NCBI RefSeq assembly: GCF_000142905.1
Contig: NW_013657679.1
Location: 312,657 to 376,656 of the forward strand
Direction: 5' to 3'
Origin: Thecamonas trahens ATCC 50062
Lineage: Eukaryota > Protista > Apusomonadida
DNA length: 64,000 nt
Shown piece after piece: positions 1-64,000 of this stretch. Under the pieces are notes generated by a model. It searched no databases. It was not told where the DNA came from and saw nothing but the letters and a program-made list of their open reading frames with translations. Made by a program: the position numbers and the translations under genes. How positions within the stretch are numbered: the first letter of the stretch is position 1; each line of letters starts with the position of its first letter.

Positions 1-671
1 CGCGGTCGCCGCTCGCGCTCCGCTACAACGACATGGGTGTGCTGGAGCACTTTCACTGCTCGACAGCGTTTGAGATCATGTTTGACCCGGCGACCGACAT
101 CCTCTCGCCACTCAGCTCTGCCCAGTTTGCGGACCTGCGGTCGCTGGTCATACAAATGGTCCTCGCAACAGACATGTCGCAGCACTTTGACTACCTCGGC
201 AAGTTCAAGCTCAAGATCGAGTCCGAGTCACTCGATCTCTCGGTCACCGAGGCGCGCAACCTCGTGCTCGAGATGGCCATGAAGTGCGCGGACATTTCGA
301 ACCCAACCAAGGACACCGCCATTTGCGAGACGTGGGCCCACCTGGTCATGGAGGAGTTCTTCCGCCAGGGCGAGGCCGAGTCCGCACGAGGACTCCCAAT
401 CTCGCCTTTTATGGATCGCGCCACAACCAAGACGCCCAAGGTCCAGACCGGCTTCATCGACTTTTTCGTCACTCCGCTCTACGAGGCCCTCAACATGGTT
501 CCCGAGCTTGGCCTTGACGACCAGCTCGCCCAGCTCCGCGACAACCGCATGTACTGGGAGAACCTGGCCAAGGAGAACGAGTCGGTGGCCTCGTCGACCC
601 TCGACCCCAAGTCGACCGTCCGTGGCTCGATCGTCCGTAATTCGGTCGAGAGCTCGCGGTCACGCACGTAG
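1..671 (+). CDS. 3',5'-cyclic nucleotide phosphodiesterase (class I), C-terminal part of catalytic domain; 5'-truncated by window edge
   Basis: Frame open from nt 3 (RSPLALRYNDMGVLEHFHCSTAF). Class I PDE motifs YND..VLE.H, LATDM..HF, K.ADISNP.K, EEFF.QG, PISP.MDR, Q.GFIDF. Confidence 0.93.
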   Translation, partial: RSPLALRYNDMGVLEHFHCSTAFEIMFDPATDILSPLSSAQFADLRSLVIQMVLATDMSQHFDYLGKFKLKIESESLDLSVTEARNLVLEMAMKCADISNPTKDTAICETWAHLVMEEFFRQGEAESARGLPISPFMDRATTKTPKVQTGFIDFFVTPLYEALNMVPELGLDDQLAQLRDNRMYWENLAKENESVASSTLDPKSTVRGSIVRNSVESSRSRT

Positions 672-719
672 TAAAGCAGTCTGCGGCCTTTGGACCGTTC
701 CCGCCCGCTCGCGCCGTTG

Positions 720-1643
720 TCAGGACGACCGCATCAGCGCGCGCTTCTTGTGTAAGACCGAGACCATGTCCTTTTTCTTGAGGCAAAACTGGATCCGCCC
801 CGGGCTCAGCAGCGAGTCCAACTTGATCTCTTCGCCGGCCTCGCCGAGCTCGTACGACGCGCTCGCCATTCGCGGAGCGCTGCCAGCCTCGGCCTGCTCC
901 TCGGCCTGCCGCGCCATGGCAAGTGCAAAGGCAGTGTCGCGCTTGCCGGTCGTCGGCGTGCCCGAGCCGGAGCCCTTGCCCGAGGTGCTTTGGCGCTGGG
1001 CGCCGGCAAACCCGACCGAGATGCGTGGGCGGGCACCACTCCCGCTGACGGAGTTGGACTTGGCCTGTTTGGCCGGCGGCGGCGCACTGGCCTCGTCGCC
1101 GCCTTCAGACTTTGTGTCGGCTGGTGTCGCCGCAGACCGCGACTTGCGCTTGCGACCCGACTTGCGCTTCTCGGCCTCGGACTTTGAGCTCTTGGCCGAA
1201 GACGCGCTGGTGCCGCCGCTGGCCGACTTGCGTGGCTTGGGATCGCGGAAGACCTTGTCGGTAGGCACGTCAAAGAGCTTGCGCGAACCGACATACCGGA
1301 CCGAGATCCAGTCGTCGCCATACTCGGACGGGCCGGCCACGTACGCCGAGTAGAAGACGGTGGACCAGTCCGAGTTCTCGTACCACAGGGCATAGATGTG
1401 TGTTCCAGACTCGTTCGGCAGCTCTGGGTCCGGGTTCGGCGGGAAGGCAAGCATGTTCTTTGCCTTCACTTTGTGCACTACGGCCTCGTCGTCAGAGTCT
1501 GGATACAGATCCACCACCACGTAGCTCGACGGCTCGCTGCTCTCGTCCGTCCCTTCTACCGCCGACACCTTCATCATGGCCCACTGCGGCCTGTTCTCCA
1601 CCCGGACCCGCGCCGCCACCATGTCGCCTACCTTGAACACCAT
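720..1643 (-). CDS. SGF29-like tandem Tudor domain protein with basic/low-complexity C-terminus; true start uncertain, may extend upstream via an intron
   Basis: GDMVAARV..W..M.V ... YVVVD.YPD ... LAFP ... G..IYALWY...TVFY.AYV.GP ... VRY resembles SGF29 Tudor1/Tudor2. First in-frame ATG at 1643; the frame stays open to about 1780. Confidence 0.6.
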   Translation of the reverse strand: MVFKVGDMVAARVRVENRPQWAMMKVSAVEGTDESSEPSSYVVVDLYPDSDDEAVVHKVKAKNMLAFPPNPDPELPNESGTHIYALWYENSDWSTVFYSAYVAGPSEYGDDWISVRYVGSRKLFDVPTDKVFRDPKPRKSASGGTSASSAKSSKSEAEKRKSGRKRKSRSAATPADTKSEGGDEASAPPPAKQAKSNSVSGSGARPRISVGFAGAQRQSTSGKGSGSGTPTTGKRDTAFALAMARQAEEQAEAGSAPRMASASYELGEAGEEIKLDSLLSPGRIQFCLKKKDMVSVLHKKRALMRSS

Positions 1644-2082
1644 ATGAGCGTCTTTGGAGAGGGGTGTGGAGTCAAGGACGCGCGAGGGAGGTGTCGCCCG
1701 TGGGACTACCTGTGACGCCCCCGCTGTCGCTGCCACTGCCACTGCAGCTGGCGATGCATGACCAGCCGCCAGGCACGGCCATCAGCGCCCCGCTCGCCCT
1801 CGGTCATTGGTGCAAGAATGGAAGACGGCGAGCCATGTGTTCGGCATGAGCATGCCACTGTGATTGTCATGTCCTGCCATTGCTGCTGGTGGTCGATCTT
1901 CCGTCTCCATGCTTCACCAGACGAGCCTGGCTCGCCTCGTCCGGCAACTCGCCGACAGCTTCGTCGACTCCGCCTCCACCCGGCCTCGGCGCAGCCACTC
2001 CCCCCCTCTCCCTCCTCCCTCTCCCTTCCTGGCTCACCGCACGTACTTGAGCCAAGCACATCTCTCTGCATTGAGTCTCGTC

Positions 2083-3449
2083 ATGGACGCACTGCACCTC
2101 AACTTTACGTCTGCGCCCAAGGGCAAGATGCACCCTGTGGTGGTGCTCTCGGTCATTGACCATTACATGCGCCGTCCCGAGGGCCAGAACAGGGTCATCG
2201 GTGCCCTGCTGGGGACCCGCGGCGTGAACGGCGTCGTCGAGATCCGCAACTCCTTCCCCGTTCCGCACTCGGAGACCGCCGACGAGGTACGTACCAGCCA
2301 TTGCCCACGGCTATGTCCTGCCTTCTGTCCACTTCCTCCTCTCCTTCCCCCGCCCCCCCCCCCCCCCCCCGCCCCCCCTCCCTTCGCACACCCGTGATGG
2401 CTGCCGTGAGGTGAGCCAGCCGGCTGCCGTCTCCCCATCCACCCTCGCTTAGCCTGCCTTCTGCAAACGACGACGTCGTGTGGGAGGAAGCTATGGAACA
2501 GGTGAGGCGATAAGTAGCTTGGTTTGGGGCTCAATAAGGGTGTAGGGATGGAGGTGGTGCAGAAACCGCAGCAGAGTGTGTGCGGGTGGTCGCCTTGGGG
2601 GTGGTCGCAGTGCAGACAATCTGCGGCTTTTTTTGGTGGATGGGTTGCCGAGGAGGAGGAGCACATCGATGGGACATGATGATGGCGATGGCCATGACGA
2701 GCGATGGTGGGCGAGAGGAGGCGGAAAGAACTCATGGGAACGGTGATTGGGGATGGGGATAGGTTGCGGTGGACATGGACTTTATGGCTGTGCAGAGGGA
2801 GCTGCACATGGAGACGTTCCCGGAGGACGACATTGTGGGCTGGTACGCGACGGGGCCGGAGATCACAGAGTACTCGATCCTGCTGCACGAGTTCTTTGCG
2901 TCGTCGGGCTCGCGGCATCCGATCCACGTGACGGTGGACACGACGCTCTCGAACGGGCGGCTTGCGATCCAGGGCTACGTCTCGTCGGTCCTGCAGATGG
3001 GCTCGGCCTCGTTTGGCACGCAGTTCCACCCCATCGAGGTTGGGATGGCCTCGTTTGAGGCCGAGCAGATCGGGCTCAACCTCATCTCGCGTGGCCTCTA
3101 CTCGGCTGACGGCACCACGCCGCTTGCCGAGGAGATGAACAACCTGGAGAGCTCGCTCGCGCAGCTGGCGGACCACCTGGACGAGGCCGCCAACTACGTT
3201 GACGGCGTCCTGGCCGGCTCCATCCAGCCCGACAACAAGATTGGCCGCTTCCTGCTCACCGCCGTCTCGGCCGTTCCGCAGATCGAGGCCGACGCCTTTG
3301 TCGACATGCTCGACTCGAACATCAAGGACCTGCTCATGGTTCTCTACCTCTCGGACCTCATTCGCACACAGCTGCATCTCTCGGACAGAATCGACAAGGT
3401 CCTGGCCAAGCACGCCCGCAAGGAGGAGAGCGCGACGGCGTCTGCGTAA
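2083..3449 (+). CDS. EIF3F: Eukaryotic translation initiation factor 3 subunit F (MPN domain); exons 2083-2286 and 2763-3449
   Basis: HPVVVLSVIDHYMRR..GQ.RVIGALLG, VEIRNSFPVPHSE|VAVDMDF, IVGWYATG, D.LMV.YL..L..TQ. Phase-0 intron 2287-2762 (GTACGT...ATAG) joins the two ORFs in frame. Confidence 0.93.
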
Positions 3450-3504
3450 AGGCAACAGTGAAATTGTGGAGCGCCTGGAGTCGGCCATCGAGCTGTGCAT
3501 GCGT

Positions 3505-4368
3505 TCATTGGCTGGCACCGGGTGCGTCAGCGCCATGGCCTGCGGCGGCGCGTTCAGCCTTGATCCGCTTGTGATGGTCCTTGAGCTTGACGTCGGCGAG
3601 AAGGTGTGGGTAGGCGCTCGTCCAAAAGGCGTCACCAATGAGATCGGTGTTGACGTTGACAAGCTTGCGCGAGACGCGGAAGCCGGCGTGCCCGCGTGCG
3701 TCGACGTAGTCGGTCACCTCGAGGTCACGGATCCAGATCGAGCCCTTGCGGTTGAGCTCGGGCTCGTTGTTGTAGTTGATACCAAAGCGCGAGAAGAGGA
3801 TTTCGTTCTTTTGCGCAGAGTTGGCGTCGCAGAGGAGCTTGTTGGCGACGGCTGGATCATCGCCGTCGCCGACCAGCGCCCAGAACCCGGTGTTGAACAA
3901 GTTGTTGATGTGGCAGTCAACCTGCCGCCACGAAAGATAATCGCGGAGAACGGCCCGAGTGGGAAGGACAACGGTCCGCCCGTCAAAGACCGGCATCTCC
4001 ATCAGCGGGACGTCGGGACCAAAGGCGGCTGGCCAGGCTGCGATAAAGGCGCCAGTAAAGAGCGAGACAACCGTCGAGACGAGCTTGGACGCGCGTCGCT
4101 TGTACACGTTTGACGACGGCGGGAGGACAAACGAGAACTCGTCCGAATGGCCGTACGCCAGCACCAGATCGCCCATGTCTTCCATCACCGCCTTGGCTGC
4201 CGCGTCCATCACGGCCGCCCCGCGGGTATCCACTGGCTTGGCATACTCGTGCCGCGCCACAAAGCCCGAGAACCCGCGCCCGTCCACACGGATCACCACC
4301 CACGTCAGCGGCAACAATGCATCGTCCTGTTCAAACTTGCGCACGTACTCGTACTGCGACTTTGCCAT
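3505..4368 (-). CDS. THG1: tRNA(His) guanylyltransferase (3'-5' polymerase family)
   Basis: MAKSQYEYVRKFE, VIRVDGRGF, YGHSDEFSF, FDGR, DYLSWRQVDCHINNL.N, KNEILF.RFGINYNN, RKGS. Confidence 0.97.
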   Translation of the reverse strand: MAKSQYEYVRKFEQDDALLPLTWVVIRVDGRGFSGFVARHEYAKPVDTRGAAVMDAAAKAVMEDMGDLVLAYGHSDEFSFVLPPSSNVYKRRASKLVSTVVSLFTGAFIAAWPAAFGPDVPLMEMPVFDGRTVVLPTRAVLRDYLSWRQVDCHINNLFNTGFWALVGDGDDPAVANKLLCDANSAQKNEILFSRFGINYNNEPELNRKGSIWIRDLEVTDYVDARGHAGFRVSRKLVNVNTDLIGDAFWTSAYPHLLADVKLKDHHKRIKAERAAAGHGADAPGASQ

Positions 4369-4371
4369 GAT

Positions 4372-4473
4372 AGAGAGCGAGCGAGGGAGTGAGCAGAGGG
4401 AGCGAGCGAGGGAGCGAGTGAGGGAGCGAGCGAGGGAGCGAGCGAGGGAGCGAGCGAGGGAGCGAGCGAGAGA
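4372..4473. repeat. GA-rich minisatellite, (GAGCGAGCGAGG)n-like, immediately upstream of the THG1 start
   Basis: Visible tandem gagcgagcgagg units. Confidence 0.85.
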
Positions 4474-4922
4474 GGCACGGCTGTAAGCGGGGTGCGGTAC
4501 AGCGAGAGCGAGAGCTTGCTACGGCTACGACCGAGGTGAGTTTGCGGTACGTGTGTCAAGCGAGGTCTGGTCGTTAGTAGCCTGGCGAGTCCCTGCCGAC
4601 TCTGTCGTCTTTGCCGCCGCCGTCCGTGTGACTCGCCTGCAACACAAGGAAGGAAGGAAGGGAGGGGGGGGGGGGGGCCGGAGGAACGGGCTGGCTGATG
4701 ACGACAATCACACATATATTTGATTGTCGTTCAAATAATGGTTGCTATGGTACGTGTGATCAATTGTTCAGTCGATGAATGGTGGGAAGGGGGGGGAGGT
4801 GTTTCGTTCTTCTCGGTTTGTCGTTCGTTCGGTCGTTCGGCGTGCTGCGTTGGTTGGTCGGTCGCGGGCGGCCGAGTGGCCAGCGGGGAGAAAGGGGGCA
4901 CCATTCAACTGCTGGATCGCAC

Positions 4923-7001
4923 ATGTTCAGCCTTCGCCTTGTACGTAGAAGGGGGGAGAGGTTGTAAAGGACTTGCAGCAATCTGCACCAGTTCTTCGCG
5001 CTGCGTAGTGCGGACAGAAGGTGCATGGTAGCGCAAGGGGGGCCGGACAGTGTGAGGCCAAAAAATGGGCCGTCGGCCAAACGCGTCGTCGGCGCCGAAG
5101 GCAGCCCCCCTTGGAGCGTAGCAGGCGGGGAAGACGGAACAGGGAGCCAGCCAGTGAGGCCCTGGTGTGAGGCATGTTGTGCATGGTGGCCATGTGGTTG
5201 GCAAGGCAAGGGCGTGCCATGTCGCTGCGGTAGGGCCGGCAGGGCGCTGCGGCTGACGGGCTGGGATGGGGCCAGCTGGCGTCAATTTTTTCAATGGCGC
5301 GGGCCCATCCATTGGGCGGGGCGGGGAAAGGGGGAAGCGAGGGCGATACTTATGGTGCGTTTGGTTGACGGGCAACAGGGTTCGATTGGCTCGTTTGCCA
5401 CCTCGCAGGCCTCGCGCCTGTTCGCGTCTGCCGCGGCCGTGACGGCCAAGAAGGACGTGGGTGTGGCGGAGCTCTCGCGTGTGCTCGAGGAGCGGATCCT
5501 CAACTACGAGTCCCCGACCGAGCTCAACGAGGTGGGCAAGGTCCTGTCTGTGGGTGACGGTATTGCGCGCATCCACGGCCTCAACAACATCCAGGCCGGT
5601 GAGATGGTTGAGTTCAAGTCGAAGATCAAGGGCATGGCTCTCAACCTGGAGAACGACAACGTCGGTGTTGTGGTTTTCGGTAACGACACCCTCATCAAGG
5701 AGGGCGAGACCGTCAAGCGTACCGGCGCCATTGTGGACGTGCCGGTCGGCGAGGGCCTTCTGGGTCGCGTCATCGATGCTCTCGGCAACCCGATCGACGG
5801 CAAGGGCCCGATCAACGCCAAGGAGCGCCGCCGTGTCGAGGTCAAGGCCCCCGGCATTATTCCGCGCCAGTCGGTTTCCGAGTCGATGCTCACGGGCATC
5901 AAGGCCGTCGACGCCCTCATCCCCATCGGCCGTGGCCAGCGTGAGCTCATCATTGGTGACCGTCAGTCGGGCAAGACCTCGATCGCCATCGATTGCTTCA
6001 TCAACCAGGTGCAGCTGAACAAGCGCGCCAAGTCGGACAAGGACAAGCTGTTCTGCATCTACGTGGCCGTCGGCCAGAAGCGCTCCACCGTGGCGCAGAT
6101 TGTGCAGCAGCTCGAGGAGGCCGGTGCTATGGAGTACACGTGCGTCGTGGCCGCCACGGCCTCGGACGCCGCGCCGCTCCAGTTCCTCGCCCCGTACGCC
6201 GGTACCGCCATCGGTGAGTCGTTCTCGCTCAACGGCCGCCATGCCGTGATCACCTTTGACGATCTGTCGAAGCAGGCCGTGGCCTACCGTCAGATGTCGC
6301 TCCTCCTCCGCCGCCCGCCCGGCCGTGAGGCTTACCCCGGTGACGTTTTCTACCTCCACTCGCGCCTCCTCGAGCGTGCCGCCAAGATGTCCGACAAGCT
6401 CGGCGGCGGCTCGCTGACGGCCCTGCCCATCATCGAGACCCAGGCCGGTGACGTGTCGGCCTACATTCCGACCAACGTCATTTCGATCACGGATGGCCAG
6501 ATTTTCCTCGAGACTGAGCTCTTCTACCAGGGCCAGCGCCCTGCCGTTTCGGTCGGTCTCTCCGTCTCGCGCGTCGGTTCCGCCGCCCAGAAGAAGATCA
6601 TGAAGTCGGTGTCTGGCTCGCTCAAGCTCGAGCTTGCCCAGTACCGTGAGATGGCCTCGTTCGCCCAGTTCGGTTCGGACCTCGATGCCGCCACCCAGGC
6701 CCAGCTTGCCCGTGGTGCCCGCCTCACCCAGACCCTCAAGCAGGGCGTTCTCGTCCCGATGCCGCTCTCGGAGCAGGTTGCCGTCGTCTACGCCGCCGTC
6801 AACGACTTCCTTGACGGCATCGCCGTCGATGACGTCGTCGACTTTGAGGCCCAGTTCCTCGACTACATCCGCGGCTCGCACGCCGACCTCCTCACCACCA
6901 TCGAGGACAAGCTCGAGCTCACCGATGAGATCGACGCCAAGCTCAAGGCTGTCTGCACCGAGTTTGTTGGCCAGTACACCGCCTCCAAGTACGGCAAGTA
7001 A
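4923..7001 (+). CDS. ATP1: Mitochondrial ATP synthase F1 subunit alpha, nuclear-encoded; proposed exons 4923-4940 and 5379-7001
   Basis: [36 protein letters not shown] (P-loop), [34 protein letters not shown]. Micro-exon MFSLRL followed by GTACGT donor and CAACAG acceptor gives an in-frame, presequence-like N-terminus ([23 protein letters not shown]). Exon 1 is less certain than the gene identity. Confidence 0.95.
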
Positions 7002-7077
7002 GGCCTTTGTTTGCTCGTAAACGCACCCTCCAGTTCGTTGTTGTTGTTCCTTTTCCAGCGCCCGGCTTTTTCTGGTT

Positions 7078-9702
7078 TTACTTGTGACGCGGCAGCGTGG
7101 CCGAACGATTCTGGTCGCGCCTGCGGACGCGCCGCTTCTTGCCGTTGCCATTGTTGTTGTTGCCACGCCCGCGGGCGCCCGAGTTGTCGCGGCGTCCGCG
7201 CGGCGAGTTAGCGCCCTGGCCATAGGGATCAAAGGCGCCGCCATCGCGGCGCGAGCCCGACTTGCCGGCGCCCTTTGCGGAGCGCGAGCCCTTGGAACCA
7301 CCCTTGTCGCCCGAGTAGTCGTGCGCCTTGAAAGAGGCGGCGTTGGCGGCAGCCGAGAGGTCCTCGGCGTCGAGCGAGGCCATGGCCTGGTTCGCCGGCC
7401 AGCCCATCTGCTCCATGAGCTTGACCGGGTCTTGCGGCACACCCGGCTCGACAAGCAGGTGAGCACGCTTGGGGGCACGGTCGCCCTCGCCGCCGTCGTC
7501 GCCGGTCCGCTTGCGCTCCTGCTGCTGCTTGCGGTTGAGGTTGGAGAGGACGTAGATGTCGGACATGGTCTGCGGCTGCGGAATGGCCTTGATGACCTCG
7601 GCCGCGGCGGCGTCCGAGACCACGGGCTGAAGCAGCGGCTGTATCTTGGGGAACGAAATGCCGTCGGCAATGTCCTTGTACACTGCTTCGGCCCGGGCAC
7701 GCTCGGCGCCAGCCGTCGACAGCGGCTTGGTCCACGCGCCGTGCGTCGTTGCCGCCAGCCCGGCGCTCACCTCGTTTGCCGACGCGCCGGTCCAGCTGCC
7801 GGGCTTGGGCCCGGCGGAGCCGTCGCCGCCAACCAGGGCATGCTCGAGCGCGGTGCGCGGGACGACGTCGCCGGCGCTCCCGCCCGACTCGGCGTGTGCC
7901 ATGGCCACGAGCACCGGCTTCTCCAGCCAGCCGGCGGCGCGGAACTGCTCCTCGGAAAACGTGGCCGAGGTGTCACCCGACGGCGACGGCGAAGCCCGTG
8001 CCGACCGCGGCGTCCGCGCGCCACGGCGCGGGCCGCCACTCATGCCGCTGCCGGCCGCGCTGGAGCTCGTTGCAGCACCGCCAGTCACGGCGTTGGCCCA
8101 CCCGGCCGACTTGGAGCGCACCGCCTTGCCCCGCGACGGCGACGGCATACCGCCGGCCTTGGTATGCGCCGACGCAGCCGCGACAACAACCTGGACAATG
8201 TCCATGGCGTGCTGGCGGACAAGCGGCGGAATGGGGTTGCAGGCCGCAAGCAGGTCGCCGACGCGGGTGGGCATGGCATGGGCCAGCCGCGCCAGAAGCG
8301 CGTTGGGCATGACGTAGCCGGTCGACTCGTCGAGCTTGCGCGCCTGGGCATCACGCCAGTCGTAGAGCGCCGCAAACACGGCGCGCTGCTCCGACGAGAG
8401 CCGGGTTGACGACCGCTCGTAGACCCGCCGCCAGGCGTCGGGTGTAAAGGCCGGCTTCTCGTAGACAAAGCCGCAGATCTCGCGCGAGCGGGCGAGGACG
8501 GCAGCAACCAGGTTGTTGCTGACCGAGCCACGGGCGACCAGCTCGTTCTTGAGTCGGTCGTAGATGTACAGCAGGTAGTGGGTGTCCATCCGGGCGTACT
8601 TGGCCATGTCCTCCGGCAGCGGGCGGATGCGCCAGTCGGCCAGCTGGTACGACTTGTTTGTGTTGACCGAGCAGTAGAACTTGAGCAGGTGGGCAAGGCC
8701 AAACGAGGGGTAGGCGAGGACCCGGGCGGCCTGCCCGGTGTCAAACATATTGACGACGTAGACGCCAAAGTCGCGCTGGAGCCAGACAATGTCCGAGTTT
8801 GCACCGTGGAGGACCTTGACAACGCGCGGGTCGGCGGTGATCTTGTTGAACAGGTGCATCTCGCTCCGGAGCGCCAGGGTGTCGACCAGGTAGTCGGTCG
8901 AGCGGGTCGAGACCTGCATGAGACAGACAAAGCCCTGGAACGAGCGGTACGAGTGCGCCTCCAGATCGATGGCAACAACAGGAACGTCCTCGAGGGCGGA
9001 GATGAGGTCGGTGAGGCCGGCAACGGTGTCGACCCACACCAGCGGCGTCTCCTCCAGCGGCGCGTAGAGCGTCGGCTGGACGGGACCGAGCATTTCCTCG
9101 GTGTACGAGAGTGTCGCCAGCTCGGCAGCGTATGGATGGCTTCCATCCGAGCCGTGGGCCTCGTTCTCTGCTGGCAGGCCGAGCCCGGACATGTGGGCCT
9201 TCATGGTCGACGACACGCCCGCAGGCGCTTCGAGAGCATGGTACTTGTGCTTGAGCTTGCAGGCGAACGGAGTCTCGCGTGAGTTGTCCACATGATCAGC
9301 AAACGAGTCCTGAGGACGGCGAGCCGACGGGTCGCGGCGCGAGGACGCGGCATCCGACTTTGCATCATCCTTGGCGTTGGAACCGGAGCGGAGGAAGCCA
9401 CGGTCGCGGTCGAGGGCCATGTCGGCCTTCTCCAGCAGCGAGTCGAGAGTCTCCGAGAGCAACTTGTAAGCATCCGGCACGTCAGCACTGTCCATGCCCC
9501 GAACATCCGCAGGTACCTGTGGCTCGGTAGCCACCCACAGCGCATGCAGAGAGTCCAGAATCCGTCGCCCCGATGCCCGTGTCCGCGAGATGAACTCGGG
9601 GAAGGTGGCGTAGTACTCGTAGTCGTCACCCGACGGAAGACGCCGCGTCTTACGGGACGCAGCTGCCAGTGCACCCACAAGTCCCTCTCCAAGGTCTCCC
9701 AT
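7078..9702 (-). CDS. RRP6: Nuclear exosome 3'-5' exoribonuclease RRP6/EXOSC10 (PMC2NT, DEDD-Y exonuclease, HRDC)
   Basis: LPSGDDYEYY..FP.F (PMC2NT), AIDLEAHSYRSFQGFVCLMQVSTR, KVLHGA.SDIVWLQRDFG.YVVNMFDT, YQLADWRIRPLP, YAR.DTHYLLYIYD, WRD..AR..DES.GYV.PN. Start taken at MGDLGE (9702). Confidence 0.95.
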   Translation of the reverse strand: MGDLGEGLVGALAAASRKTRRLPSGDDYEYYATFPEFISRTRASGRRILDSLHALWVATEPQVPADVRGMDSADVPDAYKLLSETLDSLLEKADMALDRDRGFLRSGSNAKDDAKSDAASSRRDPSARRPQDSFADHVDNSRETPFACKLKHKYHALEAPAGVSSTMKAHMSGLGLPAENEAHGSDGSHPYAAELATLSYTEEMLGPVQPTLYAPLEETPLVWVDTVAGLTDLISALEDVPVVAIDLEAHSYRSFQGFVCLMQVSTRSTDYLVDTLALRSEMHLFNKITADPRVVKVLHGANSDIVWLQRDFGVYVVNMFDTGQAARVLAYPSFGLAHLLKFYCSVNTNKSYQLADWRIRPLPEDMAKYARMDTHYLLYIYDRLKNELVARGSVSNNLVAAVLARSREICGFVYEKPAFTPDAWRRVYERSSTRLSSEQRAVFAALYDWRDAQARKLDESTGYVMPNALLARLAHAMPTRVGDLLAACNPIPPLVRQHAMDIVQVVVAAASAHTKAGGMPSPSRGKAVRSKSAGWANAVTGGAATSSSAAGSGMSGGPRRGARTPRSARASPSPSGDTSATFSEEQFRAAGWLEKPVLVAMAHAESGGSAGDVVPRTALEHALVGGDGSAGPKPGSWTGASANEVSAGLAATTHGAWTKPLSTAGAERARAEAVYKDIADGISFPKIQPLLQPVVSDAAAAEVIKAIPQPQTMSDIYVLSNLNRKQQQERKRTGDDGGEGDRAPKRAHLLVEPGVPQDPVKLMEQMGWPANQAMASLDAEDLSAAANAASFKAHDYSGDKGGSKGSRSAKGAGKSGSRRDGGAFDPYGQGANSPRGRRDNSGARGRGNNNNGNGKKRRVRRRDQNRSATLPRHK

Positions 9703-9812
9703 TCCCTTGTTACCCGTTGTGTCGACGAGAGGTGCCCCCCCTCTCCACACCCTTCTTCCTTCCCTCCCTCCTGCCTTCCCTCCCCCACCGCTCTCTCTGC
9801 CTGTTGCGGGAT

Positions 9813-9868
9813 GGGCCGTGGATGGCCAATATTCGTCCATGGGCCGTGGATGGCCAATATTCGTCCAT
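9813..9868. repeat. Perfect 28-bp direct duplication GGGCCGTGGATGGCCAATATTCGTCCAT x2, containing CCAAT
   Basis: Units at 9813-9840 and 9841-9868 are identical. Confidence 0.9.
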
Positions 9869-9907
9869 TCGCCGGGTGGGCGGGCCGCCCTGGGCTGGGC
9901 ACCAATT

Positions 9908-10056
9908 GGCTGGGATGAGGGCACGATGCACATCAATAGGCTGTGATGAGGGCACGATCCACACCATTAGGCTGGGATGAGGGCACGATCCACACCATTA
10001 GGCTGGGATGAGGGCACACCATCAGGGCGGGATGAAGCTGTGATGAGGGCACGATC
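9908..10056. repeat. 31-bp minisatellite GGCTG(G/T)GATGAGGGCACGATCCACACCATTA; 3 full and 2 partial copies
   Basis: Units at 9908, 9939 and 9970, with partial copies at 10001 and about 10037. Confidence 0.9.
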
Positions 10057-10299
10057 ATCGCAGCATGAGCAAGGCCTTTACACGCAATGAAGGTGATGGA
10101 GATGGGCTTAATGGTCATGATGGACGCCATCACTACCATGCCACTACTTACCCCATCAGCACAATCACTACAATCATCATCTCCATCATAATCATGCCCG
10201 TCACAATGACCATCTTCTCAGCCACCTACCCCACCACTACCATCACCCCGCCCGCTTTGGCCTCTCACACTCACTTCTTCCACCACCTCTCCCACCACC

Positions 10300-10806
10300 A
10301 TGGCTTCGTCTTGCTCGGCCTCGTCGTCGTCGTCCGCAGCTCCCGAGGTGAACGCCCTGGAGACGGTGGTCGTCCATGGACGGCCGGTCATGTACGAGTA
10401 CCTTGACCACACTGCTGATGTCCAGCTCCACGCCTGGGGCTACGATGTGGGCGAGGCCATGGAGAACGTGGCATTGGCCATGTTTGACTACGCCACCGAA
10501 CTGCCGGGTGTGCGACCTGTCGATGAGCGGACTGTCACCGTGTCTGGCACAGACATGCCATCGCTCATCTACAACTTTCTCGATCAGTTGCTGTACATCT
10601 TCTGCACCGACCTCTGGGTCCCCTCCTCCGTCTTTGTCGCCGCCCTCGACACTCAAGCCTATTCTGTCACTGTCCGCGCTCGTGGAGAGGTCTTCAATCC
10701 TGATCGCCATGTCCGTGGCACAGAGATCAAGGCCATCACCTACTCCAACATGCAGATCAACGTCAAGGACGACCGTACAGACATCTATGTCATCGTCGAC
10801 ATCTAA
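10300..10806 (+). CDS. ZBTB8OS: Archease (cofactor of RtcB tRNA-splicing ligase)
   Basis: YEYLDHTADVQLHAWG, AMF.Y, GE.F....H..GTEIKAITYSNMQI, C-terminal IYVIVDI. Confidence 0.95.
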   Translation: MASSCSASSSSSAAPEVNALETVVVHGRPVMYEYLDHTADVQLHAWGYDVGEAMENVALAMFDYATELPGVRPVDERTVTVSGTDMPSLIYNFLDQLLYIFCTDLWVPSSVFVAALDTQAYSVTVRARGEVFNPDRHVRGTEIKAITYSNMQINVKDDRTDIYVIVDI

Positions 10807-10841
10807 TTAGGGCCCACCCGCCCCGCTGACTGTCCCTCCAG

Positions 10842-12548
10842 CTACTTCTGCACAAGTCGTGCCGCTGCTGCGATCGCTGCGTCCTCGTGCACCACTACCA
10901 CCTCGTCATGTGCAGCTCCACCACTGGTCACCATACGGATGTGGACCTCGGCACGCTCCGGCGCCTTGGAGTGGACCAATATCGCGGCCGGGATGCCCGC
11001 CAACGCCGCTTCGCGCTTCTTGCGCCCGTTTGACATGTCGCGATCATCCACAAGGACGCGGCCCTCGCCCAAGACGCTCAGCGCGGCCTCCAGCCGAGCC
11101 ACCCGGGCGGCAAGCTCGGGCGAATGCGCCACCTTGCGCGCCGGCGGCACAATGAGCGTCGCCACAAACGGTGCGAGTGCAAGCGGCCATCGCATCCCGT
11201 CCTTGTCGCCGTGCACCTCTTGCACTGCCGCCATTAGCCGCGAGACTCCAATGCCGTAGCAGCCCATCTCGATCGGCCGCTCCGCCGTCAGCCCGCCGCC
11301 GTCGCGCGTCGGCACACGCACCACCGCGCCCATCCCACTCGAGTACTTGGTTCCCAGAAGAAACGCATGCCCCACCTCGATCCCGCGCCGCTCCACCAGC
11401 TCGCCAGCCTCGCAGCACGGGCACCCGTCGCCCGCTCTAGCGCTGGCCACGTCCTCCCACCCCAGCGACGCCGACGCCAGCACTGGCTCCAGCGGCATCG
11501 CACCCGACGGCGCCGCCGCCACATCCACGCCGTCCAGTCCGTTGTGCCCCAGAGACTCCAGGACCCGCGTCAGCCGCAGTCTGTTCACCTCAATGCCGCT
11601 AGGCAGCTGCAGCGAGTACGTCGCCTTGCCGGCCAGCACCGTGTGCTCGACACTCGCCGCACCTGCAGCTCTTGCAGCCATATCGCCGCCGGCCTCCTCC
11701 ACATTTGCCGCATACCCGCACCCGTCATCGGCCCCGCTGCACTGCAGCACAGCGTCCTCGCCCACATCCGCCATGACGTGGAACTCGTGCGAGAGCGAGC
11801 CGCCGATGTTGCCTGTGTCCGCCGCAGCCATCAGCGGCCGCAACCCGAGCGAGACCAGGAGCTGCGTGTACGCGGCAGTCACCGTCGCATACGTCTCCCG
11901 CGCCGCAGTCTCATCGACATCAAAGGTGTACATGTCCTTCATCACAAACTCGCGCGCACGCATCAGCCCAAACCGTGGCCGGATCTCATCACGGTACTTG
12001 GTCCCGATCTGGTACAGCCGCAGCGGCAGCGACTTGTACGAGTCGAGCTCTGCTGCGACAAGAGCTGTAAAGACCTCTTCGTGAGTAGGTGCCAGAACAA
12101 GCGTCTTTCCACGCCGATCTTCCAAAGCAAATATCTCGCTTCCGCCTCCCTTGCTTCCTTCCTTCTCGTCTCCTTGCTCGCTGTCGGCTTCTTGCGGAAG
12201 CAACCGGCCAGACATCTCCCACAGCTCGCGAGGCACCAGATGCGGCATGGTGCACTCGTTGCCGTCGATGCCATCCATCGCCGCTCGGACTGCACCCGAC
12301 ACATTCTCCAGGACACGGCGGCCCATCGGGAGCAGCATGTGCAGTCCAGGTGCCAGTGCACGGGCGTAGCCAGCCCGAAGCAGCAATCCGTGCGACAACG
12401 TCGACGCGTCGGCCGGCACGTCTGCCAGAGTCGGAGTAAACACGGAACCAGCCCGGGTCACTCTCGCACTCCCACCACCAACCACATGCTGCATCCACCG
12501 TACAGTCCGTCCAACACTGACTCCTGCTCTGTGCCACCCGCGGAACAT
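10842..12548 (-). CDS. PARS2: Prolyl-tRNA synthetase, bacterial/mitochondrial type
   Basis: SH.LLLRAGY, LAPTHEE, LPLRLYQIGTKYRDEIRPRFGLMRAREFVMKDMYTFD, IGG.LSHEFH, RGIEVGH.F.LGTKYS, MGCYGIGVSRL, WP..LAPF, DDR. Arg-rich presequence-like N-terminus from MFRGWHR (12548); the ORF is open to 12683. Confidence 0.93.
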   Translation of the reverse strand: MFRGWHRAGVSVGRTVRWMQHVVGGGSARVTRAGSVFTPTLADVPADASTLSHGLLLRAGYARALAPGLHMLLPMGRRVLENVSGAVRAAMDGIDGNECTMPHLVPRELWEMSGRLLPQEADSEQGDEKEGSKGGGSEIFALEDRRGKTLVLAPTHEEVFTALVAAELDSYKSLPLRLYQIGTKYRDEIRPRFGLMRAREFVMKDMYTFDVDETAARETYATVTAAYTQLLVSLGLRPLMAAADTGNIGGSLSHEFHVMADVGEDAVLQCSGADDGCGYAANVEEAGGDMAARAAGAASVEHTVLAGKATYSLQLPSGIEVNRLRLTRVLESLGHNGLDGVDVAAAPSGAMPLEPVLASASLGWEDVASARAGDGCPCCEAGELVERRGIEVGHAFLLGTKYSSGMGAVVRVPTRDGGGLTAERPIEMGCYGIGVSRLMAAVQEVHGDKDGMRWPLALAPFVATLIVPPARKVAHSPELAARVARLEAALSVLGEGRVLVDDRDMSNGRKKREAALAGIPAAILVHSKAPERAEVHIRMVTSGGAAHDEVVVVHEDAAIAAAARLVQK

Positions 12549-12723
12549 GGCTGCTTGGCAAGTCGTGTGCTCGTGAGTTGGCGACTCCGCCTCCACAACG
12601 TGGGATCCGCTGTGCCGACGACGGCCGCAGGCCACGGCGGCGACAAGGCTTTCCATCCCTACATTTGAATCTCTACGTGTCACTTGACTTCATTTAGGGC
12701 TCTATCATCTCATTCGAACCCGA

Positions 12724-15700
12724 TCAAGCTTGTCGGATGGTGTCAAGCCGCTGCAGCGCTCGCTGGACTCGGACGTCAGCCTCGGCCTTGACCTCGTCGA
12801 TCTCGGTGGTGAGTGCGGCCGACTTGGCTTTTGCATCGTCGAGGGCCCTCAAGAGGCGGGTGATCTGCCGAGCCTGCGAGGCAGAAACAACCTTGACCAT
12901 CTCATGTGTGTGCCGCTCGAGCACCAGCTCCATTCGGCTCTCGACGTACATCCGCATGTAACGGATAATCTCCTCTTCAGACGACTCGCCATCGTCACTT
13001 GAGTCGCCGGCAAACGGATCCGAGACGGTGACAAGGCCTTGCAGCTTGTCAATGCCGCGGCGAATGCTCTTCAGAGCGGCATCACGCTCCGAAGCCAGCT
13101 TGATTAGCTTCTCGTTGGCCTCGCGGGCACGGGCATGCGCCGCCGCCACCTTGTCGCGCGAGATGTTGCCCGAGAGAACCGAGGCGTTTGCCAACCGCCG
13201 CTCCTCCAGCAGCTGCGCCTCCTTGGCAGCAATGCTCCCCGGCAGTACGTCTTCGATGATCTCAAACGCACTATCGATGCGCTCCATGTACCGTTCCGCC
13301 CGCGAAAGTACCGTCTCGTCCATCATGCTCTGCGTCGCGGTCGCGTTGAGGTGCGACTGAGAGAACGACGCCTGCAGCAGAATGTGCGAGGTGTGCGCTC
13401 GGTCAACAGCCTCATCGAGCGTCGACCGCACACCCACCAACGCAGTCTCCAGCTCCGACCGAGACGCCTCGGCAGCATCCGCTTCAGCGCGGACCTGCAC
13501 AAGCTCGGCCTCAAGATCAGCATACTGTTCGTCCGCCCGGACAATCGAGCCTTCCAGCTCGCGCAACGCGGCGCGCATGGCCACAACCTCTGGTCCGAGC
13601 TCGGCGTCGGCGTCGGCGTCAAGCGCAGTGAGGGCCTCGATGTCACGCTTCAAAACGTTCAGGTGCGCCACATTTGCCTCGCGCCCGGCCGCAAGCGACG
13701 CTTGGTCAGTGGCAATTGCTGACACCCGCGAGCTGTGCACACGGAGCACTCCGTTGAGGTGCTCGGCAATGAGGCGCACCGTCCGTGTGGTCGCCGTTGA
13801 CGCTTCAGACGCATCGTCCGACATCGCTGCAGACGCCGCAGCCGCCGCTTCTTCCGCCGCCGCCACTCGCTGGTCGGCAAGTGCCGCCGCTGCCTTGAGG
13901 TTCTCGATCAGCACCTCGGCCTCGTGCTTCTCGGCACGCAGAGCGCGCGCCGCCGATTCGCTCGCCTCCATGCGCGCGCTTGCATCTGACAACTGACTCC
14001 GCAAGTGTGCATTGTGACTCAGCAGCGTGTGCTTGAGCTCCAACAGACCATCAAGCTCGTCGCGAACACGCGCCATGTCGTCGACATACGACGAGACGCG
14101 CGACGCGTAGACCGTGGACATGGACGTGGCGTCGCCGGCAGCTCTAAGGGACTCGCTCATGTCCCGCTCCTTGACCTCGGCCTCGAGCACCACAAGCTCC
14201 GAGCGCAGCACCTCTAACGCAGCTCGGAGTTCAGCCTCGCGGGCCTCAGCAACCACGTCTGCTGTGTTCTTGGCGGCAAGCTTTGACGCCAGCTGAGCGT
14301 TAGCAGCCTGAGCCTTCTCCAGCTCGGCCGCAAGTCGGATCTCATCGCGCAAAGTCTCGGCGACGGCGGAGACCAGAAGACTTGCCTCGCTCGTCGTTGA
14401 CTCTATCGCCGACGTGTCTAGCGACGACATAGCCGACGCAAACGACTCGTCGCTCGAACGCGAGACAACAACCACCGAGCCCTGAGCTTCGTGGTCACGC
14501 TCAAGCTCTAGCACACGCGCCAGCAAGCTAGCCCGCGACGCAACAAGCTCCTCAGACAGCGACTTGGCGTTTCCTACATCGTGGAGGTAGTCGGAGAGTG
14601 AGCGCAGCTGCTCGGCACGCATCGCCGCCGTCGTTTCGGAAACCGTTGCACGCTCTAGCGCGGCCGCCACTTGGCTGCTCAGAGCGTTGTTCGCGGTCTC
14701 AGCAGCATCAGCACGCTCGATTGCGCGCTCACACTCTGCCTCCAACGCTGCAATCTCGGCCCGAGCCTCTGCCAGCCGGGTTCGGAGCGTGGCGGTGGTC
14801 AAAGCGTCGTCTGACTTGACAGCCACAAGCGCCTCAGACGAGGCAAGCAACTGTTCAAGCTGGGCGCGAGCCTGGCCGTGACGGGCCTTGTACGAGGCTG
14901 CCTCGGTGTTTGCACGCTCAACCTCGGCCTCGACCTCTGCGATGCGCATGTCGGCGTCGGCCCGCTCGCGGTCCATGCGCTCAACAAGTGATGCAACCTG
15001 CTGCTTGAGTGCCTCGACGGTCACTAGGTAGTCGTGGACAGCGTCAGCGCGAGCCTGGGAGTCGGTGATGGCTGACGATGACGAAGCAGCCACAGCCGCC
15101 TGCAACTCGGCGTTCTGTCGAGTAAGAGCATCAATTGACGCGGTCAGGGCTGCAAGCTCGACAGGCGACTCGGCTTCCTCGCCCTCCTGAATCCGCGTGA
15201 TGGCGGCGTCAAGAACCTCCGAGAGCTCCGTGGCATGCCGCTCGGCCTCGGCAATAATCGACTCACCGGTAGTCCCGTCGGAAATTGTCGATACGTTGTG
15301 TGACGACGCACCGCTCACGTCCAGCGGTGGCGTACCCGCCTCGGGCTGCGACATGATCTCCATGGCCTCGATTTCAACTGCAACACGGCCCAACTCTGCC
15401 TGGGCTCTGTTCTCAGCAAGCACTGCTGCTAACTCGACCCCCTTGGCATCGGCCTCAGCCCGTGCCGCTTCCAGAGCAGCGGTCTTGTCGGTGAGCTTCG
15501 CCTCCATCGCGGCCAGACGCAACTTGGCTCCGCTTATCTGAGCAGGGACATTCGCCAGCTCGGCTTCCTTAGCTTCAACCTCGGCCTGCGCCGCCTTCAG
15601 GGCAATTGCCTTGCTGGCAAGCTCCGTCTCCATCTCGGCCAGACGAACAGAAAGACTAGCGATGTCTCCATCCCTCTCCTTGCGGTGACCAGACGATACA

Positions 15701-17945
15701 AAGCTCACAAGGTCCTTGGCCGCGGCAGCCGCAATTGAAACCTGTGTCAGCCTGCAACCCAGCACCGCCACTCGGTCGCGCTTGAGAGCGCTCGCATGCG
15801 CTGCAAGTTCGGCAATTCGAGTCTCTTTCGCGACTGCCTTGCGGCGTGCAAACACCACGTCGTCGGCAAGCACGTCGGCTTGCTCGTTGAGGTCGCGGAC
15901 CTCGGCCTCGAGCTCCACAATCCGGGTCTCCATTTCCGACCGCTCCATTGACGCCAAGAGCGCATGAGTGCTGTCTTCGCTTGATGGCGATGATGGCGCT
16001 GCCGACGCAAACCGAACTTGCTTCGGAGAGCTTTGCCTGACCAACATGGCCTCAGCTGCTTCTGCTCGCTGCCGCTCGGCATCAAGCAGAGTCTGCATCT
16101 CCACCATCGCCTCGGCCTCGCTTTCGCGCACTGCTGCAAGTTCGGCCTCCAGGGTCGCCACTTGGTCTTTGGAGGCCGCAAGCTCTTCCAGCTTGACACC
16201 AGCCACATCAATCTCCGACATCAGCTGCTTGACCTGCGAAGCCAAATCGGCCTCGCGAGTGGCGTGCGCTTCGCGCGTGCCAACAAGGTCGTCAGCAAGA
16301 ACATCCGCCTGCGCGTTGACCTCTGCCACTTGCGCTTCAAGCGCAGCAGACCGCTTCCGCTCAGCATCGAGAGCAACCTGTAGAGTCGCAATACGGCTGT
16401 CGACAGAGGGTTCGTCCGGAGAAAGCTCCAGAGCTGCAGGTGCGACACGTGCAGTACCGCGCTCTTCGCGTAGCTCGCCAATTTCAACCTCCAGCTCCTC
16501 CACCTTGAGTGCCGCAGCCGCAGCCCGGTCCCGCTCGGCCTCCAGCTCCGACATAAGCTCGCTGACGTGCATATCGTTCGCCGCAGCAGCCCTTGCTCCC
16601 GCTAGCTCCGCCTTGAGCGCAGCAACCTCGGCCGACGATGCCCGCAACACGTTCTCGCGCAACTGCTGCTCGACATCATCGAATGCCGTCGTCATTTCCA
16701 GTGCCTCGCCGCGAGCCTGCACCACGCCGTCCTGTGCACGGGCCAGTGCAGCAGTCGCAGTTTCCAGCTCCGCCTCGAGCTCCACCACACGATCACCGCC
16801 ACCCTCTTCCTTGACGACATGCTCAACTTGAACTGCCACCTCCACAGCGGCAGACTTGACAACAGCCACGGCATCGCGCGCTACTGTCAACTCGTCGGCC
16901 AGGACGTCTGTCTGAGCATCGAGGCTGATGATTTCGGTCTCGAGCTCCTCGATCTTGGTGGCAGCAGCAGCATACCGCTCCCGCTCGGCCTCCAGCTTGG
17001 CCTCGGCTGCAGCTGCGAACGCTGCACGGGTCTGATGCTCACCAGCCAGTTTGGCCTTGAGCTCATCAATCTTGGCAGCCGCAGCAGCTGACCGCTCCCG
17101 CTCAGCTTCACCCGCATCTGCAGCCGCATTTGCAGCCACAGCACGCGCCTCACGCTCTTTGACTAGCTCGTCCGTGAGCAAGTCAGCCTGGGCATTCATC
17201 TCAGCCACCTCGGCCTCGAGTGCCTCGATCTTTGCTGTAGCAGCCGCAGTCCGAGCCCGTTCGGCCATCACTGCGGCCTCCAGCTCAGCCACCTGCGTGT
17301 CGCTCGCCGCGGCCGCCTTGACACTTGCCAACTCGGTCTTGAGTGCAGCGACCTCGGCGGCCGACGCACGAAGCACGTTCTCGCGCAACTGTGTCTCGAC
17401 ATCGTCAAACGCCGTCGTCATCTCCAACGCCTCACCGCGCGCCTGTGCCATGCCGTCCTGTGCGCGACCAAGTGCAGCCACAGCAGTTGCCAGCTCCGCC
17501 TCCAGTGCGATCACCCGTGCATTCTCGCCGGCACTGCTGCTCTCATCTGACGACATTGCGGCTGGCGGCGGTGGCGCCGCCTCGGCATCAACCACGACCG
17601 GCACTGCTGACGCCTCAGCTGCCTCGCGCGCCGCGACGACCTCGTCCGCGAGCGTGTCGGCTTGGGCGTTGAGCTCGGCCACCTCGCCTTCCAGCTCCTC
17701 GATCTTGGCGGTAGCGGCCGTAAGTCGCTCACGCTCAGACTTGAGCGCAGCCTCGAGCACCAGAACCGCCTCGTCCGCATGCTCACACTCGGCAGCCGCG
17801 CTGTCCTTGCCGTGCTTCTGAGCATCGACTTCGGTCTCGAGCTTGGCCACCTCGACCACGTGCGCCTCACGCTCCTGCACAAGCACCACATCAGCAACTG
17901 CCTCCTCTGCGGCTGCCCTTGCCGCTGCTAAGGCAGCCGCGTGTT
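12724..17945 (-). CDS. C-terminal segment of the giant coiled-coil gene (1721-aa ORF plus upstream in-frame extension)
   Basis: Long heptad ORF with repeated ERER..AATAKIEELE.EVAELNAQAD.LADE motif. Confidence 0.8.
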
Positions 17946-20900
17946 TCGCGCTGTAGCAGCTGCAGTCCGAGCCTGTTCGGCCATCACTGCGGCCTCCAGC
18001 TCAGCCACCTGCGTGTCGCTCGCCGCGGCCGCCTTGACACTTGCCAGCTCGGTCTTGAGTGCAGCGACCTCGGCGGCCGACGCACGAAGCACGTTCTCGC
18101 GCAACTGTGTCTCGACATCGTCAAACGCCGTCGTCATCTCCAACGCCTCACCGCGCGCCTGTGCCATGCCGTCCTGTGCGCGACCAAGTGCAGCCACAGC
18201 AGTTGCCAGCTCCGCCTCCAGTGCGATCACCCGTGCATTCTCGCCGGCACTGCTGCTCTCATCTGACAACATTGCGGCTGGCGGCGGTGGCGCCGCCTCG
18301 GCATCAACCACGACCGGCGCTGCTGACGCCTCAGCTGCCTCGCGCGCCGCCACGACCTCGTCCGCGAGCGTGTCGGCTTGGGCGTTGAGCTCGGCCACCT
18401 CGCCTTCCAGCTCCTCAATTTTGGCAGTGGCGGCTGCAAGTCGTTCACGCTCGGAGTTCAGCGCAGCCTCAAGAGCAACTACTGCCGCATCACTCCGCTT
18501 GAGTTCGTCCGCTACATCAGCAACACGCCGTCGTTCCGTGACAATCTCGTTGGCAAGGGCATCCGCTGCAGCGTTTGCCTCGGCAACATCAGCTTCCAGT
18601 GCATCGATCTGTGCCTCGGCAACAGCAACACGATCGCGCCACACACCCAGTGCATCGTCCATCTCAGTATTTGTGCCATCCATAACAGCCAGCTGTGCGT
18701 TCTCTCGCAGTTGCTGCTCCATGTCGCCAAACGCTGTCGACATCGCCAGAACCATGCCATGAGCCTCACCCACTCCACCCTTGGCCCGCAAAAGTGCTGC
18801 AGTAGCAACCGTCAGCTCAGCCTCGAGATCGACAACGCGCGTCTCAAGAGCCGCAACGTGATCACTCTCACTACTATGGTGTGCGGCATGCCCCCGTGCA
18901 GCCACAAGCTGGTCCGCAAGCGAGTCGGCCTGCGCGTTAAGCTCGGCCATCTCGGCTTCCAGCTTCTCCACCTTTTCCATCGCAGCAGCGTTTCGCTCAC
19001 GCTCGCCAGCAAGTGCAGTCTCCAGCGTAGCCACAGCAGAAACACGATGTCCACCTCTGGTAGAACGCTCCCTATCATCACCAGGCGCATCGCTCAGCTG
19101 CTGCTCCCGGTCGCCAAATGTCCTCGACATCTCAATAATCTCGGCCCGAGCCACAGCCACATCGCCATGTGCTCGCGCCAGCGCACTCTTGCTCATCTCA
19201 AGCCGGGTCTCGAGCTCCTGTACCCGCTGCGCAAGACGCGCAGCCTGATCAGCTGCGCCGGTGGCCCGCATATGCTCTGCGTCCGCCCGCGCTCGCTCAA
19301 CCTCAGCAAGCTCCTGCTCAGTCTGAAGTACTGCCTGCAGTGCGGTTTCCACCTGCCGCTCACTCTCAAGCACATCGTCAGACAGTGCCGCTGTCAGGCT
19401 AGGCACGCTGGCTTCGAGCTCTGCGCGCGACATTCGAGTCGCCACAAGCTCCTCCACAATAGCATCCATCTTGATATTCAGAGAAGCCAGCTCTGCTTCG
19501 AGTGCGTCGGCCCTCGACTCGGCAACGGCGCGCAGCTCACGCTCACGCCGCAGCGCATGGTCCTCGTCACCATTGTCCAGAACCGCCTCGAACGCGCTCA
19601 CTGTCGCTTCAGCCGCGACTTGAGCTTCACCGATGGCTCCTACGGCCTTGCGCAGACGTGCTTCTGCAATAGACGCCCGCATGCGCGCTTCGACCTCGCG
19701 CGCTTCGGAATCGAAAGCGCGCTTCTCGGCAGTAGCAAGCTTGTCACGCCCTGTAGAAACTTGAACAACCATTGCATCCAGCTCGACATTGGCCTCGTCG
19801 ATTTCGCCCTCCAGCAGCTCTATCGCCTCAAGCTTGTCTTCGTACAAAGCAAGAGTTCTGTCCAGCTGGTCGCGTGCTTGCGACAATTCTTCCTCGAGCT
19901 TCTTCACCTCCCCTGCGGCGACTCTGTCACGACCACTGCGAGCCGGTGTGGCGCACACCGTGGCAGTCATTGACTCATCCCAGAAGTCCGACGCCTCGTC
20001 TCCTATTGCCGAAGCAGCCACCCCATCGAGCTCGGCCGTGAGGTTTTCGAGCTCGGCGTGGAGAGCGTCAACCCGGGCGACCGGGTCGGGCATCGCGTCG
20101 TCGTCAGTCTCACTCGACAGAGCGCCGGTTCGGCGCCGACCCACCCCTCGACCCACAGAAGCCGACGCAAGCAGCGACTCGGCCAACTGCCGGGCTGCGC
20201 GCAACGTCAACACTCGCTCCTTAGCTACGCTCCTCTCCACAAAACAAGGGGCAAGTCCTTCATCCTGACGCGAACCAATGCTATGCTCAAGCAGTTGGGC
20301 GCGGAGTGCATCACGCTCGCTCAGTGCCGCCTCCAGCGCCGACCGCAACTCGGTCACCAGCTCCATATCCCGCTGATCTGCCTTTTGTCGGCGTTGCGAA
20401 TCCTCGTCTGAGGCATTCATCATAGCCTCGGTCGCCTCCGCCAACTCGCGCTCCAGGCGCGACACCTCAGCCTGTGCCGCCGCAAGCTGCCGTTTCATCA
20501 GCGCAATCTCCTCTTTGAGCTCGCCGTTGAGGCGGATCATCTTGCGGAGATCTCCCAGTAGCTTGAGCTGCGGGTCGTCCTCATCACCCAACCCAGAATC
20601 GGACGTCCGCTCAGCCTCTTCAAGACCGTGCACCAGCCGTGCACGCTCGGCCTCGACATCGCCGAACGCGGTTGCGAGGCGGGAGTCAAGCTCTGCCTCG
20701 CGTCGAGCAAGTGCCACCGCCAGCGCCTCCCGCGTCTCTTCAAGCTCCGCCTCCATCGCCGCAAGCTCGCGTCCGGCATCTTCCGACATGTTGAGCAGCT
20801 CGCGCGACCGCGCCTCCTCCGCCACAAGGCGCTCCTTGAGCCGAGCAACCTGTGACTTGAGCACCACCGTCGGCACCTGCTCCATCGATGCCTCCTCGTC

Positions 20901-23900
20901 AGAGACTCCGTCGTCGTCATCGTCGACGGAAACGCCCCGGGCTTGGGCAAACGCCAGCTTTTGCTCCATCGCCGCGGCAGCGACCCGCAGCTCAACATTC
21001 TCGGACGTAACCTCGTCCAGTCGCGTGCGCGCTTGAGCCAGCTCGTCGCGGGTAGCTTTCAACGTCTCGCCTAGCAACGACAAAGCCTGATCCTCAGCAG
21101 GGGCCTCTTTCTCGGCCAAACTCAGGAGCGATGCTTCAAGCTTTGCCACCCGCTTGGTCGCGCCTGCCTCACGCTGCTCAGCACGTACTGCGTTAGTCTC
21201 TGCTCCGCTCGTGCGCTCCCTCAATGCCGCCACTTCCTGTGCCAGCTCGTTGCGCTCGTGCTCAATCGCCGCCAGCCGCTCTACAGTCTCGGCGTGGCGT
21301 TCCTGCCAGGCCCGCGCCTCGGCCTTGGCCGACGCAGCTTCAACCTGAGCCAGGGATGCGCTCTCGTCGCCACCACTGCCGCTGCCAGCTGTCCGAGACG
21401 CTGCAACCTGGGCCTGCACCTGGGCTGCCATGAGTGCCTGTCGTACTTCGATCAGCTCCTCCCTCAGAGCAGACATGCCATCTGCATTCGGGCGCTGCGC
21501 CAACCGGACCTGCTCACGAGCGTGTGCGGCCTCGTTCTCGGCCACCTGCGCACGGGCCAACGCTTCTGCGGCGGCAGCCGAGCTTGCTTCGGCACGCTCG
21601 TGTGCCGCCGCCGCAAGCTCCTTGAACTCGGCGGCGCGGGTTTCGGCCAGCTCCTTCGCTGCCGCAAGCCGCGACGCCTCGATTTGTGCCGCAGCTAGCT
21701 GCTGCTGGAGTGCACGCGACCTTGCGCTGGCTTCGCGCTCCAGTTCGTGCAGCTCGTTTTCCTGGTCCGTAATGATGTTGCGCATCGAGGCGACCCAGGC
21801 CTCTATCTCGCGCTTGGACGTCGTCTCGGCGGCATGGTCGTTCATGAGTGCAGTCAGCGCCGCGCGAGCCGCCTGGAGCCCATTCTGAGTCCGTGCCACC
21901 ACGGACGAGTTCTGCGACTGCAGTGCCATCGATTGTGACATCAGCGACTCGTTTGTGTCACGAAGCGAGGTCAGCTCCGCTGATGCCACCTCCAGCTGGG
22001 CCCGCAAGCCCTGAAGCTCGACCTCGGCGCTCCGAACTCGCTCGTTGAGCTCATTCTCGCGTTCAACCAGCATCTGTGATGCCTCGTCAAGCTCAAGCTC
22101 CTTCTCCTGCACCACCTGGCTCATCGAATCCAGTTCGACCTCGAGCGACGTGACTGTTGCCACCAGCTCGGCGTTGTGGCTCCTGAGCTGTTCGCTCTCG
22201 TCAATCAGCTCCTGCATCATAGCTGCAGATGCCTGCTTGGCACGCCGGCTCTCGTCATCGAGCGTAGTGTTCGCCGCCTGGACTGCAGCCAGGCGCTCCT
22301 CAAGCTCGGAGGCCCGCAGCTGTGCCTCAACAGCAACAGCGTTATTGTCCACAGCATGGTCGCGGTTCGCAGTGCCAGTCTGTGCCAGCGCAAGCGCCTC
22401 CTCCAGAACCTCGTTCTGCGCCTCCAACTCAGACACTCGGTTTCGCAAGTAGTCCATGTCCTCTTGAAGAGTCTCGGTCATGGACATGAAGGCCTGATGA
22501 GACGACGACACGCTGCCACCATTGTCACCCAGCCTTGTCTCGCGCTCGTCGTCGACCATAACCGCCTGCATCTGCGCCTGCAGCTGCGCCACATGGTGCT
22601 GCGAAATCTCCAGCGCAGCTCGCTCAGTAGCCAACTGCTCCAGCAAGACCGCCTTGGGCGCGTTGGCGTCGGCAACCGTATCATCGCCGAACAGCGAGTC
22701 GAGGGTCGGCGCCTCAAACGAGTTCTCGGCCTCCACAAACGCCACCGTTGACCGCTCAGCCCGGATGGGTGTGAGTGTCGTGGCATACAACCCAGGCGTG
22801 CCGCCGCCGCCCACAAGCAGCAGACGTTGAAGGTCCTTGTTGCGCGCCGCGAGCTGGCCTTGTCGGCTCGTCGACTCGGAGAGCGCGGCCTGCAGGTTAG
22901 CAACCTGGCCTGCAAGGTCCGTCCGCTGGTCGCGGCTCATGTGGAGCGCAGACTCAAACTTGGACACATCGTCGTCAGCTTCATCGCCGAGAAGGTCACC
23001 ACCAAGCCGCTGATCATCGCCAAGCCTAGTCCGCAACGGCAATGCCGCCAGGCTGGCTACCTGTTCTTCCAGCGTACCCACATCCTTGCGCAGTGCCTCG
23101 GCACGAACGGTTAGTGCCTCGTTCTGCGACTGCAAAGCGGCACGATCGACGCGGGCGTCGGCGAGATCCTCCTCCGCTGCCGTCAACTCCTGTGCGGCCT
23201 GCTCACGGTATGTCACTGCTTCGCGCAAGAACGCATTTGCCAGGTCCCACGCCTCGGACAGTCTGCTGAGGTACGTCCGGAGAGTGGACGCGCTCACAGC
23301 CTTGCCCAGAGCGTCAGAAAGGCGAGCATTTGTCTCCTCGAGTGCCTGGGCGTGTTGCGTCAAATCCTCTTGCGCCCGCGCAAGCTTGGCATTCTCGACT
23401 GTAAGCGCCCTATTGTATGCAGACTCACGCATAAGGTCTGCCCGCAAATCCGAGTTGCTCTCCAGCACATGCAACACCGCCGCATCCTCTTTGGGGCCGC
23501 TGTGCTTGCGCCCACTACGCTCCGGTGCAGTATCCGCAAGCACCATCGCCGGCCGCGGTTCGAGCTCCACAGCAGAACGCTGCGCAACACTCTGAAGGTG
23601 ACCAACGAGCTCAAGCAGAGCACCATTGTCGGTCTCGGTCCGCGCCAGCACCCGCTGTAGCGCATCGATCTCCCGCACAAGGGCAGCCGCACGCTCAGTG
23701 CCGCCACTTTCGCCGTCGGACGCGGGGGCGGTAGACGACTCAACGTTCTTGTCGGTGCTGTCCAAGTAATCAGGCGTCGGCGCCACGTCCTCTCCGTCCA
23801 CAACAGACGTCGAAAGCACAGCAGTAGCGGTCTCGGACTGCGGCGCCACGTCCTCTCCGTCCAAAACAGACGTCGAAAGCACAGCAGTAGCGGTCTCGGA

Positions 23901-26900
23901 CTGCGGCGCCACGTCCTCTCCGTCCAAAACAGACGTCGAAAGCACAGCAGTAGCGGTCTCGGACTGCGGCGCCACGTCTTCTCCGTCCACAACAGACGTC
24001 GAAAGCACAGCAGTAGCGGTCTCGGACTGCGGCGCCACGTCCTCTCCGTCCAAAACAGACGCCGAAAGCACAGCAGTAGCGGTCTCGGACTGCGGCGCCA
24101 CGTCCTCTCCGTCCAAAACAGACGTCGAAAGCACAGCAGTAGCGGTCTCGGACTGCGGCGCCACGTCCTCTCCGTCCAAAACAGACGTCGAAAGCACAGC
24201 AGTAGCGGTCTCGGACTGCGGCGCCACGTCTTCTCCGTCCAAAACAGACGTCGAAAGCACAGCAGACGCGGTCTCGGACTGCGGCGCCACGTCCTCTCCG
24301 TCCACAACAGACGTCGAAAGCACAGCAGGAGCGGTCTCGGTCTCCTTCGCCTCCACAGCAGCCGCCATTGCGACGGCCTTCAGCTTGCGCCGCGCGCGCA
24401 TCTCGCGCTGTAGGCGCTCCTTCAAGTCGGCAAGACTTGTGACAAGGCTTTGGTTCAGTGCCAAAAGAGCGTCGTTGTCAGCTGCAGACTCGCGCAGAGC
24501 CTCTTCGAGCTCGGCCGACAGCGCTTGCACCGCCTGTGGCTCCTTCGCGCCCGCTTTTTCCAAGACTGGTAGAGGGTTGACCGCCTCCATCTCGGCCACC
24601 CGATAAAGCAGTTCCTCGCGCCCGACAGTGGCAGTCATCTTCGCGCTTTCCAGCTCGGCCTTGAGCGACGCCTCGCGCAGCTGCAACTGCTCAAGTGCCT
24701 TTTCCAACGCTGCGTTCCGCTCAAGCAGAACCTCGTTGCTAGCTGCCGAGTCGCGCAAAGCAGTCGCCAGCTCGCCAGCACTTTCAACGCTGGTATGATC
24801 AGGAGACGGGGTGGCCAGCTGCGCCTCAAGCTCGCCCTCACGCTCCTGCAATCGGCTCACCAAGTCGAGCAACTCGATGTTCTTCTCATGAAGCTCGGTG
24901 TTGTCGGCGTAGACCATGTTCAAAGCATTCTTGAGCTCATCGACGGTCTGTGCATCCGTGCCTTGAGAGTGCGACTGCGAACCTGAGGGCAGCTTGCCGC
25001 CGCCACGGTCGTCGTCGTCATCACCTTCGGCTGGGGCATCACTCTCAGCGTCAGGGCCGTCTGTACCGTCTTTGCCGTCGCCATGGCCGCTACCTCCAGC
25101 TCCGTCACGGTCGTAGTCACGATCCGGGACAGAGTCGGGGTCTACGTCACCCTCGCCAAACACAGTGTGCACTGCGGTAGGCCTCGCTGCAAGATCAAGA
25201 ACAAGCTGGTGAGCACTCGTGAGCTGCTTGGAATAGCCGTCGATCCGCGACGTTGCAAACGCCAACTCGGCCTTGACTGCGCTGAGCTGCACCGCCCGCT
25301 CCTGTTGCGCTGCTGTCAGGGCAGCAACAAGCATCTGCGCATCGTCCAGAGCACGGTGAAGGACACCAACCTCGTGAGTCGAAGCCTGATGCGTGGCCTG
25401 GACTGCGGCAATACGTGGCGTTGGCGCAGCGAGATCCATCGCCGCGGCTTGGACCGCAACCCTCGTGTCGACATACCGCTCCAGGCCAACATCGTTGTCG
25501 CTGGCATGCCCAGCGTCTTCGAGCGCAAGGTCAACCTGTGCACTCAAGCTTGCAAGCTCACCGCGGATGACGGAAAGCCCAAGGTCGCTCGGTGTGGACC
25601 GCGCAGACGACTCGCTCGAATCAGCCACCGATGACACGGCCGACAGTCGAGACGTCGATTGTCGATCCAGGCCCTTCGACTTGTCTCCGGCATGGTAGGC
25701 CAGCAGATGGTGCATCACCTCTTGATCTGCCTGTGCAAGCGACAGTGCCCGCCGCAACTGGCGCATTTCGTCCGCCGAGGCGCCACCGTCACCATCGGCA
25801 CCCACGCTCTCAGCCTGGCTTGCCAGCGTCTTCAGCTGCTCCTGCAACTGCGCAACCATCGCAAGCTGCTGCGCGGCAAACTCGGCAAAGTACTCTTTCT
25901 CCACAGCAAGCGCGTTCTCGCTCGCAGTCAGTTGCGCGTTGAGCATTGCATTCTCCTCCTTGACACTATCGACCGCCACGTCCGCCATGTCGCGCGTTGG
26001 CGAACTAAGACTCCCAGACGACGACGACGGTGCCAGCGCCGTGGGGCGTGCACTCCCTTCCGCCATGTCAGAGGGGGACACTGTACCACCTGCCCGTCTC
26101 GCCTCAGCGAGCTGAGCCGCCAGGGCGTCGCGATCACGCATGAGCGCCGTCCGCTCCGAGAGCAGGGCTGAAACCTCGTCAGCAGACCCAGCACCGGCCG
26201 TTGCCAAGTCGCCCGCGGCTGCCTCCTGCTCAGCCTCGAGCTCCGCCACGCGCACCAGCAACATGTTCCGGGCCTTCATCAATTCAGAAACCTTGACACT
26301 CGCAACACCGCCAGTCGACGTGTGGTCACCATCGCGCCTCGGGCTCCCTGACGCGGTCAGGTCCGCGAGCGAGACCGTGCCCAGAAAGTCAATCAGCAAC
26401 CGAACGTTGTCCAGCTCAGCCTGTAGCGGCACAAGCTTGGCCTCGGACGCACGCAGCTCCATATTGTTGCGCGCAAGTCGCGAACGCGCCTCCGACATCC
26501 GCAGTCGCTCCTCTGCAAAAGCAACCTCGGATTCCAGCTCGGCTCTCTTGTCACCTGCCTTGACTGGTTCACGCCGCAACCGGTCCATCGTGCGCTGCAC
26601 CTCATCCACCACAAGTGTCAACTCGGTCGCCGTCGTCTGCAGCGCCACCCGCTGCTGGAGAAGCTCGTTCGTCTCATCGCGCAGTCTCGTCTCGCGCTCC
26701 TGGAGTGCGCCCAGCAGCTCTTGTGCCTTGGGCGGAACGACATCGAGTGTCTCCTGCCTTGCATGCTGAGCCTTGAGGAGCTCACGCCGCACCACACCCA
26801 GCTCGGCTAGCAGTTGGCGACGAACCTCGCGCATCATCGCAGTCTCTGCCTGGGACGCTGCCAGCTCGCCCTCCAGCTCCTCCACCTGGCCGTCGGCCTG

Positions 26901-29900
26901 AACCACCTCGCCTTCCATCCGCTGCAGCACCGTCCGGAACCGCTCCACAAGGTCGGCGTCGACGCTACTACCGCCGCTGCCAAGCACAACCTCCATCGAC
27001 CGCTTGACCGCCTCGACAGACTCGACGCTGTCGTTTGCTCCAGCCGCAGGCATGCTGGCCGCAACGTACACACTCGGATCATCGCGAGGAATTGGAGTCT
27101 CGAGCGCCACGTGGGACGCCTTGAGCACCTCTTCCAGCTCCAGCTCGCCGTCCGAAGTCTCAGCGCAGCTCGACTCGAGCGGCTCGCCGCCTCTGACACC
27201 AGCACGCCGCAACTTGCGCCGCAGTGACCGGTTGACCTTCTTCAGCTCGCGAACTTTGACTCGCTCCTGTGACAGCGCCTTGGTCAGCGCTGCCAGCTCG
27301 TCTTCCATGTCGCGAATGTCCTCTTCGAGCATGTTCTTCCGCGACTGAAGATGCAGCGTCTCGGCCATGTTGCGCGGCTGTCCGGCGACATCAACCTCAA
27401 CCACCTTGGCCACCGGCGAGCCCAGCTCTTGCGCAAATTTGCGGAACGCAATCATGTCCACCATCTCCTCGTCAGACTCGGACCCGCCCTCAGCACCATA
27501 CCGGGCAAACGAGGCATCTGCCAGCGAGTACGGTGCAACCAGACCGGCACCCCTGTCGCCACGGCTCCCGCGCTCGACCTCCACCTGTGCCGCAAGCACT
27601 TGTGACTCTAGCTCGGACTCGCGCTCAATCGCGGCTCCATACTGCCGCTTGAGCATAGCATATTCGTGCCGAAGTGCATCAAGCTCATCCTGTAGCGCCA
27701 GCACTCGATCCTCTAGCCCCGGCTCGTCCGTCCGGTGCTTTCGCCGGTGGTAATGGTGCCTCTCCTTCATCCCCGTGTGCGGGTGTGCAGCACGAAGCAT
27801 TTGCTGCTCCAGCGGTGAGAGCACCACACCGGCTGCTTCTAGCTTGTCCTCCAGCCCGATTCGAACCGTCTCGAGCAAGCTGTGGGCCTCGGTCTCGGCC
27901 TTGCCGTCGACATCAGGCTCGACCGCGGACTCGCCAGTCCCGACGGCCCGACGGCTCCGACGCCGGCGATACTTGTTCCGCTCACCAGCGCCACCAGACG
28001 CCGCACTGTCCGGAACGTCTGTGCTGTCTGCGGGTCGACGCTTCCGCCGACGCCGCCGCTGCTGTCTCTGCTGTTGGGGCTCCACGCCGACCACGTCTGC
28101 GCTTCCATCGCCAACACTAGTCTCAACGCCGCCGTCATCGTGGCGTGCCCGATGCTGCCGACGCCGCCGAGGATGCTTCTGCCGTTGTGCTGGAGTCGGC
28201 GTAAGCTGTGTCCCACCGTTCTTGGCGCCTTCACGAGCGGGTGCAACGTCAAGATCGTCGTCCACTTCGTCGTCCGAGTAATACTCCGAGTAGAAATCGG
28301 AATACGGTCCACACTTGTACTCGAAACCCGGTGCGATCTCGGACTCTGCAACAGCTCGACGGGTTTTCTCCGGTGTAGGCTCGCCTACAATCGCCAGGTC
28401 GAGCGGCGCCACACTCACGCCGTTGGCCTCCAGCATGTCACGCAGCTTGCTCCACTCACGCATCAGGTGTGCCTTGGACATTGCCAACAGCGCCAGCTCG
28501 CCCTGTGCCCGCTCGTTCGCCACCTGTTCCGCAAGCACCTGCTCCTCCAGAAACTCGATCCGCGCGCCGGCCGCCACCCCGTCGAACGAGTCGTCGAGCA
28601 CAAAGTCGTACGGGGCCAGCGCAAGGTCAGTCCCGCCCAACTCGCGAACATACTCGGCGAGCTCCGCCAAGTGCCGGTCCCGCTGCCTGAGCGCCTGCTC
28701 CGCCGCGAGCAGCTGCTCTTGCAGCTTGGTCACCTCGTCCGAAGCCTCGCCCCCAGACGGCCCGTGGCCTGCGCGCAGCTCAGGCCACTCCAACTGGGCC
28801 ACAAGGTTGTCGACCGAGCTTGGCCGCGACTCGAGCACACGAACCGACCGCTCCGCCCGCTCACGCCGGAGCTTAGCAGCCACGAGCTCCCGTGGCTGGT
28901 CACCATCCTCGCTCACATTTGCCACTCCGGCATCTGTCAGGGACCGCCGCAGCTGCTGAACCTCCACCTGCAGCGCCGCAATGAGGTCATCCTTGGTCTC
29001 GCCCTCGACAAGCGCCTCCTGCAGTGCACGTGTCAGTGACTCCACTAGCTCCGCATTATCGCTTCCGTCGGCTCGCCGCTGTGCCAGCTCCTTGTCAAGA
29101 GCCGCAGCCGCGTTCATGAGCTCGATCTTGTCGCGCGCAAGCTGCACAACCTCGTCATCGCGCTCGTCAAGCTCATCAAGCGTCTTGTCAAGCGACATCT
29201 GCAGCAGCGTCTCACGTCCAGACTCGGTCCGCTTCCCGCTTCCAGGTGCCTGGTGCGCAGCACGCTCGCGCCGCGCCTCACTCCGCGCCGCCACAAGAAG
29301 CGACGCGTCGGCGCTGGGACGCCCGGCGTCTAGAAGTGCCTTGGAAAGCTCGACCTGGGTTGCAATCAACTGAGAAGCTGTCTCTTCGGCCTCGCCCGTC
29401 ACAGCCTCGAGCTCATTGCTCATCGCAGCCATGTTGGCTTCGAGTGCCTCGATCTTGGCAGCGCGCTCCTCTGCCAGCGACGTCAACTCACGGTTGAGCC
29501 CTTCCACACGCAGCTTCTCCTTGGCCATCCCGTCAAGCTCGGCCTCAAGCTCCTTAAGTGTCTCGGCCAAATCGCTCACCTGTTCCGCAAGCAGCTCGTT
29601 GCGCGCTTGCAACTCAAAGGCCTGTACCGCTGGGGATGCGCTGAGCCCATGATGACGAAGCTGTTCACCGCCATCCTCCGCGGTCGGCGCAGTCAGGTCA
29701 GCGCCACCGTGAGAGCCGAGAGACGAGCGTGCAAGTGCCACTTGTGAGCGAGCAACCTCGTTCTCGAGCTCGGCGTTCTCGCGCGCAACTTCTTCCAGCT
29801 CGCGCTGCAGCCGCTCGACTGAGCTGTGGGCCAACGCCGTCTCGTCTTGAGACTCCTCGAGCGCCGCCTCGAGCTCCATGATCCGCCGCATGTCGGTCGT

Positions 29901-32900
29901 CCGCGCTGACGTCAGCTCGCGCACCTCGCTCTGCAGGCCGGCGTAAGCCTCGTTGAGGTCATCGAGCTGCTCCGAAAGAATCGTGTTGCGCTCTTCTGTC
30001 GACACCAGCTTGGTCAGCGCCGTCGCGCCAGCCGAGTCGCGGGTGCGACTCTCGCGAACAGCAGCCACTCCGCCCAGCTCGGTAATCTGCTCCCGCAGCG
30101 CCTGGTTGTCTAGCTGCAGCTGTTCGGCCTCGACCTGATACTTGATGACCTGCGACTCGACATCGCCCTCGACATCCTGAGCCATGCCGTAGTCACGCCG
30201 CAACTCATCCACAAGCTGAACTAGTGCCTCCTTGTCTGCAAGGACAGCCTCGACATCGTCTTGAAGGCCCTCGATCTTGGCAAGCAGCGCCGCCTTTTCC
30301 GCAGCTTCTGCTGTCAACATCCGCTCGGCATCAAGCGCAGCCTGGTTTGCGCTCTCCAGCTCCGTCTCCAACACACGAATGGTCTGCTGCAGAGCCTCGA
30401 GCTCGCTCGACGCGACACTCTCTCCTGATCCACTTGGCCCGTCGTGGCTAGCCCCGGCGACAACGTTGCGCACCTCATCTGCGCTAGCAAGCAGCGAGAC
30501 CCGCTCCACTGGCCGCATCTCCCGTACAGCTGCAAGCTTGGCCACCACGGCAGCCTTGGACTCGTCGCTAAGCGTCGAGGTCGCAACCTGCATTTCGAGC
30601 TCTTGCACCTTGCTGAACAACGCGTTCTCGTCGCGAGCAAGCTCTCGCCACTCGCGGTCCATCTCGCTCAAGCGAACCTTGGTCTCGTTGAGGTCGGCGC
30701 CAAGCTGCTCCTTCGAAATGTGCAGCGTGGCATTCGCCGCTGATGCAGCCGCGAGTTCAGTCGCCAGATCTGCGTTGTCTGCTTGCGCTTCCGCCAGCTG
30801 CTCCGCCAGCGCCTGCAGCTCTGCCACGAGCGCCATTTTCTCCGGGTCAAATCCTGTCAACGAAGTCGACAGCGAGCTCGAGTCCGGCGTTCCATCCTGC
30901 TCAAGCTCGACCAGCCGACGCACTCCAACCGCTTCGCCCGCAACTTCGCGCTCGATCTTTGCCCGCTCCATCGCCACAACCTGCGGCGACGCAAAGCCAG
31001 ACAAAGAGTTCAGCTCGGCTGAATGCAGCACAAGCTCTTGAACGATGGCGTCCTGCCCCGAGACGACATCGCGCACAGCGTGGCTGGACTCGCGCGATGC
31101 AAGTGGGCCGTGTTCAGACCGCAACGCCTTGCCCACCGCAACAGGCAAGCCCACAGCAGGCGCGAGCCCAGGCGTCGTCAGCATCCGCCGCAGCGAGCTG
31201 TTTTCCGCGGCAAGTTCTTCCGCTCGCGACGTCGCCGCAAGCTCATCCTGCGCCAGCTCGCGCCAGCGGCGCCTCAACTCACCCAGCTCGCCGCGGGTCG
31301 ACTCGAGCATTGCATCGGCGGCCTGCCGCTCGGCGCGCAAGCCTTCGTGCTCCTTCACCAGCACCGCGTAGTCCCGCGCCAGCTGTGCGTTGCTCACGAC
31401 TGCATCGTCCAACTGATCGAGCACCACAGCCAGCCGGGTCTCCAACGCCTCCACAGAGACGCGCGACAAACCGCAACCTCACGGGCCTCTGACCCAGTAT
31501 CGGTCTTCGGCACATTGCCTCTGTTCTCCAAGCGGGACAAAATCAGGGCCTCACGCTGCGCCCGAGACTGTCCTAGCGCTTGGTCCACATACCGGCGCGA
31601 GGCGCTCACATCTCCATTGGGGGCGCTCGCGGCCAAATCTGTCGTGAGAAGCACCTGTTCAAGCTGCATCTCCAGCATGTCACCCCGTGTCCGCTCCTGC
31701 AGCACCAGTGCCTGTAGATGCGGCAGTTCATCGATTTCGGTCGGATCCAGCGCTTCACCACGGATTCGTCCACCCGCGACAGAGGGCACGTGGCGCTCGG
31801 TCCCAGCCGTCCGCCGGCCCTGACGCACACGTCCGTCCACCAGTGCGTTGTACTCGTTTGTCAACCGCACCAGCTCACGGGCGAGAACTCGCTTCTCCTC
31901 GTCGTCGCTACCTGAGCTCGACGAACCCGGTGAGTCCGGCGCTGCACCACCACTCCGCACCTTGCGCACCAAGTTTGCATTCTCGGCCACAGCCTGCTCC
32001 AGTGCGCTCCGCAGCTGCGAGACGGTATCCCACGCCGCAGCCTCACCGAGCGAGCCTCCACCATGACGCACAGCATCTGTCAGTGCTTCGTTCTGAACAA
32101 GTGCCTGCTGGTGAAGCTGCTCCAAACGCTGCATTCGGGCCGCCATAGCCACAACAACCGTCGGCTCCGGCTCGGCGGCTCCGCCGCTGGCATCTCCGCC
32201 GCCACTACCGCGCGAACGCGAAACGTAGTCGACTCCTCCGAGCAGCTCGACCTGCTCATCGACAAGGGCCGCGCGTGCATCCTGCCGCGACACAAGACTT
32301 GTGTCTCCCTCGTAGAGGGTACCCGGCTCATGAACCAGTCGTGCCAGCTCGGCCAGATCCACCGAGAGGGTCTCCAGCGCCGGAATGACCGACCGTGCGC
32401 GCGGATCGGCACCCGGGGGCAAACTACCTTCCAGCTGTGCGGCAGCCGCGCCAGGCACTGGCGCCACCTCGGCTAGCACCGACTGCAGCGTCGGCACTAG
32501 CGCCGCCATGCCCAGCTCGTCCCGCAGAGCGCGCACGTCGTCACGCGTCCGCCGGAGCGCAGCATGCGAGCCCAGCACCCGTGCTTTTTCGTTCTGCAAC
32601 CGTGCCTGGAAGCTCGCCAGCTCGTTGCCCATCATCGCAACAAGCACCCGGCCAATGAGCTCCAACAGCTGGCTGCCGTGCGCTGGTGACGCGACCAGAG
32701 TCGCATGCGGCTCAATGACCACCAGCAACCGCGCCAGCTGTGCCTCCACGTCATCAAGCGTCGCCAGCGAGCTACGCACCCGCTCGCTCACATTCGACAA
32801 CGACTCAACCTCGGCGCCGAGCGACTCCCGCTCCGCAGCTTCCATACCACGAACGTGCGCCTCCGACAACTGCCGCTGAACTGCAGCGAGCTGGCTCTCG

Positions 32901-35900
32901 GCCCGTTGCGCCGTCGAGGTATACGCCAGCCGAGTCGACTGAAGCCACTCTTGCACCTGCTCTGCTACCGCGAGAAGCGGCTTGCCGGCATGGAGCTCGT
33001 CGTAGAGTTCCGTCGAGACTGGCGCAACCGCATCCAGCTCGCGCATTGCGGACAGCGCCCGAATCTGCTCACCAGAAATCGCTTCCAGCTGCGCTTCCAG
33101 CTCAGCCACCGACCGTGCACCCGGCACAGCATCGCCAAGCAGCCGTGCAACCTCGGCCCGCAGCTGCTGCAGCTCCTGGCGCTCAGACTCGCCCAGGACC
33201 CGACTCACGAGCCCAGCCACAGACACAGCTCGCTCGTCGCTCATCGACAAATTCGCCGCGTGAGCATCAGCCTCCACCCGGAGCCGGTCCCGGGTCAACA
33301 TCGCATTTCGGCGAGTCATTTCCAGCAGCTGCTCTTCCACCTCGGCAAGCTCGATCTTGAGCTCATCGACCTGGGCCGCAAGATACGCGTGAGGACCGGC
33401 GCGCAACAGATCCGCATGCGCTCGCTCAAGCTCCCGCAGCTTGCGCGCCACGTCGGGTGCTTGCGCTGCCGCCGACACTGTCGGCACCTCCGACGCTGCC
33501 AGCAGCTCGGCAGCCGTGCTCGTCTTGACAGCAGCCGGACCCGTCCCACTCAACATCTCGCTGACAGCTTCGCCAGTAGTGCCGTCATGGGACTCGGGAT
33601 GCAGGACACGTGAAACAGCTGCCCGCAGTCGCGCCGCAAGCTCCTGGTTGTGCATGTCGAGCGAGTCAGCATCGGCCAGCAGAGTGTTGAGCACCCCGCG
33701 GAGCTGAGCACTCAGACGCATTTCCTCCTCAAGCGCATTGGCCAGGGCCTCGGACTGCTGGTGCGCAAGGAGCACGTCCGTCCGCAGGTGCTCCACTTCG
33801 GCCAAGAGTTCCTGAGGAATCATCGACTTGGGGTCCTTTTCTGACGTGGCCACCGAAGACGCTGTCGCCTTGCGCTCCGCCACCATCCGCGCTTTGGCCT
33901 CCCGCCGCTTCTCCACCTGAAGCCGCTGGTGCTCCTGCAACAACCGAGCACCCTCGCCGCCAAGCGACACATTCTGCTGCACCAGCGCCCTAGTCGACGC
34001 CGACAGCGCTGCCATCTCTTCGCCAGCCTCAAGAAGTGCCTTCTTCAAGCCCAGAATCTGCTCCGACGACGCCGCCGCTTCGGCATCCATCGCCTGAACA
34101 AGGCTCTGAGCCGCCTCCAAATCAGCCTCGAGAGCACCCATGGATTCAGCCATGGTCTCCTTGGCTTCACGCGCTTCCGCCGCTTCAATCTGCGCCTCAC
34201 CCAGCGCAGCCTCGGCCTCGGCAAGATCCATCTCGGCCTGAGTCAGCTGGTCCTCCAGGAACCGACGCAGCGCGTCGTCCATCGGCCCTGCTGTCTTCCG
34301 CTGGTGTTGCACCCGCTCCACGGACACGTACGTCACCGCCGCGTCCGCCGGATGCGCCACGTTCCCTACAGCCACAGCTCGACCAAACTCATCCACCATG
34401 GGCACGTTCGCCTCCGCACGCGACGCCAGCGACCGCTCGGTCACCCTGCTCGCGAGCTGCGGCTCAGGACCCGCCCTCACCCCGGCAGACTGCGCTACAG
34501 CTGGCATGCTTGCTTCACCCGACAGCGCACGATCGACCTGAACAGGAACGTTAAGTGCAGCCTCCATCTCGGCCTCCCGCGCCTGGACAGCTGTAAGCCG
34601 TGACCGGTACGAGACCAGCCGCGTCTCCAGCTCGGCGTTCTCGGCCGCAAGCAGCCGCTCACGAGCCATCACTGCCTCCAGCTCAATCTCCAGTGACGCC
34701 ACCGCGGCTGACGATGGTGCCGCAGACGTCACTGGCGCCGGCGAGCCCGGCGATCCCACCGAAAACACAGAGTGCGACCGCGAGTCGCCAGACACGTTAG
34801 AATGAGGGTCCGAAGAGAGCTCCCGCCGCGCGGGGCTGCCCGCCGTATTCACCTTGCTCTCCTCGTCAGTACTTGCCAGAGCCAGCGCAGCCTCAGCGGC
34901 TGCCAGCTGCTCCTCGAGACCGACCACCTTGAGCTTCAAGTTGGCCATCTCGGTGACTTGCGCCGTCGCTTCGTCCTTGCGCTCGGCCTCCGACGCCATA
35001 ACATCGTTAAGGACTGCAAGCAGGTGCACGTTCTCGGCTTCAAGCTCGGTAATCGCAGTCGCCATCCGCTTTGCATCCTCCGCCAGGAACTCCACCTCAG
35101 CCTTACTCTCGTTGAGCTCGGTCGAGCCGTCACGAAGCTCCGTCAGCTCGGCCTGCGCCGTGCTCAGCGCACGATTCAAGTCCAGGACCTTATCTTTGAG
35201 TACCGCAACCTCGGCAGTGGCATCCGCGCATCGCGCCCGTGCCTCGGTTGCACGCTCCTGCTCGGCAGCGAGCGCTTCGGCCATGCCAGCCAGCTCGGCT
35301 TCCAGCGTAGTGTTCGTCGCCTGCAGCGTCGCCGCCCGCGACGCAGACGCCATCAGCTGGCCCATGCCATCAAGCTGCCCGCGGAGCTCGTCAATTTCCA
35401 GTTCGAGCTCAGACTCGCGCGCGTTGGCCTCGCCGAGTGCAGCCTCCATCTTAGTAGCCTTGCGCGACAGCGCCGCCGCGTTCTCAGCCCGCGCCTTTAG
35501 CGCCGCGCGGAGCTCTGAGTTGTGCCGCCGCACCGCGTCCAGCGCAGCAGCCGCGGCCACGCGCTCCTCGCGCTCGCGGGCCGCCGCGTGCTCGTCGGCA
35601 GCACTCTCACTGGCCCGCTCCTCGCGGTGGCTCTCACCTGGCGTCCGCGACTCACGCTCCAGCGAGTCGGCCACGACCTGCAGCTGAGCACGAACCGGCG
35701 ACGACGCGTCGAGATCAGGAGACCGCAGCAAGAACTGTGTCACAGACGAAAGAATCGCTGCCCGCTCGTCAAGCGCACGCTTCTGCGCCGCCAAATCCGC
35801 GTGCCGTCCTCCCACCTGCGACGTGAGCACCACGTTGGTCTCCCGCAGCAGCGTCGACGCATGCTCCAAATCCTGCTCCGCATCCACAAGCTGCTGTTCC

Positions 35901-38900
35901 AGCAGAGCTCGCTGGCTCTCGAGGTTCGTAATTCGCGACTTCAGCTCGCGCACACCCTTCTCGTCAGATGTGCCAAACGCCGCAAGCTGCGCATGCAGCC
36001 CTTCCAGAGTCGTTGCAAACCGCGCCCGGTCTGACGAGAGCTCGGAAATGTGACGCTCGAGTGACGACTTTTCGCTCGCCAGTTGGGCCGAGCGCGCCTC
36101 AAGCGAGAGCGCATACTGCTCCACAGCCGCAAGGTGGTCCGACACCTCCTTCACAGCAGCTGCGTACTCGGGAATGAGCGAGGTTACATTCGTCGACGAG
36201 AGAATGGAGCGCGCTCGCTCGAGCGACGTGCCGCCCTCTCCGTCGCGCGCGAGTCCAACCACCCGCGCCGTCCCCGTGGGCGCTCCGCTAGCCTCGGCTG
36301 CCGCCCGCGACTGCCGGCCGTCACCACCGTCGCCGACCTGTGCCGGCGACGCCAGAGGCGGCGCAGCCACCAGCAGGTTGTACTGCGCAAAGACCTGGTC
36401 GAGCTCAGACTCGACACCACGCAACTCGCTGGCATCCTTCTGGATCGTCGACTTGAGTCGCTCCCGCTCGCGGGAAACGTCCGCGAGCTGCGCCTGCAGC
36501 AACGCCTCGTCGGCCTTGTCGGCCTCAGACACCGAGCCATTGAGCCGGTAGTGCGCCAGGCGCGCCTCCAGCTCTGCCCTGTCGGTTGAAGTAGAAACCA
36601 GTCGTGCGTTGAGATCATGCAGTCGCGAGTAAATGGCGTACTTTGGTCCTGCAGCTGCCGGATCCGCGCTTTGAGGTGCTCTGTCTCTGAGCTGCCAGTC
36701 AAGCCACTCCCGCTCGAGCTACTGCTGCCACGGTTGCGGTCACCCGGCATGGGCAGTGGCTCGCCGAGAAGGCCCAGAATAGCGTCCAGCGCAGACCGGA
36801 CCTTGCCGGTACCGCCGTCCAACCGCTGCGAGGCCTCGGCAAACGCAGCCAGAGCGGCCGACAGTGCCTGGTGATCAGCCTCGGTCTGCCGCTTGGACCG
36901 CCGCAGCTCACCGAGCCGCTCACGCACGCTGCGCAGCTGCTCGGCAGCCTGCTCACGCTCGGCAGCCAGGCTTGCGTGCTGCGCGGCGAGCGACGCCCGC
37001 TTGCGGGCCGGCGTCGACGCCTGCGGCATGAGCGCAACGTTGACCTGCGAAGTCTGCGAGGTCAACTTGTCCAGCCGCGCCGCGAGCTTGGCCTCAGACG
37101 CGGCGAGGCTCTCAAACTCGCGCGAGACCTGCGCCGTCGAGTCGGCCAGCACGTCCAGCAGGAGCAGCGACGAGTTGAGCTTTTCCTGGTGCATGTTGGC
37201 GTGTGTCGTCCCGGCCTCACTCCACCACGACCGCACCTGCAGTGGAAGGTACCCGTCGCGTGGGAGCCGTGCACGCGACGCCACCATGCTAACTAGCGGT
37301 GCCAGCAACTTGCTCGTACGCACCCGCAGTTCGGGCGCAAGGCACCCGCCAGACTCGGCCTCCAACAGGCCTGAAATCGCCTCCACAAGGCTTGCCACAG
37401 CTGCAGCATCCTCGACATCGGCCCGGAGTGCTGCCTTGTCCAGCCGCCCCAAGTCGAGCGTCAGCCCCACAGCAGCCTCCTCGGCAGAGTCGAGTGCAGC
37501 CTGGAGCTTGAATGCTGCAAGCAGCGTTGCGCCTGCGCGTGGGTCCGACGCGGGCAGCAGCGGCGACGAGCTCACCACCGACGATAGGCCGTCCAGGACC
37601 TTGATGGTCGCACCGTGCTTGGCAGCCAGGCCATTCCGAAGCGAGGTCAGCCGCGCGAGCGCCGCCAGCGTCGCCGACGATGGCTGCGCGAGTTCGCTGC
37701 TAACGAAAGCCTCAGCCTGGTCCAGAACCTGGCTCAGTGCCTTTGTGTTGTCACGTCGCGACCGCAGCGTCGCAACATCTTCGTTCTCGCTGGACGCTCC
37801 CAGCGAAACAGCCTCGGCCACCAGTCCATGCATGCCGCGGAGGTAGTCGGCAAGCGTTTGGTGCTGCGAGCCAAGCTCCATAAAGTGCGGATGCCGCGCC
37901 CGCGCATGCTCAGCCGCGGACTCGTTGAGCTCGGCAAGCCGCTCTTGAAGCTTGACAATGCAGGCGTAGACAACGCCGTCGTCAACCGCGTCAATCGGCG
38001 GCAGCGGCTGCGACTTTTCGATGGCCGAGAGGAGGAGTCGCGGCTCCCACGCACGGGCAATGTTCTCACCGGGCCGTCCGCCGAGCGGCGTCGCACCGAG
38101 CATGGAAACTCGTGACGCCCGTGCCTCCAGCTTGGAGATCGGCGTCGCAGGCACAGGCCCACTGCCTTCGCTGCTCGACGCCGCAGGCGAACGAGCCGCG
38201 CGGTGCGAGCTGTCCAGCAGCTGAGTTTCCAGCTGGGCCTCGCGCGCGCGCGACGCCGCAAGCTGCGCCGCCAGCGCTTGAACACGCTCTTCAAGCGCCG
38301 CCATCCGGTTGCGGGACGCGGCCAGCCGCGCGGCATCACGAGTGTTGGACTCGCCGCCTACGCTCGGGCTGGCTGGCGCGGCAGCCTCCTGCCGAGCCGC
38401 CGCATACTTGCTCCGCAGCTCGTTGTGCTGGCTCTTCAGTCGGATGAGGTCCGACCGGAGCCGCTCGACTTCCTCACTCGAGCTGGCAGCAGAGGCTGAC
38501 TGCGCCCGCACCGCTGACACTGCAGCCTTTTCGGTCGCAACCTCGCGCTCCAGCTCGGCAATGCGAGACTGCAACGCTGAGTTGGTCTCCTGCAGCGCCG
38601 AGAGCACCGCCTCGACTTCGGCAAGCGGCGTGTGCTCCGTGACTCGGAACTCGGCCAGCCGCGCGAGGTGCGACGCATTGAGCAGCTTGCGGTTGAGAGC
38701 TTGGATCTCGGCCCCCGATGCGCTCCGCGCTGACCGCAGCGCCCGGACTCGGGCCCGCTCCTCTGCCAGAGCGTCACGAAGAGCTGCAACCTCATCGGTG
38801 AGCTTGGCACGCGCCTCGCGATGCGCTTCGAGCTTGGCCACCAGCGTTTCGCGGCCCGACTCGGCAAGGTGTGACTCGAGATGAGCCCGCGCCTCGTCGC

Positions 38901-39975
38901 GCTGCTGCTGAGCAGTCACCAACTGGGCAGTCACGTCATCGAGATACGCCTGATACCGCTTGGCGTCGCGCTTGGCCGCCCGTGCAAGCTTGGCATTCTC
39001 TTTGGCCAGCTCGTCGCGCTCCTTCGACAGCTTGCGCAGCAGCGCGTTGAGGCGCTCGCTCTCCGACGAGCTCGACTGGTCACGTCCGCGGCCACGCCCG
39101 CGCCCGCGCCCCCGACCCGAGCCGGTGCGCGGCTTACCGCGCCCAAGCACGGCTTCGTCGCGTTCTTTGCGTGCGCTGGCAAGCTGCGCTTGCAGCAGCG
39201 CGACCTGGTCTTTGAGCTCGTTCGATTCGGTGTGAACCGTGAGAATGTGCTCGTGCGAAGCCTCCTTCTCCTCCAGCTTTTGCTTCAGCAGCTCGATCGA
39301 TGCATATAACGTCCGCTCCTTCCGTTGGTGCTTGCGAATGACAGCCGCGTCGTCGGCGTGGCGGCCCTCGGCCTCACGCAGTCGCTGTATCCGCTCGCGG
39401 AGCCGGCCGACCGTCAACTGGCTCTCCTCGAGTCTCCCAGCAAACTCGGCGCGGGCTGCGTCCTTGGCAGCGGCCATGGTTTCGCTTACCTCGCGGAGAA
39501 CGAGCGCCGCAAGTGCGTCGAGGTCCCTGGCACCGCTTGCACGTGCCGCCTGCGTAGCTGCCGCCGCGCTCGCCGACGCTGCCGCCACTTTTTCACGCGC
39601 CGCCGTCACCGCTGCCCGAGCCCGGGCATTCTCAGCCTTGAGCCGCTCCATAGCGGCGTTGGCAGAGTCCTCCTCCTGTCTCAACTGCGTATGGTTCGCC
39701 CGGAGCTCAGCCTGCGCCTGCGCCAGCGCATGCTCCAGACGCTCCACCTCGTTCCCGCGCACGCCTTCGCCGGACTCATCCTGGACCGTTCCAAGCTCCG
39801 ACGCGAGGGCCCGCTCAAAGTCGTCATGCTGAATCTTGCGCTCCAGCCCAGTATAGATGGGCGACCTTGCCGGCCGCTTGCTACTCACCCTTCTACCTGT
39901 CGGTGTTCTCTGTACCGCCCTGTCTCGTGACTTTGTCCCTGTCGGTCGACGTGTCCGCGACGGCGTCCCGGACAT
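12724..39975 (-). CDS. Giant (~9,080 aa) coiled-coil protein of unknown family, interrupted by three -1 frameshifts (about 36643, 31469, 17945)
   Basis: Four abutting or overlapping same-strand ORFs share the same Ala/Glu/Leu heptad composition. Adding one base at each junction gives continuous text (QDQKYAIYSRLHDL, EVAVLSRVSVEALE, ATARKHAAALAAAR). The span is 27,252 nt, +3 = 9,085 codons. The same repeat block occurs on both sides of the 17945 junction. Start MSGTPSRT at 39975. Confidence 0.72.
17235..18470 (-). repeat. Near-identical ~500-bp coding duplication, period 716 bp (717 if one base is restored)
   Basis: About 17235-17750 matches about 17951-18466; the paired shadow ORFs at 17343 and 18059 are almost identical. 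Confidence 0.9.
17945..31469 (-). CDS. Central segment of the giant coiled-coil gene (4513-aa ORF)
   Basis: Uninterrupted 13.5-kb ORF, coiled-coil composition, 21-aa tandem repeats, basic clusters. Confidence 0.85.
23779..24342 (-). repeat. 63-bp coding tandem repeat x9 (ETATAVLSTSV(L/V)DGEDVAPQS)
   Basis: Nine near-identical 21-aa units in the 4513-aa ORF. Confidence 0.95.
31469..36643 (-). CDS. Second segment of the giant coiled-coil gene (1712-aa ORF plus in-frame extension)
   Basis: Long heptad ORF; the frame stays open and protein-like upstream of the GTG at 36532, to about 36643. Confidence 0.8.
36643..39975 (-). CDS. N-terminal segment of the giant coiled-coil gene
   Basis: Basic S/T/R/P head, GRGRGRGR patch and coiled coils. 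Its own frame degrades into non-protein-like text after QLQDQ. Confidence 0.8.
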
Positions 39976-40202
39976 GGTCAAGCGCGAGAAAGAGAGCGAT
40001 GGTCCCAGTTTTGGCGGCAACGGCCGCGCCAAAAACACGACTGCCCTCCCCTCCCCCCCCCCCCCCGCCCCTCTTGAACTCAAAGCCAAACGAGGTTTGG
40101 ACGTGACTCGCCCCCGCCAGTCGCCGTACAACAGCCACCACACTTCACACAAGCTCTCCACAAAAGCTACCCTCACCTACCCGCGCCCGACTCGAACCGA
40201 CG

Positions 40203-42377
40203 ATGCGGTCGGCTGGTGTGGTGGTGGTTGACCTTACCGACGCTGCATTCTTGGCTTCGGAAGAGATGGACGTCGTGTGCGAGGCTGCGCTCGCCGGCTG
40301 GCGGACCGAGCCCGGCTCGCCCCGCGTTGTACCGCCGGCCTCGCTCATGCTCGCCAGGAAGAGCGCGCATCGGCTGACATGGTTAGATCCAGGACAAACT
40401 GGGAAAGTTGACTCTGCTCCGCTTGCTCCTCCAAGCCATGACGCCCGTTTGCCTTGCGATGCCCACCTGGACATGCTCCGGATGCTGGCGCAGACTCTCG
40501 GTGGCGAGTCTGCGACGGCTGATGACCCACAGGTCCTCGACCTAGTGTGGGTAGTGGAGGCTCGCCTGCCGCTGCCGGGGCCCAAGGCCCAACCGCCAGC
40601 CACGCATGCGTTTGCGGTCGGCCTTACCGCTCAGCTCGCCGAGTCTGCCCGATGGCGATCGGCGCTACGCGTTCACATCCTCATTGCCGCGCCACCTCCA
40701 GACGTCGACGTTGCCGCCATTGCTGCAGCTTGGCAGGTGCTGCTAACAGATGCGAGCCACCTCGGCTCTCAAGTCAAGCTCACCGCTCTTGTTGCCAACC
40801 CGTCGTGCTGGCGCGGCTCGCTGGCCCTTCATCCACAGCTCGGAAAGTGGCCGTCCTGCCGCGTCGAGGCCTTTGCCGAAGATGCTAGCTCGCTGAGAGC
40901 TAGACTTCCGCGCGGCTCGGACTCTTGTCTCACCATTATCAACAGAATTGCTGCCCCTGCTACAGTCCCGTGGCTTTTCACCGGCCTTCACTGGCGGATG
41001 GCGTACGTCATGCCGTCGTCCGCAACTCTTCCGCATGTGGCCCAGCTGGTCGATGTGCTAGCAGCCGACGCGGCCACACTGGTCCTCCGATCCACCAGCG
41101 GCATGCTTTTCGCTGCAGTTCCGCATCCAGGCTCTTTGCAACTCTTTGGTCTTGTCTCACCGCATGCACTGGCCCGGTTGCCTGTGCCGCTGGCTCCGAT
41201 TGTGTGCTCGGCGGCAAGTCCAATCGCGGACCCCGACTCGGAGCTCTGGCCCGAAGATCGCGCACTGGCTGCATTGCTTGCTGATGCAGTCGAAGAGACT
41301 GAGCCGCCACCGCTGCCCCGTCCAAACCGGCTACAGATTCCGCCTCTCACACCACGGACCAAGCACCAGCCGGCCTCCGTCGCGGCGTGCTTTGCCCCGT
41401 CGGGGCGGGTTCTGCCGGATCCGGGCCTGCTCGGCTCGCGCGCCGTAACCTCGGTCTTTCCAGCACTGACCGGCAACGAGCGCTTTGACTACGCAGCGCT
41501 TGCCCGAGCGCAGAGTGCCCACACTGGCCGACCTCACTGGGCAGCCGTCGAGGCGGCATTGGCTCCAGCACCGGGTACACACAGCGATGCCCGCCAACTC
41601 CACGGCGTCCACTACTACGGCAGTGCAGCGTCCCGAGCCGGCGCCTACGCGGCAGTCATGGGCGATGGCATTATTCACGAGCGTGGCTCGCTTCTGCGCG
41701 ACGTGCCCGAGACTCCGCGAGTCCCGGTCCGAACCCCACAAGCTACTGCGGCGCAGCCTGCGTCACGCAGGCAACCATCTTTCCGCTCTATGGCGCGCAA
41801 GCAGGTGTCAGCAGCGCAGCGTGCGACTTCGAAGTCATCGCTTGCGCTGGCCATGCCCGATCAGCGCAGGCCAGCGGACATCAACAAGGCCCGGCTTCGG
41901 GCTGCAGTTCTGGCCGAACTCAAAAGCCTGCTCGGCAAGTCACACCCGATGCTCAAGGAGTGCTACCGCAAGCTGTATCAGGTCTGCCGCCTCTTCCTGG
42001 GCTCGCTCAGCTCGGCGGTTGTGGCGGAGGCAGAGCTCGCAGCAACCGTCCGGCGCAACTGCCGCACTGTTGTTTTTCAGCTCGTGCCCATGACCGATGT
42101 CATCGAGGCCCAAACTCTGCAGACTTCATCGTCGCCGGCGGCCCAACCAGTACATCCCGCACCGCGCCCCATCGTCGCGCCGCGGCTTGTCCGCCCAGCG
42201 CCCACCCGCAAGCGGCGGCTGGTACCCCCGCCGCAGCCGCGTGCCCTCCGCCGCCGCCTGCTCCAAACCTCATCGGACGACTCTTCGGTCACCTCGCCGT
42301 CGGGCATGCCTCCCAGAAAGGGTCAAGTCGCCCAGTACGCCAAAGTTTTTACCTTTGACGACTCGTCTGAGGTGTGA
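40203..42377 (+). CDS. MTBP: Probable MTBP/Sld7-family replication origin-firing factor
   Basis: C-terminal INKARLRAAVLAELKSLLGKSHPMLKECYRKLYQVCRLFL resembles the MTBP_C/Sld7-C helical domain (H.RIL..VV..TL....I...H.CF..C..RLF.I.K.YL). RQLHGVHYY...IIHE resembles the MTBP YHGIEY...LI.YE segment. N-terminal VVVVD strand is consistent with a vWA-like start. Recognised from memory of the family, not by search. Confidence 0.6.
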   Translation: MRSAGVVVVDLTDAAFLASEEMDVVCEAALAGWRTEPGSPRVVPPASLMLARKSAHRLTWLDPGQTGKVDSAPLAPPSHDARLPCDAHLDMLRMLAQTLGGESATADDPQVLDLVWVVEARLPLPGPKAQPPATHAFAVGLTAQLAESARWRSALRVHILIAAPPPDVDVAAIAAAWQVLLTDASHLGSQVKLTALVANPSCWRGSLALHPQLGKWPSCRVEAFAEDASSLRARLPRGSDSCLTIINRIAAPATVPWLFTGLHWRMAYVMPSSATLPHVAQLVDVLAADAATLVLRSTSGMLFAAVPHPGSLQLFGLVSPHALARLPVPLAPIVCSAASPIADPDSELWPEDRALAALLADAVEETEPPPLPRPNRLQIPPLTPRTKHQPASVAACFAPSGRVLPDPGLLGSRAVTSVFPALTGNERFDYAALARAQSAHTGRPHWAAVEAALAPAPGTHSDARQLHGVHYYGSAASRAGAYAAVMGDGIIHERGSLLRDVPETPRVPVRTPQATAAQPASRRQPSFRSMARKQVSAAQRATSKSSLALAMPDQRRPADINKARLRAAVLAELKSLLGKSHPMLKECYRKLYQVCRLFLGSLSSAVVAEAELAATVRRNCRTVVFQLVPMTDVIEAQTLQTSSSPAAQPVHPAPRPIVAPRLVRPAPTRKRRLVPPPQPRALRRRLLQTSSDDSSVTSPSGMPPRKGQVAQYAKVFTFDDSSEV

Positions 42378-42403
42378 TGGCGTGCCACAAGCTGTGGCAG
42401 AAT

Positions 42404-44032
42404 TCAATAATACTGCTGGACATGGATGTCGACCGGCTCTGGGCTGGCGTCTAGTTGGGGCGATGCGTTGCGCGAGCCGTGGAGCGATGACGACGAAGCC
42501 GCCGCCTGACGCTTGCTGCGCCGCTTTTTGGGTGACGGTGATGAGCCAGAATCAAGTCGCTTCTTGAGCTTGGCATGGCTCCGCTGCAGCTTGGCATACT
42601 TGGCGTGGACAGTGCCGAGTTCCATCTGGGTCGCCTGCAGCTCGTGGGTGAGCTGGTCGATGCGCAGCTTCTGGGCCGCGGCGTGGTCGTTGATCCGGGC
42701 CTCGCTCTCGCGCGCGGCCTGGACCGCGCTGCGGAGCTTGGCCCGCTTCTCCGCCTTGGCCTCAAGCGCCTCGTTTTGCGCCTGCACCTGGGCCAGCGCG
42801 GCCTTGACCTCAGCCAGATGCCTGGTCTTGCGTCGAAGATTGAGCTTGAGCTCGGTGACGTGCGCGGCTTCTTCTTCAGCTGCCTCCATCTCGCGCGTCC
42901 GTTGGACGCTGGATGCCTCCGACTTGGCCTGGTCGGCCGCGACCTTGGCCTGAACCGCGGCTCGCGAAGCCTCGGCAGCGTCAATGCGCGCCCGTTGCAG
43001 CGCAGCTTGACACGATGCCAACTTGTTGCTGGACACCTCGAGCTTGCCCTGGCTCTCTGCCAGCGCCGCATCGCGATTGGCAATGAGGGTGTCTTTGCGC
43101 TTGATGGTCGTGAGCGCTTGCTTGAGCTCAGCGCGCACCCGCTCAAGCTCCGTGCTCAACTCACTCTCACGACTAGCCGCGTCAGCGGTGAGCGCGGCAA
43201 GTTCGCTCTTGAGTCTCGCTTGCTGGGCCTTAGCAGCAGCTTGGGATGCCGACACGTCGGCTGCCGCTGCGTCGGCACGAGCGTTGGCACGCTCCGAAGC
43301 CGTCCGCAGCTTGTCAGCGTCAGACTTTGCAGTCGATGCTGTAGTGTATGCTGTTCGCAGCCGCTCGCAGGCCAGCAGGCAAAGCTCGCGGAGTGAGCCG
43401 AGCTGGACCAGTAGGCCCGGAACCTCACGCTTGCGGGCATGGCTCGGAATGCGGATAGCCTCCACCTGTGCCAGCAAGTCCTCGTGGCCGAGCAAGATAC
43501 CGGAGCGGGAAGGAGGCGAGGCGAGCCCAGGCCCACGACGGCGAAGGAGTGGCGAGCCACGCGCGCTTGCTGTCTGCGGCCGAACAACTGTCGATCGATT
43601 CCAGCTTGTATCTGGCGAGTTTCGCGGCGATCGCCCGGTCCTCTTGCGCCCGCTACCGGCAGTCATCGGACGTGGCAAACCGCGCTTCCTTGCCGGCGAT
43701 CGCTTCACAACGTTGGAAGGCCTCGGACGCCCGCGTCGCTGGCGCTTAGGACTCGCTCGAACCGGGGTAGCAGGCGATGGCGCCGCCCGTCCTGCCGCCG
43801 GCTTCTCCAAACGCTGCGACCTCGGCTCTGGAGTGTGTGGCTCTTCGAGAATTGCCTCTGCAACACCAAGGTCATCATCATTACCATGACTATCATCGCC
43901 ATCAGCAACATCAGGTCCAACCGGCGTCTCCGAGCCCGAGTCCCCCGCCGACTCCGAGTCCACCACCGAGTACTCACCCGAGTAGGTGTACTCGGGAGCG
44001 TCTGTAGATACGCCGTCCAAAGACACCGCCAT
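42404..44032 (-). CDS. Hypothetical protein: acidic and S/P/R-rich N-terminus with RPMTA/RPQTA motifs, then a long coiled coil
   Basis: 591-aa ORF; likely start MAVSLDG at 44032; heptad-rich C-terminal half. Confidence 0.75.
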   Translation of the reverse strand: MAVSLDGVSTDAPEYTYSGEYSVVDSESAGDSGSETPVGPDVADGDDSHGNDDDLGVAEAILEEPHTPEPRSQRLEKPAAGRAAPSPATPVRASPKRQRRGRPRPSNVVKRSPARKRGLPRPMTAGSGRKRTGRSPRNSPDTSWNRSTVVRPQTASARGSPLLRRRGPGLASPPSRSGILLGHEDLLAQVEAIRIPSHARKREVPGLLVQLGSLRELCLLACERLRTAYTTASTAKSDADKLRTASERANARADAAAADVSASQAAAKAQQARLKSELAALTADAASRESELSTELERVRAELKQALTTIKRKDTLIANRDAALAESQGKLEVSSNKLASCQAALQRARIDAAEASRAAVQAKVAADQAKSEASSVQRTREMEAAEEEAAHVTELKLNLRRKTRHLAEVKAALAQVQAQNEALEAKAEKRAKLRSAVQAARESEARINDHAAAQKLRIDQLTHELQATQMELGTVHAKYAKLQRSHAKLKKRLDSGSSPSPKKRRSKRQAAASSSSLHGSRNASPQLDASPEPVDIHVQQYY

Positions 44033-44527
44033 GAGTTGGCAACAAGTGAGGGTGGAACTGAGAAAAGTGCGTGTACAGACCGTCGTTGAGGTGGTGAGTA
44101 GCTGGTACCTGGCCGTCTTCATCTGTGAGACGGTTCGGAGCTGTGACCGGGAGTGACTCGGCCGTCCAACGGTCGCCAATGCAGGCGACGAGCCAGCAGA
44201 GGAGCAAGGAGAAGAGGGGGGTACGAGAGATGAGCAAGGGGATATTCCGAGACGATAAGCGGTTAATCTGATGGGAAAGAGTTGATTACATACAAGAATG
44301 GAGACTCGATGGGAAGTCGATGGGGAGTGGAGGATGATCGAGGAGCTGTGGCGAGTGTGAGTGTGATGCGTGGGGAAAGAGAGAGGGAGGGAGGGTAGCC
44401 GACTAGGCTTTGCTCAACGACGAGGCAGGAGTGGGTGGGGGTGGGGGCTAGCCAGCTGGCCACACTCGACGCAGTCGGTGGACGAGTGCCGGGGCAAAGG
44501 GGCGGAAGAAGGCAAGGCAAAGATATT

Positions 44528-46585
44528 ATGTCGTTGGCACGGAGTCTGCATGGCTCGCCACGTCGTGCGCGGCCTATGCAAGCAGTGGTGGTGGGCGCGT
44601 CGAGGAGGGAGGCGAGGCGGCAGCAAAGGACGCCAGCGCCAGGGTCAGGGCCAAGGCATGGGTCGAGGCATGGACGGGTGGGACGGTCCACCGCACCCCC
44701 ACCGCCATCAGAGGTGGAGGCTGCTGATGCTGCTGCTATGCTGGTGCCCCATGTCAATGCGATGTCGTCAGGCATCTCATTTCGGGCTCTGCCACAAGCC
44801 TCGCTCCGCCAAGTTGTCCGTAGCTGCCGGAGAGCCGAGGCCAAGGCGGCAGCACTGGCCGGGCCAGCGAGCCGGGCCAAGCGGCTGCTGTTTGATCTGA
44901 CTCGGGAAATTCGAGCCATGCTCGATCCGCTGCTGGATGCAGATGAAGCTCTGCGTGCCGAGGTGTCCCGCACTGCTGCGGCCCTTGATGACTGGCGCGC
45001 GGTCTTGACTCCCGATGCCTACTCGCGCGCCGAGGCTGCGGTCCTCCAACGCCTCCTCCACGCACTGCCGGGAAAGCACACAACTGCGCACGCGCACTTG
45101 ACTTCTGGCAAGGCTCTGCGCGAGCGGGAAAAGTGCACAGTCGTCGATGCTGTGACTCCTGATCTGGTGCGGGCACTGCTCAAGACCGGTGCACGCCGTG
45201 TGGCGCAACTGGAGCTGGCGCTGTCACGGCTAGAGGACGAGTCGGCGGATGCACTGCGGCAGATGGAGGACGAGCTGGATGCGCAGCAGGACAAGGCCCA
45301 ACGTGGCGCGGCACGCCAGGACTCGATCGCTGCCGCACACTACGAGGCCGAGATGGACGAGCTGCGGGCGGCGCTGTCGCGAGCCAGTAACGAGCGCGAG
45401 GTCACCGCCTCGCGACTTGCTGATGCCGAGCGCTACATTGCCACACTAGAAAAGACGTGCGCCGATCAAGTCGACCAGCTGACAGCACTTCAGTCGCATG
45501 CTACGCAGCTGGCTGGCGAGCTGGCTGGCATCGAGCGATCGCACGCCACTGTCGACGGCAAGTACGCCCGCGCTGTCATCGCCAACGACGAAATGCGATC
45601 CAAGCTTGTCGAGTACGAGGGCATCATGTGTGATGTCGAGGCCGAGCTTTTGACGCCTGCGCCCGCACCCGTCTTGGGTCCCGCCCTGCATCCAGGCCCA
45701 GCCTCGAGCCTCCCGTCGCACCCCGAGCAGCCATTTACCGGTCATCGCCACGTTGCCGACGTGCCTCACCGTTTGCATGAGCAGTCGCTGGAGCATGCCG
45801 CCAACAGTGTCTCCTTTGATATTGCTCCACCGCCGGAAGTGGCGGTGGAGGCGCAGCGTCAGGCCGCGGCGAACGAGGTCTCCGGGAGTCAGGCTCCAGT
45901 TGTATACCGCGGCAGCGCGTCGGCGATGTCGACACCTTATCAGGAAGCGACGCCGCGCCCTGTGTCACCGCCCCAAGCCCGCGCTGATACGGCGGCAACT
46001 GAAATCTTACATCGCGGCAGTGCGTCGTCGTTGTCGCCGACTCCCGCGGTGGTAGAGTCTGCAACGTCGCCGAATCGAACGCCCGCGGCACGGATCGCCG
46101 CGGCCAACGCGCAGGTTGCGGCGGTGATGTCGTTCGAGGTAGCGACACCGGGACAAAGCGGGCTTGCCAGCGGTAGTAGCAGCCGCTTTGACGTTCCCAA
46201 GGCGACATCGGTTTCGGCGGTGCTCAAGCGACTCCAGGAGGCGGACCGAATCCTGACGGTGCCTGAGGAGGCCGCGCATCGGGCAGCAGCCCAACTTGAC
46301 GACGATGAGCACCGTCGAGCCGGTGCCGCACCGGCAGTCCCTGTCTACCGCGACATTGCAGCCGCCCTGGGCGTCAAGCTGCCACCTCCACGGCATCCAG
46401 GCCGGCTGGCGACTGGACGATCGCCGCGCATCGGCCCAGCGACCACCTTTGCCGAGTACGAGGCTCGTCGACAGGGTCAACATGCCTCACCGCGCACCCC
46501 ATCGTCAGCGCTCCGGCCGCGATCGATCTCGATCACTGAAGATCGCAGTAATGAGCATAATCCTCTCTGGCCGTTTTCTTCTTAA
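44528..46585 (+). CDS. Hypothetical protein with central coiled coil and disordered C-terminus
   Basis: 716-aa ORF, first ATG at 44528; heptads in RVAQLELALSRLE...KLVEYE. Confidence 0.7.
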   Translation: MSLARSLHGSPRRARPMQAVVVGASRREARRQQRTPAPGSGPRHGSRHGRVGRSTAPPPPSEVEAADAAAMLVPHVNAMSSGISFRALPQASLRQVVRSCRRAEAKAAALAGPASRAKRLLFDLTREIRAMLDPLLDADEALRAEVSRTAAALDDWRAVLTPDAYSRAEAAVLQRLLHALPGKHTTAHAHLTSGKALREREKCTVVDAVTPDLVRALLKTGARRVAQLELALSRLEDESADALRQMEDELDAQQDKAQRGAARQDSIAAAHYEAEMDELRAALSRASNEREVTASRLADAERYIATLEKTCADQVDQLTALQSHATQLAGELAGIERSHATVDGKYARAVIANDEMRSKLVEYEGIMCDVEAELLTPAPAPVLGPALHPGPASSLPSHPEQPFTGHRHVADVPHRLHEQSLEHAANSVSFDIAPPPEVAVEAQRQAAANEVSGSQAPVVYRGSASAMSTPYQEATPRPVSPPQARADTAATEILHRGSASSLSPTPAVVESATSPNRTPAARIAAANAQVAAVMSFEVATPGQSGLASGSSSRFDVPKATSVSAVLKRLQEADRILTVPEEAAHRAAAQLDDDEHRRAGAAPAVPVYRDIAAALGVKLPPPRHPGRLATGRSPRIGPATTFAEYEARRQGQHASPRTPSSALRPRSISITEDRSNEHNPLWPFSS

Positions 46586-46783
46586 ACCCCCCCCCCCCCC
46601 CCCCCCCGACGACACGCCCGAGACGCGCCCGAGACGCTGTCTGTACCATGCCAGCATCCGTTCCGTTCGCCAAAAAGAACCCACCCCCTTTCCCCCTTCC
46701 CCTCCCCCTTCCCCTCTCAAAACCACACACGCACCACAAATACCCACATCACCACACACATACACGCACACTCCTCGTCAACC

Positions 46784-47850
46784 ATGGCAGCAATAGCTCC
46801 GGTGGTATGCACACACCTTCCCAACCACCACCACCGCCCCATCCCCTTCCCCCCTCCCTCCCTCCCCCACAAGCGACAACGACTCACACAGCCTATCTCC
46901 GTCTGGGCACACAGACTCTCTCTCCGGCTGCAGCCAGCCGTGCGGTGTATGTGGGCAACGTGTCCGCGGGAGCGACGGAAAAGGCAGTCCGTGACTTCTT
47001 TGCCTTTTGTGGTGCCATGGATCAGTTTCATCTCGAACCGGTGGATGGTGGCGATGGCGTTCAGCACGCGGTGGTGGTCTTTGCCGCGCCCTCGGCTTGG
47101 CAGACAGCGCTCCTCCTCACAAACGCCCGCATCGGGGACTCGGCCATTGCTGTCACTGCCTATCAGGCTGCCTTTCCCGACGCTGCTCCGGCAGAGACTG
47201 AGCCTGCCGATCCGCCGCCGACGGATGCGTCGTCGCCGGCTGATGAGGCTCCGCCAGCCGGCGACTCGCAGCCAGGCACGTCTGTGGCGCAGGAGGCCAA
47301 GTCGAAAACTGCCATCATGGCCGAGCTTACGGCCTCGGGCTACATGCTCGGCGCCAACACCCTGGGCCGCGCACGGGCCTTTGATGAGGAGCACTTCAAC
47401 CTCGGCCTCCGGATGCAGCTCGGCGTTGAGATGGCCAAGGAAAAGGTGGCCAAGGTCGACAAGGCCCTCGGCATCTCGTCAACCGTCGGCGCTGCCACCC
47501 AAACCGCGTCGGCTGCCGCTAAGGCTGTCGACTCGAAGCTCGGCGTCTCGTCGACCGTCTCCAAGGCCGCCGATGTCACCGTCGGCGCCGCCTCTGCCGT
47601 CGGCCAGACGGCCATGGCCGTTCCGGGAGTTCGCTCCGGCGTTGACCTGCTGGTTGGCGTCACCCAGGCCATTGGCGCCACCATGACCTCGTACTCGGCG
47701 GCGACCGCCAACGAGGTTGCCCGCCGCCGCTCCGCTGCCAACCCTGCAGCAGGCGTCACAAGCACCAACACCGACGCCAACGACGACGACGACGACAACG
47801 ACAATGACGACAACGGTCCCCCGCCACCGTCTCAGGCTATCTACGGTTGA
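46784..47850 (+). CDS. RRM protein of the Vip1 (fungal)/BPA1 (plant) family; exons 46784-46804 and 46915-47850
   Basis: VYVGNVS..ATEK.VRDFF.FCG, AVV.F..PSA..TALLL.NA.I, ASGY.LG...LGRARAFDE.H. Phase-0 intron GTATGC...GACTCAC...ACAG. Confidence 0.8.
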
Positions 47851-48066
47851 TCCAAGTTTGCTCATCCCTATTATCCAGCTGCTCCGCTGTAACTCGACTT
47901 GCCCTTTATCGACCTCAAACCCGTCTCCAACCCAACCTGCCTGTCCCCCCCCCCGCCTATCTCTTGCCCACCCTCTGACCTGCTTCTCCTCTCACTCCTC
48001 TTCCCCCCCCTCCCCCTCCCACCACCACCACCACCACCACCACCACCACCCTGCCCTGCTCTGCCC

Positions 48067-49274
48067 ATGCCCAAATGCGTGGTGCACAACCTCCCGCCCT
48101 CACTTGGCACCCAGGGCTTTGAGTCTCTTGTATCACCATGGCGGGCAAGCATGACCATGGTCGCCTTCCACCGCCACACCGTCGAGTACGGCCTCCCTGT
48201 CTCCCTCTCTCCCTCTCTCCCTCTCCCGCCCTCGTCCCCGACTCACCCTCCCCCCCCCCCTCCTCCTCCTCCCCCTCCAGACTTGGCCCACACAACATGG
48301 ACACTGTGGCTGCACCCATGGTTCGTGGCGCCTACGCTGTCCTGGCCTTTGCTAGCAAGTCGGCACTGGCTGCGTTTGCGGCTGTCTTTCCGCCGACGAC
48401 TGGTCTGGCTGATCCTGCCACAGGAAAGCAATATCATCCTGTTCTGCGACATGCTCCCTTTCCTCATGTTCCGTCTCATACGCTGCCGCATCATGCTCCG
48501 CAACAGCTGGATCCTGCTCTTACCGCGCATCCGTTGTATCAGGCCTGGGAGGAGATGAAGGCCGATCGCGCACAGAGGGCTGCTGCGGGATCTGCTGCCT
48601 GTGAAGAGGCCCTGGCACGAGCCCGTGAGAAGCGTGCAAATGCGGATGAGCCGGTAGTCACCCCGCTCATCGCCTTTCTTCGTGCCCGCAAGGACGCCGA
48701 GATCAGCGACGGCTCAGCGTCGATGTCGCATCAGAAGCGGAAGCGGAACAAGAAGAACAGGAAGAACAAGAAGAACAAGAAGAACAAGAAGAACAAGAAG
48801 AACAAGAACACAAACGCAGAGACCAAGGCTGGCGCCAATGCCGGCACGCCGTCCAACATGCAGCCACAGAGTGGAGCTGCGCAACCGCCGGCCGACGGCG
48901 ATCCGCCGGCGCGCAAGCGCAAGCCGCGGAAGCGCAACCGCAACCGCAAGAAGAAGGCCAAGGCCGCTGCCGCTGCTTCCGCCGCTGCCGCCGGCGGTGC
49001 TGCCAGCTCTGCCCCTGCCACTGCCACTGGAGGTAGTGGTGGGGCCGGCCAATGCTCGGTGCCGGCTGCCAATGGTGGTCCTCCCGAAGGCAAGCCGAAG
49101 AAGAGAAACCGTAACCGCAACCGCAACCGCAATCGCAACCGCAACCGAAAGCGCAAGGGCAACGATGGTAACTCGGCCGAGCCTGGTGCTAATGCCGGGG
49201 CGGCTGGTGCTACAGCACCTCGACCGGCACCAGCACCGTCGACGCCAGCCTTTGCTTTCATTCCTCCTCCATGA
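48067..49274 (+). CDS. UPF3: Nonsense-mediated decay factor UPF3/Smg4; exons 48067-48185 and 48281-49274
   Basis: KCVVHNLPPSL (cf. KVV.RRLPP.L), AVLAF, DP.TGKQY.PVL..APF..VP, P.Y..W, VTPLIAFL. Phase-2 intron GTACGG...GACTCAC...CCAG joins the 47899 and 48138 ORFs in frame. Confidence 0.78.
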
Positions 49275-51315
49275 CGTCCTCCTGCACATCGACTTCCACT
49301 TCGGTGGCCTCGACTCCAGCCTCGGCGCTGATGGTCTCCGAAAGGCCTGCAGGCTCGAGCAGAACGGCTTCGACTTCGGCTTCGACATCGGCTTCGGCCG
49401 CCTCGTCGATTGTGCCGTCGGGTGCGTAATCTTCAGCCTCGGACTCTGTAGCCGCATCTTGAACAGTACCGGATGCGGCGGCCTCCATAGCCTCCGCATC
49501 AGCGGTGGGAGTGTTGGTGTTGGCCTCGGGTGCGTCGGCTGAAGCGGAGGGCTCGACCTCGTCGGCGACAACACCGGCGGCGTCGAGCGCAGCCTCAGCC
49601 TCGGCCTCAGCCTCAACCTCAGTCTCAGCCTCAGCCTCAGCCTCAGGTGCGACCTCGGCCTCAGCCTCAACCTCAGCCTCAGCCTCAGCCTCAGCCTCAG
49701 GTGCGGCCTCGGCCTCAGCCTCAACCTCAGCCTCAACCTCGGCCTCAGCCTCAACCTCAGCCTCAAACTCGGCCTCGGCCTCAGCCTCAACCTCAACCTC
49801 AGCCTCAGCCTCAGCCTCAACCTCAGCCTCAGCCTCAACCTCAGCCTCAGCCTCAACCTCAGCCTCAACCTCAGCCTCAGCCTCAACCTCAGCCTCAACC
49901 TCAGCCTCAGCCTCAGCCTCAACCTCAGCCTCGGCCTCAGCCTCAGCCTCAGCCTCAGCCTCGGCCTCAGCCTCAGCCTCAACCTCAGTCTCGGCCTCAA
50001 CCGCTCCCTCGCCCTCAACAGCTTCCTCGGCCTCACCCTCATCCACTTCGCCGACTGAAGCCGCCGTGGTGGTGGTGGTCGTCGTCGTCGTCGTCGTCGT
50101 TGTCGCCACACCGTCACTAAACTCAAGAACCGCAGGCTGCAGATCGCCGTCATTGTCCGAGCCACTGCCGTCGCCGCCATGCGCCTCCGCCGCTGATGAC
50201 GACGGCGACACCCGTGTGGCCTCGATCAGCCGCCGAATATGCATCTCCTCAATTTCCTCAGGCGTCATCTGGGTCTCCAGCAGCTGGCTCGACGGCGGCG
50301 CCGAGGCGTCAGCGCCTCCGGACCCGGCGCCGCCCTCCTCGGCAGCCTCCTGCTCTGCCAGCGAGAGCCGAATTGCTTCCATGATCATGAGCTCCTCGAG
50401 ATCGACCCCGCGCTCGTGGCGCAACCGCTGCCAGTCGACCATCGCTCCGGGCGAGTTGGCGTCGACCAGCGACGAGACCCGCTCGCCGGCGTATGACCGC
50501 GTCGGCGCTGACGACGGCATGAACCCGGGTGGCGGCCCGTTGGCCGGCGTCGACGGCGCCCGCGACCGCTGACCGTTGCCGCGCCGCCGGCTCCGCGACC
50601 GCGACTCGCCGCGAGACTCGGTCCGCGATCGCGACCGCGACGATGATGACGACATCACCGGCGGCCGGTAATCCTCCGGCCGCAGCGTCGGCAGCGGCGC
50701 AAGCGACTCGGGTGAGCCAGCTACGTTGCTGTCCCCGCCGTCGGGCCCGCCGCTTCCGTGCTTGCCCGGCGGCATCGACAGCCGCCGCTTCCGCCGCTCT
50801 TCATCCTCCTTGGCTTGGTTGATCCGCGCCTGGAGCTGCAGCTCTTCGACCCGGGCCTCCTCGGCTGCCTCGTCTGCGAGCTCCTTGGCTGTCTTGGGCC
50901 CGCGAAACTCGACAGAAAACCCGCCGCGCATGCAGAACGGGCATCGCGCGCCCGGAACCGGCGGGGCGAGAAAGACGAAGCATTCGGAACAGAGTGGCTT
51001 GCCGCAGCACGTGGCCCGGTTGAGCCCGCCTGGGTAGTAGAGGAAGCAGATGGGACACTCTTCCAAGCCAGGCGCCTCGTCATCAGCACCGACATGAAAC
51101 GGTGCCAGGAGCTTGCCGTTGACCATTCGCTTCAGCTTTTTCCTTTCCCATGAGCATGGCTCGGTGTAGAGCTTGCCGTGTGGGTAGAGCAAGTCCGACG
51201 GAAGCGACTTGCCGCCGCGTGACCGACTCCGCCCTCGCCCTCCCTCGCGATTGCCGCACTTGTTGGCTCCGGGGTTCTCCTCCGGTGGGCTCTTTCGGCT
51301 CAGCGCCTTACCCAT
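49258..51315 (-). CDS. RING-type protein of the DA2/GW2 (plant)/Sip5 (fungal) family with long acidic tail
   Basis: MG...S myristoylation-like start; L.P.G.LY, W....L..MV....LAPF..G, EECPICFLYYP.GLNR..CC.KPLCSECF, CPFC...F.VEF.G.KT, DLEELMIMEAIRLSL. Confidence 0.85.
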   Translation of the reverse strand: MGKALSRKSPPEENPGANKCGNREGGRGRSRSRGGKSLPSDLLYPHGKLYTEPCSWERKKLKRMVNGKLLAPFHVGADDEAPGLEECPICFLYYPGGLNRATCCGKPLCSECFVFLAPPVPGARCPFCMRGGFSVEFRGPKTAKELADEAAEEARVEELQLQARINQAKEDEERRKRRLSMPPGKHGSGGPDGGDSNVAGSPESLAPLPTLRPEDYRPPVMSSSSSRSRSRTESRGESRSRSRRRGNGQRSRAPSTPANGPPPGFMPSSAPTRSYAGERVSSLVDANSPGAMVDWQRLRHERGVDLEELMIMEAIRLSLAEQEAAEEGGAGSGGADASAPPSSQLLETQMTPEEIEEMHIRRLIEATRVSPSSSAAEAHGGDGSGSDNDGDLQPAVLEFSDGVATTTTTTTTTTTTTAASVGEVDEGEAEEAVEGEGAVEAETEVEAEAEAEAEAEAEAEAEAEVEAEAEAEVEAEVEAEAEVEAEVEAEAEVEAEAEVEAEAEAEVEVEAEAEAEFEAEVEAEAEVEAEVEAEAEAAPEAEAEAEAEVEAEAEVAPEAEAEAETEVEAEAEAEAALDAAGVVADEVEPSASADAPEANTNTPTADAEAMEAAASGTVQDAATESEAEDYAPDGTIDEAAEADVEAEVEAVLLEPAGLSETISAEAGVEATEVEVDVQEDVMEEE
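49590..50000 (-). repeat. Hexamer microsatellite (GAGGCT/GAGGTT/GAGGCC)n encoding (EA/EV)n
   Basis: About 400 bp of cctcag/cctcaa units on the + strand. Confidence 0.95.
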
Positions 51316-51902
51316 GCTCTTCTGTAATCCACACGCTCTCTAGCCTTGCTACTTGTCGGCTCCTCCCCTTTGCCTGTGCCCCCCGTCCGTGCTGCGTCGA
51401 ATGTGTCCCACTCCACCCCGCCCGCGTCTGCCATGATTGTTCGGGGCGCGTCGAACGCGTCGCGTCGAGCCATGATTGGTGTGGTGGGGTGGGGGGGGGG
51501 GGGTGGGAAAAAGGAACAGTCACCACCACACCACCACACACTCCGCACAACGACGAATCACCGGGACAGCAACCAACTCGACAATCTTTGCCACTACGCT
51601 CCACAAATCCACTACCCAGACACCATACACGCCTACGCAGCTACACACCTACAACATACACACCGCACTTGATGTGCTGCTCTTCCAGTCATTCACATGC
51701 TTCCAATAGATCAGCTGTGCATGCATGGCCACCATAATGAGCTTTCGCTGTAACCATTTTTATTCTTTCACCCCCACCCACCAACCCACTCCCCACACCG
51801 ACCCCGCACCACCTCTTCCCTACTTCGTTCATACTGTCACCTGCCCACAGCCACAGCCAACAACTACTCCCGCGAACACACACGTCTCACACACTTAACA
51901 TC

Positions 51903-52624
51903 ATGTCCGAGGCACCTATCCGCCGAGCCCTCTTGGTGGTCGACGTCCAATACGACTTTATGGACGGTGGGTCGCTGGTACGCCTCATGTCGTCATCACC
52001 TTCCATTGGCATCACTTTCCGCATCACTCACAAGCTCGTCCCGTGCGAGATTGCCGGCAGGCTGTGCCTGGAGGACAAGACGTTGTGCCGGTGATCAATA
52101 AGGTTCGTAAGAGCCATGCCTTTGATCTTGTTGTCTTTACCCAGGACTGGCATCCGCCGAACCATGTCTCGTTCGCCTCCAACAACGATGGCGCAGAGCT
52201 CTTCTCTACTCGCTCTATCAATGGCCAGAACCAGGTCATGTGGCCCGATCACTGTGTCCAGGGCTCGGACGGCGCTCGCCTCCATGCCGATCTCGTCCGC
52301 TCCGATCTCGATCCGGTCGTCCAGAAGGGAACACACGTCGAGCACGACTCGTACTCGGGTTTCCAGGACAACGATCGCGTCAACAAGACTGAACTCGAGG
52401 CTGTTCTCAAGGCCGCCAACATCACCCATCTCTACATATGCGGCCTCGCTACCGACTACTGTGTTTCGTTCACTGTCATCGACGCCGTCGACTCGGGCTT
52501 TGCTGTCACCGTCCTCGACGACGCCTGCCGTGGCATCGATCCAGCCGGCTGCGATAAGGCCAAGGCGGCTTGGGCAGAAAAGGGTGTTACTCTGCTGGCG
52601 TCGGACGAGCTCGATGATTTCTGA
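51903..52624 (+). CDS. PNC1: Nicotinamidase/pyrazinamidase; exons 51903-51977 and 52061-52624
   Basis: ALLVVDVQYDF..GGSL|AVPGG, TQDWHP.NH.SFAS, WPDHCVQGS.GA, KG.....DSYSGF, GLATDYCV..T..DA. 83-nt phase-0 intron GTACGC...CACTCAC...GCAG. Confidence 0.95.
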
Positions 52625-52643
52625 TTCTCGCTGTGTGACTCTC

Positions 52644-53444
52644 TCATCCGGTAAACGCCTCCAGCTCGGCGCACTCGGCTTCCAGCTCGCTGTTGTGCTT
52701 CTCCAGCTCGGCCAGCTCGGCCTCGACACCCGTAACCTGCCGCTCGAGCGCCCCAAGTGTCACCCGATCTGCATCCGCCACCACCATCCGCGAGTCAAAC
52801 TCCCGCTGCTTGCACGCCGCCAGCTTCTCCTCCATCGCCTTCACGGCAGCCTCGGCAGCCTCGCACGCCCGCAGCGCCCGGGTCAGGCACGCCCTCTCGC
52901 GCTTAACCGCGATTGTCGCCTGCTGCAGCGCGGCTTCTGCCTTCTCAGCTCCAGCTAGTGCCTCTGCAACCAGATCCAGCTGCGGAAGCTTGGCCACCCG
53001 AGACGCGCACGCCCTCTTGTGTTGCTCGATCTGATCCTTGATCCATGTCTCTTTGCCACACCACCCCGCACGCTCAGCTTCAAGTTTGACGGCTTTTTCC
53101 TGGATGCGTGATCCCCTTTTGGCAACTGCCACCAGCCGCTGGGCATCAACTGCGGCTGCGCACCGTGCGCTCCACTCGTCAGCACGGGCAGTAAAGACAC
53201 GGGCGAGCACATGGTTGATTTGCTGCCCGATTCTGCACGTCTGGGCGTACTCCACCGCTACCCGATCGCGCGTTGCTGCGCCGGCAGCCTTGATCGCGAT
53301 CAACCGCTCGCGTTCGGCTGCCGCAAACGCCGCCGCCTTCTCGGCGTTCGCCACCACTGAGAAGCTAGCAGGTGTAGCAATCGCATCACTCGGCAGGGAT
53401 GCGTTTGGAGACGTCAGCGTAGTGGTATGGCGGGGATCATCCAT
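52644..53444 (-). CDS. Hypothetical coiled-coil protein; the frame continues upstream to about 53770 through a transmembrane-like segment
   Basis: 358-aa ORF; first ATG at 53444 (MDDPRH); heptad C-terminus. Confidence 0.6.
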   Translation of the reverse strand: MDDPRHTTTLTSPNASLPSDAIATPASFSVVANAEKAAAFAAAERERLIAIKAAGAATRDRVAVEYAQTCRIGQQINHVLARVFTARADEWSARCAAAVDAQRLVAVAKRGSRIQEKAVKLEAERAGWCGKETWIKDQIEQHKRACASRVAKLPQLDLVAEALAGAEKAEAALQQATIAVKRERACLTRALRACEAAEAAVKAMEEKLAACKQREFDSRMVVADADRVTLGALERQVTGVEAELAELEKHNSELEAECAELEAFTG

Positions 53445-53850
53445 GTTGCGTGTATGTGATTGCGGCCAAAGCGTTGTGTGTGCTGGAGTCGCGTGCCTGC
53501 CACTTTGGGCGGTTGGCCGGTTTGGCAGGTGGTGGTCATGCCTGGTGTTGTTCCAGACTAGCTGCCCTACTCCCTCGCTGGCGGCCACTGGATCGGGATC
53601 GGCATTGGCGTCGAGTTTAAAGTCGGGCGCCTTGGCTCTGTACGCCAGGTTGAAACCGCCTGTGTTGCGGTGACCAATGGCAAAGATTATGACGAAGGCG
53701 ATGGCGATACCCACTACCACAATACCTGTGATGAAGATGGCGCTGATCCGATAGCGCCTGCAGACTTGTCTTTATCGGCTATCTGATGTGCTGCCTCTCG
53801 GCATTGCCCGGCAGTACCGACAGACGAGGCTGTTCCCCCCCCCCATTGCA

Positions 53851-56181
53851 ATGCAGGTCCAAACTGTGGTCTTTGTGGTTGCTACTGTGGTAGCGGTGCT
53901 CAGCAGCACTGTTGCCGGAGCGTCTATCTTTCCTCAAGACGGCCCTGTCCGTGTCCTTACCTCTGCCAAGGAGGTTGACAATTTTGTGAGCACCGTGCCT
54001 GCTGCTATGGTCATGATCTATGCGCCCTGGTGCTCGCACTGTACTGCCTTCAAACCGGCCTTTATCCAAGCTGCTGGTGATGTGGCTGATGCTGGTCTTG
54101 GTGCCTTTGCCGCAGTCAACGGTGATGAACATCGGGATGTCATTGCTGCCTACTCGATCAAGTCCTTCCCCACCGTCCTTTACTTTGCTGATGGCGAGCT
54201 GAAGTGGCCTTACTCTGGCCCGCGCTCGGCTGCTGGTCTACTGGCGTACATGGAGAACCCTGTGGCTCCGCCGCCGCCGCCGCAGCCGACTCCACTGACC
54301 GCGGATGGCAACGGCGATGTCGTCATCCTCGCCACCTCAAACTACTCCTCCGTCCTCCTTTCCTCGCCCTCGACCTTTGTCATGCTCTACTCGCCGTCGT
54401 GCGGCCACTGCAAGAACACCATCCCGCACTTTATGGACGCTGCTTCTGCTGCTCTGGACGATGACAGCCTCCCGCTCTTTGCCGCTGTCGACCTCTCGCT
54501 TCCCGAGAATGGCGCCATCGGCAAGATGCTCGACGTGGCCGCCTTTCCCACTTTTGTCCTCTTTGACGGCAACATCGAGCGTTTTCGCTACAAGGGTGCT
54601 CGGACCAAGGCTGCCTTCCTTGAGTGGGTCGCCGATCCGCAGGCCCCACCGCCGCCGCCGCCGCCGCCTGCCCGTGCTCCGTTCACAGAAGATGGCGATG
54701 GTGACGTCGCCATGCTCTCGCCCGAGACCTTTGACGACCATCTCGATGGCTTTGATGGCACGCTGGTCATGTTCTTTGCTCCGTGGTGTGGCCACTGCAA
54801 GGCGATGAAGGAGCCGTACAAGGCTGCGGCTGCCACCGTCAAGGCCGAGGGCCTCGGCTCGCTGGCCGCCGTCGACTGCACCGTCGACAACAGTCTTTGC
54901 AACGAGTTCAACATCAAGGGCTACCCGACACTCATCTACTTTGGCGATGACGACGAGCAGATTACGTTTGCCGGCGTCCGGTCGGAGGAGGGTCTTGTTG
55001 CCTTTATGCGCGACCCCCAGCCGCCGCCGCCACCGCCGCCGCCGCCGACCCGCACTCCTTTCACCGAAGATGGCGATGGTGACGTCACCATGCTCACGCC
55101 TGAGACCTTTGACGATCACCTCGACGGCTCGGACGGCACGCTCGTCATGTTCTACGCACCGTGGTGCGGCCACTGCAAGACGATGAAGGAGCCTTACAAG
55201 GCTGCGGCCGCCACCGTCAAGGCTGAGGGCCTCGGCTCGCTGGCTGCCGTCGACTGCACCATCGATCGTGCTCTCTGTGGCAAGCACGATGTCAAGGGCT
55301 ACCCGACAGTGGTTTACTTTGGCGCCGACGATGAGCAGATTACGTTTGCCGGCGTCCGGTCGGAGGAAGGTCTTGTTGCCTTTATGCGCGACCCCCAACC
55401 GCCGCCGCCACCGCCGCCGCCGCCGACCCGCACTCCTTTCACCGAAGACGGTGACGGCGACGTCACCATGCTCACGCCTGAGACCTTTGACGATCACCTC
55501 GACGGCTCGGACGGCACGCTCGTCATGTTCTACGCACCGTGGTGCGGCCACTGCAAGGCGATGAAGGAGCCTTACAAGGCTGCGGCCGCCACCGTCAAGG
55601 CTGAGGGCCTCGGCTCGCTGGCTGCCGTCGACTGCACCATCGATCGTGCTCTCTGTGGCAAGCACGATGTCAAGGGCTACCCGACAGTGGTTTACTTTGC
55701 AGACGGAGAGCAGATGGCGTTCTCGGGTCCGCGGACCGAGGAGGGTCTTGTTGCCTTTATGCGCGACCCCCAGCCGCCGCCGCCACCGCCGCCGCCGCCG
55801 ACCCGCACTCCTTTCACCGAGGATGGCGACGGCGAGGTGATCATGCTCCGTAGCGACACCTTTGCGCCGTTTGTGGACTCAGAGTCCGCCGGCACGCTCG
55901 TCATGTTCTACGCACCGTGGTGCGGCCACTGCAAGGCGATGAAGGAGCCTTACAAGGCTGCGGCCGCCACCGTCAAGGCTGAGGGCCTCGGCTCGCTGGC
56001 CGCTGTCGACTGTACTATCGACGGAGATCTGTGCGCCCGTCACAGCGCTAACGCCTACCCGACCCTCCTGCACTTTACCGACGCCAGCTCGTCGATCAAG
56101 TACGAGGCGTCTCGGACCGAGGATGCGCTTCTTGAGTTCATGCGCGAGCACAGCAGCCCGGTTGATCACGATGAACTGTAA
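53851..56181 (+). CDS. ER protein disulfide isomerase-like protein (PDIA5/PDIR-like) with six thioredoxin domains
   Basis: Signal peptide MQVQTVVFVVATVVAVLSSTVAG; active sites WCSHC, SCGHC and 4x WCGHC; poly-Pro linkers; C-terminal HDEL. Confidence 0.93.
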   Translation: MQVQTVVFVVATVVAVLSSTVAGASIFPQDGPVRVLTSAKEVDNFVSTVPAAMVMIYAPWCSHCTAFKPAFIQAAGDVADAGLGAFAAVNGDEHRDVIAAYSIKSFPTVLYFADGELKWPYSGPRSAAGLLAYMENPVAPPPPPQPTPLTADGNGDVVILATSNYSSVLLSSPSTFVMLYSPSCGHCKNTIPHFMDAASAALDDDSLPLFAAVDLSLPENGAIGKMLDVAAFPTFVLFDGNIERFRYKGARTKAAFLEWVADPQAPPPPPPPPARAPFTEDGDGDVAMLSPETFDDHLDGFDGTLVMFFAPWCGHCKAMKEPYKAAAATVKAEGLGSLAAVDCTVDNSLCNEFNIKGYPTLIYFGDDDEQITFAGVRSEEGLVAFMRDPQPPPPPPPPPTRTPFTEDGDGDVTMLTPETFDDHLDGSDGTLVMFYAPWCGHCKTMKEPYKAAAATVKAEGLGSLAAVDCTIDRALCGKHDVKGYPTVVYFGADDEQITFAGVRSEEGLVAFMRDPQPPPPPPPPPTRTPFTEDGDGDVTMLTPETFDDHLDGSDGTLVMFYAPWCGHCKAMKEPYKAAAATVKAEGLGSLAAVDCTIDRALCGKHDVKGYPTVVYFADGEQMAFSGPRTEEGLVAFMRDPQPPPPPPPPPTRTPFTEDGDGEVIMLRSDTFAPFVDSESAGTLVMFYAPWCGHCKAMKEPYKAAAATVKAEGLGSLAAVDCTIDGDLCARHSANAYPTLLHFTDASSSIKYEASRTEDALLEFMREHSSPVDHDEL
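54670..56150 (+). repeat. Four tandem ~375-378-bp thioredoxin-domain repeats
   Basis: TRTPFTEDGDG units start at 55048, 55426 and 55801, with a related unit at about 54670; the DNA is nearly identical between units. Confidence 0.92.
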
Positions 56182-56202
56182 ACACTCACAAGGCTTTTGC
56201 TT

Positions 56203-57804
56203 TCATGTGAAGGCAGCAGCAAGGCTGTCGATCTCTCGGTTACAGACACTCATGTCATGGCGCCAGGGGTGCGCGTCAGCGACAAGCCGCAAGACCTTGG
56301 CCACTTGCGGCCGCTGCAGCCGAAGCAAGCTGCAAAGGCGAAGCGCGGAGACAGCGGCGGCCAGGCCGCGGTCGGAAATATCAGCATTCTGCTCGATGGC
56401 GTGGGCAGCAACTCCCTCCAGCGGGACGGCGGCAGCGGCGGCGTCAAGCTCGGCGACCGCAGTCGCCAGCTCGGACGATACGGCGTCGGCCCGGATGCTG
56501 GAGCTGGCGGCAACAGCGGCAACAACGTTCGCCAGACCCGTCAACGCCGTCTCGAGTTTGGGCCACGACGCAGGGCGGTCAGACGCCCATTCGCGGATGG
56601 CGGCGGCGGCGGCAGCGACAGCCGGCAGGACCGGCGCCAGCGCGACCGACGCCTCGCTATCCATGTTAAGCCGCTTTTTGACGGTGCGGCCGGTCGGCGT
56701 CGCTGGCCAAGACTCCGACCGCGACCGTGACCGGGCCTTGCGGACTGACGATAGCGGCGTGGCGTTGGCCTCATTGGCCTCGGATGCCGTCGTCGCGCTG
56801 GTCACCTTGTGGGCCACCTCTGTGTCGTGGACCATGACAGTCCCGAGCTCGACGCGGTCGAACTGGACCCAAAGGCGAGCCTTGGCGCGCGCGAGAACCC
56901 GCCCAGAGTGGGCGAGGCCAGACGCTGGGTGCAACGCCCGCACCGATGCGCCGACGCTGATGGCATCTGGGGCGAGGCGCGCCGCACGCCGCGCAGCTTT
57001 GAGCGCTGCCCGCTGGTCACGGACGAACGCGGCCGAAAACCGCCGTGGCCGCGGCATGAGTGACCTCAAATACCGCCACTCGGGCCGAGTGAGACGGAGC
57101 GGCTCGTCTTTGCTCGGCGGGTGGACATTGAGCTCGGCGAGCGCAGCCTCGAACGGGTTATCGGCGAAAAACGGCTCGTCGACGGCGGCGTACAGAAACT
57201 CATAGTTGGTCCAGTTGCGGAGCTTCTTGGATACCGCCAGACTGGCGAGCATGGTGCTAATCATGGCTGCACACGGTTCGTCCTCGCGATACGTGTCCAG
57301 GACGCTCAGCGCGGCCTGGATCTGCTCCGCCCGTCCAAGCTGGGCCTCCTCCGTCTCGACGGTCAAGCCCTGCGACGACATGTTGACGATGCCGACGTCA
57401 CCCACAAAGCATGCTGCACTGTGGGTGGCAATCTTTGCGCTGGCGAGAGCGGCAGCCTGCGGACGTCGACCGGCCATTAGCGACCGCTTGCGCTTGCTTG
57501 GACGAAAGTCATCGGTATCAGACTCGGACTCGGAGGCGCGCTTCTTGCTCGATGGTGGGCTTGACGGCTGCATGCCCTGAACCTCTTCCACCACAGCTAG
57601 CAGCATAGCCGACGATGAGAACCGGGCATCCATCTCCAGCACGGGCGCGTGCCTGGTCAGCATAGCCTTGATGTTGTCCTTTGTATGCCGTGGGAATCGC
57701 GTGGCCAGCAACCTCGGATTGGAGACCTTCTCCACCACCACAGCCTCATACAACGCCTCGACCTCTGACCTCCGCCATACAGGTCCAGTCTCCTCAACAG
57801 ACAT
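56203..57804 (-). CDS. LIN9: LIN9/ALWAYS EARLY family DREAM/MuvB subunit (SANT-like, DIRP, Tudor-like)
   Basis: W..YEFLYAAVDEPFF..N.F...L, LTR.EW..LRSLM.RPRRFS.AF...QR..L...R (DIRP), VG..V.ALHP, G.VL...VQFDR.ELG...VHD.EV. Confidence 0.9.
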   Translation of the reverse strand: MSVEETGPVWRRSEVEALYEAVVVEKVSNPRLLATRFPRHTKDNIKAMLTRHAPVLEMDARFSSSAMLLAVVEEVQGMQPSSPPSSKKRASESESDTDDFRPSKRKRSLMAGRRPQAAALASAKIATHSAACFVGDVGIVNMSSQGLTVETEEAQLGRAEQIQAALSVLDTYREDEPCAAMISTMLASLAVSKKLRNWTNYEFLYAAVDEPFFADNPFEAALAELNVHPPSKDEPLRLTRPEWRYLRSLMPRPRRFSAAFVRDQRAALKAARRAARLAPDAISVGASVRALHPASGLAHSGRVLARAKARLWVQFDRVELGTVMVHDTEVAHKVTSATTASEANEANATPLSSVRKARSRSRSESWPATPTGRTVKKRLNMDSEASVALAPVLPAVAAAAAAIREWASDRPASWPKLETALTGLANVVAAVAASSSIRADAVSSELATAVAELDAAAAAVPLEGVAAHAIEQNADISDRGLAAAVSALRLCSLLRLQRPQVAKVLRLVADAHPWRHDMSVCNREIDSLAAAFT

Positions 57805-58167
57805 TCTCCCACCCTATCCCCACCATTCCCACCTCTCCACAGTTAGTCAGTCCCCCCTCCCCCCCCCCCCCTTCTCCCCCCTGTCATCCCGCGGCCACCA
57901 CCATCACCTCGTTTCGTCTTATGCCCAAATGTTGAATTTTTGGAGAGCCAAAGGAGGACCGAGTCGCCAGCCCCCACGACCCCGGCCGCATAGGTATAGC
58001 CATCCCCCCCCCCCGTCCCCCCGTCCCCCGCCTTGTGTCACTATCTACTCCCCTTGCATAGAGGGAAGACGGAAGGAGTCCTGCGTACCTGGTGGTGTAA
58101 GTGGAGTGCAGTCGGGGTGGGAGTGGGGGTGAGGGGTGAGTGGGAGGGGGGAAGGTGGTGGGGCTGC

Positions 58168-58265
58168 CAGTGGCAGTGGCAGTGGCAGTGGCAGTGGCAG
58201 TGGCAGTGGCAGTGGCAGTGGCAGTGGCAGTGGCAGTGGCAGTGGCAGTGGCAGTGGCAGTGGCA
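58168..58265. repeat. (CAGTGG)n hexamer microsatellite, about 16 copies, in the LIN9/PIG-X divergent intergenic region
   Basis: Perfect tandem cagtgg run. Confidence 0.95.
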
Positions 58266-58489
58266 TGGCCCGTCCACGCCCCGATAACAGTCTAACAGAA
58301 GCATGGATAGCAGAATACAGTGGATCACCCTCTTCCTTCGTCATACTCCGATTGGAGCGTAGTGGCAGCAGAAGGAATCAGATGGGGGGGGCTATTTGCC
58401 TTCGTCCCCACCAATTTGCTCCTCCAAAGCCACCATTCGAGTGGCCGCCACCCTTCTGCCCCTCCACCCCTCTCTCCCTATTGCTCGCC

Positions 58490-59499
58490 ATGCCCTCGTT
58501 CTGTGTCTACCGGACCTTCATCCCGCACCTTGTCTTCGTCTGCCTCGGTCTGTTGTTTGCTCTCGCCGCCGCCTCGGCCTCTGCTCGTCACTGCCCGCTC
58601 CCTCCGTCCTCAGCGGTTGCTGCCCGCCGGCTGGACTCGGGCCACCAGATCGTGCCCTTGGTGGTGGCCATGCCCACAGCTCTGGCTCCTATGCCGGTGC
58701 TTCCGGTTACTGCAGCTGCTCATGATAGGCTTCGTCTGTTGGCGTCTGCTGTCATCGAGTCGTCGCCGTGTTGTCCGCAGGAGGATGAGGCCGGCCTGCC
58801 GCCCTGCTTGGCAGAGCTGCCTGCGGGCGATATGCGGATGGTGCGGACGGACAGCCATGGCGTGGTGAGGGCCGACTCGCCCTGCGAGGATCTTCCGTCG
58901 CTGCCACACTTCCTGAACATTGCCAATCGATCGCTTGCCTGCAACGGCTTTCACTGCACTCTGACGACGTGCGTGGCGCCGAGCCCGGGCTCTGGACCCA
59001 TGTATGCGGTCGAGACGCTCTCGCACAAGATGTTTGTCGATGCGTACGCGCTGGCAGATGCCGCCCGCGACCGGGCTAGTGATGCAGACTACCCGCTTGC
59101 CGCGCCGCTCGAGGTCATGGATCTTGAGGCTCCAGCCCACCGCGGAAAGCCGGGGCTCGTGTTAGTTGCGCTGGGACACACCGCGTCTCAGCACGACATT
59201 TGCTACCAGTTTGACCTGCACCTCCGGTATCAAGCACCTGTGGCTGATGGCGAGGCGGTCCAGGCTGCAGTGACTCTCCCGCCGCCGCTCTGCTTGACCC
59301 GGCCGGCGACCGAACGCCGATGCCGTTCGTGGCCTGTGCAGTGACCGGCGAGGTGGGCTCGGTGGTGGCGTATGCGCCTCGCGGCACGGGCGCTGACAAG
59401 TCGTGGGTCGACACGGCAACGTTTACTGTTGTTGCTCTCGCAGCAGCCATCATCATGACCGCCGCGGCATGGCCGCGCCCACTCCGCGATACAGCGTGA
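58490..59499 (+). CDS. PIGX: PIG-X/Pbn1-like GPI mannosyltransferase I subunit, with a -1 frameshift at about 59279
   Basis: Signal peptide; GFH..L, ETL...MFVD.Y.L, MDLEAPA, LHLRYQAP. The shifted frame gives APRG...DKSWVDTATFTVVALAAAIIM (C-terminal TM) and TGA at 59497-59499. Confidence 0.75.
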
Positions 59500-62400
59500 G
59501 CATCGATCCGTTGTTGGAGCTTGCTGCGACTAGCATGAGCGACGGATGGAACGAGAGCGCCGAGACCGGCCCGCGCCGCTGCGACATGAGGCCGTCGTAC
59601 TTGCGGGTCGAGGCCGAGACCCGTCCGTCGAGGCGGACCAGCTTGACGTAGCGGTACATGGACGAGCCGTAGGCGACCGCGACGTGGCCAGCGCCAGTCG
59701 AGATGGCTGCGGCTGAGACGCCCGACTCGTTGAGCGTGACCACTGATGCATTGCGCTTGGTAGCCACGTCCCACGTCCGCATCAGCCCGTCGGCGCCGGT
59801 CACAACCAGCAGCGGCGAAGCCATGCTCGCGCCGATGTTGGTCCATCCCAGCGAGAGGACTGCTCCGGTCTGGTGCCGGACCATTGAGACAAGCGGCGAC
59901 TCGATGCCGGTCATCCAGCGGACCGAGCCGTCCGAGCAGCCGACCACAACGAGCTGAACGCCGCGCGCAGTCGACGGCGAGAGCGTGATGGCGGTGATGG
60001 CCACATCGTCGCCGCCACCAAAGAACAGCGACTTGACGTAGAGGCCCGTCGACATGTCCCACACCCGGAGCCGTGCCCGAGAGCCGGTGGTAAAGACTCG
60101 CCGACCCGCGCTCGATCCGCCGACGGCCATGAGGAACTTGCCGCGTGACTGAAGCTGTGCCACTCCAGGCTGCGAGACCTCGCTGTCTTTCGTCGCCCAC
60201 CACGCCTTGACCAGCCGCGGCGAGCTTGTTGTCACGTCTGCATACATCCGGACGGCGCCGTCCGACGTGCCCACCAGGAGCACGTCCTCGCCGCGCGGGT
60301 CCTGCTCGAGCAGGACTTGAGTGATTCGCGCCTTGATCGACGCGCCCGCCGACGGCGTCGTCACATGCGGCGAGGAGAGCGACGACCGCGCTGTCATGTC
60401 GGTCGTCACTGAGAGTGCTGGCAGCGTCTTGGAGGTGTGCGTATCCGAGGCTGGCGACGGTGCCGGAGCCGGAGGCGGGCCCTCGCTCGAGTCGCGGCGG
60501 AGCTTGTTCAGCGCCAGCCGCGGAATGACCGGTGGCGGGCCGGTCGGGAGCCCTGTTGCCGCGTTGTCAGCGTCAGCCTCGTCGTCGACATCGTCGTCAG
60601 AGAGCGAGTGCGACATCGATCGGGTGAGGCTCCCAATCGAGTGAGAATGCGAGCCTGAGCGCATTGACTCGACCGATCCGCCGTGGCCGCCAGCGTAGTA
60701 CAGCGACGAGCCGTGCAGCTCCGACGGCGCCGACCCGGCGTGGACGTCAACATTAAGCTCTTCGCCAGACCCGGACGGGCCGCGCGACGATTGCAGGTGG
60801 CGCTTGGCGTCGACCGGCTGCTCCTCGGAAATGGCAGAGAGCATCGCGAGTGCGGTGCTCGCCGAGCCACCCGAAGACATCGTCGAGTCTGGCTCTGGCG
60901 CGTGCATGCCAGTCACACCGAGCGGTGTGAACCGCTCGTTGCACGGCACGTAGAGCGACGAGATTCGCCGGAGGCCGGCTTCAGGACCAACCCGCGGAGA
61001 GTCAGCGTCGTCGCCGGCCGCCGCCGAGGCGCCCATAAAGTCGGTGCTGCGTCGTGGCGACGCAAGCGTTGTTGGCGTAGAGGCAGACGGCGTCGTCGCC
61101 ATGGCCAGGCTTGCCGGATCGTGCATGTATGCCACGACATGACCCGAAGCAAAGGCCACAACTAGCATCGGCTGCGTCGAGTGGAACGCAGTCGCCCGTA
61201 CAACGTTGGTTCCAAAGTCCATCTCGGCCGCCCGCTCGAGCTTGTCCGATGAAGATGATGACGACGACGAAGCACGGGCGGCAACAGCTGCGGCTGCGGC
61301 TGCGGCTGCGGCAGCCGCAGCCGCAGAGGCCGCAGCGTCAGCGTTGTACGGGGCAGAGCTCGAGGAGGCGAGGACGGCCGAGTCAAACACCGTGTGGCCG
61401 AGTGAGGTGGCGGCCGGCGACCAGAACGGCGAGCCAAAGAGGGCTTCGCGCGAGGCGTCGAGGCCGTCGACAGGCAGGGCGTTGGCGTTGTGAGCAACCT
61501 GGCCTGGGGCCCGAGGCGAGGGATTTGGCGAAGTGAGAGAGCGTGGCGTGGAGCCGGCCGAGCCGGGCGGCGAGCCACGGGTGGCAGCCGACTTGACGGT
61601 GGTGGTGGCGGCCGCAACAAACTCGCGGATGAGCGGCTCCTTGAGAAAGACCTTGTACGACCAGTCCATGGCCTGCGACTCGAGGGCGACGCCACCCATG
61701 GTGGCCAGCTCTTCGAGGCTCGGCTGGCGGTCGTAGATGGCGTCAAAGCCAAAGACGTACGGCGCATGCGGCGAGGCGTCGAGTGGGAGATCCATGACAA
61801 CGCCAGCAGCGGCGTTGGACTCGACGGCGACAGCGGCGTCGACAAGCGGGTCGACAATGGACTTTTCTTGCGGTGGGAGCGCGACAGGCGAGCGGACCTG
61901 CCCACCGATGGCGTCTGCACCGGCAAGGGTGGTGGCGTCAAACGCGAGATTGCGGGCGGCCTTGCGCTTGGCACGATCGAGCGTGGAGTAGTCAAGCGAG
62001 GTTCGGCGCGCCGCGGCGGCGGCAGAGCGGACTCGGTCGGCTGAGGTGCCGCGAGCCGAGAGGACCCGGCCGGAGCTGCGCCCCACCGAGCTCGACGCCA
62101 CGTGCCGCTGGCGGGAGCGCGAGCGGGTCCGGGCCGCCTTGCGAGGTGACCGCTGTGCCTCACGCCCGCGCGGCGACGCAAGGGCGCCGGCAATGTTCGA
62201 TGATGAGAGGACGCGGACCATGTTGCCTTCGATCATGGTCGTCGCTGCCTGCGGGGAGCCTGCCGTGCCGGTGCCCGATTCGGACTCGGTTCGAGACCGG
62301 ATGGCAGAGCCCGAGTTGGCGTCGAGCGCCAGAAAGTCCGAGCCCTGTTGCGGAGGGGTGCGGAGCGGGAGCTCGGGCGAGGCCAGATCGGCGTCCTCGC

Positions 62401-64000
62401 CACCGCCGACCTGCAGTTTGTCGCGGAGTGCAGCGGCGTAGTACTCGAGAAAGCGGACCACAATGACAGCCTTGGTAACAACCTTGGGAACGGGTCGGCG
62501 AGAAGAGTGAAGAGGGCGTGCCAGGTAAAGGCGACAAGCAGGACCGGATCGCCGGCTTCGGACCTGCGGTCGCCCGGCCGTGGGGTAGCGGCCGTAGCCG
62601 TGGCAGAGAGAAAAGCGTCACGGACAGAGTGAGGATGCGGAATGATGCCGCGGAAGCGCAGGTCATCATCGAAGCGGAGAAGGACAACAAGACAGAGCGG
62701 GACAAGCTCGTGGCGGACAAGCGACGACGAGTCGAAGAGGGCAGCGGGGAGCAGGTCCATGAGCAGATTGGCGAGCACGTTGCGCTCGTTGAAGAAGCGG
62801 GTGAGGTCCGCTTCGGGCTCGTCGAGGCCCGGAATGGCGGCGAGAAACTCCTTGCGCTTGCGCGACCGGCCCGAGGCAAGCGGCGGCATGCCCTCAGTGG
62901 ACGTGCGCAGGGGCAGAACGCCATCAGCCCCGAGGTAGGCGAGCGCGAGCGAGGAGACGGTCGAGCGTAGCGCGCAGACGGCAACGGCACGGATTTGCGG
63001 ATGCGGTGACGAGAGCGCCTGGAGCTGGAGAGCGCGCCAGGCGGCGAGGGTGGCGTCCAGCAAAAAGGTCGCCGGCGCAGCACCCCAGAGCTTGGCCATG
63101 GCAATGATGGCCCACTTGACAATGAGAGGCGGGACAGGTGCCGTCGAGGAAGTGACGACAAAGGCAAGGAGAGCAGCGTCGATGTTGGCGCGGGCAGCGA
63201 CAGCCTGGCCCTGCGGATGCTTGTCCACCAGGAGCGAGATGGCAAACAGCGCCATAACCGAGTCGGTGCAGGTCTTGAGTGAGGTGAGCGAGCCAGTGTC
63301 GCGAAGCTCTGTAAGGCCCGAGTGGACCATAGCTCCAAAGAACGGCAGCTTGGAGTCCTTGATGACCTGGTTGCGGAAGGTGGGGTCAAAGGCGAGGATG
63401 CGGGCCCAGATGGTGACGAGGTAGTGCGAGTGGAGCTGGTTGGCGCCAAGGAGCTGGACAAAGTACGGGCCCATGCCGACCTTGAGACCGCAGTCAACCG
63501 CCCAGTCGCCGAGGAGGAAAAATACCTGTACAAGGCGAAGGGCCTGGGCGCGGTAGCGTGCGCCGAGGATGGCGTGCAGGACGGCCGGGAGCTGAACTGG
63601 CTGGATCTTGGCGTCCGAGAGAGTGACGTCGATCTGGGCCATGCCGAGCCAGACTTCAAAGGCCTGGAGCTGCGAGTCGAAGAACGGCAGCGGCTCTGCG
63701 AGGACGGCGGCGGCCTGCGGAGAGTTTGGTCCGACGAGGGCGAGCGTGGTCAGCTTCTCGAGGAGTACGTCGACGACAAAGTCCCAAGCCATCCACATTG
63801 GGTGGTTGTGCGTGGGAGGAATGGCTGGGTACGAGACCGTGGTTCGCTTGAGCGAGTGCATGATGCGAGTAGCGAGGATAAAGTTGCGGAAGAGCGAGGC
63901 GACAGCCTCGTCCGAGGTGTACAGCCGCTGGTAGGTGGCCTTGGGGAGGACAGACCAGGCGATGCACTCGGTGACGGCACCAAAGATCCAGTGGAGCTCG
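59453..64000 (-). CDS. RPTOR: Raptor/KOG1 (TORC1 subunit): end of RNC domain, HEAT/ARM repeats, WD40; 5'-truncated, -1 frameshift at about 62487
   Basis: ELHWIFGAVTECIAW, VASLFRNFILA.RIM, SYP.IPPTH.HPMW.AWD, FF.SQLQAFEVWL, QLPAVL..IL....R..AL.L...F..LG.WAV, IWARILAFD, DPFP|KV. C-terminal WD40 motifs (LVGTSDGAVRMY, GCSDGSVRW, LSFHP). Confidence 0.92.

Follow-up and report, generated by a model that had tools for sequence, protein, structure and literature searches.

A predicted intron-less orphan gene for a coiled-coil rod of about 9,084 amino acids in Thecamonas trahens, very probably split in the assembly by three missing bases

The giant, lineage-specific coiled-coil scaffolds of protists include the trypanosome NUP-1 and the FAZ filament proteins. 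The predicted T. trahens gene described here occupies positions 12724..39975 on the minus strand of the window, that is, the whole stretch of 64,000 nt that was analysed (27,252 nt as assembled; ATG at 39975, TGA at 12726-12724). Very probably, this is an intron-less orphan gene encoding a coiled-coil rod of about 9,084 aa that is split in the assembly by three missing bases. No tRNA and no Rfam family was detected within the 64,000-nt window. Genes alternate between the strands, which spoke against a kinetoplastid origin of the DNA.

In the assembled sequence, scanning the minus strand from stop to stop yields four overlapping stop-free frames of 1330, 1774, 4516 and 1758 codons, namely frame A (40176->36187; first ATG at 39975), frame B (36718->31397), frame C (31478->17931) and frame D (18000->12727; stop at 12724-12726). 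These frames are too long to occur by chance, given that random DNA with a GC content of 64% contains about one stop per 38 codons. Consecutive frames overlap by 531 (A/B), 81 (B/C) and 69 nt (C/D), and the frame index falls by one at every step from A to D, so that one base is missing per step. The periodicity of GC content over codon positions continues through all four pieces, uninterrupted by non-coding sequence, and changes phase only at ~18000, ~31500 and ~36650; throughout the 27 kb, the only stop codons are those produced by the three shifts. The proposal of the earlier note that four ORFs without intergenic space make up one gene is thus borne out by the overlap of the frames and by coding periodicity that is unbroken across the junctions. 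With the three missing bases allowed for, the gene consists of 27,255 nt, or 9,084 codons and a stop, and the product is a protein of 9,084 aa, with a mass of ~970 kDa and a pI of 4.8. The trimmed pieces A to D total 9,079 aa, to which the junctions add about five residues, in agreement with the repaired length given in that note.

Each of the three junctions maps to a run of three identical bases where a single added base restores continuous text, as had been claimed; the peptides and the positions previously assigned to the junctions (36643, 31469 and 17945) were matched as well. At junction 1 (36642..36644, minus strand), one A added to an AAA run links frame A to frame B, and the repaired text reads ...IRQLQDQ-KYAIYSRLHDL.... 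At junction 2 (31468..31470, minus strand), one T added to a TTT run links frame B to frame C (...SEAREVAV-LSRVSVEALETRL...); because the two frames overlap by only 81 nt, there is no room for an intron here. At junction 3 (17944..17946, minus strand), one A added to an AAA run links frame C to frame D (...RTAAATAR-KHAAALAAAR...). A distance of 4 nt separates this junction from the edge of an almost identical internal duplicate; such proximity has a chance probability of ~0.3% and hints that an indel at this site is real or was induced by the repeat. Each junction region is single-copy in the assembly, where neither a second allele nor a haplotig with the added base was found, and no match to either the 3-base or the 4-base version of junctions 1 and 2 was found in environmental DNA. 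The missing bases at the three junctions are inferred from the assembled sequence.

The product is a predicted coiled-coil rod, a designation that refers to a structural class rather than to a homology family. A hydrophobic period of 3.5 residues is present in all four pieces (power 0.54-0.67 vs 0.16-0.19 +/- 0.03-0.04 in shuffles), in keeping with the earlier description of a heptad-dominated protein; a harmonic at 7/3 is also seen. A crude heptad test in windows of 28 residues accounts for only 35% of the residues, vs 5-20% in shuffles. Four amino acids, A, E, L and R, account for 50% of the protein. Piece A (36646..39975, minus strand; 1110 aa) starts with a basic head rich in Ser, Thr, Pro and Arg (the first 60 aa, pI 11.7), which is followed by coiled-coil segments and, at residues ~620-1000, by a less charged helical stretch. 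Piece B (31472..36643, minus strand; 1724 aa) is mostly heptad-periodic. In piece C (17948..31466, minus strand; 4506 aa), coiled coils are broken up by linkers, including an acidic Tyr-rich tract and then four Arg-rich patches at residues ~1040-1250 (27717..28349, minus strand). A Ser/Thr-rich, acidic 21-aa tandem repeat follows at 23778..24340 (minus strand; 63-nt period, 8.9 copies, 97% matches); this repeat, originally counted as nine copies, and the C-terminal modular repeat array were both recovered. The array (16309..19010, minus strand) is built around a recurring ERER..AA..KIEELE.E motif and contains a 527-nt internal duplicate (17234-17760 and 17950-18476, 98-100% identity). Piece D (12727..17943, minus strand; 1739 aa) comprises the remainder of the array and then unique coiled coil up to the C-terminus, which is hydrophilic, ends in ...RLDTIRQA and has no transmembrane tail.

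Searches for relatives and domains, in libraries from which records of this genome are withheld, did not reveal any family to which this protein could be assigned. No Pfam domain was detected in any piece (E<=0.01), including the Filament family PF00038, and none of the rootletin or other centrosomal Pfam families scored above the gathering threshold; the sub-threshold matches were Sas-6_C_CC (20 bits, cut-off 27) and CENP-F_leu_zip (18 bits, cut-off 34.5). Among the Pfam matches of all pieces, there were likewise no CH domains, no spectrin repeats and neither a KASH nor a GAR end. In the non-coil stretches (A 600-1010 and D 1380-1739), Pfam at E<=1 returned only low-complexity or coiled-coil noise, and sequence searches against solved structures gave the same kind of noise and no relative, consistent with the previous failure to recognise a globular domain. 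Word searches, in which relatives of 0.55-1.75 times the query length are covered (up to 7,903 aa with piece C), produced no homologues of A, C or D 900-1739, and in the exhaustive HMMER search, for which the query was B 1-1200, the single match was a chance one, to an animal Ig-coiled-coil-SPRY protein (E=7.6e-4). Neither this search nor the word searches (A, C and D 900-1739) detected homology to NUP-1 or FAZ-type proteins. An exact look-up of the 724-aa protein next to the gene, in records that may leave out this genome, gave no match. The Atlas look-alike search with the D tail returned only unnamed clusters at chance level, and the T. trahens genome has no paralogue or second copy of the gene elsewhere. 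The analogies to NUP-1, FAZ proteins and rootletin drawn in the earlier note are a matter of resemblance only; the sequence shows none of the signatures of these families.

The nature of the breaks is illuminated by the dynein heavy chain genes of the same assembly. Four of these 14 genes are intact (4552-4714 codons), and the other 10 are broken, with about 16 breaks in ~193 kb as located by translated alignment to the intact paralogues. All 14 resolvable breaks share one direction, each being one base short; the alignments resume within 0-2 residues of the break, leaving no space for an intron, and none of the 16 breaks is an intron. Most of them fall at short homopolymers, in runs of 3-4 nt (for example, TTT->TTTT restores ...EDVFRQVRKGNK...), and one occurs without any run of at least three bases. 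At this rate of ~1 break per 12 kb, 2.26 breaks are expected in 27.25 kb and three are observed (P(>=3) = 0.39). A fourth one-base-short break of the same kind disrupts a WD40 gene in the same window. Consensus errors classically show up as uniform one-base deficits at homopolymers. Counting against undercalling, runs of three bases are on the short side for the classic homopolymer error. Because the dynein genes carry one-base deficits in the same direction, we read the three breaks as assembly or sequencing undercalls: judging from the sequences, they are almost certainly errors rather than biology. The earlier note gave no reason for the split of the gene, so its cause is an addition to that account; in the Thecamonas literature, nothing relevant to assembly errors or to a giant coiled coil was found.

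The breaks in the giant gene do not look like gene boundaries, a pseudogene or recoding. Were the three one-base deficits real, the gene would be a very young pseudogene, for example, of a structure lost in culture, or would yield only a truncated N-terminal product of ~1,260 aa. The frames are indeed broken in the sole sequence at hand, and a recently formed internal duplicate or conversion tract borders on junction 3, a setting that can give rise to real indels. Nevertheless, real mutations appear quite improbable: breaks in the same direction affect 10 of the 14 conserved dynein heavy chain genes along with the WD40 gene, so many simultaneous young pseudogenes are implausible in a flagellate, and the 27 kb have accumulated no stops beyond those from the shifts. 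Alternatively, the sequence could be correct and the shifts bridged by genome-wide recoding, via +1 ribosomal frameshifting or transcriptional slippage at short homopolymers. The uniform direction and context of the breaks (14 of 14 resolved dynein breaks and all four in the window one base short, mostly at runs of 3-4 nt) would fit such a mechanism, but homopolymer deficits of one base are typical of consensus errors, the shift sites share neither a stop codon nor a common heptamer, and one dynein break lacks a run of three or more bases. The old frame remains open for 152, 24 and 5 codons past junctions 1, 2 and 3, respectively, and the Euplotes-type +1 frameshift site, a slippery codon followed by a stop in the old frame, is absent at junctions 1 and 2. 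Recoding accordingly seems highly improbable.

Even a single gene would be compatible with an intron at junction 1, of 68 nt (36641-36574, minus strand; GTACGC...CAG), the removal of which would give ...LQDQK-LEARLAHY... and a protein shorter by 23 residues. The GTACGC adjoining the break matches the local splice-donor consensus GTACGY, which the gene contains only 8 times, so that the chance of finding it at a break is ~1-4%, and the GC3 of the 23 codons, 52%, is among the lowest 6% of piece B windows. However, these codons score +3.3 in codon-usage log-likelihood in frame B, at the 14th percentile and inside the in-frame range, a value reached by just 0.4% of open random sequences. The putative intron also lacks the ACTCAC branch motif and a pyrimidine-rich body, and would have to use the second AG, skipping a CAG 5 nt upstream; in a clear intron examined for comparison, the first YAG is used, 7 nt after ACTCAC. 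Given, in addition, that none of the dynein breaks is an intron, we consider splicing at this junction unlikely. Mechanical ORF listing does yield four ORFs, which could be taken for four separate neighbouring genes for similar coiled-coil proteins. Such genes would be expected to be spaced, but the frames overlap; neither B nor D has an ATG close to its start, and the first Met lies 424 (B), 57 (C) and 149 (D) codons inside coding-like sequence; coding periodicity and repeat modules pass straight over the junctions; and the dynein genes are split likewise. Four genes are thus hardly credible. If coding sequence throughout the assembly carries one single-base deficit in every ~12 kb, as the preferred reading of assembly errors implies, most genes longer than 10 kb would be split in the annotation of this assembly, so T. 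trahens gene counts, as well as orphan and 'pseudogene' calls, would need correcting.

From its composition and by analogy, the protein is likely to be a scaffold or tether in the form of a long segmented coiled coil. The rod begins with the strongly basic head, continues through dozens of heptad-periodic helical segments with Pro/Gly/Ser linkers between them, and further carries one acidic/Arg-rich linker, the 21-aa acidic Ser/Thr repeat and the C-terminal module array. Such rods might associate into parallel dimers or bundles up to ~1 um long that would serve either as a scaffold of the cytoskeleton or as a tether over long distances. They may be anchored through the head and the patches rich in Arg to microtubules, nucleic acid, membrane or another acidic surface. 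The repaired product is among the largest predicted coiled-coil proteins of unicellular eukaryotes and has no relatives among ~1.8 billion representative sequences. More tentatively, and again by analogy, it could be a building block of a molecularly undescribed cytoskeletal structure, for example, the dorsal pellicle, the proboscis sleeve or a flagellar root fibre, in which an orphan 1-MDa coiled coil would set micrometre-scale spacing through its own length. Apusomonads are close to animals and fungi, and the protein is a candidate component of those of their cell structures that have been described solely by electron microscopy. For localisation, the almost identical copies of the 21-aa repeat would provide a convenient epitope.

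Among known systems, the golgins (giantin), spectraplakins and nesprins resemble the T. trahens protein in being giant rod-shaped tethers, but the latter has neither the C-terminal membrane anchor and GRIP domain of golgins nor the CH domain and spectrin repeats of spectraplakins and nesprins. With lamins and intermediate filaments, it shares a basic Ser/Thr-Pro-rich head ahead of a heptad rod and Arg-rich NLS-like patches; however, it lacks the lamin tail domain and the CaaX end, and its rod is ~25 times longer. Rootletin and C-Nap1, of the ciliary rootlet and the centrosome linker, are likewise long coiled-coil rods in a flagellated cell, and basal-body-attached fibres could plausibly be formed; the coiled-coil Pfam matches of the giant protein are at chance level only. 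A further likeness is to NUP-1 and the FAZ proteins, which are also very long, mostly helical and heptad-periodic, contain near-identical internal tandem repeats, have no enzymatic domain and are confined to one lineage; at ~9,084 aa, the T. trahens protein would be 2-3 times longer.

Scanned from stop to stop, the minus strand of the window shows four long open frames that succeed each other in N- to C-terminal order: A (40176 to 36187; 1330 codons, first ATG at 39975), B (36718 to 31397; 1774 codons), C (31478 to 17931; 4516 codons) and D (18000 to 12727; 1758 codons, stop codon at 12726-12724). The window DNA is 64% GC, so that a stop codon is expected about every 38 codons and these frames represent real coding sequence. 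Adjacent frames overlap by 531 (A/B), 81 (B/C) and 69 nt (C/D), and the frame index decreases by one at every step from A to D, the signature of one missing base. The codon-position GC periodicity is unbroken from 12.7 to 39.9 kb, with the phase switching only at ~18000, ~31500 and ~36650; thus, no non-coding spacer separates the frames. If B, C and D were separate genes, their first methionines would fall, respectively, 424, 57 and 149 codons into coding-like sequence. The earlier note had read the four same-strand ORFs as one split gene of ~9,080 codons, and the overlapping frames, the continuous periodicity and the one-base repairs bear this out, so a single gene is well supported. The trimmed pieces of 1110, 1724, 4506 and 1739 residues add up to 9,079, or to 9,084 with ~5 junction residues, and the repairs yield the anticipated junction peptides. 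Open frames of up to 548 codons also lie opposite the giant gene on the plus strand (18327-19970, 27843-29036 and others); these are expected as shadow frames, given the abundance of GC-rich Ala, Glu and Leu codons in the giant gene, and do not count as evidence of genes.

One extra base joins A to B at an AAA run (36644-36642, junction 1), B to C at a TTT run (31470-31468, junction 2) and C to D at another AAA run (17946-17944, junction 3), all on the minus strand. Within a few codons of each three-base run, the translation in the old frame turns into nonsense and that in the new frame becomes sensible.

At junction 1, removal of a 68-nt intron (36641-36574) would restore the frame as well. 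A donor-like GTACGC directly follows the AAA run, one of only eight GTACGY sites in the giant gene (the chance of one falling at a break is ~1-4%), and the 23 codons inside the candidate intron have a low GC3 of 52%. Against this, the codon-usage log-likelihood of the same 23 codons in frame B, +3.3, is within the in-frame range (mean 8.2, sd 4.4), and only 0.4% of composition-matched open random sequences score as high. The candidate, furthermore, contains neither an ACTCAC branch motif nor a pyrimidine-rich body and would have to pass over a CAG located 5 nt upstream of the one needed, whereas one dynein locus has a clean 5' intron that takes the first YAG, 7 nt past ACTCAC. That intron (plus strand, bases 2097-2192 of the joined pair L024 and L025) has a GTACGT donor and a C/T-rich body, followed by the ACTCAC branch motif and, 7 nt on, the first TAG. 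There are also no introns among the 16 dynein breaks. Overall, an intron at junction 1 is improbable, and the giant gene is continuous under either reading.

Junction 3 lies 4 nt outside an internal duplicate of 527 nt (17234-17760 and 17950-18476, 98-100% identical), the offset of which, 716 nt, equals 717 - 1; the chance of a random break this close to any of the four duplicate edges is ~0.3%. The location of the duplicate inside an older, diverged repeat array suggests recent gene conversion. The break could be a consensus or polishing artefact at the repeat edge or a genuine indel where the conversion tract ends. Beyond the junction, the new-frame sequence is loosely alignable with a paralogous module (K..AL.A..A), so a one-base repair is still the simplest reading.

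As a control for the cause of the breaks, dynein heavy chain genes were identified in the same eukaryotic assembly (28.7 Mb, 131 contigs) by a family search with the dynein heavy chain C-terminal domain. Only 4 of the 14 genes are in a single frame (4552-4714 codons); the 10 interrupted ones (G000 contigs 6, 14, 16, 17, 35, 42, 57 and 68; loci L002-L007 and L016-L029) were translated and aligned to the four intact paralogues. This comparison revealed ~16 frame changes in ~193 kb, 1-3 per broken gene, and in all 14 resolvable cases the shift runs the way it does in the giant gene (two-sided p ~1e-4). The protein alignments resume after 0-2 residues (for example, 11778 to 11784 in one of the genes on contig 14 and 14228 to 14234 on contig 68), leaving no space for introns. 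Where localizable, the break is usually at a short homopolymer: extension of TTT to TTTT restores the conserved ...EDVFRQVRKGNK..., and that of TTTT to TTTTT restores ...ADFLVPNADPK.... At 0.083 breaks per kb, 2.26 would be expected in 27.25 kb, and the giant gene has three (probability of at least three, 0.39), so the split is a property of the assembly rather than of this gene. The window contains a fourth one-base deficit, at a CCC run near 62490 in a minus-strand WD40-repeat gene, the frames of which (63999 to 62236 and 62617 to 59456, overlapping at 62236-62617) become a continuous ...LLADPFPKVVTKAVIVVRF... upon addition of a C.

Single missing bases at homopolymers, uniform in direction, are what consensus errors classically leave behind, and such errors are very probably the source here. 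The deficits may, alternatively, be real frameshift mutations, but then most axonemal dyneins of a flagellate would have to be young pseudogenes; or they may be handled by a recoding mechanism, but the break sites have no stop codon and no common slippery motif. The splitting of the giant gene is very probably an assembly-wide artefact.

The combined pieces make up a 970 kDa protein of pI 4.8, rich in Ala (18.5%), Glu (11.8%), Leu (11.6%) and Arg (8.4%) and nearly devoid of Trp and Cys. All four pieces display the 3.5-residue hydrophobic period typical of coiled coils (power 0.54-0.67 vs 0.16-0.19 in shuffled sequences), along with its 7/3 harmonic, and a crude heptad test in 28-residue windows covers 35% of the residues vs 5-20% in shuffles. 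The architecture described previously, namely a basic head, coiled coils, an acidic/basic linker, a 21-residue repeat and a C-terminal array, is recovered in pieces A-D. The head, at the start of A, is basic (pI 11.7) and carries Ser/Thr-Pro sites; a less charged helical stretch (A residues 620-1000), an acidic Tyr-rich tract and, after it, four Arg-rich patches (C residues 1040-1250) and a Gly/Asp-rich linker (C residues about 2100-2200) follow. The 21-residue repeat, noted as ninefold, is present in 8.9 copies (23778-24340), and five or six modules with an ERER..AA..KIEELE.E motif extend from C residue ~4140 to D residue ~590, before a unique C-terminal coiled coil with a hydrophilic end.

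The genes of this genome, among them a eukaryotic RRP6, are tightly packed on both strands and mostly intron-less. Together with the 14 dynein heavy chains, this points to an opisthokont-related small flagellate. Only ~40 nt (12683-12726) separate the giant gene stop from the downstream same-strand open frame, that of a class II prolyl-type tRNA synthetase, an extremely compact spacing. Outside the giant gene, C or G runs of 10-21 occur at 2353, 4664, 40053, 46587, 47945, 48250, 51491, 53835, 57859 and 58004, several of them in gaps between ORFs; the C14 run at 40053-40066 separates the giant gene from its divergent neighbor.

No Pfam family scored above the cut-off for any piece, in agreement with the earlier note, in which no globular domain was recognized; a sequence search of solved structures retrieved no relative, and no paralogue or second copy was found in the assembly. 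Exhaustive HMMER comparison of B residues 1-1200 with 1.84 billion representatives produced a single match (E=7.6e-4), an animal Ig/coiled-coil/SPRY protein that we rejected as a chance match. Pieces A, C and D had no matches in word searches, in which only proteins 0.55-1.75 times the query length are visible. Within this length window, and in libraries minus the source and very near genomes, the protein is, by sequence, an orphan.

Most likely, the protein would assemble into dimers or bundles of parallel coiled coils, hinged at many points, which, with all 9,084 residues fully extended, could reach up to ~1.3 um, a sizeable share of such a cell. Attachment to acidic partners, such as tubulin tails, membranes or nucleic acid, would most probably be through the basic head and the Arg-rich patches; for the patches, a role as nuclear localization signals is equally conceivable. 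We favor, as somewhat the more probable role, a cytoskeletal scaffold or tether; a nucleoskeletal role appears unlikely, and an endomembrane tether less likely still. The giant protein would thereby join the giant coiled-coil scaffolds, a known class, as a new orphan member.
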